64,000 bases of DNA from NCBI RefSeq assembly GCF_030028105.1, contig NC_092383.1:97549604-97613603 (forward strand), given 5' to 3'. The notes below the pieces were generated by a model. It was given only the letters and a program-made list of their open reading frames with translations, ran no database searches and was not told the DNA's origin. Below are positions 1 to 64,000 of the stretch, one piece after another. This DNA comes from Mobula birostris (taxonomy: Eukaryota). The translations under genes and the position numbers were made by a program. Position 1 is the stretch's first letter, and each line of letters starts with the position of its first letter.

Positions 1-1402
1 GGATGGGCAAGGGGTATACTGAGAGGGTCAGAGGGAGAAAAGAGAGAGAAAAAGAATGGGTGTATATAAATAAATAAATGACGGATGGGGTATGAGGGGG
101 AAGTGGGGCATTAGTGGAAGTTTGATTAGTCAATGTTCATGCCACCAGGTTGGAGGCTACCCAGACAGAATATAAGGTGTTGTTCTTCCAACCTGAGTGT
201 GGCTTAATCTTTACAGTAGAGGAGGCCGTGGACAGACATATCAGAATGGGAATGGGACGTGGAATTAAAATGTGTGGCCACTGGGAGATCCTGCTTTCTC
301 TGGCCGACAGAGCGTAGGTGTTCAGCGAAGTGATCTCCCAGTCTGTGTCAGCTCTCGCCAATATATAGAAGGCAGCATCGGGAGCACCGGACGCAGTATA
401 TCACCCTAGCCGACTCACAGGTGAAGTGTCGCCTCACCTTAAAGGACTGTCTGGGGCCCTGAATGGTAGTGAGGGAGGAAGTGTCAGGGCATATGCAGCA
501 CTTGTTCCGCTTACAAGGATAAGTGCTAGGAGAGAGATCAGTGGGGAGGGATGGGGGGGGGGAACGAATGGACCAGGGAGTCACGAAGGGAGCAATCCCT
601 GCAGAAAGCAGAGAGTGGGAGAGGGAAAGATGTGCTTAGTGGTGGGATCCCATTGGAGGTGGCGGAAGTTACGGAGAATAATATGTTGGACCCGCAGGCT
701 GGTGGGGTGGTAGGTGAGGGCCAGGGGAACCCTATTCCTAGTGGGGTGGCGGGTGGATGGAGTGAGAGCAGATGTGCGTGAAATGGGGGAGATGCGTTTG
801 AGAGCAGAGTTGATGGTGGAGGAACGGAAGCCCCTTTCTTTAAAAAAGGAGGACATCTCCTTCGTCCTGGAATGAAAAGCCTCATTTTGAGAGCAGATGC
901 GGCAGAGATGGAAGAATTGCGAGAAGGGGATGGCATTTTTGCAAGAGACAGGGTGGGAAGAGGAATAGTCCAGATAGCTGTGAGAGTCAGTAGGCTTATA
1001 GTAGACATCAGTAGATAAGCTGTCTCCAGACATAGAGACAAAAAGATCTAGAAAGGGGAGGGAGGTGTCGGAAATGGACCAGGTAAACTTGAGGGCAGGG
1101 TGAAAGTTGGAGGCAAGGTTAATGAAGTCAACGAGCTCAGCATGCGTGCAGGAAGCAACGCCAATGTAGTCGTTGATGTAGCAAAGGAAAAGTGGGGGAC
1201 AGATACCAGAATAGGTTTGTAACATAGATTGTTCCACAAAGCCAACAAAAAGTCAGGCATAGCTGGGACCCATACGGGTGCCCATGGCTACACCTTTAGT
1301 TTGGAGGAAGTGGGAGGAGCCAAAGGAGAAATTATTAAGAGTAAGGACAAATTCCGCTAGACGGAGCAGAGTGGTGGTAGAGGGGAACTGGTTAGGTCTG
1401 GA
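1..1402 (-). mobile_element. Penelope-like retroelement (RT + GIY-YIG endonuclease), decayed
   Basis: Minus-strand translation gives GVAMGTRMGPSYA, LFLCYINDYIG and TDVYYKPTDSHSYLDYSSSHP (ORF 581-1237), plus the GIY-YIG segment VIYCVRCSRCCLLYIGES (ORF 348-584). Confidence 0.9.
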
Positions 1403-1405
1403 ACC

Positions 1406-2490
1406 CAAAACCGATTCTGGTATCTGGGGGACACTTTTCCTTTGCTACATCGACGACTATATTGGTGCTGCTTCCTGCATGCATGCTGAGCTTGTTGACT
1501 TCATTAACTTTGCCTCCAACTTTCACCCTGCCCTCAAGTTTACCTGGTCCATTTCTGACACCTCCCTCCCCTTTCTACATCCTTCTGTGTGCATCTCTGG
1601 AGACAGCTTATCTACTGATGTCTACTATAAGCCTACTGACTCTCTCAGCTATCTGAACTACTCCTCTTCTCACCCTGTCTCTTGCAAAAATGCCATCCCC
1701 TTCTCGCAATTCCTCCGTCTACGCCGCATCTGCTCTCAGGATGAGGCTTTTCATTCCAGGACGAAGGAGATGTCCTCCTTTTTGAAAGAAAGGGGCTTCC
1801 TTTCCTCCACCATCAACTCTGTTCTCAAACGCATCTCCCCCATTTCACACACATCTGCTATCACTCCATCCTCCCGCCACCCCACTAGGAATAGGGTTCC
1901 CCTTGTCCTCAACTACAACCCCACCAGCCTCCGGGTCCAACATATAATTCTCCATAACTTCTGCCACCTCCAACGGGATCCCACCACTAAGCACATCTTT
2001 CCCTCCCCTCCCCATGCTTTCTGCAGGGATCGCTCCCCTCACAACTCCCTGGTCCATTCATTCCCCCCCATCCCTCCCCACTGGTCTCCCTCCTGGCACT
2101 TATCCTTGTAACTGGAACAAGTGCTAGACATGCCCTTACACCTTCTCCCTCACTGCCATTCAGGGCTCCAGACAGTCCTTCCAGGTGAGGTGATACCTCA
2201 CCTGTGAGTCGGCTGGGGTCATATACTGTGTCCGGTGCTCCCGATGCGGCTTTCTAAATATTGGTGTGACCCGACACAGGCTGGGAGGTCATTTTGCTGA
2301 ACACCTACGCTCTGTCGGCCAGAGAAAGCAGTATCTCTCAGTGGCCACACATTTTAATTCCACATCCCATTCCCATTCTGATATGTCTATCCATGGCCTC
2401 CTCTACTGTAAAGATGAAGCCACACTCAGGTTGGAGGAACAACACCTTATATTCCGTCTGGGTAGCCTCCAACCTGGTGGCATGAACATG
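1406..2490 (+). mobile_element. Penelope-like retroelement, second copy inverted relative to the first
   Basis: ORF 1278-2111 contains LFLCYIDDYIG...YYKPTDSLSYLNYSSSHP; ORF 2266-2520 is the GIY-YIG C-terminus (RLEEQHLIFRLGSLQPGGMN). Confidence 0.9.
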
Positions 2491-2712
2491 TCACTTGAAA
2501 AGGCAGCTACAGGCTATTAATCAAGCAAGCTATTAATCTAAACAAACTGCGGGCATATTCTTCAGCGAAAGCAACAGAATTTGTTCACTAAGACACGTAG
2601 GGAGGCACTTAAGTTTTTTAACCCATTATTTACAACAGTCCAAGAATCACATCTTACTTCCCCAACATCCTTAAGGATGTTGCTAGTCATTAAGGACTAG
2701 CTAGAGCTAACT

Positions 2713-2851
2713 CAGTTAGTCCTGACGAAGGGTCTCGTCCCGAAACGTCGACTGTACCTCTCCCTAGAGATGCTGCCTGGCCTGCTGCGTTCTCCAGCAA
2801 CTTTGATGTGTGTTGCTTGAATTTCCAGCATCTGCAGAATTCCTCGTGTTT
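2713..2851 (+). ncRNA. Penelope terminal-repeat fragment with a minimal type I hammerhead ribozyme motif (2718-2753)
   Basis: AGTC-CTGACGA-AGGG(tctcgt)CCC-GAAAC-GTC-GACT: core CUGANGA/GAAA/GUC, helix I AGTC/GACT and a palindromic helix III (ACGT). Confidence 0.7.
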
Positions 2852-3045
2852 ACCTTCTCTCTGAACTTCTTCATCTTCCTCACTTTCAGAGCTCTCTCCA
2901 CTGTCATTTCTTATTCTTTTATTCCCTTTGTCTCGGTTTTCATCCATCCGTCCCCTCACTATCTCATTTACTTTTATTTCTCCCCAGCTGCCTACCCCGA
3001 TCCCAAATCCCTATCCCGCTCCTTCCCCACTATCTCCCTCCCCCC

Positions 3046-4680
3046 AATCGCCTTGTCCGCCATTACCGGACCCGCGCTACCCCCCCCAGCAACTCCCGAA
3101 CCTTCCCCACTCTCTTTTCCTCAACACCCCCCCGTTGTCCGCCATTACCGGGCGCAATTCCCAAACCTTCCCCACTCTCTTTTCCTCAACCCCCCCCCCC
3201 CGTTGTCCGCCATTACCGGGCGCAATTCCCGAACCTTCCCCACTCTCTTTTCCTCAACACCCCCCCGTTGTCCGCCATTACCGGGCGCAATTCCCGAACC
3301 TTCCCCACTCTCTTTTCCTCAACCCCCCCCCCGTTGTCCGCCATTACCGGGCGCAATTCCCGAACCTTCCCCACGCTCTTTTCCTCAACACCCCCCCATC
3401 ATCTTGTCCGCCATTACCGGACCCGCGCGACCCCCCCCCAGCAACTCCAGAACCTTCCCCACTCTCTTTTCCTCAACACCCCCCATCATCTTGTCCGCCA
3501 TTACCGGACCCGCGCTACCCCCCCCCCAGCAACTCCAGAACCTTCCCCACTCTCTTTTCCTCAACACCCCCCCCCCCCCCCCGTTGTCCGCCATTACCGG
3601 GCGCAATTCCCGAACCTTCCCCACGCTCTTTTCCTCAACACCCCCCCATCATCTTGTCCGCCATTACCGGACCCGCGCGACCCCCCCCCCCAGCAACTCC
3701 AGAACCTTCCCCACTCTCTTTTCCTCAACACCCCCCATCATCTTGTCCGCCATTACCGGACCCGCGCTACCCCCCCCCAGCAACTCCAGAACCTTCCCCA
3801 CTCTCTTTTCCTCAACACCCCCCCCCCCCCGTTGTCCGCCATTACCGGGCGCAATTCCCGAACCTTCCCCACGCTCTTTTCCTCAACACCCCCCCATCAC
3901 CTTGTCCGCCATTACCGGACCCGCGCGACCCCCCCCCCCACAGCAATTCCAGAACCTTCCCCACTCTCTTTTCCTCAACACCCCCCCCCCTCGTTGTCCG
4001 CCATTACCGGGCGCAATTCCCGAACCTTCCCCACTCTCTTTTCCTCAACACCCCCCCGTTGTCCGCCATTACCGGACCCGCGCGATCCCCCCCCCCCAGC
4101 AACTCCAGAACCTTCCCCACTCTCTTTTCCTCAACACCCCCCCCCCGTTGTCCGCCATTACCGGGCGCAATTCCCGAACCTTCCCCACTCTCTTGCCGTC
4201 AACACCCCCCCGTTGTCCGCCATTACCGGACCCGCGCGATCCCCCCCCCAGCAACTCCAGAACCTTCCCCACTCTCTTTTCCTCAACACCCCCCCGTTGT
4301 CCGCCATTACCGGGCGCAATTCCCGAACCTTCCCCACTCTCTTGCCGTCAACACCCCCCCCACCATCACCTTGTCCGCCATTACCGGGCGCAATTCCCGA
4401 ACCTTCCCCACTCTCTTTTCCTCAACACCCCCCCCCATCATCTTGTCCGCCATTACCGGACCCGCGCGACCCCCCCCCCACAGCAATTCCCGAACCTTCC
4501 CCACTCTCTTGCCGTCAACACCCCCCCCAATCACCTTGTCCGCCATTACCGGACCCGCGCGACCCCCCCCACAGCAATTCCAGAACCTTCCCCACTCTCT
4601 TTTCCTCAACCCCGCCCCATCATCTTGTCCGCCATTACCGGGCGCAATTCCCGAACCTTCCCCACGCTCTCTCCGTCAAC
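3046..4680. repeat. GC-rich minisatellite, about 21 units of two types (~65 and ~85 bp)
   Basis: Recurrent core ttgtccgccattaccgg...gaaccttccccactctcttttcctcaac, continuing either as gcgcaattccc or as acccgcgc-(c)n-agcaactcca. Confidence 0.95.
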
Positions 4681-5200
4681 AAGTGCCAAGCCACACTCCA
4701 GCATGAGGGAAGAGACCGGGTGAACAATAAGGCCGGGCTGCGGGCTCACTAAATTCCTGCCTTTCCGAAAGCGCTCGCCGGCTGTAACCCATAACCGGAA
4801 ACCCTTCCCGTCGTTTTCTCTCGACAGCCTCCGAGAATCTGGATCGCCCGAAGGCCGGCAGGTGCGGCGCTCTCTCTCCCCAGGATGGTCTCGTCCCTGC
4901 TCTCTGTGGCCGTCTGGGTCGCCTGTGTGGGTAAGGTCACCGGTACTGTAGTGGTTAGAGAGCAGGTTGTACAGCGGTGAGGGAGGGAGTGACCGCGGTG
5001 AGCCTTTCAACGCGCTGTGTGTGATCCGAAAGAGGAGTGATTGACCTCGGCCTCCCTTCACCTTTCCTTCCTCAGCCCCAACCGCAGCCCGAGCTCCGAC
5101 AATCTCAGGCTCATTTTCTCGCCACCATTTCCGAGGTTTAGTTTCGGTGATGGGCTCTGCTTGTGGAGCAGTCAGTGCGTCGGGTGTTCACTGCAGGCGG
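4681..5200. promoter_or_regulatory. CpG-rich unique segment; candidate promoter or first exon (direction unresolved)
   Basis: High CpG density against a CpG-poor background; ETS-like ccggaa near 4795; donor-like gtaagg near 4931. Confidence 0.45.
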
Positions 5201-5251
5201 AAGACCTTTCTGCCCGTCGTGGCATTCTCTGGGTCTGCTAGACCACTACGA

Positions 5252-5672
5252 CAAACAGACTCATTCATAAGGCCAGTGATGTTGTGGGGATGGAACTGGA
5301 CTCTCTGACGGTGGTGTCTGAAAAGAGGATGCTGTCCAAGTTGCATGCCATCTTGGTCAATGTTTCCCATCCACTATATAATGTACTGGGTGGGCACAGG
5401 AGTACATTCAGCCAGAGACTCAGCCCACCGAGATGCAACACAGAGCGTCATAGGAAGTCATTCCTGCCTGTGGCCATCAAACTTTACAACTCCTTCCTTG
5501 GTGGGTCAGACACCCTGAGCCAATAGGCTGGTCCTGGACTTATTTCATAATTTACTGGCATGATTTACTTATTACTATTTAACTATTTATGGTTCTATTG
5601 CTATTTATTATTTATGGTGCAACTGTAACAAAAACCAATTTCCCCCAGGATCAATAAAGTATGACTATGAGA
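5252..5672 (+). mobile_element. Rex1/Babar-type LINE 3' end
   Basis: ORF 5284-5526 (VVSEKRMLSKLHAILVNVSHPL...RHRKSFLPVAIKLYNS), followed by aataaa and a (tatgac) tail. Confidence 0.75.
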
Positions 5673-5889
5673 CTCAAAGCATCCTCCCCTTCCCCCCCCC
5701 CCACCCCGCCTCATTCTCTGGGTCTGCCAGACCACTACTAGAAGCAGACGCAAAGCATCCCCTCCCCACCACCTCACTTTTGCTGAGAAGCCTTGGATTA
5801 TCAGACTCACCCCTCTCTGAAGTGTTCAGAGAGCTCTGTGTTTCTCTCCATAAACTCAATCTCTATCCTCCTCTTTTCCCTTTCACTCT

Positions 5890-6400
5890 CTCTTCCTCCA
5901 TGAGTAATCTAATGATGACAGAAATAATTTACATCTAACTGTAGGGTTGGAGAGAAGTGTTGCAGATGGTGCAAACATTCAGAGAATAATTGTGCTGTGG
6001 ATGTCACTGGCTTTCGATAGATAGATACTTTCCTTACTGATTGTGGTCTGCTAGTCAGGAGGTTAAAGATCGAGTTGCAAAGGGAGGTAGGCGTCTTTAC
6101 TGGATGAGGAGTCAAATGAGGGGACAGGGTGAAGCAGCCCTGTAGGTGGTGCAAGAATTGTTTCTGTAGACTGCAGTGAGGGGGAGAACTCCACACAGCA
6201 GGGAGAAGGAGATGGTTTGGCCAGGGAGGCTGTGGGATGTGGAGGGTGTTCTCCTGTATCCTTCCTGGTGGGAGAGGTGACAGGTTTGCAAGGTCCTGTC
6301 ACAGTAGCTTGGGTGAGTGACTACAGTAGATTTTGCAGATGGTGCACACTGCACAGGATTGTGATATTACGGTTACCTGGCTGACTGGCAGCTCAGTGTT
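5890..6400 (-). mobile_element. Old Rex1/L2-type LINE RT fragment
   Basis: TSLCNSIFNLLTSRPQSVR resembles [17 protein letters not shown] of the 62596-63270 copy. Confidence 0.55.
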
Positions 6401-7129
6401 CCAGGGTACAGATGCTACGGGTATGATCATGGTAGAGGTAAGAGAGGAACAAGAGATGTAATATCGATTAGGGAGAACATCACAAAAATACATAAGCTTC
6501 AGGAGCAGAATTAGGCCATTTGATCTGTCGAGTTTGCTTTGTCATTCAGTTACGTTTCTCCTGACTTCACACTGCAATTCGTAACCCCTTGCCAATCAAG
6601 ATCTCTTACTTAAATAACACCAAAGACCTCCACAGATTTACCACCATCTGTCTGAAGCAATTGCAGAAATGCACCAGGGGTGCATGAAAAGGAGCTACTC
6701 AGGGTGACAACTGAAATTTCAAATGCAGAGTTTCGCAGCAGTTTCTCTGATTTCAGGAGCAACCAGTCAGCAAGAGGCATTGCAGAAAAAGAGCTACCTT
6801 TCAGTCAGGTCTGCGTTCGAGATTTAAAAAGCAGAGCTTCAAGCCAAATCTCTCTGAGTTAGACAATCCACACCAAGGGTGCGTGAAAAGAGCTACTTTG
6901 TAATCAGGGCGGCGATCGAGATTTCAAAGGCAGAGTTTTGTGACAGTTTCTCTGAGTTGAGAGGTGACCAATCAGCAAAAGGCAGTCCTTTTCACCTCTC
7001 TGCTCTTCTGAACCAAAGCACCAGATTCAGTGCTAGACACCGACACCCAGTGGTTTCTGCCTAGTCGTCCATTCTCCTTAAGAGTATCTAAAGTTAGATA
7101 CTTAATATTGAGCAGAACGGCCACAGGTG

Positions 7130-7400
7130 TCCTCTGCACTGTGTTCACTTTGGCTTCTTCTGCTGACAGTCGCCCTGTTACCTGTCTCTTGCAACCTAGA
7201 GGTGACTACCTCCCTGTCACTCCTGTTCATCACCTCCTCATTCTCCTGGATGAGTCGAAGGTCATTGAGCTGCAGTTCCAATTCCTTAATACGTTCAAGA
7301 CCTGCAGTTGGTACACCTGGTGCAGATGCGTTTATCTGGGAGACTGGAGGTGCCTGCCGTCAACCCTTCTTCCCTACAAGCAAATTTATGCTGAAAAATG
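7130..7400 (-). mobile_element. CR1 ORF1 fragment (Cys-rich segment + coiled coil)
   Basis: Minus strand reads ...ICTRC...RIKELELQLNDLRLIQENEEV, homologous to 53683-53877. Confidence 0.55.
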
Positions 7401-8289
7401 AAATGCTGCCAAGCATACAACCCTCACCACTTTCTTCAAATCGGTGTCATTTCCTGCTGCCGGCAGTTCTAAGAGTTCTGTGAGTCTTCCTTCACACGTT
7501 GCTGTGCTTGATATGATCCTGATGACCACAACCATCCACCTTATCCATGTAAAGCTGCCTGACACCACAACAACCACTCATCTCCCAGAGCGAACTCAAC
7601 TGCCACCTTTGGTGAGTACTGTACACCCTAGGATGTTAACTTTCTATGATTTATTACATTGAATATTACCTTAAATTGATGAAATATAATACAAATGTTG
7701 TCTTGTGGTACTGCTTTTGTGTCGTGTTGGTATGAAAATGTGAATAAATTTCACATAAAACATATTTAGGAAGCCCTCTGGAACGCATCCCTATTTTCTC
7801 CATTTAAATAATTATTCATATTATGCGATTTCACATTATGCGTTGACTGCGAGAAACATATCCCCCGCATATGACTAGGATAGGGTGTAATCCAGTGTCC
7901 TCTCTTGCCTCTTTCTTAACCTTTATATACCCCCCCAAAAAATAACCTTTTGGAATCTTATTTTATTGTCTACTGTGGTATTTCATCTTACAGCTACTTA
8001 GGTTGTCCTCAGTTAGGTTTTTACCCTTTTCCCAAACCTCTGGCTTCCCAGAAATCTTTGTCATATTGTATGCCTTCTCTTTTGTTTTTATTCTGCCGGT
8101 GACACTCCCTTGTCAGCGACCATTTCCTCATCCTCCCCTTGGTGTCCTTCTTCCTTGGGATGAAATTCTGCTTTCTCCCAGAAACCCTTGCCATTGCTGC
8201 TGCACTCTCTTCCGTACTGGGACCCCTTCCAGTCAACTCTGGCCACTACTTTCTCATGCATCTGTGGTTATCCTTGTTCATCACAAGGA

Positions 8290-8690
8290 GATGTTGGACA
8301 GGTTAGAACTTTACTTAGTGCATAGGAGACAGAGAGATTTCATAGAGGTGTATGAAATCATGAGGGGCATTGATAGGGTGAATACATTGTCTTTTTTTCT
8401 CACTTCAGGAGAATCAAGAACTCGAGGCATAAGTTTAAATGGTGAGGGGAGTGATTGAAGAGACACTCAAGGGGCAATTTATATACACGATGCGAAGTAT
8501 TGATGTGGAATCAGCTGCCAGAGAAAGTGATTGAGGCAGATAAAATAGCAACTTTTAAAAGTTAGTTGGACAGGTACATGGATTAGAAAGGTTTAAAAGG
8601 TTAAGGGCCAAACATGACAGTTGGGATGAGGCATTTTGGTTGGCTTGAACCAGTTGGATCAAAGTGCCCCCATCTGTGCTGAATGACTCG
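8290..8690 (+). mobile_element. CR1 LINE 3' fragment
   Basis: RRQRDFIEVYEIMRGIDRVN...GESRTRG. Confidence 0.75.
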
Positions 8691-9598
8691 ATAACTAATA
8701 CCATTACATTAGATTTCAGTTTCCCTGAAGCTGCATGGTGAAGTCTATCAGATTGTGATCACTGCCTACTAAGGGTTCTATCTCCTTTAGCTCCCTGATA
8801 GTCTACCTCTTTACGCAATATCCTGACCTAGACATACCTTTTCCCTTGTGCAATCTACCTTATGTCGCTGTGGAAAGCCAGAAATTTGTTTTCCTGGAGT
8901 CTTCTGCCAGCCTGATTTTACCCAGTCTACTCTTGTGGAAGTCTTCCACGATCATTGTAACATTGCCTTTCTCATGTTCCTTTTCTATCTTCTGGGAGAA
9001 AAAGCACATGAGAAGGGCAGTGTTTCTCACATGCCTTTTGTACCCTCATGCTGATTGCTATTATACGCCCTGTACTTAAGTCCCTTCAGGGTCTTGTAAC
9101 CTTTGAAGTTTCTCAACTCTACCCACAAAGATTCTACATCTTCTGATCCTATCATCACTCAGTGCTATGGGTTTAATTTCATCTTTTTTACCGACAGTGC
9201 CACTCCTCCCCTCTGCCTTGCCACCTACCTTTTTGATGGGATGTATATCATTAGATGTTTAGACCCCAGCTCTGACCCTCTTTCAGCCACATCTCCATAG
9301 TGTCCACAAGCTCGTACCCACCAGTTTTGATCATGCTAATACTTGGAGAGTCTATTTCTGGAGGGTCATCCAGTGAGGCTATACATGTACAGCTTATAAG
9401 GGATGATCACTTTGAGGGATGTACTGTGCTGTAGGTCCCAGTAATCAGTGGGAATTAGAGAAGTTACAGATAGCTGTAGGAATAATAGGATTGTTACAGG
9501 TCCCTGATGGAGACTGCGACTGCCACAGTACCAGGGTATTGAATGGGATGGAATTAGTTGAGTGTGTCCAGTAAAGCCTTCTGAAGAAATATATAGAT

Positions 9599-10770
9599 CA
9601 GCAGTCCCCAACCACCAAGCCACAAAGCATGTGCTCCGGGCCGCGAGGCAACGATATGATTTGGCGATATGAAACGATAGGAGTGAGCTGCACCTTTCCT
9701 CATTCCCTGTCACGCCCACTGTTGAACTTGAACGCACTCGAGGTCATTACCCGCGCATCACCAAGTCAGCGCTGGAAGGAGATCAACTCCTCGAGCTTGC
9801 AAATGACGGCGGGCTGAAAAGTATGTTTGACATAACACCTCTGCCGGCATCCTGAATCAAAGTCAAGGCTAAATATCCTGAGATAGCCACGAAAGCACTG
9901 AAAATGTTGCTTCAATTTCCAACATATCTCTGCAATGAATGCAACGAAAACTAAATTGCAGAATAGACTGGACAGAAGGAACCCCTTTCGTGTATCGATG
10001 TCTCCCATCACCCCTCGATAGGACCGTCTTGTTGCAAGAAAACAAGCCCAGGGCTCCCACTGATTCAGCGATATGGTGTGTTGCAATGATTTTATATGTT
10101 CATATGGGGAAAATATGTGCTGTGTGTTTAATATCCAAACGTTACTTAAAATGTTATGATGCTATTGACTTATAAGTGACTTATATAACCATATAACAAT
10201 TACAGCACAGAAATAGGCCATCTCTGCCCTGCTAGTCTGTGCCGAACGCTGGTCTCACCTAGTCCCACCGACCTGCACTCAGCCCATAACCGTCCATTCC
10301 TTTCCTGTCCATTTACCTATCCAATTTTTCTTAAATGATAATAATCGAACCTGCCTCTACCACTTTTACTGGAACTTCGTTCAACACTTACTTCAAACTC
10401 CCCTGTCCTCCCCTGATAATTGACTTATCACTATATTCATGCAAGGAAAATATGCGCTGTATGTTTAATATTAAATTCGTTAGATAAACCATTTTAGAAA
10501 CGAATTTGAGTGTATTAGCCATTTATCACCTATATTCTAGCCGTGATTAACACCCCCCCCACCGAACAGAATCGCCAAAAACAATTTGTAGAAAAAAATA
10601 GGCACGTACATGCATGCGCAAGTCACACATGTGCACAGGTGCCCATGCAAGGCTTATGGTCATGGTAGTCTTGGTAAACACAACATATTTGACTGCTACT
10701 CTTGTCTGTTGGCAACCCTACATCCCCCCGCCCCGGGATCGGCTGGTCTACAAGAATATTGTCAATAATA
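9599..10770 (+). mobile_element. hAT (Buster/Charlie-like) non-autonomous DNA transposon; right end lost; a CR1 tail is nested near 10195-10380
   Basis: TIR-like start cagcagtccccaacc; decayed C-terminal dimerisation domain IKVKAKYPEIATKALKMLLQFPT...SPITPR*DRLVARKQAQGSH. Confidence 0.7.
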
Positions 10771-10944
10771 AACCGGTCCTTATATTGGAAGAGATATCAA
10801 GTCTCATTATATGGGATACTTTTAAAGCATACATCCAGGGTCAAATTATTTCTTATACTGCAAACATCATTAAGAAAGCTAACGAAGAGAGAACTGAACT
10901 AGCTAATCAGTTAAAATAACTGGATCATAAATATGCTTCGGTAT

Positions 10945-11630
10945 TAGATTAGGTTATGAGAGCACTCAGTCCTCTTTTGTTGTCACTTAGAAATGCATAC
11001 AGGCATTAAGAAATGATACAATGTTTCTCCGGAGTGATATCACAGAAAACAGGACAGAAACAGGACAGACCAAAGACTAACACTGACAGAACCACATAAT
11101 TATAACATATAGTTACAGCAGTGCAAAGCAATACCATAATTTGATAAAGAACAGACCATGGGCACAGTAAAAAAAGTCTCAAAGTCCCCGAGTCGATTGA
11201 CTCCCGAGTCCCCAATAGCAGGCGGCAAAAGGGAGAAACTCCCTGCCATAAACCTCCAGGCGCTGTCAACTTGCCGATACCTTGGAAGCAGCTGACCCCA
11301 GCCTACGCTGAGTCCATCTGTCCGAAAACTCCGAGCTTCCGAGCAGCCTCCGGAGCGCCATCCTCTGCCAAGCGCCTTCGACCTCTCCCCGGCTGCTGAA
11401 ACACGCAAAGCCGGGGATTTCGGGGCCTTCAGCTCCGGAGATTCCGGTTACCGCACAATAGCAGCGGCAGCGAAGCGGGCATTTCAGAAGTTCTCCAGAT
11501 GTTCCGCTGTGCTCTCACGTCTGTCTCTATCAAATCAGAATTGTGCACGGTCCCCTACTTGACAGATAAAAGATATTCATCACCGAAGTGGCCGCGCGCG
11601 CTGTTGTCACGCCACCATCTTCTCACCCTG
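10945..11630 (-). mobile_element. ~650-bp non-autonomous retroelement (copy 1 of 4)
   Basis: Homologous to 20990-21600, 58835-59480 and 59530-60120; no coding capacity; taatc-type tail. Confidence 0.7.
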
Positions 11631-14536
11631 ATGCTGAAACATATCAGAGATGTATTGAAACCAAAACTAAATATGATCTTTTTTTAACGTATCCAGTTGA
11701 AAGCCAGCTTTTAAAAGATAGAAGTCAATTTTATATTCATGGAGATAAAAGTGGCAAGCTACTGGCTAATCAATTGAAGCCATTTATAGCCAAGCAGCAA
11801 ATTAAAGAAATACGAAAAAACCAATGGGGATATGACAACTGATCACTTTGAAATTAATGATGCTTTTAGGGAATTTTATTACTAATTGTATAGTTCTGAC
11901 TCTGTTAATGATAGTACTGCAATGAATAATTTTTTAGATCAATTAAATATTCGCAGTTTTTCGATAGATGATCGTAGCCAATGGATCAACCCATTTCCCA
12001 GGAGAAAATTGCTCAGGCTATTCGAGAATTGCATTCTGGGAAATCCCCAGGACCCGATGGATTCTCCGGAGAGTTTTATAAGGCTTTTTCCTCCTTGCTT
12101 ATACCACACTTATGTTCTACCCTTACAGATTCCTTCAAGGTAGGAAGATTACCGAAGTCTTTTTACGAAGCTTCCGTTTGGCTTATTCTCAAAAAGAATA
12201 AGAATCCTACTGAATGCTCTTCGTATAGACCTATTTCTTTACTCAATTTTGATACTAAAATTTTATCTGAAGTGTTGGCTCACAGACTTGAAAATATTAT
12301 ATCTTCTATAGTTTCGGATGATCAGGCAGGTTTTATTAAAAATCGATATTCCCATTTCAATTTACGGTGTTTGTTAAATGTTATGTATTCTCCATCTAAG
12401 GAAATATCGATGTGTGATACCTTTGGATGCGGAAAAGACCTTTGACAGAGTTGAATGGAATTATCTTTTCACATCCTTAGAAAAATTTAATTTTGGACTT
12501 AATTTTATTCATTGGATTAAACTACTTTATTTATTTTCCTCCGCTTGGGTTCTTACTAATCTTCAAAATTCTAAACCCTTCAAACTCCAGCGTGGAACTA
12601 GACAAGGTTGTCCTTTGAGCCCTCTGCTTTTTGGTATTAGAACCCTTCGCAATTGCTTTTCCAGAGTCTAAAGAAATTACAGGTATTTTAAGGAGAGGTA
12701 CTATTCATAAAGTGTCGCTCTATGCTGATGATTTATTGCTTTTTATATCTAATGTTACAACCTCTTTACCATTTGTGTTCCATTTACTGACTAATTTTAG
12801 TCAGTTCTCAGGATATAAATTAAATTTACATGAGTGAACTGTTTCCTTTAAACAATTTAATACCAACTGATATCAACCTTCCTTTTAAAATTTTAAGAAA
12901 ACAATTTACGTATTTAGGAGTAACAATTACTAAGAATTATGAAGATTTATTTAAGGAAATTTTTTGACTTTAATGAATTACGTTAAAAAAACATTTTCTA
13001 ATTGGTTGCCTTTCTCATTATCACTAATTGGCTGAATTAATTCTAGTAAAATGAATATCTTACCTAAATTTATATACCTTTTTCAAGCTGTGCCTGTTTG
13101 TATTCCTAAATCTTTTTTTGACTCTTTGGATTCAATTCTTTCTTCCTATATATGGAAGAATAAAAAACCTCAAATAAACAAAGCTCACCTTCAAAAAACC
13201 AAACAGAATGGAGGCTTTGCCTTACCCAACTTTAGCTTATATTATTGGCAGTTAATATGCGAAATATTATGTTCTGGATATATTACATTAACGATGAGAA
13301 TTGCCCTATATGAGTTTCTTTGGAAGTCAACTCTGTTATGAAATTTTCCATTATTTCTTTACTTAGATCCTCGCTTCCTTTATCTTTAAATAAACCAACT
13401 GACAATGTGGTGGTCAAACATACTTTGAGGATTTTCTTACAGTTTAGAAAACATTTTGGTTTATTGAGATTCTCCCTCTCGAGTTCCATCTTTTCTGATT
13501 GCTTTTTTAAACCATCTTTAATTGACCTATCTTTTAAAGAATGGGATAGATTGGGTATTAATTGATTTCAGGATTTGTTTGACGGAGGGAATCTCTCTTC
13601 TTTTGTGCAACTTTCAACGAAATTTAAACCTTTCCAATACCCACTTTTTTCGATACTTACAGATTAGTGATTTTTTAAGATCTCAATTACATACATTTCC
13701 TACAAGTCCAGATAAGAATATAATAGATACTATTTTTAATCTGAAACCCTTTGACAACGGTTCAATATCTTACACTTGCGGTTTGCTGTTGGGATTGAAA
13801 AAGGCCTGTAGGTAAAATTAAAGGAGACTAGGATAAGGATTTACAGATTTTCATATCTGAAGAGAGCTGGAAGATTATTTTAAAATTGATTAATTCTTCT
13901 CATTATGTGCTCCTCATTCTTTATTACAATTCAAAGTGGTACATAAAGTTCATGTGTCTCTCGTTTCTATGTGGATATTTCTCCCTACTGTGATAGATGT
14001 ACTAATGGAGTGGCCACACTAATTCATATGTTTTAGACATGTATGAGCCTTGAAAAAATTTGGAAAGATGTATTTCAAACTTTTTCTGTACTTTTCAATG
14101 TTAGTTTTAAGCCCGATCCCTTGTGACTGCCATGTTTGGTATTGTTGAGGGTTACAAAACTGAAGCAATCTAATTTGCGGGTATTGGCCTTTATGTCTGT
14201 TATGGCCAGGAGGGTGATCTTGCTCAAGTGGAAGGAGGCCACCCCGCCCACTCATGTTCAATGGCTATCTGACATTATGTTATGCCTTGATCTAGAGAAG
14301 ATTCTTTGTTTGATTTCTGATTCTAAACATGATTTTCTAATGTTATGGGGACCCTTTCTGAGTTATTTTCATGATCTTTGAACTGTTATTAAAGTATGGA
14401 TATGAGCCATTATTATTGTTATATGGTAAGGTATTTTTTTTTTTCTTCTCTTTTTTTTTTTACCAACCAGCTCATTTTGGTAGACGAGGTAGACTTTTTT
14501 TTTAATAAAATACAATTATTCTATTCTATTTCATTT

Positions 14537-15340
14537 AATGTGAAGTTATCCACTTTGGTGGCAAAAACAGGAAAACAGATTATTATCTGAATGGTGGCCG
14601 ATTAGGAAAAGGGGAGGGGCAACGAGACCTGGGTGTCATTATACACCAGTCATTGAAAGTGGGCATGCAGGTACAGCAGGCAGTGAAAAAGGCGAATGGT
14701 ATGCTGGCATTTATAGCAAGAGGATTTGAGTACAAGAGCAGGGAGGTACTACTGCAGTTGTACAAGGCCTTGGTGAGACCACACCTGGAGTATTGTGTGC
14801 AGTTTTGGTCCCCTAATCTGAGGAAAGACATCCTTACCATAGAGGGAGTACAAAGAAGGTTCACCAGATTGATTCCTGGGATGGCAGGACTTTCATATGA
14901 TGAAAGACTGGATGAACTAGGCTTATACTCGTTGGAATTTAGAAGATTGAGGGGAGATCTGATTGAAACGTATAAAATCCTAAAGGGATTGGATAAGCTA
15001 GATGCAGGAAGATTGTTCCCGATGTTGGGGAAGTCCAGAACGAGGGGTCACAGTTTGAGGATAAAGGGGAAGCCTTTTAGGACCGAGATTAGGAAAAACT
15101 TCTTCACACAGAGAGTGGTGAATCTGTGGAATTCTCTGCCACAGGAAACAGTTGAGGCCAGTTCATTGGCCATATTTAAGAGGAAGTTAGATATGGCCCT
15201 TGTGGTTAAAAGGATCAGGGGGTATGGAGGGAAGGCTGGTTCAGGGTTCTGAGTTGGATGATCAGCCATGATCATACTGAATGGCGGTGCAGGCTCGAAG
15301 GGCCGAATGGCCTACTCCTGCACCTATTTTCTATGTTTCT
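14537..15340 (+). mobile_element. Young 5'-truncated CR1 LINE inserted in the L1 3' UTR
   Basis: Uninterrupted ORF 14653-15252 (LQLYKALVRPHLEYCVQFWSP...RRLRGDLIETYKI); (ttctatgt) tail. Confidence 0.92.
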
Positions 15341-15719
15341 ATAATTCAATTTTTTTTTTACATGATTGACTTGGAATATGGGATACTGTGATTTAAATGT
15401 AATGTAATTTGTATTACTTGTATCCTTATGAATTTTGTATTTGTATTCATGCAATTTATATAATATTAATAAAAATATTGAAAGAGGAACCGATCCCACA
15501 CAATGTGAGCCGTTCCTTGGAGGTACCCTCTTCACCATTCTGTGGTGTGTGGAAGCAGTTCTTATATGGCCTGCTCCTGCACTCTACGCTTCCTTATCCT
15601 TGTCTGCCAATGATATGTGCCCCAGTGATCTGTTGTGCCATCTGGCAGGAGGGGAGATTCCCAGTGAAGTTCTCTGTGCAGGGACCTAGGGTGGAGTCTG
15701 TTGATCAGAGCGATCAGAA

Positions 15720-16950
15720 TCAAATTCAGGGTTACTCATTTGACAAGGTCTCACAATGGAGGCTGGTCAAGAAGTTGGTTCAGTCGTTTGGCATTCAAGC
15801 TGAGGTAGTAAATTGTTTAAGACATTGGCTTTGTGGGAGAAGCCAGAGTGTGGTAGTAGATGGTTGCCTCTCTGACTGGAGACTTGTAACTTGTGGAGTG
15901 CCACAGGGATCGGTGCTAGGCCCTTTGTTGTTTGTCACCTGTATCAACAATCTGAACGATAAAGTGGTTAGATAGATACTTTATCGAACCCAAAGGAAAT
16001 TGCAGTAGCATTACAAGTGCACAGATATACAAATATTAGAAGAGAAGTAAGAAAGAATAAAAAATAAGTTACCTCAACAGATTAACAGGAGGGGAATCAT
16101 CACTTCCCCTGCTGTAGATTGATTCATTATTGGGCCTAATGGCCAAGGGTAAGAATGACTTCATATAACATTCTTTGGAGCTGCACAGTTGTCTTAGTCT
16201 ATTACTCTGTTCAGCCAAGGCAGCATGCAGAGGGTGAAAAATATTGTCTAGAATTTCCAGGATTTTCCATAGGGTCCTTTGTTATATTCCAGCCTGTAGG
16301 GTGTCCAGTTAGATTCCAATAACAGAGCCAGTATTTCTAATCAGTTTATTGTGCCTGTTGGCATCACTCCTGTTGATGCCATTGCCCCAGCACATCACTG
16401 CATTGAAGATTGTACTAGTGACCACAGACTGGTAGAACATGTGATGGAGAGGCCTGCTCAGGAAGTAGAGGCGACTCTGGCCCTTCTTGTACATAGCCTC
16501 TGTGTTGGTGCTACACTCAGGTCTGTCATCCAGGGGCACCCCCAGGTACTTGTAAGTCCTCACCATCAATAGTAACAGGGAAGAATGGAGGCTTACTCTT
16601 CCTAAAGTCCATCGCCATGTCCTTTGTTTTACTGATGTTGAGCTGCAGATGATTCAGTTTGCACCGTTTGACAAAGTCCTCCATCAGGGCCTTCTATTCA
16701 TCCTCCCATCCTTCCTTTATACACCCAACTATTGCTGAGTCATCAGAGAATTTCTGCAGAAGACATGACTCAGTGTTGTATCTAAACTGGATCAGCAAAT
16801 TTATGGATGACATCAAGATTGGATGTGTATGGACAGCGAGGAAGGCTATCGTGGTTTGCAGTGGGATTTGGACCAGCTGGAAAACTGGGCTGAAAAATGG
16901 CAGATGGAATTTAATGCAGATAAGTGTGAGGTGTTGTGTAATGAACTGGA
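15720..16950. mobile_element. Mixed CR1 RT fragments (+) and a Rex1-type fragment (-, ~16270-16790)
   Basis: [16 protein letters not shown]; SKFMDDIKIG; YKYLGVPLDDRPECSTNTEAMYKKGQSRLYFL. Confidence 0.65.
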
Positions 16951-16954
16951 ATTG

Positions 16955-19860
16955 AAAGGAGAGTTTAAGGTAAAAGAGCCCTTTGGAGCAAGTGATTGAA
17001 TTCACCCTGAACCTTGAGAAGGAGAAACTAAAGTCAGATATATCAGTTTTACAGTGGAGTAAATTGATTTACAGAGGCATGAGAGAGGAGTTGTCCAGAA
17101 TTGATTGGAAAAGAACACTGGCAGAGCGGCAATAGCTGGAATTTCTGGAGCAACTCAGAAGACACAGGACGTATACATCCCAAAGAGGAATAAGTATTCT
17201 AAAGGCAAGATGATACAATTGTGGTTAACAAGGGAAGTCAAAGCCAACATAAAAGCCAAAGAGAAGGCATATAATAGAGCAAAGATTAGTAGGAAGTTGG
17301 AGGATTGGGAAGCTTTTAAAAACCCAACAGAAGACAACTAAAAATGTCATTAAGAAGGTAAAGATGAAATAGAAAAATAAGCTAGGTAATAATATTAGAG
17401 AGGATACCAAAAGTTTCTTCAGATTCATAAAGTGTGAAAGAGAAGTGAGAGTGGATATCGGACTGCTGGTAAACTGCTGGAGAGGTAGTAATGGTGGACA
17501 AGGAAATAATGGACAAACTGAATAAGTATTTTGCATCTGTTTTCACTGTGAAAGACACTAGCAGTATGGTGGAAGTTCCAGGTGTCAGAGATCATGAATT
17601 GGGTAAAGTTACTATTACTAGAGAGAAGGTTCTTGGGAAACTGTAGATAAGTCAACTGAACCAGATGGTGTACACTCCAGTGATCTGAAAGTGGTGACTG
17701 AAGAATTGTGGAGGCATTAATTCTGAGCTTTCAAGAATCACTGGATTCTGGAATGGTTCCAGAGGACTGAAAAATTGCAAATGTAACTCCACTCTTCAAG
17801 AAGGGAGAGAGGCAGAGGAAGTGAAATTATGGGCACATGATAAGGTAGGCCATAGCATTGTTTCCTCAGGGGAAAATCTTGCCTGACAGACCTGTTGGAA
17901 TTCTTTGAAGAAGTAACAAGCAGGATAGATAAAGGAGAATGTTGTATACTTGGATTTTCAGAAAGCCTTTGACAAGGTGCCACATATGAGGCTGCTTAAC
18001 AAGCTATGAGCCCATGGTAATACAGAAAAGATTCTACCATGCAGTGGCTGATTGACAGTAGGCAAGGAGTAAGAATAAGGGGAACCTTTTCTTTTTAGCT
18101 GTCAGTGACTAGTGTTCCATGGGGTTGGGACAGATTCTTTTTTGATTATATGTCAGTGATTTGGATGATGGAAGTGATGGCTTTTTTTGCAAAGTTTGCA
18201 GACGATATGAAAATAGGTGGAGGTGCGGGTAGCTGTAATGAAGTAGAGTGGCTGCAGAAGGACTAAGATTAGGAGAATGGGCTAAGAAATGGCAGATAGA
18301 ATAGTGTCGGGAAGTGTATGGTCATGTACTTTGGTAGAAGAAATGAAAGGGATGACTTTTCTAAATGGAGAGAAAATACAGAATAGTGAGGTGCAAAGGG
18401 ACTTGGAAATCCTTGTGCATTAATTTGCAGGTTTGGACTGTGGTGAGGAAGGCAAATGTGATGTTAGCATTCATTTCAAGGGGACTAGAATATACAAGCA
18501 AGGATGTAATGTTGAGACTTCATTAAAGCACTGGTGAGGCCTCACCTGGAGTATTGGGAGCAGTTCTGGGCCCTTTATCTTAGAAAGGATGTGCTGATAC
18601 TGGAGAGGGTTTACAAGTGGTTTATGAAAATGATTCTGGTATTGGACTGTTTGTCATATGAAGAGCATTTGGTGGCTCTGGGCCTGTATTCACTGGAATT
18701 TAGAAGAATGAGGGGTGACCTCATTGAAACCTATCAAATGGTGAAAGGCCTTGATAGAGTGAACATGGAGAGAATGTTTCCTATGATGGGAGAGTCCAAG
18801 ACCAGAGGATTCAGCCACAGAATAGAGAGGCATCCTTTTATAATTAGATTAGATTAGATTCAACTTTATTGTCATTGTGCCGAGTACAGATATGCATTGA
18901 AATGCATTTAGCATCTGACCAGAAATGCAAAGAATAGTGTTGTTTACAAAATAACTGCGAATAAAAGAAGTGCTACAGCACACAAATATAAAAGTACTGA
19001 GACAGTACAATATGGATGCAATACTGCTTAGCACTGTGATGAGAGGTTCAGCAGTGTCACAGCCTCAGGAAAGAAGCTCTTCCTGTGCCTGCTGGTACGG
19101 GAGCGGAGGCTCCTGTAGCGCCTACCAGATGGGAGGAGAGTAAAAAGTCCATGGTTAGGATGAGATGCATCCCTGATAATGTTTTTCGCCCTGCGCAGGC
19201 AGCATTTATGGTACATGTTCTCAACGGTGGGCAGTTGGGTGGTGATAATCCACTGCGCAGTTTTCACCACACGCTGGAGTGCTTTGCGGTCGGATATGGG
19301 ACAATTGCCATACCACACTGAGATGCATTTGGTGAGTATGCTCTCAATGGTACAGCGGTAAAAGTCTGTCAGTATCCTGGGAAAGAGGTGAGCTTTCTTC
19401 ATGCTCAGCAGGAAATAAAGGCGCTGTTGCGCCTTTTTGATCAGGATTGAGGAGTTCAGGGACCAGGTGAGATCCTCGGAAATGTGGACACCAAGGAATT
19501 TGAAGCTTGATACACACCGTTGATGTAGATGGGGATGTGAGTGTGACTCCTGGCATGCCTGAAGTACACAATTATCTCCTTGGTCTTCTGGGTGTTAAGG
19601 GCCAGATTGTTGTCGGAGATGAGGAGGAATTTCTTTAGCCGGAGAGTAGTGAATCTGTAGAATTCTTTGCCACGGGCAGCTGTGGAGGCCAAGTCTTATG
19701 TATATTTGAGACAGAGGTTGATAGATACTTGATTAGTCAGGCCGTGAAGGGATATGGGGAGAAGGCAGGAGATTGGGGCTGAGAGGAAAATTGGATCAGC
19801 CATGACGAAATGCCAGAGAAGATTTTGTTAGGCCAAATGCCTAAATTCTACTCCTATGCC
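16955..19860 (+). mobile_element. Decayed CR1 LINE (RT region), split by a Rex1/L2 insertion
   Basis: DFQKAFDKVPH-like segment near 17955; RPHLEYWEQFWALYLRKD (ORF 18534); CR1 sequence resumes at 19615 (gagatgaggaggaatttc). Confidence 0.8.
18842..19614 (-). mobile_element. Rex1/Babar-type LINE 3' end with (taatc)n tail
   Basis: ORF 19028-19402 (FYRCTIESILTKCISVWYGN...LPSGRRYRSLRSRTSRHRKSFFPEAVTLLN); gattagattagatt at 18849-18862. Confidence 0.85.
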
Positions 19861-19889
19861 TTATGGTGTTATTGCATTGCACTTTCGGA

Positions 19890-20640
19890 GGACCAACCAG
19901 AGTAGGTCTACACAGTGAATGGTAGGGCACTGAGGAGTGTGGTAGAACAAAGGGATCTGGGAATACAGGTCCATAATTCATTGAGAGTGGCGGCACAGTT
20001 AGATAGGGTTGTAAAGAAATCTTCTGGCACATTGGCCTTCATAAATCAAAGGATTGAGTGCAGGAGATGAGATGTTATGCTGAAGTTGTAAAAGACATTG
20101 GTGAGGTTAAGTGGAGTATTGTGTGTAGCTTTGGTCACCCTCCTACAGCAAAGATGTAAATAAGGTTGAAAGACTACAGAGAAAATTTACAAGGATGTTG
20201 CTCGTACTGGAGGACCTGAGTTATAAGGAAAGATTGCATAGGTTAAGGCTTTACTCCTTGGAATGTAGAAGATTAAGAAGGGACTTGATAAAGGTATACA
20301 AAATTATGAAGGGTGTAGAGAGGGTAAATGTAAGCAGTCTTTTTCCACTGAGTTTGGGAGGGACTACAACCAGAAGTCATGGGTTCAGGGTAAAAATTGA
20401 AAAGTTTAAGAGGAACATGAGGGGAAACTTCTTCATTCAGAGGGTTTTAGAGAGTGGAACGGGCTGCTAGCACAAGTGGCGAATACAAGCTCATTTTCAA
20501 CATTTAAGAGATAGCTACATGGATGGTGGGGGTATTGAGGGCTAGGGTCCTAGTGCAGGCTGATGGGAGTAAGCAGTTTAAATGTTTTGGCACAGGCTAG
20601 GCAGGTGAAGAACCTGTTTCTGTTTCGTGCTTTTCTACAG
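19890..20640 (+). mobile_element. CR1 LINE 3' fragment
   Basis: LSYKERLHRLRLYSLECRRLRRDLIKVYKIMKG. Confidence 0.8.
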
Positions 20641-20989
20641 CTATGGTTCATTCATTATGTGCTGTCTCATATCATGGGCATGGCGCTCATGGTCAAAGAA
20701 CATGATTTTTCTCGGTAAATTTTTCTACTGAAGCGGTTTGTCATTGCTGTCTGCTGTGCAGTGTCTTCACAAGTTGGGTGAACCCAGCTATTGTCAATAC
20801 TCATCAGAGATTGTATGCCTGGAGTCAGTGGTCACAAAAGTACGACTTGTGATATACAGCAGCTGCTCATACAACCATCCGCCACCAATTAGGTTTATTA
20901 TCATTGACAAATGTTGTGAAATCTATTGTTTAGTGGTAGCGGTATTGTGCAAGGCGTGTACTGCTGCCATGATACAACAATTTTTTTAG

Positions 20990-21600
20990 ATTATGAAGAC
21001 ATGCAGTCCTCTTTTATTGTCATTTAGTAATGCATGCATTAAGCAATGATACAATATTTCCTCTGGTGTGATATCACAAAACACAGTACAGACCAAGACT
21101 GAAAAAACTTAACAAAACCACGTAATTGTAGCATATAGTTACAACAGTGCAACAATACCATAACTTGATGAAGAACAGTCCATGAGCACAGTAAAGTTCA
21201 AAGTCTCTCAAATGTCCCACATCTCACGCAGATGGGAGAAGGAAGAAAAACTCTCCCTGCCATGCCCGACCACAGTCCAACTCTGAGTCGCCCAAAAACT
21301 TCGAGCCTCTGATCAGTTGTCTGACACCGAGTACCGAGCACCATCTCTATCCGAGCAATTCGACCTCAATCTCGGTCACCAACAGCAGGCAAAGCCGGGG
21401 ATTTTGAGGCCTTCCCTCTGGAAGTTTCACGATCGCGCAGTAACGACAGCAGCAAACGGGCGTTTCAGAAATTTCTCCAGATGTTCCTCTGTGCTTTCAC
21501 GTCTGTCTCCATCAAATCAGAATTGTCCACGGCCCCTATTTAACGGGTACGATATCATTTTCACCGGAGGGCTGCGCACGCGTGGCCTCCTGCCAACTAC
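20990..21600 (-). mobile_element. ~650-bp non-autonomous retroelement (copy 2)
   Basis: Homology to 10945-11630. Confidence 0.7.
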
Positions 21601-22654
21601 GCTAAATTACAAATAGTAAACTGTGCCAAAGAGGAATAGTAAGGTATTGTTACTGGGTTCATGAATGCTGCAGAAATCTGATGGTGGAAAGGAAGAAACT
21701 GTTCCTGAAACAAAGATTGGGTGTGTTCAGGTAGTAACACAAAGGGATCGTGTTCCAGATGGTGAGGGTCCTTAATGATGGTTCCCACTGTCTGTTCTCA
21801 ATGATGGGGAAGGTTGTGTCCATAATGGAGCTGTTGTGTCTACAGTCCTCTGCAGATTCTTTTGATCCTGCACAATTGACCTTCTATACCAGAGGATGAT
21901 GTAACCAGGCAGAATGTTTTCCGCTGGTCCTCTGTAGAACTCTGCAGTTGATGTTGTGACTCATCAGCTGTGGGTTGTCTTTGCAACTTTCAAGTGTCCA
22001 TGCTTCGTACCGATGTGGAGAGCGAGAGGCTACAGCCCCATTTGTTTATTTACTGGGGCTGCTCCTCAAGGTCCAGTCACAGTTCAGCCTCAATTCCAGA
22101 TATTTGGGCACAGAGTGTGAAGGGAGGCTAGTCATTTGAGGTATCTCCTCATTGGTTTGCTCCTGGCGTGAATTCAAGGTCTTGGAAGTCGGCAGTCTAG
22201 GGTTCTGTCCAAGAAGAATGTCTGCCCTGCTTCACTCACCCCTGCTTCACTCCCACAATCAATGGACTCACTTTCAAGGATTTTTCATTGCACATTCTTG
22301 ATATTTATTGTTTATTATTATTGTTATTATTAATTTATTTTTGTATTTGCATGGCTTGGTGACTTGGTTGAATGTCCAAGTTGGTGCTGCCTTTCATAGA
22401 TTCTATTATGGATTTGTTGAGTATGCCTGCAAGATAGTATATGGTGACATATATGTACTTTGATAACAAATTTACTTTGAACTTAATGCATTAAACTTCG
22501 TAAACCTACTTTATCTCCTATATTTTGAACTGCGCTCGGAAACTGTAGAATTTAATACCTAAAAACAATAAGGGATGCAGACTCAGTTGACACTTTTAAA
22601 TGCCAGCTCAAAACCTAGTTATTGAACCTTGCTTTCAACTAACATCTTCTTGTA

Positions 22655-23065
22655 CACGCTGGAATTAAGGAGATTGAGGGGGGATCTGATTGAGATATAT
22701 AAGATTATGAAGGGATTGGACAAGATAGAGGCAGGAAATATGATCCAGATGCTGGGAGAGTCCAGTACCAGAGGGCATGGTTTAAGAATAAGGGATAGGT
22801 CATTTAGGACAGAGCTGAGGAGGAACTACTTCTCCCAGAGAGTTGTGGAGGTGTGGAACGCGCTGCCTCAGAAGGCAGTGGAGGCCAATTCTCTGGATGC
22901 TTTCAAGAAGGAGCTAGATAGGTATCTTATGGCTAGGGGAATCAAGGGTTATGGGGACAAGGCAGGAACCAGGTATTGATAGTAGATGATCAGCCATGAT
23001 CTCAGAATAGCGGTGCAGGCTCAGAAGGCCAAATGGTCTACTTCTGCACCTATTGTCTATTGTTT
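22655..23065 (+). mobile_element. CR1 LINE 3' end
   Basis: ORF 22629-22979 (YTLELRRLRGDLIEIYKIMKGLDK); (ctattgt) tail. Confidence 0.88.
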
Positions 23066-25249
23066 TTTATCTTCATGGTTAATTTACTTAGTTATTTTTA
23101 ATTTTAATTTTATGTTATATTCATGTTCACAGTTTATCCCATTGTAGAGCACTTTGAACAATGTTGTCTGTGTGAAAGTGCTCCTTAGATAAGTAATTAT
23201 TATTTTTGCTAATAAAGATAGCACAGGGAGACCCAGAATGAAACTCCTTCACTCGCTTACATAGGCCGATTGTGGAGGTGGTCCTTTCTGCTTATACTGA
23301 CGACAGACTCCATGTGATCTGAGACTCCTTTGATAGAGGTTGAATGCACAAGTGCCCGGAGGCCTTTTCAGCCATCTCCTTTATCTGGGGGTCTTCCTGA
23401 ATCCAGCTGAGGCAGCCCAACCAGCAAATTGCCAGGAGATAGAAGTCACCACTCAGTGTGGGTGCTGGATGGACTGCTATGAGTGCTTTCTCACGGGCCA
23501 AACACTGGCGATATGAGTCGTGGAGCTTTACTGCATGGAAACAGCCCAACATGTCCATTGTAATTCTGCTTCCTCCCTGAGTTCATTGTATTTGGCCCAA
23601 ATCCCTCTGAACCCTTGCTATCCGTGTACCTGTCCAAATGGTTTTTAAATGTTGTAACTGTACCCACCTTTTCCGCTTTCTCTGACAGTTCATTCCATGT
23701 ATCCGTCACTCATGGTTTGAAAAACCTGCCTCTGAATAATCCTCCTTTCACCTTAAACCTCTGCCCTCTAGATTTTTACTCCCCTACCCTGGGGAAAAGT
23801 ATGTGATTATTCATCCTGTGTTCCTCAAGATTTTTCCATACCATTTCAAAGTAGAATTAGGACATTAATGTCATGGCGGAATTTGGTTTCCTCTGTCTCC
23901 CGTGATCACTGTAATGTTGCCTTATGTCCTGGTGTATTATACACCACATCCAGACTACTACTCAGAGGCTTGTGCACAACTTCCGTCGGTTTTTACCTTT
24001 GTAGTTCCTCAACTCTAACCACAAGGATTCTACATCCTCCAATCCTATATTGTTTCTTACGATTGCTTTAAATTCAATTTCAACTAACAGGTCCACCCCC
24101 CCCCCCCCCCCCGCCACCTATATGCCTGGCTTTTCAATGAGATGCATATCCTGAGATGTTCTGCTCCCACCTCTGATCCTCTCTCAGTCATGTTACTGTG
24201 ATGTTCATGACATTGTACCCACCAGCTTTGATCTGCACTGTAAACTAATTGATCTTGTGTGCGTTCAAATACACGTACAGTATATCTATAATGTCAACCT
24301 TCAGACTCCTCTCCTCCAGCAGGGTAAAAAAAAAGACAGGTTGTTTTGTCTTTCATTATAACTCGAGCACTCCGGCCCTGGTAACATCCTAGGATGTTAT
24401 ACGGTATATAGCATCCAGAAGATCTTAATGAGCAATGCCTCAAAAAGTTGGTGTCCATTTTGAAATGTCCCCATTACCCAGGACATGCCCTGTTCTCATT
24501 GTTACCATGAGGAAGGAGGTACAGAAGCCTAAAGGCACACCTTCAACCATTCAGGAACAGCTACTTCCCCTCAGCAGTCAGATTTCTGAATAGACATTGA
24601 ATCCATGAACACTACCTGACTATTTGTTTTTTTGCACTACTTATTTAGCTTAATCCTTGTGGTATATATATATAAAAATATATATATATAGTGTGTGTGT
24701 ATATATTTCAGTTTTTTTCTCTCTATTAACATGTATCGCAATGTCCTGCTGCCTCAGAGTTAACTAATTTCACGACATATTCTGGTGATATTAAACCCAA
24801 TTCTGATTCCGATCTGATAGTACATACCCTGTAGTTTGTGAGGGAGAAGATAAAATCAGTTGTTTAATTTTCAGGTTGATTTGCTGGTAAGGATGACAAA
24901 TGCAATGTTTGCAATCATTTTGTGAGAACCAGAATATAAAATCAAGAATGTAAAGCTGAGGCTTTAGAAGTCACTGGTCAGACCACACTTGCTGTACTGT
25001 GAGGGGTTTTGGTCCCCTGATCAAATAAAAGATGTGCTGGCATTGGAGAGGGTCCAGAGGAAGTTCGTGAGAATTATCTCAGGAATGAAAGTTCTTCCAG
25101 GGTTGTATCTCTCATCACTATAGGTCTATTGCTGGTGCAGTTTATCCTCATCTCTTCCATTTTATCTACGTTTGGTCTTAGACCCAGCATGGTGGAATTA
25201 GTGGTCAAGAGTGCTGATCTCTCTTATATCTGTTGGTTAGAGTAAGACA

Positions 25250-25930
25250 GTAGGGTGATGTTATCTGCAAACTCAGTCATCAAGTTGCCACATAGTGCAC
25301 TGGATTCCATTTTATTTTTCACCTGTTGTCTGTTTCATAATCCTGCTTATTGCCAACAGGAACAGGAAAGGACCCAAACATTCCAGCTTCACCCCAGTGT
25401 TGACATTGAAGCTTTCTGCCAGTTTTCCCACATGTATGACTTTGCATGACATGTTGTAGGAGTTCCTAAAGATATTGACAAATTTCTGCAGTATTCCATA
25501 GTGTTTCATCAGTTTCCATGTTAAGTATTGAAGGTTTTGTCAAAGTTGATGTCAAGAGAAGTATTCCATTCGATTGGCTGTTCTATCATTATTCTTAAGG
25601 TAGCTGTCTGGTCTGTGTAGGAGTGATTTTTCCTAAAGCCTGCTTGCTGGTCCCTTAATATTGTGTCAACAGTTTGTTGAAGGTGTTGCAGAATAATTCT
25701 GTTTAGTACCTTTCTGACCACAGATATTAAGGATATACCTCTGTAGTTTTCATTTTCTCATACCTCACCTTTCTTTGGACGCTTGATGATATTAACATGT
25801 AGAGGAGAGAAGTTGAGGCCAAGATTAGATGATGTGGACACTGTTGGTCCATCCTCGAGAAACTGCTTCAGAAAGAAGGATGATGGAGATGGTGGGTGTG
25901 GGTCATCAATGGCCTCTGCTCTACCTGGAG
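25250..25930 (-). mobile_element. RTE-clade LINE RT fragment
   Basis: KVLNRIILQHLQQTVDTILRDQQAGFRKNHSYTDQTATLRIMIEQPIEWN; HYGILQKFVNIFRNSY. Confidence 0.7.
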
Positions 25931-27174
25931 CTAAGGGTCAAAGAAGATGAAAGGGTTAATGTTCGATGGCTTTGGGCCTGTACATTTTGAGAATGATGTG
26001 TGTGGTGGGGGGGGGGGGGGAGTTGGTGGAATCTCATTGAAAACCTATTGAATATTGAAAGACCCATATAAATGGACATGGAGAGAATGTTTCCATATAG
26101 CAGGGAGACTCTTTGACCAGAGGACACAGCCTCAAAACACAATGATGTCCCTTCAGAACAGAAATACCCCTCCTTATTCCATTTCTCCCATTGTCCTCTG
26201 TGCTCTCCTATCAGACTCCTTCACCAGCCCTTTTCCTTTCCCCACCCACTGTCTTCATCTATCATCTTCAAGCTATTTCTCCATCCCCTCCCCCACCTTT
26301 TTATTCTTTTTATTCAGATATGTTTCTCCTTCCTTCTGAGACGAAGAGAGCTCAAAATACTGACTTTTTATTCATTTCTGTAGATGCTGTCTGACTTGCT
26401 GAGTTCCTCTCACATTTTGTGTGTGTTGCAAAGGAACGTGACCACAAACTCCTCTTTTATACTGCAAAGCCGGTGGGATGGGTTTTCCATCAGAAACCTG
26501 TGAGCAGATACTGGCTGACAGAGAAACAGCAGAGTACTGCCTGAATCACGATTCAGCTCTGTAGACAAAAAGCTACAGAAAGCTAATACCAAACATACTG
26601 CAAGTTTCTAAAAGTTAAAAAAGAGGTGATTATTCGAACATAAAGCTGAAAGTTCAAGGAAAAGCGCAATTAAAAAAAAACAAATTTAGACACGAATCCA
26701 ACAATGTCACTGTGAAGAACCAGTGGTCAGGGTCAGCCAAGAGGACTGGTGCCACGGTCGACCTCTGCAGAAGGACAGGGTGGACGAGCTTCATTCTGTA
26801 CATGACCTGTGCACTGGGAGTGGGTGAAGGGACAGTGTAGATGGTGGTTCCTGCATTCCCTCATTGTGTTCACTCTCTCCAAACACCATAACCACCTTTT
26901 CTCCAGACTGGATCCCATTTGCCATGTCTGTGCTCTGCTGTCATGACCATTGATATCTGGCTGCAGGCTGCAATTCCCTTCCTCAGGGGCGGGTGCGGAG
27001 AGTCTTCACTCTGTTCCCCCATGGGCTCACTGTGTGATGCAGGAACTATGTGCTGGGACACTCAGGGTCAGAAGCCAGATGAAGGGCCTGCTCCTGTATC
27101 TGTGGTCCTCTGGGCTCTGATTCATCCTAAAGTCACTGAGTTCACCTGCTGACTGTCTCCTCTTGTCTCCTCAG

Positions 27175-27495
27175 CTGGGACTGGGGCTTCCCCTACCACT
27201 GTGAATGGAACTTGGGGACAGTCGGTCTTCTTACCTCCTGGACTCCCAGTCGGACCGGACGTTGCTGAGGTTGTGTGGAGACTGTTAACACCCAGAAAGA
27301 AGATAGTGACATATTCAAACAAGATCAGTGACTATTACGGTCCTGAGGAGTACAAGCGACGGATAACTTTTCATCCCGGGAACTTCAGTCTGGAAATCCG
27401 TGATCTACAGATAGAGGACATTGGTGATTATGAGGTGACTGTTACAGCAAGTTCAGGAGCACAGACTCAGAACAAAATGCGACTGAAGGCGTGCG
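27175..27495 (+). CDS. Ig V-set domain exon A (CD2/SLAM/CEACAM-N-like, no intradomain Cys pair); probable N-terminal domain
   Basis: Acceptor ctcctcttgtctcctcAG at 27174, donor G|GTGAGT at 27496; 321 nt, phase 1/1. Translation (A)GTGASPTTVNGTWGQSVFLP...VVWR...RITFHPGNFSLEIRDLQIEDIGDYEVTVT...MRLKAC has the C-strand W, a DxGxY motif and sequons NGT and NFS. Confidence 0.88.
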
Positions 27496-28479
27496 GTGAG
27501 TGAGATGCCGTGGAGGGGCCTGGGTTTCATCAGTTCCTGAAATGTCCCTAGTTAATGGGCGAGGGGTGATCCTGTGTGCTCCCCTGTTTTCTGAATCCTA
27601 CTGTCTGTCTGCATCCAGAGCTGGGCTCATGGTCCCAGTGTAGTGTGGCTGAGTCAGTGTGAGGCTGGAGGACACACTCACCACATCTGCGGAGACTGGA
27701 CCAGAGACTGAAGCATCGAACTGTCAATGGGGAGCCTTGTGACTCCGATGCTGGAGGGGATGAGCAGATTGAGAAGGGGGAACAGGAGAAAGGCCGATCT
27801 GGTGGGAGGGACGGATGATTGGATCCCACTGTATCCTGTCAAAGGCCTGGTCTGTCATGTTCAGGGATCCCATTTTCCCAGGATACTGCTTGTTAATTCC
27901 CTAGCCTGAGGTCTGAGCTCAGCAAGGTGTTTATTCCTCAGCCTTCGTGCTGTGCTGAGTGAGAGCCTGTGTATTCATTACACTGAATGTAGTGTCCCAG
28001 TGAGTGACACAGTACACGGACACAACAGCACACTCACACACACCAGTATGGTTCCTGACTCACCCTAACAGTAATATAACATTCACAATTATCTCACTCA
28101 GCAACGTCTGTCTGAGAAATCTCCTCCACCCCAGGTTTAACGGGTTCCATTGGAGGGAGGAGAATGTCAGAACATGGGGAATAGAACATCACAGGAACAG
28201 CTCCTCAGCCTCATGATGTGCTGCCAAACTCATTGCTAATGGAATCCAGTTAAGCTAATCCCTTCTGACTGTTCGTGCTCCATATGCCTTTATTCTCTAC
28301 ACATTCATGTGTGTATGTACAGCCTCTCAAAAATCTCTTTGGCCTTTGCCTCTATCACAACTCCCGGCAGCCCATTTCAGGCTCCCACCACTCTCTGTGT
28401 AAAGAAAAACTTGCCCTGCACATCTCCTTTGAATTCACCCCTGTCACTGTAAATGCACAATCTCTGGCATTAGCCACTT

Positions 28480-28777
28480 TTTAAATGATTTTTAAAAATT
28501 TTATCGAGATACTGCGGGCAATAGGCCCTTCCGGGACTTTGAGACTCGCAGCCCAGCGATTCCCCCAATTGTAACCCAGCCTAATCACAGGGCAATTTAT
28601 AATGACCAATTAACCATCCAATCGGTACATTATTGGACTGTGGGAGGAAACCAGAGAACGCAGAGGAATCCCACGTGGACATGGGGAGAATGTACAAACT
28701 CCTTACGGGCAGTGGGAATTCAACCTGGTTCACTGGTATTGTAAAGCGTTGTGCTAACCACTAAGCTATCATGCCAC
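28480..28777 (-). mobile_element. tRNA-derived V-SINE (HE1-like)
   Basis: Minus strand has an A box tagcttagtgg, a B-box-like ggttgaattcc and a V-domain-like core ggtttcctcccacagtcc. Confidence 0.75.
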
Positions 28778-29110
28778 CCCTGGGAAAAAATCCTGTCTGT
28801 CTATCATCTGTGTCCTTAAAAATGTTATAAACTTGTATCAGGTCAATCCTCAACCTCCGGCACTCAGAGGAAACAACCCAAATATGTCCAAACTTTTCTT
28901 CCAGCACATGCCCTGTAATCCGGGCACCGAGATGGTAAATGTCTGTTCCCTCTCCAAAGCCTTCACATTCTTCCTTTAATGGGGTGGCTGGAAATGAATG
29001 CAATACTCCAGATGTGGCCTAATTAGAATTTTCAAAGATGTAGCATAACTTCTTGCCTTTTGAACTCAGTGCCTCGACTGATGAGGACAAGCATGTAAAA
29101 TCCCTTCTTT

Positions 29111-32100
29111 TTTTTAATATAATTTTTATTAAATTTTCAAAATGAATACATGGAAAGATAATATCTACCCTACCTCCTCCCCTTAACCCTTCCCCCCTCC
29201 CCCCCGTATGTAGTCCTACCTAAAAAGAAAAGAAAGAGAAAAAAAGAACCGCCTGGGTATTGGGAGGTTTCCACATGCTCCATGGGATTTAAAATAAATT
29301 TAGTATACTTATTCGTTAGTTTCCCCAAGGGACCAAGATCTTTATCGGAGCAATTAAATATGCCATCCTACCTTTTGTAAATAAGGGCGCCAGATATTCA
29401 AAAATGTTTCATATTTATCTCTTAAATTATAAGTAATTTTTTCGAGTGGAATAGAACTAGCCATTTAATTGTTCCAACGATTCATACTTAAATACGAATC
29501 AAATTTCCAAGTCACAGCTATAGTCTTCTTAGCTACTGCCAATGCAATTTTTATAAATTTTTTCTGATACTTATTCAATTTAAGTTTTGGCTTTATCCCT
29601 TCAATATCACCTAGTAGAAATAATACAGGGTTATGTGGAAGTTGAGTTCCAGTAATTTGTTCCAATAAGACTCTTAAATTTATCCAAAAGGGTTGAATTT
29701 TAAAACAAGACCAAGTAGAATGTAAAAAAGTACCAATTCCTTGATTACACTGAAAGCATTTATCGGATAGATTTGAATTTAATCTATTTATTTTTTGTGG
29801 TGTAATATTATTGGTGTAAAAAGTTATATTGTACTAATCTAAGTCGAACATTTATTGTATTTGTCATACTGTCAAGGCACAGTCTTGACCAATTTGTTTC
29901 ATCAATATTGATATTCAGATCTGTTTCCCATTTTTGTTTTGACTTATGGATTCCTTGTTTAATTGTCTGTTTTTGAATCAAATTATACATACAAGAAATA
30001 AATTTTTTAATTTTCCCTTTTTGAATTAAAATTTCAATTTCATTAGGCTTTGGCAAAAACATTGTTTGACCCAGCTTGCCTTTTAAATAAGCCCTTAATT
30101 GAAGGTAACAAAAGAAAGTGTTATTTGATATTTTATATTTATCCTTTAGTTGTTCAAATGACATCAATATACCTCGTTCATAACAGTCTCCTATAAATCT
30201 AATCCCTTTTTGGTACCAATTATATAAAAGTTGATTGTCCATTGTAAAAGGAATAAGCCTGTTTTGAAACAAAGGTCTCCTTGCTAATAAAGATTTCTGT
30301 ATTTCATTATCAACATTTACCTTATTCCATAGATCAATCAAATGTATTAATATAGGAGATTCTTTCTTTTCCCATATCCATTTAGATTCCCATTTATATA
30401 TAAAATCTTCAGGTCTATTTTCTCCTATCTTGTCTAATTCTATTTTAATCCATGCTGGTTTTTGATCATCGAAGAAAGATGCAATGAATCTAAGTTGATT
30501 TGCTTTATAATAATTCTTAAAGTTTGGAAGTTGTAACCCTCCTAACTCAAATTTACATGTCAATTTTTCCAATGATATTCTTGACATCTTACCTTTCCAA
30601 AGAAATTTTCTCACACATTTATTTAACTCTTGGAAAAAAAATTCTGTGGCAATTGTATTGGTAATGTTTGAAACAAATATTGTAATCTGGGAAATATATT
30701 CATTTTTACAACATCGACTCTGCCTGCTAATGTTATTGGTAGTATCATCCATTTGTGAAGATCTTCTTGAATTTTTTTCAATAGTGGTACATAATTAAAT
30801 TTATATAAATTCTTTACATCATTATCAAGTCTTATACCTAAATACTTTATACCATTTACTGGCCATCTAAATTGTGTTGCTGATCAACATTGGCTATAGT
30901 CTCCTTTAGTAAGAGGTAAAATTTCACTTTTATCCCAATTTATTTTATAACCTGATACCTTCCCATATTCCTCCAATCTAAAAGATAATTTATGTAGCGA
31001 ATGTTGTGGGTTTGTTAAGTAAATCAAAACACCATCAGCAAAAAGATTAATTTTATATTCTTCCTGATTAACTCTAAAACCCATAATATCTGGATCAATT
31101 CTGATTAGTTCTGCTAATGGCTCTATCACCAGTATAAATAAAGCAGGTGATAATGGACAACCTTGTCTAGTTGACCTTTTTAACTGGAATGGTGTTGAAA
31201 TTTGAGAGTTTGTCACTACTTTAGCATTAGGGTTAGTATTTAAAGTTTTAATCCAATTTATAAAAGATGTTCCTAACCCATATTTTTCTAATACTTTAAA
31301 TAAAAAAATCCCATTCCAATCTATCAAATGCTTTTTCTGCATCCAAGGCTACTACTATATTCTTCTCCTCCCTTTTTTGTGCCAAATGAATTATACTGAG
31401 TAACCGAGTTACATTATCTGCCAATTGTCTATTTTTAATAAATCCTGTTTGATCCATATGTATTAATTTTGGTAAATATTTAGATAATCTATTCGATAGA
31501 ATTTTTGCTATTATTTTATAATCCGTATTCAATAAAGAAATAGGCCTGTATGATGTTGGTTTCATTGGATCTCTGTCTTTTTTTGGCAGTACTATTACAA
31601 TCGCTGTTGAAAAAGATTCTGGGAGTTTATGTATTTTTTCTGCTTGACGTATTAGCTCGATAAAGGGAGGAAATAATAAATCTTTAAACTTTTTATAAAA
31701 TTCAGGTGGAAAACCATCTTCTCCTGGAGATTTATTACTTTGGGGTGATCCTAAAGCTTCTTCAACCTCTTTTAATGTAAAAGGCGTATCTAATCCCTTC
31801 TGTTCTTCCGAATTCAATTTTGGAAGAGTTACTTGTGATAAAAACCTTTCTATCTCATTAACATCATTTTGTGATTCTGATTGATATAATTCAGAATAGA
31901 AACTTTTAAAGGTTTCATTTATTTCAAAAGGTTTATAAGTTATTTTATTTGCACTTGTTCTAATTGCATTTATTGTTTTGGAAGCTTGTTCCGTTTTCAA
32001 CTGCCAAGCAAGAATTTTATGTGCTCTCTCACCTAACTCATAATACCTTTGCTTAGTTCTTATGATTGCTTTTTCCATTCTATATGTCTGAAGCGTATTA

Positions 32101-34057
32101 TATTGTAACTTCTTATTGACAAGTTGCCTTCGTTTTTCTTCCAACATATATCTTTGAGATTCTTTTTCTAATTTTGTAATCTCTTTTTCTAATTGATCTA
32201 GTTCTGCCATATATTCTTTCTTGATTTTAGATGTGTAACTTATTATCTGGCCCCTCAAATATGCTTTCATCGCATCCCATAATATAAATTTATCATCCAC
32301 TGAATGAAAATTTGTATCCAAAAAAAATTGGATCTGCTTTTTCATAAAATCACAAAAATCTTGACATTTTAATAATGTTGAATTAAATCTCCATCTATAA
32401 GCCACTTCTTCCTTACCAGTCATTATTATTGTCATTAATAAAGGAGAATGATCTGACAATATTCTTGCTTTATATTCCATATTTTTCACTCTGTGTTGAA
32501 TATGCATTGATAATAGGAAAAAATCTATCCTTGAATATGTTTTATGTCTATGAGAATAGAACGAATAGTCTCTTTCTTTAGGATTGATTCTTCTCCATAT
32601 ATCAATCAAATTTAAATCTTTCATCAATGATAGAGTTGGATTTACTACTTTCGATTTTGTAACAGCCTTAGTTGATCTATCTCAGACTGGGTCTAAGCAA
32701 AAATTAAAATCTCCTCCTATTAATATTTTTTCATGTGCATCAGCCAAATTCAAAAAAGCTTCTTGTATGAATTTTGCATCATTTTCATTTGGTGCATAAA
32801 TATTCATAAAAGTCCATGATTCAGAGAAAAGTTGACAATATATAATCACATATCTCCCTGCAGAATCGGTTATTACATTTTGTATTCTAATTGGTAACAT
32901 TTTATTGATCAAAATTGCTACTCTCCTCGCTTTTGAATTAAATGAAGCTGCAACAACACTACCCACCCAATCTCTCTTTAATTTTTGATGTTCTGTTTCT
33001 GTTAAATGCATTTCCTGTAAAAAGGCTAAATCTATCTTCATTTTCTTAATATGTGTTAAGATTCTTTTTCTTTTCACTGGTCCATTAAGCCCATTAAGAT
33101 TAAAGCTCAAAAAATTCAATAAATTAGTCATTATTTTTAACAAAGTTACTCCAATCTAAAACATTACTTAGCTTCTCAACTCTCATAGTTCCTTGGGGAA
33201 TCTCTTAGAACTTCACCAAGTTGCTATGTGTTTCCCTCCCAATAATCCAGGCAAAAAGAAAAAAAAAAGATAGATGAGATATAAAAAAAGAAAAAAACAG
33301 AATACCCCCCCCACTAATGTTGTGAATGAAAGGATACACAACACTACCCCACTCCATTTTGCGGGTTGTGGCTAAAGCCACGCTTGCACACATGATTAAC
33401 GTAGCAATTGGTCAGTGCTTCTTCCAGCTCCCCCGTAACAAAAAAATTATATATAGATTAAAAAAAATTAATGTTACTATTCCCAACTAGTATACCTCAA
33501 ATTTTAACCTTACTTCCCCTCCCTCATATAATTCGTAATATATTTATATATTCATCCGCCTTCAAAAATCCAACAAGTCCATTCTTTGACCCAGTCTTCT
33601 TCTTCAATCCATCTCGCTCCCCTGGTTTTGTTCTTGTATCTGGTGAATATTCAGAGAATCTTGCACAAACTGCTCCGCTTTCTGGTAATCATCCGGTAAA
33701 AATCTTTTTTCTCCACCAGCCAAAAAAATCTTCAAGGTTGCAGGATAACGCAATATAAATTGATAACCATGATCCCATAGGATTTTTTTCACTGGATTAA
33801 ATTTCTTCCTTCTCTTCAAAAGTTCATAACTTATGTCAGGGTAGAAAAAAATTTTATTCCCTTGAACCATCAATGGCCCTTTTCTATTCTTGGCAGCTTG
33901 GGCAGCTGCCTGTGGAATCCTTTGCAAATGAAAGAGGAGGACCAATCAATTGAAATTGAGCGGGCACATAGAGCTCTAAGACCAAAACCACAAGATGACC
34001 AATATCCACTAGCAATTTTAATAAAATTCTGAAGATTTCAAGACAAGGAAAGGATTC
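29111..34057 (-). mobile_element. L1/Tx1-clade LINE, 5'-truncated, with inverted 5' end and a 15-bp TSD
   Basis: TSD taaaatcccttcttt at 29096-29110 and 34058-34072. ORF1 C-terminus FYPDISYELLKRRKKF (33604-33945); endonuclease FNLNGLNGPVKRKRI...QEMHL...GGDFN; RT segments YRPISLLNTD, DAEKAFDRLEW and RQGCPLSP. Frameshifted. Confidence 0.95.
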
Positions 34058-34559
34058 TAAAATCCCTTCTTTACCCCCCAATCAACATGCAGCCACGTAT
34101 CCCCACCCACGTCTGCATCTGATCCATGTCCAATTGCATCTATTGGCACTCCCCTGCACCATCCACAACACCGACAGTCTGTTGGAGGCCTTTGGCCGAC
34201 CTAGAGCCTATTCCCCACTCACTAAAATCGGGGTTGGTCTGACCCTGATCTCAGCTCTACTTTCCTGCCTGTTTCCACCCTCTCCCCAAATCCTCTCCAG
34301 ATCAAAACTCTGACTGAACCTTGAATACAGTGACTCAGCCTCCACAACTCTCTGGGGAAGAAAATTCCATCGATTCCTGAACCTTAGAGAGGAGAAATCC
34401 TTCCTCATATCTGTCTGAAATTATGGTCCCTTATTCTGAAACTGTGCCCTTGTTTTAGATCATACAGGAGGGGGAAACATCCTCCCAACACCCACCTCAC
34501 CCCGATTCCTGCTCCAGTCACTGAACTCACCAGCTGACTGCCTCCTCTTGTCTCCTCAG

Positions 34560-34862
34560 AATGGATGGAGACCGTGAAAGGACTTTGGGGACAGTGGGTC
34601 TCCTTACCTGCTGGGATCACAGGCGGGCTGGACGTTTCTCAGGTGGTGTGGAGAAGAGACGGAACCACAATAGCAGAATATGCAAATGGAGTCATTTCTT
34701 ACTTCGGTCCTGAGGAGTACAAGCGACGGATAACTCTTCATCCCGGGAACTTCAGTCTGAAAATCCGTGATCTTAAGAGAGAGGATACTGGTGATTATGA
34801 GGTGACTGTTACACCAAGTAGAGGAGGACAGATTCAGGCGGAAATGCGACTGGAGGTAAAGG
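34560..34862 (+). CDS. Ig V-set domain exon B
   Basis: Acceptor tctcctcAG at 34559, donor G|GTGAGT at 34863; 303 nt, phase 1/1. Translation (E)WMETVKGLWGQWVSLP...VVWRRDG...RITLHPGNFSLKIRDLKREDTGDYEVTVT...MRLEVK. Confidence 0.9.
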
Positions 34863-35891
34863 GTGAGTGAAGCGTTGCAGAGGGCCCAGGTTTCTTTGAT
34901 TCCTCTAACACTTCCAATTAATGGGTGAAGGCAGATCCTATGTGTTCCCCTGTTTTCTAAACCCCACTGACTGTCCGTGTCCAGAGCTGGGCTCACGGTT
35001 CCAGTGTAGTGGGATTGAGTCAGTGTGAGTCTGGAGGACACACTCACCACATCCCCAGAGGCTGGACTAGAAACTATGAAGCATTGAACTTTCAATGGGG
35101 ATCCTTGTGGCTCCAAGGCTGGAGGGGATGAACAGATGGTGTGGGGGATTGGGAGATGGGCGGATGGTGTGAGGGGGGCTGGTGGTTGGGCCAAACAGTC
35201 TATATCTGTGGGTCAGTTCAACAGATCCCTCTGTATCCCCAGGTCAAAGTCCTGGTCTTTCATGTTCAGGGATCCCATTTTCCGAGGGCACTGCTTGTGA
35301 CTTCTCCAGACTGAGGTCTGAGCTCAGCAAGGTGTTTATTCCTCAGCCTTCATGCTGTGCTGTGCTGAGTGAGACCCTGTGTATTCATTACACTGAATAT
35401 AATGTCCCAGTGAATGACACAGTACACGGACACAACAGCACACACACACAGCAATATGGTTCCTGACTCACTCAAACAGTAATATCACATTCACAGTAAT
35501 CTCACTCAGCAACGTTTGTCTGAGAAATCTCCTCCACCCCAGGTTTAACGGGTCCCATTGGAGGGGGGAGAATGTCAGAACGTGGGGAATGGAACATCAC
35601 AGGAACAGCTCCTCAGCTCATGATGTGCTGCCAAACTCATTGCTAATGGAACCCAGTTAAGCTAATCCCTTCTGACTGTTCGTGTTCCATATGCCTTTAT
35701 TCTCTAGACATTCATGTGTGTATGTGACAGCCTCTCAAAAGTCTCTCTGGCCTTTGCCTCTACCACCACTCCAGACAGCCCATTTCAGGCTCCCACCCCC
35801 ACTCTCTGTGTGAAGAAAAACTTGCCCTGCACATCTCCTTTGAATTTACCCCTGTCACTGTAAGTGCACCATCTCCGGTATTAGACACTTT

Positions 35892-36186
35892 TTATTTGAT
35901 TTTTTAAAATTTTTTTGAGATACACCAGGGAATAGTCCCTTCCGGGATTTGAACCACACTGCCCAGCAATCCCCTGATTGTAACCCAGCCTAATCACAGG
36001 ACAATTTATAATGACTGATTAACCATCCAATCGGTACGTGTTTGGACTGTGGGGGAAAACCAGAGCACGCAGAGGAATCCCACGTGGACACGGGGAGAAT
36101 GTACAAACTCCTTATGGGCAGCGGGAATTCAACCTGGTTCACTGGTACTGTAAAGCGTTGTGCTAACCACTACGCTATAGTACAAC
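35892..36186 (-). mobile_element. V-SINE at the position paralogous to 28480-28777
   Basis: Same flanks; A box tagcgtagtgg on the minus strand. Confidence 0.75.
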
Positions 36187-36246
36187 CCTTGGGCGGAAAA
36201 ATCCTGGCTTTACAGTACCAGTTGGAAGTGATTAGCTTCTACTTTA

Positions 36247-36576
36247 AACGCAAACAACAGGAATTCTGCAGACGCTGGAAATTCAAGCAACACACATCAA
36301 AGTTGCTGGTGAACGCAGCAGGCCAGGCAGCATCTCTAGGAAGAGGTGCAGTCGACGTTTCAGGCCGAGATCCTTCGTCAGGACTAACTGAAGGAAGAGT
36401 GAGTAAGGGATTTGAAAGTTGATTTTGGATCTCCCCCTCCCCCTCCAACTTTCAAATCCCTTACTCACTCTTCCTTCAGTTAGTCCTGACGAAGGATCTC
36501 GGCCTGAAACGTCGACTGCACCTCTTCCTAGAGATGCTGCCTGGCCTGCTGCGTTCACCAGCAACTTTTATGTGTG
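36247..36576. mobile_element. Fold-back Penelope-derived insertion with two opposed hammerhead motifs and a 14-bp TSD
   Basis: TSD tagcttctacttta at 36233-36246 and 36577-36590; inverted arms 36291-36421 and 36446-36576 (131 bp, 1 mismatch). Confidence 0.9.
36482..36517 (+). ncRNA. Minimal type I hammerhead ribozyme motif (mirror copy at 36350-36385 on the minus strand)
   Basis: AGTC-CTGACGA-AGG(atctcgg)CCT-GAAAC-GTC-GACT with intact core; predicted cleavage after C36513. Activity untested. Confidence 0.75.
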
Positions 36577-37401
36577 TAGCTTCTACTTTATCTGTGTTCT
36601 TAAAAATGTTATAAACTTGTATCAGGTCTATCCTCAACCTCAGACACTCAGAGGAAACAACCCAAATCTGTCCAATTGTTTTTCTTCCAGCACCTGCCCT
36701 ATAATCTAAGCAGTATCATGGTAAATATCTGTACCCTCTCCAAAGCCTCCCCATCCTACCTTTAATTGGGTGGCTGGAAGTGAATGCAATACCTTAGATG
36801 TGGCCAAACCAGAATTTAAAAGATGTAGCATAAGTTCCTGACTGTTGAACTCAGTGCCTCGACTGATGAGGACAAGCATGTAAAGTCCCTTCTTTACCCC
36901 CCTGATCAACATGCAGCCACGCTTCCCCACCCATGTCTGCATCTGATCCATGTCCAGTTGCACATATTGGCGCTCCCCTGCACCATCCACAACACCACCA
37001 ATCTTTATCTCATCTACAAATGTGCTAACCCTCCCATCTACATTTCTGTCCTTCGGCTCCTGAATCCTAAAATCCATTCACTGAGATCAGGGCTGGTTTG
37101 ACCTTGAACTCGGCTCCACTTTCCAGCTTGTTCCCATGCCTTAAGCGACTCCTCCAGATCAGATCTCTCTCAGCCTTGAATACAGTGACTCCACTGCTCT
37201 CTGGGGGAAAAAAATGGGGAGATTCCTGACCCTTGGAGAGGAGACATCATTCCTCATCTCTGTCTGAAATGGTGCTTTATTCTGAAACTGTGCCTTGTTC
37301 TACACCCCACACAAAGATGAACACCTCCCCAGAACCCACCTCACTCTTGATTCCTCCAGTCACTGAGCTTACCTGCTGACTGCCTCCTCTTGTCTCCACA
37401 G

Positions 37402-37489
37402 ACTGGGTGGAGACTGCGAAAGGAGTTTAGGGACATATGGTCTCTTTGCCTGGTGGGATCTCAGCCAGACTGGATGTTCCTAAGGTGGT
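37402..37489 (+). pseudogene. Truncated Ig V exon C with an in-frame stop
   Basis: Intact acceptor tgtctccacAG at 37401; reads (D)WVETAKGV*GHMVSLPGGISARLDVPKVV (TAG at 37428-37430); the 3' two-thirds and the donor are missing. Confidence 0.85.
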
Positions 37490-38510
37490 TCTGGTCCCAA
37501 TAGCTTCGTCTGCACCCCTTATGAAAACGTGCTTGGTGCTCTTATTGTTGTGGAGACCAGAACTGTGCATGGTGCTCCCAGTGAGGTCCAATCCAGGGAT
37601 ATGGAGACCAGAATTTGGGGGTGTGAGAGGTGATTAAAAAGGGGACTGACGGTAATGGGTGTGTGTGAGAGGTGATTGGAAAGGGGACTGATGGTAATGG
37701 GTGTGTGTGAGAGGTTTGGGAAGGGAACTGACGGTAATGGGCGTGTGTGAGAGGCAGCAGGCATCACCTTCCTGTCTCCACCCAGCTAACAGGAATCACC
37801 TGACACTGGTTCCCAATTCTTCACTTGCAGCCTATTTTAAACCAAGCTCTCATCCACAGCCCTTGTTCATTCATCATGCCCACCAGCCTCAACCAGTTGC
37901 TCCTGGCCTTCAGTTACCTTGTTGCCTTGTCGTCTAAGACATTTTAGAACATCAAACGGTACAGCGCAGGGACAGGCCCTTTGTCCCATAATGTTATGCC
38001 TAACTAACTAAATTAGTAATCAAATGCCCAACTAAACTAATCCCTTCTGCTTACACATTGCCCATACGCTTCCAGTTCCAGCATGTTTGTGTGCCTATCT
38101 AAACGCCTCCACCACCACCATCACGGGCAGCACGTTCCAGGCACCCACCACCCACCCTCTGTGTAAAAATACTTGCTTCACATCTCCTTCCAACTTAACC
38201 CCTGTCATCTTAAATGCATGTACTCTGCTATTAAACATTCCAACCCTGTCTGTCTACTCTATCTATGCCTCGCATAATCTGATAAACCTCTATCAGATCT
38301 TCCCTTAGCTTCTGCCACTCCAGAGGAAATAACCTAAGTTTGTCCAACATTTTTGACCCTGGAGAAAAATACAGGCTAACTACTTTATCTGTGTCCTTCA
38401 AAATTTATAAACTTATGTCAGGTCTATCTTTAACCTCTGACACTCAGAGGAAACATTCCAAGTTTGTCCAGAAATTCCTTATAGCACGTGCTTTTTAATC
38501 TAGGCACTCA

Positions 38511-38752
38511 CCGCCAAGGTATGATCCCAGCACGTTAGGAGACTGTCTGTCCCGAAGCTCCTTTCACAGTCCCCATCCAGTCTGAGGAGACAAGAGGAGG
38601 CAGTCAGCAGGTGAGCTTAGAGACTGGAGCAGGAATCAGAGTGAGGTGGGTTCTGAATGAGGGCACAGTTTCAAAATAAGGGACCACCATTTCAGACAGA
38701 GATGATCCCCTCGCCAAAGGTCTGGAATCAATGCAATTTTCTCCCAAAAAGA
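38511..38752 (-). repeat. 242-bp inverted duplicate of 39241-39482
   Basis: The reverse complement matches 39241-39482 with 5 mismatches and includes the exon D acceptor and the first 71 nt of the exon. Confidence 0.92.
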
Positions 38753-39411
38753 AATGTCTGCTCCCTATCCAAAGCCTTCACATTCTTCATATAATGAAAT
38801 GACTGGAACAGAAAGCAATACTTCAGATCTCCAAACTAGGGATTTTAAGGATACAGTATAACTTCCTAATTTATGAACTCATTGCCTCAACTAAGCCAGT
38901 ACCTTATTTTACCACCCTATCAATATGCAGCCACATTTCCCTGCTATTGTCTGCATCTGAGCCATATCCAATTGCACCTATTGGCACTTCTCTCTACAAT
39001 GCACAACACCACCAATCTTTATCTCATCTATAAACATGCTAACCTTCCCGTCTACATTTCTATCCAAAGAACAGTTAGAGGCCTTAAAGGCTCACAACCC
39101 TGCTTCCTGCTCACTGAGATCAGGGTTGGGCTGATCTTGATCTTAGCTCTGCTTTCCTGCCTGTTCCCACGCCTTCCCCAACTCCTTTCCACATCAAAAC
39201 TCTGTCTCAGTCCTGAACACAGGGACTCAGCCTCCACAGCTCTTTTTGGGAGAAAATTGCATTGATTCCAGACCTTTGGCAAGGGGATCATCTCTCTCTG
39301 AAATGGTAGTCCCTTATTTTGAAACTGTGCCCTCATTCAGAACCCACCTCACTCTGATTCCTGCTCCAGTCTCTAAGCTCACCTGCTGACTGCCTCCTCT
39401 TGTCTCCTCAG

Positions 39412-39714
39412 ACTGGATGGGGACTGTGAAAGGAGCTTCGGGACAGACAGTCTCCTTACGTGCTGGGATCACACCTTGGCGGGATGTTTATCAGGTGGTG
39501 TGGAGATCAAACGGAACCAGAATAGCAGAATACACAAATGGCACCATTTCCTACTTCGGTACTGAGGAGTACAAGCAACGGATAACTCTTCATCCCGGGG
39601 ACTTCAGTCTGGAAATCCGTGATCTACAGAGAGAGGATGCCGGTGATTATGAGGTGGAAATTGCTGTGGGTTCTGGAGCTGAACTTAAGGCGAGAGTGCG
39701 ACTGGAAGTGAACG
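39412..39714 (+). CDS. Ig V-set domain exon D
   Basis: Acceptor tgtctcctcAG at 39411, donor G|GTGAGT at 39715; 303 nt, phase 1/1. Translation (D)WMGTVKGASGQTVSLR...VVWRSNGT...RITLHPGDFSLEIRDLQREDAGDYEVEI...VRLEVN. Confidence 0.9.
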
Positions 39715-40999
39715 GTGAGTGAGACACGGCGAGGGGCCTGGGTTTTACCAGTTCCTGAAACACCCTAATTAATGGGTGACGGGAGATCCTGGCCATTCCA
39801 CTCTTTACTGAACCCCACTGCCTGATTGTCCATGTCTAAGATATTCATTCTTGGGGGTAGAGGTGGAGAGTTTGGGAGGGTTGGTTGGAGTAGCCTGTCT
39901 GAGTATCTGCAGTGACATTGACAGGTACACACAGCGGCCACTGTGTACCCCAGTGGTGGAGCTGAAGTTCCCCCAGACGATAAGATAATTGCCATTGTCG
40001 GTGGAACTCTAAAGAATGGACACCTCTCAAATGAATCATGTTTGCATCACCCTGATCCACAGAGGGGTTTGATCCTGGGACAGAGATCCACCTAGTTCTG
40101 TAGCACAGGTCTTCAGTACCACACCTGGGTGTAGTCTGGTCCCATAGTTGTTGCTGTATCCAGTAATCTGATGTCACAGGGAATGAACTGAATTGTCTGG
40201 AGACTGGATTTTGTGATGGGGGATCTCAGGAGGAAGCTGAGGGAGATTGTCCACTCAGCACTTCTGTCTGAACATGGATGTGAATGATCAGCCTTATCTC
40301 TGGCACTCACACGCTGGGTCGCACCGTCAGTGAGGGAGGGGATGTTTATAGAGACTCCACCTCCCATCAGCTGTTGTCCATGACCAGATGTAAGGGGACT
40401 GTGGAGCTTTGATCTGATCTGTGGGGTGTGGGATCCCTCAGCTCAGTTTCCTCCGGCTTTGCTGTTGAACTTACACTTTATCCTGGTTACAGCTTCACCA
40501 GGTCGGCACCTCACCATTTTTAGAATTCCTTGGGCGGCTCCCAGTAGGTCCCTCTGCATCCTTCATCAAAACGTATTTGGTGCTGTCAGTGTTACATGGG
40601 CCAGAACTGTGTCGTTTTCCCAGTGAGGTCCAGTCCAGAGATATGGAGACCAGATCAGTGCACAGTGCTCCCAGCGTGGTCTCACAGGGATATGAAGACA
40701 AGATCTGTGTACAGAGCTCCCAGTCTGTAATAAACCAGGGATATAGAGAGTAGAACTCGGGCTTAAAAGAAATACTCGGAACGGGGACTGACGTTAATGG
40801 ACATGTGTGAGAGGTTATTGCAAAGAGACTGACAGTAATGGGAGTGTGTGAGAGGGAACTGATGGTAATTGGTGTGTCTGAGAGGTGATTGGAAGGGGGA
40901 CTGACGATAATGGGTTTGTGTGGGAGGTTTAGAAAGGGGACTGACAGTAATGGGTGTGTTTGAGAGGTGATTGGAAAGGCGACTGACTCTATGAGTTAA

Positions 41000-42200
41000 C
41001 ATAGAAAACCTACAGCTCAATACACGCCCTTCAGCCCCCAATGCTGTGCCGAATATGTACTTACTTTAGAAGCATAGCCCTCTATTTTTCTAAGCTCCAT
41101 GTACCTATCCAGGAGTCTCTGAAAAGACCCTATCATTATCCGCCTCCACCACCATTGCCGGCAGCCCATTCCACATACTCACCACTCTCTGTATTAAAAA
41201 AAACTTACCCCTGACTTCTCTGTACCTACTTCCAAGCACCTTAAAAATGTGTCCTCTTGTGTTAGTCATTTCAGCCCTGGGAAAAAGCTTCTTGACTATC
41301 CACACGATCAATGCCTCTCATCATCTTGTACACCTCTATCAGGTCACCTCTCATCTTCCGTCACTCCAAGGAGAAAAGGCCGAGTTCACTCAACCTATTC
41401 TCATAAGGCAATCTCCCCAATCCAGGCAGCATCCTTGTAAATCTCCTCTGCACCCTTTCTATAGTTTCTACATCCTGTAGGGAGGTGACCAGAACTGAGC
41501 ACAGCACTTCAAGTGGGATCTGACCATGGTCCTATAAAGCTGTAACATTACCTCTTGGCTCTTAAGCTCAATCGTATGGTTGATGAAGGCCAATACACCA
41601 TATGCTTTCTTAACCACAGAGTCAACCTGCGCAGCTGCTTTGAGTGTCCTATGTACTCGGACCCCAAGATTCCTCTGATCCTCCACACTGCCAAGAGTCT
41701 TACCACTAATACTGTATTCTGTCATCATATTTGACCTAGCAAAATGAGCCACCTCACACTTTTCTGGTTTGAACTCCATCTGCCATTTCTCAGCCCAGTT
41801 TTGCATCCTATCGATGTCCCGCTGTAACCTCTGACAGCCATCCACACTATCCACAACACCCCCAACCTTTGTGACATCAGCAAATTTACTAACCCATCCC
41901 TCCACTCCACATCCAAGTCATTTATAAAAATCACAAAGAGAAGGGGTCCCAGAACAGATCCCTGAAGCACACCACTGGTCACAGACCTCCATGCAGAGTA
42001 TGACCCATCTACAACCACTCTTTGCCTTCTGTGGGCAAGCCAATTCTGGATCCACAAAGCAAGGTCCCCTTGGATCCCATGCCTCCTTACTTTCTCAGTA
42101 AGCCTGGCATAGGGTACCTTATCAAATGCCTTGCTGAAATCCATATACACTACACCTACTGCTCTACCTTCATCAATGTGTTTGGTCACATCCGCAAAAT
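41000..42200 (-). mobile_element. CR1 LINE, 5'-truncated
   Basis: [14 protein letters not shown]...[21 protein letters not shown] (ORFs 41725-42189 and 41468-41905). Confidence 0.9.
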
Positions 42201-43500
42201 TCAGAGTTCATGATTTGTTTAGAAATTTGAAGGTGGGGGGAAAGCTGTTCCTAAGACATTGAGTATGTGTCTTCAGGCTCCGGTACCACCTCTTTGTTGG
42301 TAGTAATGAGATGAGGGCATGTGCTGGGTGGCTGGGATCCTGAATGAAGGACGCTGCCTTTTTGAGGCAGGTTCTTTTGATGTCGTTATTGCTTGGGAGG
42401 CTCGTGCACATGATGGAACTGGCCGAGTTTCCAATGCGCAGCAGATTCTTCGGCATGTTTTTACACTTCATCTCAGACAATGATACAACTGATCATGCCC
42501 TCCACAGTTCATCTGTAGAAACCTGCTTGAGTTTTTGGTGACATACCAAATTTTGTCAAACTCCCAATGAAATTGAGCCACTTACATGCCCTCTTTGAAA
42601 TTTACAGTTGGGCCCAGGATAGATCTTCAAAGATGTTGATGCTCAGGAAATTGAAACTCCTCACTCCTTTATATTGTTGATCCCTCAATGACGACTGGGG
42701 TGTCTTCCCTTGAATTTCCCTTCTTGAAATCCACAATCAATTCTGTGGTCTTACTGACGTTGACTGCAAAGTTGTTGTTACAACACCATTCAACCAGCTG
42801 ATCTATCTCACTCCACTCCTGTACACCACCTCATCACTGTCTGAGATTTGTATCATTGGTGAAATTTTAGATTGCAGTTGAGTTGTTACCAACCATACAA
42901 TCATGGGTTAGGTTTACAGTTAGGGTTAGAGAAAGTAGAACAATGGGCTAAGCACACAATTTTGAGGTGCACCAGTGTTGCTTGTGAACAAAGAGGAGAT
43001 GATCATTTTTTTCCGCACTCACTGTGATCTCCTGATGAAGAACTCCAGGATCTGGTTGCAGAGGTCCAGGGTTTGGAGTTTGTTGGTTAGTTCTGAGGGG
43101 ATGATGGGGCTGTAATCAATAGACAACCTGACATGGGTATCGCTGATGTCCAGGTGGTCCGATCCTGACTGGAGAGCCAGTGACATAGCATCTGCTATAC
43201 ATCTGTGGGCAAATTGCAGCAGGACCAGGTCTTTGCTGAGGCAGGAGTCAATTCTAGTCGTCATTAACCGTTCCAAGCTATTCACCAGAGTAGATGTGAG
43301 TGAAAGTGAGTGATGGTCGTTGAGGCGGCTCATTCTTTTATTTTTGGGCACCAGTATGAATGAGGCCTTTTTGAAGCGGTTGGGAACCTCTGGTTACAGC
43401 AGTGAGAGATTGAAGATGTCCTTGACACTCCCACCTGTTGGTTGACACAGATTTTGGGTGCCCTACCAGGTACAGCAAAGATGTTCTGACATCAGCTTCA
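42200..43500. mobile_element. Old Rex1/L2-type LINE fragments
   Basis: LTSTLVNSLERLM...DLVLLQFAHR...LCNQILEFF (43019-43351, minus strand). Confidence 0.6.
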
Positions 43501-43842
43501 GAGACAGATATCAATGGATTGCCGGGGGCTGGAAAATTTGGCAAGACCGTGTGAGCCAATTATGGAACGCCACTGGTTTTGTTAGCGGGTCAGAGTCAGC
43601 ACAAACCATATTCCGTACCTCAGCTGAGGTCCAGGGCTTTAGAATTGGGGTTTCTCTCACCATTGTTCGGGGAAATGGACCGATATCTTCCTAGTAGAGC
43701 TACCTGTTGCCTCAGCTCTTATTCCCTTTGATTTTGTTGTCTGTTGCCTTCGAAAAGGTGTTAATTCGGGGAACCATTCTGTTCCGGACCCTCGATGTGC
43801 AAACAATAGGCAACGCAGAATAGGTGGGTGGTTGCGGCTACT

Positions 43843-44334
43843 TCAATGACCTGAGAGGTCCTGAGGTGGATCACACGGAGGAGGGGGAGAAGCAGAAGCA
43901 GCCGGTAACTGTGGGTGCAGACTGTTGGCGGGTCCTGGAGCCGCGGCCATCGGTGTCCTGGGTTTTTTGTTAGAAGTAGTTTCTTTCTTACGTTTTGTCT
44001 TAGGTTGTTGGTGCTGTTTGGCCACTTGTTCCCATTTATTAAGACACCACATCACATAATCGAGGTACCATGTAGGATCTGCGCTAGCTGAATCAGTCGT
44101 CTCCTTCCAATATTTTATCTTTTTCTGGTAAAAAGAACCTCCATAAGGCCAATCCCCTTTATTCCAACCGTACAAATCACTAGAAAATGTAACCGAGTCC
44201 CTGCTGTCCACTGTTTCCAAAAAAACCTTATCTGCGGGTGATCCCAGGGGGAACCAGCAGTCACCCAGCAATTTCTTTGTCTTCTTGTACTTTTCGATTT
44301 TCTTCATTGTGGTGTCATTTACTGGTATTTTCAT
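43843..44334 (-). mobile_element. Probable endogenous retrovirus gag (matrix-like + proline-rich) remnant
   Basis: 163-aa ORF: basic N-terminus, DWPYGGSF resembling the WPxxGTF motif of gamma/epsilon-retroviral matrix, then SASPPPPCDP. Confidence 0.45.
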
Positions 44335-44997
44335 TTTAGGACCACTCAGGCATCACTTCTGAGGCACTGTTCTCGACGGTTTACCTTTAGAAAGGGCAGC
44401 TAACCTACCAGGACGGTTACCCATCTTTTCAAGTCTTAAACCTTACTTAACGGGTGTTAATATATTCCCACGCCCCAGCTATTGGCTTGTATAATCAACT
44501 GATTATGACGATGAACATCTGGGTCCAAAAAAGATCAGTTTTATTCTAATGCAATTTAAAATTTCAGTGTTCCCTGTCCCTTCTCCCAGTTTCTGTCCTG
44601 TTCTTACTCGAACTCAGGAACACTGGTCACCACCGGTAAGGGACAACGTTGTCTAACACAGTCCTGGTCCCCAGTCTTGAATCCCTTATTTCAGGGCAAT
44701 CTCATGTGCAGCCTTGTCTGACACCATCCCAGGTCCCTGGTCTTGAAGCCCGTCTTCCAGGGCAAACTCGTGGGCAGCCTATTTCCCTTCCAAGGGGCCA
44801 ATTTCTCCATCATAGGTTCACCATATCCCTTTTAAAGGGATCCCATCTCGTCACCGATATTGTCTGGGCATATCAAGTAACATTCGGACTGAAATATTGA
44901 TATTATCGGGGAATTCAAAAGAACAGTTGGACCCAGATATTCAACTGTTCCTTATTTCCGTGGCCATGTGAGAATCGTCTCTCAAACAGTAAGACTA

Positions 44998-46503
44998 CAG
45001 GTGTCCTCCGCTTTTCGAATGTTCACTTTACGAAACCTCACTGTGACGAAAAACCTACATTAATACCCTGTTTTCGCTTTCAGAAGGTGTTTTCACTGTT
45101 ATGAGGAAAGGCAGCGCGTGAAAAAATCAGTGCGCGATAAAAGGCAGCGCGCGCGCCGAGCAGCCGCTCTCCCTCGGATTCGGAACGGCATTGCTTTAAC
45201 ACGTTGCATTGAGCAGCCGTTAGCAAGATGATTTCAAAGGTGTCGGAAAAGCCTGAAAGAGTAAGGGTGTTACACAGCGTAAAACTAGACATAATTAAGC
45301 ATTTCGATCGTGGTGGATGAAGCAAGGACAAAGCTTGTGGAAGTTGACGAAGATGATGTTGAAGAGGTTTTGGCATCCCATGACCAAGAACTGATAGATG
45401 AAGAGCTGATGCAATTGGAAGAGGAAAGGATAACAATCGAAACCGAATGCAACCGAAGGCAGAAAGTGAAGCAACTGCGTGAGATTTTCGCTGCAATGAT
45501 AAAGTACGACTTTAATTTTGAAAGGGTACGCAGGTTTAGGGGATATTTGCAGGATGGTTTGAGTGCTTACAAACAACTGTATGATAGAAAAATGCGCGAG
45601 GCTGAGCAGTCAAGCAAGCCTTCCACATCAGCCACAGCAGACGACGAACATTGAGGTGGGCAGCCATAGGAGAAGGTGAGCTGCCTGCCTTGATTGACAA
45701 TGAGATGAGATGAGATGTTCCACCACCCCAACACCTGGGTCCCGGACAGATACTGTACCGATTTGCGAAGAACGCAGCGGTAGCCAGGAGGCATACAGCA
45801 CATCTTTAAGAAAAAAGCCGAAATAAACATGCTAATTAATTAGGTGCCGCCTAGCACGTAATTGTCGCCTCTGATCTGCGCCGACACTTACGTGCCGGGC
45901 AGCACCTAATTAATTAGCATGTTTATTTCGGCTTTTTTCTTAAAGATGTGCTGTGTGCCTCCAGCCTACTGCTGCATTCTTCGCGGCAATGTATTGGGGT
46001 GGGGGCCACTGTAACACCCAGCCTGCGACAACTCAGTCTAACACACCATCATCAGTGTGCTCAGCGCTGTTTTCCCAATTCCGGTAAGTGATACTACACT
46101 GTACATACATTATTTCTACTTTATATAGGCTGCGTATTTTTACGTGTTATTTGGTAGATTTGGCAGCTTCATAGTTTAAAGGTTACTGGAGAGCGCATTT
46201 ATGCCAACAGCGCTTGCGTGAGATTTTCGCTATGGAGATCTGTGCAGGCAATCGTTGTAGAGAAGTATTTCTACTTTATATAGGCTGTGTATTTATCATA
46301 TCATTCCTGCTTTTACTATATGTTACTGATATTTTAGGTTTTATGTGTTATTTGGCATGATTTGGTAGGTTATTTTTGGGTCTGCGAACACTCACAAAAT
46401 TTTCCCATATGAATAAATGGTAATTGCTTCTTCATTTCACGACATTTCGGCTTATGAACCGTTTCATAGGAACGCTCTACCTTCGGATGGCGGGGGAAAC
46501 GTG
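44998..46503 (+). mobile_element. Tigger/pogo-type (Tc1/mariner superfamily) internally deleted DNA transposon
   Basis: TA at 44996-44997 and 46504-46505; imperfect TIRs caggtgtcctccgc and gcgggggaaacgtg; transposase remnants SVKLDIIKHFDRG and EVDEDDVEEVLASHDQELIDEELMQLEE. Confidence 0.82.
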
Positions 46504-47079
46504 TATATAATTCATAATTCTTCCTTTTCAGACAGCTACAGACTTCAAGTCAAGGTTTCCTGATAATGTAAGTAGATGTAATCCAAGCATTTGTGAGACT
46601 GAATGGAAGTACCTTTTCACAACAAGCCCTGCAGCTGGAGGAGGGTGGTTAGCAATTAGCTCAGCATCTTGCTGTTATGCTTTAATAATACTTGTGGTTT
46701 TCCACACTCCCTTTTATCTTTTCAACATTTTCTGTTCCCTTCTACCAGAACATTCAGTGGTCATACATTTTCATTAACCCTCAAAATTTCCTCTCACCCA
46801 TTTTCCAGTGTTGCCTTCAGCTGTTCTTTTTGACTTCTCCTCCCATACTCCCAGCTCAACAAGACAGCTCCTCTCTGTGTCCGATCTCAGGAGTGTGTGG
46901 GACAGTGCAGAATGAACAAGGATCTGTGTTTTACTCGTAACTTCTTCTCGTTAAGAGGGTGCTGCTGAACCTCTGTGATCTCTGGCTGGCAGTTAATGAA
47001 ACAAGGACATCAACTAAATATTTGTTAACCAAACTTCTGGCAAACAATCATCACAATAGTCTGTAATTTTCCTTCGGGG

Positions 47080-47815
47080 TTGGAGGCAATTCGATGTGGC
47101 AGAACCGAGGCAAGGCGATGTGGCAGAACCGAGGCAATTCGATGTGGCGGAACCGAGGCAATTCGATGTGGCAGAACCGAGGCAATTCGATGTGGCAGAA
47201 CCGAGGCAATTCGATGTGGCAGAACCGAGGCAAGGCGATGTGGCAGAACCGAGGCAAGGCGATGTGGCAGAACCGAGGCAAGGCGATGTGGCAGAACCGA
47301 GGCAATTCGATGTGGCAGAACCGAGGCGAGGCGAGGTGGCAGAACCGAGGCGAGGCGAGGTGGCAGAACCGAGGCGAGGCGAGGTGGCAGAACCGAGGCG
47401 AGGCGATGTGGCAGAACCGAGGCGAGGTGGCGGAACCGAGGCGAGGCGAGGTGGCGGAACCGAGGCGAGGCGAGGTGGCGGAGCCGAGGCGAGGCGATGT
47501 GGCGGAGCCGAGGCGAGGCGAGGTGGCGGAGCCGAGGCGAGGCGAGGTGGCGGAGCCGAGGCGAGGCGAGGTGGCAGAGCCGAGGCGAGGTGGGGGAGGT
47601 GAGGCAATTCGATGTGGCGGAACCGAGGCAAGGCGAGGTGGCAGAACCGAGGCGAGGTGGCAGAACCGAGGCGAGGTGGGGGAGGTGAGGCAATTCAATG
47701 TGGCGGAGGCGAGGCAATTCGATGTGGCGGAGGCGAGGCAATTCGATGTGGCGGAACCGAGGCGAGGCGAGGTGGCAGAGCCGAGGCGAGGTGGGGGAGG
47801 TGAGGCAAGGCGAGG
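47080..47815. repeat. 24-nt-unit CpG-rich minisatellite
   Basis: Unit gaggcaattcgatgtggcagaacc and variants; gives 8-aa periodic ORFs. Confidence 0.95.
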
Positions 47816-48905
47816 CGGCGGACCCGTTGCCGACAGCGTGGGAAATCAAGAAAGATCAGGCACAGGCGGAATCGAAACTGCGTGGTCCAAGCACCAGACG
47901 TGACTGAGCACAATCTACGGATGGAGATTTACAGACCGAATCAATGCCATGGGGTCAGGCACCAGACACAACTAAGCATGATCTTTGGATGGAGAATTGA
48001 AGTGGTGAAGTCCAGCGTATCCAAGAGACGAGCCTGTTGTTCGGATGGAGATTTAACCACTGGGCCAGATAGAAAAGGTCAGGTTGTTGAGGCCGGAGGC
48101 AAGGCTTGGGCTGCCTCAGATCGCTGCTCAAAGCGGCAGAACCCGATGTTGGGATGGAGAGTTACGCTCCGAGCCAGATTGGAAACGTCAGGGTGTCAGA
48201 AAGGTCTGGGTGACGGGGACCGAGGTGAGGTTCGGGCTGATTAAGATCGCTGCTCCACAATGTTTACATGGCTCTACACTAAAGTATGGGACTCTCTTGC
48301 AGACCTCAGTTCAAAAACACGACTGGCTTGCAGTTACTGTTTACATGATGGATTGTTTCTATTGCACATTGAGTATTCTACGGTCTTTTTTCATATTGGT
48401 GTGTTTGTTTTTGTGTTTCTTTGTCTCGTGGCTGCCTGTCAGGAGATGAATCTGGAGGTTCTATAATGTATGCACATTTTGATAAACTGTACTTTGTACT
48501 TTGAACTTTAATTGGGGATAGAGTCAGGGATACAGGGTGATGGGGAGAGGGGTTTCTGTGGGAAGGTGTGAGGGAGTTGGATTAACATCAATTGAGATAA
48601 CAGTCAGCGATACAGGGCACTGTGGGAGTGTGGTTACCAAGTGACAGTGTGAAGGAACTTGTTTAACATCAGTGGAGATACAGCTGGTGACATTGTTGGC
48701 TGTGATTTAAGGGGAGTGATGTGAGGATGATTGGAACTGGAAGTGTGGGAATGGGATTAATTCTGTAATCCTTTCTCTCCATCCCCCTCCCCCTTTATGA
48801 TGGGGAGTTTTATCTGGCCTGTGGTGAGAGGGAGTGGATCCATCAATTCCTTGTCACTGGGAGTATGAGGATAGGATTAATTACAGAATCTTTTCTCCTC
48901 CCCAG

Positions 48906-49058
48906 ATCCTGCTGACAGATCGTCACACGGTGCTTGGATCATTCCCCTCGTTGTGATACTCATTCTGTTACTTGTGTGTTGCTGTATATATAGAAAGAGG
49001 GAGTATCTTCACTCACACTGGGACAAATGTATGGGAAAGAAATCCGGAACATCTGACG
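48906..49058 (+). CDS. Transmembrane exon 1 with juxtamembrane cytoplasmic segment
   Basis: Acceptor ttttctcctccccAG at 48905, donor G|GTAGGT at 49059; 153 nt, phase 1/1. Translation (D)PADRSSHGAWIIPLVVILILLLVCCCIYRKREYLHSHWDKCMGKKSGTSD. Confidence 0.85.
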
Positions 49059-49105
49059 GTAGGTGTCTCCCCCCCCCCCCCCCCCCCCCACCCACACACG
49101 ACCAG

Positions 49106-49284
49106 TGCCAGATTACAGATCGTCACACACTGGTTGTATAATTCCCATTGTGATACTCAGTTTGATCATTGCGTGTGCCGTACTGTATATAATCCGGGGT
49201 CATCTTTGCTCTGTAAACTCTGGCATCATTGTCACTCATGCAAGTCCACCCCGATGGGAAAGGCATCAAGAAGGATACATGTGA
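49106..49284 (+). CDS. Transmembrane exon 2 (paralog of TM exon 1), probably terminal
   Basis: accAG at 49105 after a C21 tract; phase-1 reading (V)PDYRSSHTGCIIPIVILSLIIACAVLYIIRGHL...EGYM*; shares acagatcgtcacac with TM1 at the same offset from the acceptor. Confidence 0.6.
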
Positions 49285-49289
49285 TGATG

Positions 49290-50830
49290 GGGCGGAGGAG
49301 AGGGAGGGGCTTTGGGAATGGGGGGAAAAGGAGGAGGAGAGGAGGGTCTGGGGAGTAGGGAGGAGGAGGGGAGGGTCTGGGGAGTAGGGAGGAGGAGGGG
49401 TGTCTGGGGAGTGGGGAGGGGCTTTGGGAATGGGAGGAGGAGGAGGAGAGGGTCTGGGGGAGTAGGGAGGAGGAGGGGAGGGTCTGGGAGAGTAGGGAGG
49501 AGGAGGGGAGTGTCTGGGGCAGTAGGGAGGAGGAGGGGAGGGTCTGGGTGAGTAGGGAGGAGGAGAGGCCATTCTGGGTGAGTAGGGAGGAGCAGGGGAG
49601 AATCTGGGGGGGAGGAGGAGGGGTGGGTCTGGGGAGAGGGGAGGAGGAGGGGAGGGTCTGGGGAATAGGGAGGAGGAGGGGAGGGTCTAGGAGCAGGGAT
49701 GAGGAGGGGAGTTTCTGGGGGAGCAGGGAGGAGGAGGGGAGGGTCTGGGAGAGTAGTGAGGAGGAGGGGAGGGTCTGGGGGAGTAGGGAAGAGGAGGGGA
49801 GGGTCTGGGGAAGAGGAGGGGATGGTCTGGGGAGTAGGGAGGAGGAGGGGAAGGTCTGGGGAGTAGGGAGGAGGAGGGGAAGGTCTGGGGAGTAGGGAGG
49901 AGCAGGGGAGAGTCTGGGGAGGAGGAGGGGGGGTCTGGGGAGAAGGGAAGTGGAGGGGAGGGTCTGGGGAGTAGGGAGGAGGAGGGGAGTTTCTGGGGGA
50001 GTAGGGAGGAGGAGGGGAGGGTCTGGGAGAGTAGTGAGGAGGAGGAAAGGGTCTGGGGGAATAGAGAGGAGGAAGAGGGTCTGGGAGAGTATGGAGAAGG
50101 AGGGGAGGGTCTGGGGGAGTAGGGGAGGGTCTGAGGAGGAGGAGGGGAGGGTCTAGGGAGTAGGGAGGAGGAGGGAAGGATCTGAGGAGTAGGGAGGAGA
50201 AGGAGAGTGGGGGAGTAGGGAGGAGGAAGGGAGTGTCTAGGAGTAGGGAGGAGGAAGGGAGTGTCTGAGGGAGGAGGAGGGGAGTGTCTGGGGAGTAGAG
50301 GAGGAGGGAAGGGTCTGGGGGAGTAGGGAGGTGGAGGGGACGGTCTGTGTGAATAGGAAGGAGGAGGGGAGGGTCTGGGAGAGCAGGGAGGAGGAGGGGA
50401 GGGTCTGGGGGAGTAGGGAGGAGGAGGGGAGGTTCTGTGAGAGGAAGGTGGAGGAGGGGAGGTTCTGGGAGTAGGGAGGATGAGGGGAGTGTGGGGGAGG
50501 AGGAGGGTAGTGTCTGGGGAGTAGGGAGGAGGAGGGGATGGTCTGGGGGAGTAGGGAGGAGGAGGGGAGTGTGGGGGAGGAGGAGGGGAGTGTCTGGGGA
50601 GTAGGAAGGAGGAGGGGAGTGTCTGGGGAGTAGGAAGGAGGAGGGGAGGGTCTGGGGGAGCAGGGAGGAGGAGGGGAGGGTCTGGGGAGCAGGGAGGAGG
50701 AGGGGAGGGTCTGGGGAGTAGGGAGGAGGAGGGGAGGGTCTGGGGAGCAGGGAGGAGGAGGGGAGGGTCTGGGGAGTAGGGAGGAAGAGGGGAGGGTCTG
50801 GGGGAGCAGGGAGGAGGAGTGGAGGGGCTG
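49290..50830. repeat. Purine/G-rich ~29-30-nt minisatellite
   Basis: Unit ggaggaggaggggagggtctggggagtag and variants, over ~1.5 kb. Confidence 0.95.
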
Positions 50831-50907
50831 AGGCAGTGGATTGGAGGAATGTATATCAATCAGGAAAGGCACTGATGGGGCCTCCTCACCTCTGCTCTCT
50901 GTCTCAG

Positions 50908-51110
50908 AGATCCGATAGTGACACGGCCTTTGAACAGTCGATCTGGTGGAGAACACAGCTCATAGACACCCACTCCATCGGAACAGTGTGTGCTAGATAC
51001 TGCCTCACCTTCCCAGGGCTTCCATCGTTTCCAACTGTTGCTTCAGATTTTCACTCTCTGCTCGAAATATGTAAATATACAATAACATTAAAGAACCATT
51101 CTAAAACCAG
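50908..51110 (+). other. Candidate terminal exon (phase-1 entry gives E-I-R-stop) with 3' UTR
   Basis: Strong acceptor cctcctcacctctgctctctgtctcAG at 50907; ATTAAA at 51087-51092 followed by GT-rich sequence. Confidence 0.45.
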
Positions 51111-52329
51111 TCTTTGGGGTACTGCTTGTCTGTGTCTTTATTGATGCTTTGCTGCACGCTTGAGTGCTCGGTGGGGGGTGCCAATGTGATCATTGCCTTG
51201 CTGCTGCTTATGCATGGGGGGAGATGCAGGGGGTGTTGGAGTTCTAACATTTAACTGTCATTCATTCTTTGGGGCAATCTTTTCGTGGATGTTTGCAAAG
51301 AAAAAGAATTTCAGGATGTATATTTTATACATTTCTCTGACATTAAATGTACCTATTGTAACCTAAAATATTATTCTGTTGTTGGACATTCATGAAGCTG
51401 TAAGGGATTACAGAGTGGGGTAGGGGCCCAGGGGCCAGAGAGGGTTACAAAGATAGGGAGGATGATTCAGTCCTTAGAGTGTTGCTGGAGCTGACCTCAC
51501 CCAGGTAAGTGGAGAGTGTTCCATCACACTCCTGACTTGTTGATGGGGGAAAGGTGTTGGGGTGTGAAGAGATGAGTCACTCCCACAGGATCCCCAGTCT
51601 CTGACCTGCTGCTGTAGACATGGTGTTGATGTGACTGGTCCAGTTGAGGTTCTGTTCAGCGGTGACCCCGGTGTGTTGATGTGACTGGTCCCGTGAGTTT
51701 CTGATCAGTGGTGACCCCATGATGTTGATGTGACTGGTCCCGTGAGTTTCTGGTCAGTTTCAGTGCTGACCCCAGTGTGTTCATGGTGGGAACTGGACAA
51801 TGGGGATGTCAGAGGGAGGTGGTCAGACTCTCTCTTGTTGGAGATGGTCACTGCCTGGTACATGTGTAGTGTGAATGTTACCTGTCACTTCTCAGCCTGT
51901 GTCTGACTGTTGTCCGGGGCTTACTGCATGCAGACGGGCTGCTTCACCTGCTGACGTGTGAATGGAACTGAACATTGTGCAGTCACCAGTGAACATCCCC
52001 ACTTCTGACCTCCATTGACCCTCATTGCACAATAAAGACACCCCAGTCCCACTCTCAAACAACCCCTGGCTCCCAACAACTCCTGATCCCCAAACAATAC
52101 TGCACTTCAATCAGTAACCCTACTGTAAATATAAACCAATATATAAAAAATATCTCGACCCCGAAATGACAATCTCACTGAAAAAAACCACACTCAAGAT
52201 CAATCAACATCCAATCACAATGACATGAACACCTCTGGCGAAAAAAAATCTGCACACAGACAACAATATTCCTCATCCAAGCAACACTTCAACCCCACAA
52301 TAACTTTTATTTATACAGCACTCTTTGTG

Positions 52330-53530
52330 CAGACAATGTAGTTCAAAGTGTTTTACAAGTGCAAACATAAAAATAAAAGACAAGAAGATGTTAGTTAAAA
52401 GTGAGGTTGAATAAATAGGTTTGAAAGTGTCAGCGAGTCTGCATCCCTTTTCATTGTAGGTACTGAGTTCCACAGATAGGCAATGTACTTTAAAAAAGAT
52501 GACCTACCAGTTTTCATTGAAATTCAAGACACCAGCTGAAGAAGACCTGAGAGCTCAAGCAGAATTATAAAACAAAAGCAATTCTGGCATCCTCTGGTCC
52601 CAGACCATTGAGAGCTTTAAAAACAATTTTAAAATCAATTCTAAAAGATACAAGAGCCAATGCAAAATAATTAGGATGGGAGTGATATGCTCTCTCACCC
52701 TGGTTTTAGTTGAAAGTCTAGCAGTGGTGTTCTAAATAAGTTGAAGTTTATCAATAGATAGCATTGGATGGCCAGTAAAAATTGTATTGCTGTAATCTAG
52801 TCTATTTAATGTAAGGGTGTGAATTAGTTTTCCAGCATCATTACGATACAGAAATGGATGTTCCTTTGCAATGTTTCCAAGTGTAGAAATGCTGCTCTGG
52901 TCATTTTCTTTATGCGGGATTGAATCTGCAAATCTGAATCAAGGAAGACTCCCAGATTTGTTACTTCTGATTTTACAAGGGGAGCCAAGTTCCCAAGTTT
53001 ATGAAGAAGTTTATCTCTTTTGGCTCTGGGACCAACCAGAAATATTTCAGTTTTATCTTCATTTAGTTTCAGGAAATTATTGCTCATACTTTTGTTTATT
53101 GAAGCTGTATCAGAAGTCAAAGATAGGGTGTTATCGTCAGGCTCGACTGAGAGAGACAATTGTGGAAATCAAGTTTACGCTCTCTGATGATGTCGCCTGA
53201 GGGGAGGATGTACAAGGAGAAGAGTAGGGGACCAAGGCGGCTTCCCTGAGCACCAAAAGCTACATCGTATCTCTTAGAGAAATGGTCTCAAAGACAGACA
53301 ATTAATTTTCTTTCTGAGATACATTAAGGGCAACACCAGTGAGGTGAACCCAGTTCTCAAGGTGATCTCAGAGAATGTTATGATCAATTGGGTTGAAGGC
53401 AGCACTGAAAGTAGATTGAGGAGAATAAGAACTAAGACCCTGTCAGCATCAGTGCTGAGCCGAAGGTCACAGACAATTTTGGTGAGGGCTGTCTCCACCC
53501 AGTGGTTTGCTCTGAAACCTCTCTAGAGTG
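52330..53530 (-). mobile_element. L2 LINE fragment
   Basis: ETALTKIVCDL...LILLNL; FLKLNEDKTEIFLVG...TNLGVFLDSDL. Confidence 0.8.
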
Positions 53531-53679
53531 TTGTCCTCATCCAGAACGTTGTTTAGTTAGTTGAAAATGACAACACCCTCATCCCAAACGACAACCCACC
53601 GAAAAAAGACTTTGATACCGAGATAGAGGCAGCTCACGGTTTCTATGGAGATCTCTTTCTTTATTATTGCACAGGCAGA

Positions 53680-55990
53680 TCAGTGAGAATGGAACCCAAG
53701 GAAGTGGCTTGCCCCTCCTGTACAATGTGGGAAGTCAGGCTAAGCTCCAGTGTCCCTAATGATCACATTTGCAAGAAGTGCACTTGGGTGCAGCTTCTTA
53801 CAGACTACGTTAGGGAAATGGAGCTGGAACTGGATGAGCTGCGGATCATTCGGGAGACAGAGAAGTTGCTTGATTAAGCATTACAGGGAGGCAGTCTTAC
53901 CTATGTTGCCAGATGCACGTAACTGGGTGACCGTCAGGAGAGTGAAAGGGAAAAATATTGAGGACCAGTGATCGAATGTTATGTTGAAGTTGAAGAAGAC
54001 ATTGGTGAGGCCTACCTACAGGAAAGATGTAACTGAGGTTGAAAGAGTACAGAAAAATATTACAAGGATGTTGCCAGGTGTGGATGATCTGAATTATAAG
54101 GAAAGATTGAATAGGTTAGGACTTTATTCACTGGTATGTAGAAGATTGAGAGGAGATTTGATACAGGTATACAAAATGATGAGGAGTATGGATAGAGTAA
54201 ATGTAAGCAGGCTCCCTATAGTGAGATTGGGTGGGACTACAACCGGAGGTCATAGGTTAAAGGTGAAAGGTTTAACAGGAACATGAGGGGAAACCTTTTC
54301 ACTCAGAGGGTTGTGAGAGTGTGGAAGCACAAGTGGTGCATATGAGCTTGATTTCACTGTTACTGTGAAGTTTGAATTGACACATAGGTAGACATATGGA
54401 GGACTATGGTCCCATCAAACATAGACATCGATAGCACATCATATGACTTTCTGCCCACAATGTTGTGCTGATCATGTAACCTACACTAGAAACTGCCTAG
54501 AATTTCCTTGCTGAATAACCCTCTATTTTTCTCAACTCAGGGTACCTATCTAAGAGTTTCTCAAAAGACCCTATTCTATCCACCTCAACCACCATCACTG
54601 GCAGTGCATTCCACGCACCCACCACTCTCTATGTGGTTACTTCTGACATCCCCCTTGCACCTACTTCCATGCAACTTAAAGCTATGCTCCTTTTTGTTAG
54701 GCATTTCGGCCCTGGGAAAAAGCCTCTGGATATCCCGGCAATCATTGCCTCTCATCATCTATCAGGTCACCTCTCCTCCGTCGCTACAAGGAGAAAAGGC
54801 CAAGTTCGCTGAAACTATTCTCATAAGGCATGCTCTCCAATCCAGTCAACATCCTTGTAAATCTCCTCCGCACTCTCTATAAATATCCACACTTTTCCTG
54901 TAGTGAGGTGACCAGGGATAAGACACAGTCCTCCAAGTGGAGTCTAACTAAGTTGGGTTGTGGGATAGGTCAGTGGGAATAGGCGGTTTAACTGCTTTTT
55001 GCATGGACGACTTGGGCCAAAGGGGTGTTCTGTGCTGTACTTTTCTATGACTGCATGAATAATCATTGTGGGTGTTCCTGTCAATGAAACGCATACTGTT
55101 CTGGATACTATTGGACTCTGTTATAGAGGAAAGCCACAGCAGTCTGGTCTCTGGCAACGTCTACTTCTGTGGCTCCGGAGAGAAGGTGGGAGAAGAGGTG
55201 AACAGTGGTGATAGAGGATTCACTGGTTAAAGGGACAGAAGAGATTCTGTGGATGAAAACATGTCTAACAGATGTTATGTTGCCTTCCAGGTGCCAGGGT
55301 CAGAGACATCACTGAGTCCGTTGCATTCTTAACAGGAAAGGTGAGGAGCCAGAAGTCAGGGTCCACATCAGTACCAGTCACAGAGGCAGGAAGGGTGATG
55401 AACTCCTGTAAAGTGCATTCAGGGAGTGAAGTGCTACGTTAAAGGACTCTTGCCACATGCTGGTGAGGCCAGAACTAGGAGGACAATGTGGCTAAAGAGA
55501 TGGTGCAGCAGGAGGAATTCAGATACTTGGATCATTGGATTCTCTTCCAAAGTTTAAAGTAAATTTGTTATCAAAGTACATAGCTGTCACCATATACAAA
55601 CCTGAGATTGATTTTCTTGTGGGTGTTCACAATAAATCCAAAAAACACGATAGAATCAATAAAAGATAGCACCCAACAGGAAGGACAAATACCAATGTGC
55701 AAAGGACATCAAATTATACAAATACCAAAGGAAAAATAAATAAATAAGCAATAAATATTGAGAACATGAGATGAAGAGTCTTAAAAGTGGGTCCATAGAT
55801 TGTGGCAACAGCCCAGTGACAGTGCACGAGAATGATCTGAAGGTTGAAAGGGTTAATATATGATGAGTGTGTGCTTGTACTGGCTGCAGTTTAGAAGAAT
55901 GCAGGGGGATCTCATTGAAATTAATCAAATATTGAAAGGTGTGGATAGAGTGGATGTGAAGTGGATGTTTCCTATCAGGGTTGTGAGCAT
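53680..55990. mobile_element. Cluster of CR1 pieces: ORF1 Cys-rich/coil segment (53683-53960), 3' ends (53975-54400 +, 54420-54950 -), ORF1 esterase-like segment (~55090-55540), others
   Basis: VACPSCTMW...HICKKC...EMELELDELRIIRETE; YSLVCRRLRGDLIQVYK; a CCLPGARVRD-like segment. Confidence 0.7.
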
Positions 55991-56108
55991 AGAACACCAC
56001 AATCTCACATTTACCTCCAATACAGAATACAGCCCTCAGCTACTCAATTTTGTTCTCCAGCAACTAGAGATTTACTAACAAGATGCTGGGTCAAGGGAGT
56101 CTCATTCC

Positions 56109-56326
56109 CAAAGAAGAGAAAATCTGCAGATACTGGAAATGCAAGTAACACACACACAAAATGCTGGAGGAACTCAGCAGGCCAGGCAGCACCTGTGGAA
56201 AAGAGTTGTCGACGTTTTGGGCTGAGACCCTTCACACAATCTTGCTGAAGGGTTTCAGCTCGAAATGTTGACTGTACTCTTTTCCATAGATGCAGCCTGG
56301 CCTGCCGAGTTCTTCCAGCATTTTAT
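56109..56326. mobile_element. Older fold-back Penelope-derived insertion with degenerate hammerheads
   Basis: Inverted arms ~56153-56234 and ~56245-56326; flanks gggagtctcattcc (56095-56108) and gggggtctcattcc (56327-56340). Confidence 0.7.
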
Positions 56327-56779
56327 GGGGGTCTCATTCCTTTGTGTTTCAGCCTGGCTTGGAGTGCCACCCACCTGCCTAGCTTCCAGCCACTGAAATT
56401 AACCTTCACCCACTTAATGGTTCCACACCTGCCAGCTTGAGAGTTAAGTCTCCAAGTCCTTTAGAAGGTTGTGAAATCTGTAGTTCATTAAATCCAATCT
56501 AAAATTACATTGCTTAAAGGTAAATTGCATGCTGCAGGTTGCAGTGAGAGTAATTCAAAAGAGGTATGCTTATAAATATTGCACTATGGAAATATACTTG
56601 TAGTAACAAAATGGTATTCTATTGTCTGGAACAAAATTTTACCGAGTGCTTTGCTAATAGTGTTGGTGCAACATTGTGGTGGTGGACCTTGAGTACGGTA
56701 TATGGAAACCTGCAGAAAGACAAGCAGATAAGGAACCAAGTGAAGTATGACGATCTTGGATGGAAAGGAAATTACGGGG

Positions 56780-57262
56780 CATGATATAAGAACTGCTTGG
56801 CCCAGATACCATTTAGAAAAAGCTATTCAGAAACTGACATAAACCTACATGGACGAGATTTATTATGTAAAATGAGAGCTACAATTACCTGCACTCCCGA
56901 GGGACATAATGTGCGTATATCAGAGAGCCATGACTCGGCTGGAAGTCTTTCCCCCAGGTTGAAGAGGAGTTTGATGGATTGTGTCAATCAAACATGATAT
57001 GTCCCTGGTTTATCACAAACAGTAAATCAGGTTTTAAATGTTTGAAATGTACTTTACAAAATCTAGAAAAACCAGTGAAGGTGGGAGGATCTCATACACC
57101 ACCCTCCAATGGATTGTTCGTGCATTTACAGATGAATACTGCAGAATTACCTACGCGTGAAGGATATACATACGTATTGGTCATTCTGAGTGCTTTTTCA
57201 TGGTGGGTTGACGCATTTCTTTTTTCGAAAGAATCATACAGTCACAGAAGCTAACTGTTTAA
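56780..57262 (+). mobile_element. ERV pol remnant: protease C-terminus joined to integrase N-terminal half
   Basis: INLHGRDLLCKMRATI; CLKCTLQNLEKPVKVGGSHTPPSNGLFVHLQM...YTYVLVILSAFSWWVDAF. Confidence 0.72.
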
Positions 57263-57264
57263 TA

Positions 57265-58830
57265 GAAACATAGAAAGCATACAGCACAATATAAGCCCTT
57301 CAAACACAAAGCTATGCCGAACATGTCCCTACCTTAGAACTACCTAGGCTTAACCCATATCCCTCTATTTTTCTAAGCTCCCATGTATTCATCCAGGAAT
57401 CTCTGAAAAGACCCTTTCGTTTCTGCCTCCACCACCATTGCCAGCAGCCCATTCCACGCACTCACCACTCTCTGCATAAAAAACTTACCCCTGACATCTC
57501 CTCTGCACCTCCTTCCAAGCACCTTAAAACTATGCCCTCTCACGCTAGCCATTTCAGCCCTGGGGAAAAGCCTCTGACTATTCACACGATCAACGCATCT
57601 CATTATCTCTATCAGGTCACCTCTCATACTCTATCGCTCGAAGGAGAAGAGGCCGAGTTCACTCAACCTATTCTGATAAGGCATGCTCCCGAATACAGTC
57701 AACATCCTTGTAAGTCTCCTCTGCACCTTTTCTTTGGTTTCCAGGTCCTTCCTGTAGTGAGGCGACCAGAATTGAGCACAGTACTCCAAGTGGGGTAGAC
57801 CAGGGTCTTATATAGCTGCAACATTACCTCTCAGCTTTTAAACTCAATCCCACAATTGATGAAGGCCAATGCACCATATGACTTCTTAACCACAGAGTCA
57901 ACCTGCACATCAGCTTTGAGTGTCCTATGGACTCGGACCGCAAAAGCCCTCTGATGCTCCACACTGCCAGGAGTCTTACCATTAATGCTATATTCTGTCA
58001 TCATATTTGACCTACCAAAATGAACCACCTCACACATCTGGGTTGAACTCCATCTGCCACTTCTCAGCCCAGTTTTGCATCCTATCAATGTCCCGTTGTA
58101 ACCTCTGACAGCCCTCCACAACACCCCCAACATTTGTGTCATTAGCAAATTTACTAACCCATCCCTTCACTTCCTCATCCAGGTCACTTATAAAAATCAA
58201 CAAGAATAGGCGTCCCAGAACAGATCCTTGAGGCACACCACTGGTCATCGGCCTCCATGCAGGTATGACACATCTACAACCACTCTTTGCCTTCTGTGGT
58301 CAAGCCAGTTCTGGATCCACAAAGCAATGTCCCCTTGTATCCCATGCCTCCTTACTTTCTCAATAAGCCTTGCATAGGGTACCTTATCAAACGCCTTGTT
58401 GAAATCCATATACACTACATCTACGGCTATACCTTCATCAATGTGGTTAGTCACATCCTCAAAAAATTCAATCAGGCTCGTAAGGGACGACCTGCCTTTG
58501 ACAAAGCCATGCTGACTATTCCTAATCATAATATGCCTCTCTAAATGTTCATAAATCCTGCCTCTCAGTATCTTTTCCATCAACTTACCAACCACTGAAG
58601 TTAGACTCACTTGCTTATAATTTCCTGGGCTACCTCTACTCCCTTTCTTGAATAAGGGAACAACATCCGCAAACCTCCAATCTTCCAGAACCTGTCCTGT
58701 CCTCATTGATGATGCGAAGATATTTGCCAGAGGCTCAGCAATCTCCTCCCTCACTTCCCACAGTAGCCTAGGGTACATCCCATCCAGTCCCGGTGACTTA
58801 TCCAACCTGATGCTTTCCTCTTTCAATTTT
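57265..58830 (-). mobile_element. CR1 LINE, 5'-truncated
   Basis: KSPGLDGMYPRLL...QHGFVKGRS...[12 protein letters not shown] (ORF 58245-58826). Confidence 0.92.
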
Positions 58831-58834
58831 TTTT

Positions 58835-60120
58835 TCGATTATGAGGACACTCAGTCCTCGTTTATTGTCATTTAGAAATGCATGCATAAAAAAGTGATAC
58901 AATGTTCCTCCAGAATGATGTCACAAGAAATACAGGACAAACCAAGACTAAAACTGACAAAACCACATAATGAAACATACAGTTACAACAGTGCAAAGCA
59001 ATACCATAATTTGATAAGAGCAGACCATGGGCATGATAAAAAAAAGTCTCAAACTCCCGATAGCCTCATTATCGCACGCAGACGGCAGAAGGGAGAAACT
59101 CTCCCTGCCATGAACCTCCAAGCGCCGCAAACTTGCAGATGCAGCACCATTGGAAGCACCCGATCGCAGCGGACTCTGAGTCCGTCCGAAAACTTCGAGC
59201 CTCCAACCAGCCCTTCAACACCGAGCACCGAGCACCATCCTCTGCTGATCGCTTTGACCCTGCCGCGGCCGCCGAGCAACAAGCAAAGCCGAGGACTCAA
59301 GGCCTTCCCCTCCGGAGATCTCGGACCACATAGTAGCAGCAATAGCGAAGCAGGCATTTCAGAAGTTTCACCAGATGTTCCTCCATGCTCTCATGTCCGT
59401 CTCCATCAAATCAAGATTGTGCACGGCACCCTACTTGAAAAATAACAGACATCACCACTGGAGTGGCCGCTGTGAGCTACCTCGAACCAGCTTCTCCTCT
59501 CCTCAAGAGTATGGGAGGAGAAGATGTCAGCACAACGCAGCGCACGCAGCTCTCCGGTGAAATGATATCGTATCTGTAAGTAGGATGCCGTGCACAATTC
59601 TGATTTGATGGAGGCAGACGTGAGAAGCAGAGGAACATCTGGAGAAATTTCTGAAATGCCCGGTTTGCTGCCGCTGCTACTGTGTGATCGAGAATCTCCA
59701 GAGGGAAGGCCCCAAAATCCCCGGCTTTGCCTGCTGCTGGCGGCCGAGGCTGAGGTCGAACCGTTTGGCAGAGATGGTTCTCGGTACTCAGTGTCGGAGG
59801 GCTGATCAGAGCTCGCAGTTTTCGGACGACTCAGAGTTGGACTGTGGTCGGGAGAGTTTTCTTCCTTCTCCCGTCTGCATGAGATTTGGGACATTCAAGA
59901 GACTTTGAACTTTTTTACTGTGCCATGGCCTCTTCTTCATTAAGTTATGGTACTCTTGCACTGTTGTAACTGTATGTTATAATTATGTGGTTTTTCTTAG
60001 TTTTTCAGTCTTGGTCTGTCCTGTGTTTCTGCGATATCACACCGGAGGAATATTGTATCATTTCTTAATGCATGAATTACTAAATGACAATAAAAGAAGA
60101 CTGCATGTCCTCATCATCTA
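58835..60120. mobile_element. Head-to-head pair of ~650-bp non-autonomous retroelements (58835-59480 -, 59530-60120 +)
   Basis: Mutually inverted homology; both match 10945-11630. Confidence 0.7.
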
Positions 60121-60124
60121 ATAA

Positions 60125-61430
60125 TCTAAATTATTTGTATTATTATATAAATTGCATAAATACGAATACAAAAATTCATAAGGATACAATACAAATTATA
60201 TTCATTTAAATCACAGTAATATGATCACAGTATCCCATATTCCAAATCAATCATGTAGAAAAAAAGATTGAATTATAAAATGAGATAAAATAATAGTTGT
60301 ATTTTATTTAAAACATCTACCCCCACTACCAAAATGAACTGGTTGGTTAAAAAAAAAACCTGACCATATAATATTATAATAATAATGGCACAGATCCATA
60401 CTTTAATAAGAGTTCAAAGAGTATGAAAATAACTCAGAAAGGGTCCTCATGACATTAGAAAATCACGTTTAGAATCAGAAATTGAACAACGAATCTTCTC
60501 TAGATCAAGGCGTAACATAATGTCAGATAGCCATTGAACATGAGTGGGCGGGGCGGCCTCCTTCCACTCGAGCAAGATCACCCTCCTGGCCATAAGAGAC
60601 ATAAAGACCAATATCAGCAAACTGGATGGCTTCAGTTTTGTAGTATTATCCTCAACAATACCAAACATGGCAGTCACAAGGGATCGGGCTTAAAACTTTA
60701 TTGAAAAGTACAGAAGAAGTTTGAAATACATCTTTCCAATATTTTTCAAGGTTCGGACATATCCAAAACATATGAATTGGTGTGGCCACTCCATTAGTAC
60801 ATCTATCACAGTAGAGAGAAATATCCACATAGAAACAAGAGAGCTTGTCTTCAGACATATGAACTCTATGTACCGCTTTGAATTGTAATAAAGAATGACG
60901 AGCGCATAATGATGAAGAATTAATCAATTTTAAAATAATCTTCCAGCTTTCTTCAGATATGAAAATCTGCAAATCCTTTCCCCAATCTCCTTTAATTTTA
61001 TCTAAAGAGGCCTTTTTCAGTCCCAACAGCAGACCGTAAATGTAAGATATTGAACCATTGTCAAAGGGTTTTGATTAAAAATTGTATCTATTATATTCTT
61101 ATCTGGACGTAGGAAATGTTTGTGATTGAGATCTTAAAAAATCTGTAATCTGTAAGTATGGAAAAAAGTGGGTATTGGAAAGGTTAAATTTTGTTGAAAG
61201 TTGGACAAAAGAAGAGCGATTCCCTCCATCAAAAAAATCTTGAAGTTGTTTAATACCCAATCTATCTCATTCTTTAAACGACAAGTCAATTAAAGATGGT
61301 ATTAAAAACAATTAGAAAAGTTGGGACTTGACAGGGAGAATCACAATAAACCAAAATATTTTCAAAACCAAATCCTCAAAGTGTGTTTGATCACCACATT
61401 GTCAGTTAGTTTATTTAAAGATAATGGAAA
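60125..61430 (-). mobile_element. L1/Tx1-clade LINE 3' part, same family as 10771-15482
   Basis: YCDRCTNGVATPIHMFWICPNLEKYW; WKEAAPPTHVQWLSDIM. Confidence 0.88.
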
Positions 61431-61800
61431 TGTGATGCTTTCCAAAAGCTCCAGCCCATCCTCTTCCTTAATATCTACACTCTCAAACTTTTCAGTGCAC
61501 TGCACATCATCCCTACAATCAGCAAGATACTTTTCCATCATGAATACTGAAGCAAAGTATTCATTAAGTACCTCCACTACCTCCTCCGGTTCCATACCCA
61601 CTTTTCCACTGTCACACTTGATTGGTCCTATTCTCTCATGTCTGAATGCTCTTGCTCTTCATATACTTGTGGAATGCCTTGGGGTTTTCCTTAATCTTGT
61701 CCACCAATGCCTTCTCATGGCCCCTTCTGGCTCTCCTAATTTCATTCTTAAGCTCCTTCCTGCTAGCCTTATAATCTTCTAGGTTTTATCATTATCTAGA
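61431..61800 (-). mobile_element. CR1 fragment
   Basis: EVVEVLNEYFASVF...DIKEEDGLELLES. Confidence 0.7.
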
Positions 61801-62010
61801 TTTTGGAAGTGATTCATCCTGAGGTTCGGGATACCTTGGAAACCGTCTCGTGACAACGGTACACACGTTATGGGAAGGTAATGGGAGAAGTATGTAAGGC
61901 CTCAGAGATTGATCAACATTTCCATTGTTGCTCCCATCCTCAGTCGGCAGGCTTAGTAGAAAGGGTGAATGGTATAGATAAAATAAGCTGAGTAAAATGT
62001 GTGGCCGATT
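61801..62010 (+). mobile_element. ERV integrase catalytic core (continuation of 56980-57262)
   Basis: RFGIP...SRDNGTHVMGKVMGEVCKASEIDQHFHCCSHPQSAGLVERVNG. Confidence 0.75.
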
Positions 62011-62299
62011 GAAAGTTAACAAGGCGAGTGAAGTTCTTTTTAATCGAAAGGTACACCAAACATGCATAAAACTCTAAAACCAGCATGTTAGAGACAGTGA
62101 AAAATTTGAAGAGCAAATCTCTGCATTAACTGAATGAGCGAAAGAACACTGTGGGTCAATGGATATGCTTTGTATGAAATTTCAAAATGAAAAACAAAAC
62201 GTGAAAGCATAGCCAGCCAGTGACGCCTTGGGAGGATGATGGTGGTGATGTGACTGCTGTCGCTCTGTCTGGGAAGCCCCGTGTCCTGGGTTCTAGGGG

Positions 62300-63420
62300 T
62301 CCTTAATAATGGATGCTGCCTTTCTCAGCTACCGCTCCCTAAAGATGTCCTGGGTACTTTGCAAGCTAATGCCCAAGATGGATCTGACTAGATTTGTAAC
62401 CTTCTGCAGCTCCTTTCGATCCTGTGCTGTAGCTGCTCCATACGGCAGTGATGCAGCCTGTCAGAATGCTCTCCACGGTACAACTATTGAAGTTTTTGAG
62501 TGTATTTGTTGACATGCTAAATCTCTTCAAACTCCTAACAAAGTATAGTCACTGTCTTGCCTTCTTTACAACTACATCGATATGTTGGGACCAGGTTAGA
62601 TCCTCAGAGATCTTGACACCCAGGAACTTGAAGATGCCCACTCTCTCCACATTTGTTTCTCTATGAGGATTGGTATGTGTTCCTTTGTCTTATCCTTCCT
62701 GAAGTCCACAATCAGCTCTTTCGTCTTACTGACATTGAGTGCCAGGCTGTTGCTGCGACACCACTCCACTAGTTGGTATATCTCACTCCTGTACGTCCTC
62801 TCTTCGCCACCTGAGATTCTACCAACAATGGTTGTATTGTCAGCAAATTTATAGATGGTATTTGAGCTTTGCCTAGTCACACAGTCATGTGTATATAGAG
62901 AGTAGAGCAGTGGGTTAAGCACACTCCCCTGAGGTGCGCCCTTATATATCATCAGCGAGGAGGATATATTACCACTAATCCGCACAGTTTGTGGTCTTCT
63001 GGTTAGGAAGTCGAGGATCCAATTGCAGAGGGAGATACAGAGGCCCAAGTTCTGCAACTTCTCAATCAGGATTGTGGGAATGATGGTATTAAATGCTGAG
63101 CTATCATCAATGAACAGCATCCTGATGTAGGTGTCTGTGTTGTCCAGGTGGCCTAAAGTCGTGTGGAGAGCCATTGAGGATGCATCTGCCGTTGACCTAT
63201 TGCAGCGATAGATAGATTGCAGTGGGTCCAGGTCCTTGCTGAGGCAGGAGCTCCATCTAGTCATGACCAACCCCTCTCAAAGCATTTCATCACTGTAGAT
63301 GTGAGTACTACCGGGCGATAGTCATTAAGTCATTATTCTTCTTAGGCACTGGTATAATTGCTGCCATTTTGAAGCAAGTGGGAACTTCCGCCCGTAGCAG
63401 TGAAAGGGTGAAATGATTGC
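62300..63420 (-). mobile_element. Rex1/Babar-type LINE RT region
   Basis: ORF 62596-63270: [13 protein letters not shown]...[14 protein letters not shown]...[20 protein letters not shown]...[11 protein letters not shown]. Confidence 0.88.
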
Positions 63421-63429
63421 TAAGTGATG

Positions 63430-64000
63430 TATTGACAGGCTAGTGGCAGATTCATCGACCATTCTTCAACCAGTCAACAATCTGCTGAAGCACAGGAAGT
63501 GCTCAGATGATCCTGTGATTCTTTCTGAGGAACAGCTGGATGCATTTGAAACTTTAAAGGTGACATGTGCATTAAGAATCCCAGATACAGCTGGGCAATT
63601 CACTCTGTATGTCAATCAGAAACACACAATAACAGTCTTAAGTCAAGAACTTGGAGACCGACAGCATCCTTGTACTACTTCCTCCCCTCCCCCATGTTCT
63701 TGCTCCAACTTCTCATCTTTTTTACCCCAGTCTTAATGAAGGGTCTCGCACCGAAATGTCGACTGTTTTACTTTTTTTGGTAGATGCTACCTGGCCTGCT
63801 GGATTCCTCCAGCATTTTTTGTGTATTTCCTGTTGGTTGTTAGTCTGCCAATGATTGAGAGAGGGTTCAAATGGCTGTTGCTGGAACCGAGGCCGTTGAT
63901 CAGTTAACGTCACTGCAACTGGAAGAGCAAGGGTCCCTTTCTGGGGAGCGGTAAAATTACCTGTACGGACCTGACTAATCTCAGTCCTCCCCATCCCCTG
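63430..64000 (+). mobile_element. ERV pol RT-connection fragment, interrupted by a Penelope terminal fragment (~63675-63823) with a degenerate hammerhead
   Basis: LSEEQLDAFETLK...LRIPDTAGQFTLYVNQK...VLSQELGDRQHP; taatgaagggtctcgcaccgaaatgtcgact. Confidence 0.6.

Follow-up and report, generated by a model that had tools for sequence, protein, structure and literature searches.

Results

Organization of the locus

The window, by which we mean the whole 64-kb stretch of DNA analyzed here, contains 6 exons on its + strand that, when joined in silico, give an uninterrupted ORF of 393 amino acids, with GT-AG at all splice sites. The leader (signal peptide) exon at 4885..4930 encodes MVSSLLSVAVWVACV plus 1 nt, ends in a phase 1 donor (G/gtaagg), and is the sole leader-like match in the window; its junction with the first V exon reads MVSSLLSVAVWVACVAGTGASPTT, identical to the N-termini of the gene models P0164 (Mobula hypostoma) and P0168 (M. 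birostris isoform X4). Another leader candidate just 5' of that V exon (27079, ATGAAGGGCCTGCTC...) was dropped because it has no usable donor or intron and because the orthologues match the leader at 4885. Three V exons follow, each of phase 1/1 and each encoding a Cys-free V-set domain: V exon A (V1; 27175..27495, 321 nt), which carries a GTGASPTT N-terminal extension and ends in RLKAC with an unpaired Cys; V exon B (V2; 34560..34862, 303 nt); and V exon C (V3; 39412..39714, 303 nt), which a sequence-only reading of this DNA had lettered D. All three have the acceptor ...cctcag and the donor G/gtgagtg, and their lengths are divisible by 3. The transmembrane (TM) and juxtamembrane exon lies at 48906..49058 (153 nt, phase 1/1; DPADRSSHGAWIIPLVVILILLLVCCCIYRKREYLHSHWDKCMGKKSGTSD), and the cytoplasmic tail exon at 50910..50965 (DPIVTRPLNSRSGGEHSS, then a stop).

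The 3' part of the locus offers several alternatives. The tail exon has a tandem acceptor (cagAG/); were the upstream AG used, the exon would start at 50908 and yield EIR followed by a stop; the long form of the tail is shared with the models P0001, P0161, and P0165, and the EIR form with P0164. An alternative terminal exon with a phase 1 acceptor is found at 55291..55442 on the + strand (GARVRDITESVAFLTGKVRSQKSGSTSVPVTEAGRVMNSCKVHSGSEVLR, stop), and P0168, which lacks V-C, ends in an exon matching it with 98% identity. Within the TM exon, an internal AG at 48992-48993, read in phase 1, gives ERGSIFTHTGTNVWERNPEHLT, the tail of the TM-less paralogue isoform P0170, and it is from this tail that we infer an internal acceptor. 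Finally, a paralogous TM-like copy, a candidate alternative anchor, begins 53 nt past the TM exon donor (about 49112..49284, + strand; DYRSSHTGCIIPIVILSLIIACAVLYII...stop), with weak likeness to the first TM exon and to the TM type of P0167 (E = 0.02). The presence of TM exons, noted in the sequence-only reading, is borne out; the span of 27175-51110 given there does hold the V, TM, and tail exons, but it missed the leader 22 kb upstream and the terminal exon at 55291-55442. A search of the window with Rfam at the gathering threshold gave zero matches.

RNA evidence for the V exon junctions

Two contigs assembled from sequencing runs cross V exon junctions. The contig from run X2 passes from 27465-27494 directly to 34559 onward, which is the exact A-to-B junction, and that from run X12, from a second organism, passes from exon B to 39412-39438, the first 27 nt of V-C. 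The reads examined, over 34300-35886, gave depth and contigs for exon B, to which RNA depth is limited, with zero depth in the flanking intron bins. That the runs are RNA was a guess, which both the restriction of depth to the exon and the contigs across junctions favor. Some contigs are chimeric because contigs of paralogues share k-mers. The leader-A, C-TM, and TM-tail junctions are based on homologous RefSeq models, themselves predictions. Taking these data together, the locus is very likely a single gene that spans some 46-50 kb in the genome of a manta-like ray. The sequence-only reading named separate genes for each V exon as a possible refutation of a joint receptor; the A-B and B-C junctions in RNA contigs contradict such a separation.

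Cysteine-free V domains and their duplication units

Pfam assigns V-A, V-B, and V-C to V-set with E-values from 7e-9 to 9e-8, and both canonical Cys are missing from all three, as had been noticed from the sequence. The F-strand motif is DxGDYEV instead of DxGxYxC, and a 94-sequence alignment of the family has W, L, I, D, and Y as invariant columns and zero Cys. Since the mature ectodomain contains a single Cys, C122 at the end of V-A, an intradomain disulfide is impossible. The V exons differ at their N-termini: (A)GTGASPTTVNG in A, (E)WMETVKG in B, and (D)WMGTVKG in the last one (39412). The extension of exon A and the (E/D)W-type linker starts of the other units, both described from the sequence alone, are accordingly present.

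A broken V exon fragment (about 37401..37490, + strand; C in the sequence-only reading, which had already called it broken) retains the first ~29 codons, begins DWVETAKGV-stop in frame, and loses homology at 37490, after about 29 amino acids, in tblastn and translation. This fragment is what remains of an additional V unit. The tandem units that contain the V exons are about 2.8 kb long, and the intron sequence next to the exons is conserved among them; in self-blastn, 34058-34647 matches 36881-37489. Self-blastn and tblastn also detected an inverted 242-bp copy (38511..38752, - strand; 98%) of 39241-39482, which spans the V-C acceptor region and 5' end. Between the paralogous exons, pairwise NG86 dN/dS is 0.8-1.1, and in the A/B pair exon identity (79%) is below intron identity (88%). 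These values are suggestive of diversifying selection and do not constitute a test of it; relaxed constraint also fits the dN/dS.

Search for a C2 exon

The earlier observation that no C2 exon lies between the V and TM exons held in every search made. In tblastn, 5 C2-containing family proteins gave no C2 match in the window; an HMM of 76 C2 domains from the family, searched with --max against the six-frame translation, gave one noise match of negative score only; and in the interval from V-C to the TM exon, Pfam found no Ig family in 7 ORFs of the + strand. The window contains no N. The conserved 1.7 kb 3' of V-A and V-B appeared vaguely Ig-like in a three-frame reading, and a decayed C2 exon was considered there, which we rejected because tblastn and the family C2 HMM were both empty.

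Relatives in other rays

The closest models are P0164, with 92% identity over 376 amino acids, and P0168, with 98% identity over 224 amino acids; V exon C and V3 of P0164 share 98% identity. P0001 and P0159-P0167 are all V-V-V-TM. This build occurs in RefSeq models of 4 ray species, mantas and stingrays, and in 9 models from 4 species the last V is joined straight to the TM. The same leader-V-V-V-TM-tail order is seen in Myliobatiformes models such as XP_072887045.1 (“Ly-9-like,” Hemitrygon akajei), in LOC134355361-355365 of M. hypostoma, and in M. birostris isoform X4, the orthologous domains having 71-98% identity; these models are automatic predictions with misleading or absent names. Together with the 393-aa ORF and the A-B and B-C contigs, they support the V-V-V-TM receptor first proposed from the sequence. 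A model of full-length P0164 has 3 folded V domains, the G strand of each leading into the A strand of the next, and a TM helix at 332-366.

Other close relatives combine a V-C2-TM build with ITSMs of the TIYAQV and TVYATV types. In the close paralogue P0004 the build is V-C2-V-C2-TM and the TM exon closely resembles the one described here, and one M. hypostoma paralogue has 4 V domains. The M. hypostoma relatives lie on one contig and are numbered consecutively as LOC genes; those of H. akajei also share one contig. In the V-domain tree, which nests the gene among its own lineage's V-C2(-ITSM) genes, manta and stingray V3 form a clade with support of 99/92, V1 groups with V1 of V-C2-V(-C2)-TM neighbors, and the internal-V clade also includes V2 of V-C2-V-TM genes. 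The tree suggests that the loss of C2 and the duplication of an internal V may predate the manta/stingray split.

Family placement

Searches by profile and by fold, together with the ITSM-bearing relatives, support an affinity to CD2/SLAM members, with which the sequence-only reading had compared the domains. The profile of the ray domains matched CD48 (6e-13) and CD84 (2e-12) in the PDB, followed by CD2, NTB-A, CD58, and 2B4, all over the full domain. The AF2 model of V-B (pLDDT 90) has CD48, 2B4, and CD84 as its best folds; Foldseek scored CD48, 2B4, CD84, CD58, NTB-A, and CD2 at TM 0.80-0.88, with 0.84-0.88 for CD48, 2B4, CD84, NTB-A, and CD2. Pfam gave weak Receptor_2B4 and SLAM matches. 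The ray gene thus resembles CD2/SLAM members in having V-set domains without the B-F disulfide (3 domains here and the 94-sequence alignment), one domain per phase-1 exon, a type I membrane topology, and V domains whose nearest matches, both as sequences and as folds, are known members. It differs in having 3 V domains head to tail without any C2 domain, where the known arrangement has a C2-set domain after each V (V-C2 or V-C2-V-C2). Every characterized CD2/SLAM member contains a C2 domain, to our knowledge, and we know of none with a V-V-V-TM build; Ly9/SLAMF3, a multi-V member, alternates V-C2-V-C2. With no C2 exon and direct V-V splicing, the gene would be a derived variant by descent rather than a canonical member.

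The ITSM, TxYxx(V/I), recruits SAP or EAT-2. No cytoplasmic ITSM or ITIM is present in either tail, YRKREYLHSHWDKCMGKKSGTSDDPIVTRPLNSRSGGEHSS or the alternative GARVRD...EVLR, and the model has no charged TM residue, in agreement with what had been reported from the sequence alone. In its lack of an ITSM the ray gene resembles CD48, CD58, and SLAMF8/9 (mammalian CD48, SLAMF8, and SLAMF9).

Arrays of V-type domains are also known in other proteins. The ectodomain of the polymeric Ig receptor is likewise made of V-type domains only, but these have canonical disulfides, and it belongs to another family with another function; it was among the PDB profile matches, partially (profile positions 50-96), and neither the canonical nor the extra V disulfides of that type are found in the ray domains, which have no intradomain Cys pair. 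Predicted V arrays in teleosts, bichir, and frog match the same profile with 0 or 1 Cys per domain, for example 17 V in Paramisgurnus XP_073669693.1, 11 V in Pimephales, 3 V in a Centroberyx “Ly-9-like” protein, and 5 V plus C2 in Mixophyes; all are uncharacterized, and they differ from the ray gene in copy number and have a much lower identity to it, 26-35% (phmmer). CEACAM N domains lack a disulfide as well. In the CEACAM family, according to PMC546212, mouse PSGs are N1-N2-N3-A molecules whose tandem IgV-like N domains arose by exon duplication, and rodent PSG N1, N2, and N3 each form their own clade. The route by which tandem V-like domains arose is thus similar, but the rodent PSGs are from another family, secreted, and placental, and retain a single IgC-like A domain; the ray gene has no C domain, a TM anchor, and SLAM/CD2-type V domains. 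The uniqueness claimed for the locus in the sequence-only reading was overstated, given the machine-annotated orthologues, the Cys-free V arrays elsewhere in vertebrates, and the mouse PSGs. In the literature on cartilaginous-fish SLAM/CD2 genes, our search returned nothing relevant: the V-V-V-TM ray variant is undescribed there, yet already computer-predicted.

Discussion

Based on our findings, we consider it very likely that this locus is a real, expressed ray gene with 3 Cys-free V domains and a membrane anchor, a variant of the CD2/SLAM type. We give almost no credence to the idea that the V exons are separate genes or dead duplicated units with a coincidental V-V-V frame. The tandem ~2.8-kb units (one broken, one partly inverted), whose flanking intron is conserved, and the dN/dS near 1 between exons would suit it; however, the contigs show A spliced to B, and B to C, at the predicted sites while the introns lack depth, the 64 kb hold one leader and one set of TM and tail exons, and the orthologous models keep the order, with V3 orthologous across 2 ray families. 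It is also very improbable that the gene encodes a conventional V-C2 receptor whose C2 exon was missed through divergence, a gap, or a position outside the window. All characterized CD2/SLAM members known to us have C2, close paralogues keep it (P0004 does so beside its very similar TM exon), and the C-to-TM junction rests on predicted models. Against this, tblastn, the six-frame C2 HMM, and Pfam on intronic ORFs were all empty, the window is free of N, splicing passes directly from A to B and from B to C, and the 9 RefSeq models of 4 species take the last V directly to the TM.

A CEACAM/PSG-type molecule with multiplied Cys-free N domains, in place of a relative of CD2/SLAM, is very improbable. 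CEACAM N domains share the missing disulfide. V-exon duplication produced the N1-N2-N3-A build of mouse PSGs (PMC546212), and some relatives are auto-named “CEACAM5-like” or “PSG5-like”; but the full-domain PDB matches are CD48, CD84, CD2, NTB-A, CD58, and 2B4, V domains of the CD2/SLAM type are the top fold matches, and the family has members with SLAM-type ITSMs besides the weak Receptor_2B4 and SLAM matches. The CEACAM1 matches are partial, covering only profile 55-102 at residues 151-198 of chains of 208 to 216 residues, well beyond the point at which a first domain of ~100 residues should stop; neither an N domain closest to CEACAM N nor IgC2 A/B domains were found. The remaining alternative accepts the same gene and differs in its main product, a soluble or decoy three-V chain with the TM spliced out or shed, blocking SLAM-like interactions or pathogen adhesins. 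The internal AG at 48992-48993, with its P0170-type tail, and the several alternative 3' ends are compatible with such a product, and the mouse PSGs are secreted multi-N proteins (PMC546212). The TM is kept in most models, the closest orthologue included, and we regard a mainly soluble product as unlikely.

For the membrane-anchored CD2/SLAM variant that we prefer, the domain tree suggests a plausible origin: The gene would have arisen in a myliobatiform SLAM-like cluster from a gene of the V-C2-V-TM type, in which the C2 exon was lost and an internal V exon was duplicated. The phase-1 exon units of about 2.8 kb may still be gained and lost, as judged from the broken fourth unit here and the 4-V paralogue of M. 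hypostoma. The predicted product, a CD2/SLAM-lineage glycoprotein with type I membrane topology, has a signal peptide, 3 V-set domains, one TM, and a short tail without motifs. The sequence-only reading had considered an adhesion or decoy role plausible. Because ITSM, ITIM, and charged TM residues are all missing, an adhesion or ligand role would be more reasonable than a signaling role: The protein is probably a rod-like adhesion or ligand molecule like CD48, CD58, and SLAMF8/9, with no signaling of its own, and as a ligand it would engage SLAM-like partners on other cells. In-frame skipping together with the alternative 3' ends would vary its length, anchoring, and tail. The sequence-only reading held that any V exon can be skipped in frame; exon lengths and phases permit this, but skipping is seen once, for V-C only, in the gene model P0168 of a near-identical genome.

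A broader scheme may also be drawn. Cys-free CD2/SLAM-type V exons could be self-multiplying phase-1 cassettes that have repeatedly built V rods free of C domains, in rays and perhaps in teleosts, bichir, and frog; the 3 orthologous ray V positions, retained from before the manta/stingray split, could each bind a different partner, and skipping together with copy number could produce a tunable, multi-specific ligand for the ITSM receptors of the cluster, or a pathogen decoy. Taken jointly, these proposals are speculative, and we think it rather unlikely that all of them hold.

For CD2/SLAM receptors a V-C2 unit is regarded as necessary, with the C2 domain as a stalk that fixes how far apart the membranes lie at immune contacts. 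The expressed lineage described here, retained in both the manta and stingray families, does without C2, with 3 disulfide-free V domains in a row, and brings a cartilaginous-fish example to the route of exon duplication known from rodent PSGs. Automatic names such as “Ly-9-like,” “unc-89-like,” and “uncharacterized” mask this distinct subfamily, and the practical value of recognizing it lies mainly in comparative immunology and genome annotation. In these rays, the V fold can act as stalk and linker, and perhaps as a module for multiple binding, and the gene offers a natural system for the effect of ectodomain length and V-domain number on SLAM-type recognition.

Results

The window, which contains no N, carries three forward-strand exons encoding V-set domains: V-A at 27175-27495 (321 nt), V-B at 34560-34862 (303 nt) and V-C at 39412-39714 (303 nt), all phase 1/1, with acceptor ...ctcctcttgtctcctcag and donor G|gtgagtg in all three. 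Their Pfam V-set E-values were 7e-9 to 9e-8, and matches to Receptor_2B4 and SLAM were weak. The B-strand and F-strand cysteines are absent from all three; exon phases, Pfam and the family alignment (94 sequences; W, L, I, D and Y invariant, 0 conserved Cys) thus bear out the symmetric, Cys-free V exons claimed by the sequence-only reading. The exon translations agree with its N-termini, GTGASPTT in V-A and the shared (E/D)WMxTVKG in the others. The F-strand motif is DxGDYEV, and the conserved C-strand Trp is retained. In the joined protein, the sole ectodomain Cys is C122, at the extreme end of V-A. This unpaired extracellular residue (codon TGC, 27492-27494) closes the sequence RLKAC; it is shared with Mobula orthologues, where the sequence is RLKVC, and every other relative carries Tyr or Asp instead. 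C122 could give a covalent dimer.

If each V exon belonged to a separate gene, RNA would not join them. We examined reads and contigs over 34300-35886 in runs that contain exon B. In 4 of 4 runs taken as RNA, read depth was limited to exon B bins, with neighbouring intron bins at 0. A 133-nt contig from run X2, with 0 mismatches, extended 39 letters ahead of 34559, and the 30-letter consensus of this overhang is exactly window 27465-27494, placing the A(27495)-B(34560) junction. A contig from run X12, a different organism, continued past 34859 with CCG and then exactly 39412-39438, the B-C junction. In these contigs, A is spliced directly to B, and B to C. Other loose contig ends were set aside as paralogues (e.g., ...RLEVYE) or k-mers common to V exons.

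A phmmer search of 1.8 billion representatives with V-B as query turned up ray proteins with 2 or 3 matching stretches. The top match, P0001 (XP_072887045.1, Hemitrygon akajei, named "Ly-9-like"), is built as leader-V-V-V-TM-tail. Mapping it back placed a TM exon at 48906-49058 and a tail exon at 50910-50965, and the related leader of another compared protein, P0004, placed the leader exon 22 kb upstream (4885-4930), on the far side of an intron filled with transposable elements; all three exons are on the forward strand. The six-exon model is GT-AG throughout and gives a 393-aa ORF with five N-glycosylation sequons; its leader-A, C-TM and TM-tail junctions are predicted. The TM helix (AWIIPLVVILILLLVCCCIY) is uncharged, and the 42-residue cytoplasmic tail has neither ITSM nor ITIM, in line with what had been read from the sequence. 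Where the TM exon reaches the inner edge of the membrane it has a CCC run, a typical palmitoylation context.

Two predicted Mobula proteins match most closely: P0164 (M. hypostoma LOC134355365), with 92% identity over 376 aa, and P0168 (M. birostris isoform X4), with 98% identity over residues 1-224. In P0168, V-B is joined to the TM exon without V-C, so that in-frame skipping, proposed earlier, is seen in a gene model; its different ending lies in an alternative last exon at 55291-55442 (+), with a phase-1 acceptor. The span first proposed, 27175-51110, holds the V, TM and tail exons, but the gene runs past both ends, to the leader and to this alternative exon.

A membrane-proximal C2 exon might have been overlooked. 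With E allowed up to 1, tblastn of five C2-containing relatives matched nothing in the window. An HMM built on 76 C2 domains of the family (--max, six-frame translation) gave only one match, with a negative score, and no Pfam Ig family was matched by any of seven forward-strand ORFs lying between the V-C and TM exons. The last V is also joined directly to TM in nine RefSeq models from four species. These results uphold the claimed lack of a C2 exon between the V and TM exons.

For family placement, a PDB sequence search with a profile built from 94 V domains of the family gave full-domain matches, in rank order, to CD48 (6e-13), CD84 (2e-12), CD48, CD2, NTB-A, CD58 and 2B4, whereas those to CEACAM1 and pIgR span just half of the profile. 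The AF2 model of V-B (pLDDT 90, pTM 0.81) found CD48, 2B4, CD84, CD58, NTB-A and CD2 as the best solved structures in Foldseek (TM 0.80-0.88, rmsd 1.6-2.3 Å); CD2/SLAM folds thus fit best. Among sequence relatives V-C2-TM is the commonest build, carrying SLAM-type ITSMs (TIYAQV, TVYATV, TLYDTV), one or two per protein; others are V-TM-ITSM, V-C2-V-TM, V-C2-V-C2-TM, V-V-C2 and all-V. The full-length P0164 model (pLDDT 78) has three folded V domains and a TM helix at 332-366. Because each domain's G strand continues directly into the next A strand, the model suggests a rather stiff rod as ectodomain.

The V exons sit in tandem units of ~2.8 kb; between units A and B, identity is 82% across 1.7 kb of intron. 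The A-B intron is longer than the B-C unit mostly because of a reverse-strand LINE at 29808-33143, in which pieces of 443, 152 and 314 aa make up the endonuclease and reverse-transcriptase ORFs. Tblastn and translation verified the reported broken V exon, a fourth unit at 37401-37490 (+) with its first ~29 codons left and an in-frame stop; 38511-38752 (-) is a 242-bp inverted copy, 98% identical, of the V-C acceptor region. Two long tracts of simple repeats, both with a strong strand skew, lie at 2800-4750 (+), C-rich and directly upstream of the leader exon, and at 47000-50900 (+), G-rich in the last two introns (GGAGGAGGGG...-type plus ~24-nt units); they give rise to numerous long but spurious ORFs in either orientation. 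No Rfam family reached gathering threshold anywhere in the window, 36233-36590 included.

Discussion

We read this gene as encoding a SLAM/CD2-lineage surface protein of the form leader-V-V-V-TM-tail. Some members of the CD2/SLAM family, namely CD48, CD58 and SLAMF8/9, are non-signalling. Lacking ITSM, ITIM and charged TM residues, the ray protein most resembles these members, and from its sequence it would most likely act at the cell surface, as an adhesion molecule or ligand of SLAM-like partners.

Splicing could vary the length and anchoring of the protein. One variant would lack V-C, as in P0168, and the alternative last exon at 55291-55442 would provide another 3' end. At the tail exon's tandem acceptor (cagAG|, 50903-50911), choice between 50908 and 50910 would matter: use of the upstream AG would end the protein in EIR-stop, the form seen in P0164 of M. 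hypostoma, and use of the downstream AG in an 18-aa tail, DPIVTRPLNSRSGGEHSS, the form of stingray models. A second TM-like exon at 49112-49284 (+) is a candidate alternative anchor. A TM-less form would be possible via an internal AG of the TM exon at 48992-48993 (tatatag|AAAGAGG), from which phase-1 reading to 49058 gives ERGSIFTHTGTNVWERNPEHLT. Because this is the C-terminal tail of P0170, a TM-less RefSeq isoform of a M. birostris paralogue, the present gene may also yield a soluble, frame-shifted isoform.

Maximum-likelihood analysis of 74 V domains groups manta and stingray V3 domains in one clade (support 99/92) and places V1 domains with V1 of V-C2-V(-C2)-TM neighbours in a myliobatiform clade (100/98); all internal V domains, including the second V of V-C2-V-TM genes, form another (99/96). 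The simplest reading of these groupings is a V-C2-V-TM ancestor in which the C2 exon was lost and the internal V exon duplicated before the Dasyatidae/Mobulidae split. Among the annotated sawfish, skate and shark matches, none has the all-V form. Unit gain and loss appears to be ongoing, judging from the broken unit and a 4-V paralogue, P0163. Identity to M. hypostoma is 98% for V3, 93% for V1 and 87% for V2, and V-exon variation falls mostly in the N-terminal half, with block YFGPEEYKRRITLHPGNFSLEIRDL almost fixed. In the A/B pair (27119-28798 vs 34504-36209), exon cores are 79% identical vs 88% over 1 kb of downstream intron; this, with dN/dS of 0.8-1.1 between paralogous V exons, hints at diversification of the V exons.

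In the literature searched, we found no paper on SLAM/CD2 genes of cartilaginous fish. Novelty is nevertheless limited, because automatic annotation has already predicted orthologues under uninformative names, mouse PSGs are described as N1-N2-N3-A in PMC546212, and Cys-free V arrays exist elsewhere. Predicted proteins matching the same profile, uncharacterised throughout, consist of 3-17 V-set domains in tandem, none with more than one Cys: P0011, P0017, P0034, P0039 and P0041 (cypriniform, among them loaches with 17 V and fathead minnow with 11 V), P0072 (Centroberyx, 3 V), P0085 (bichir, 3 V) and P0020 (frog, 5 V plus C2). They may reflect a tendency of CD2/SLAM-like V exons to form arrays that is far more widespread and has yet to be studied.
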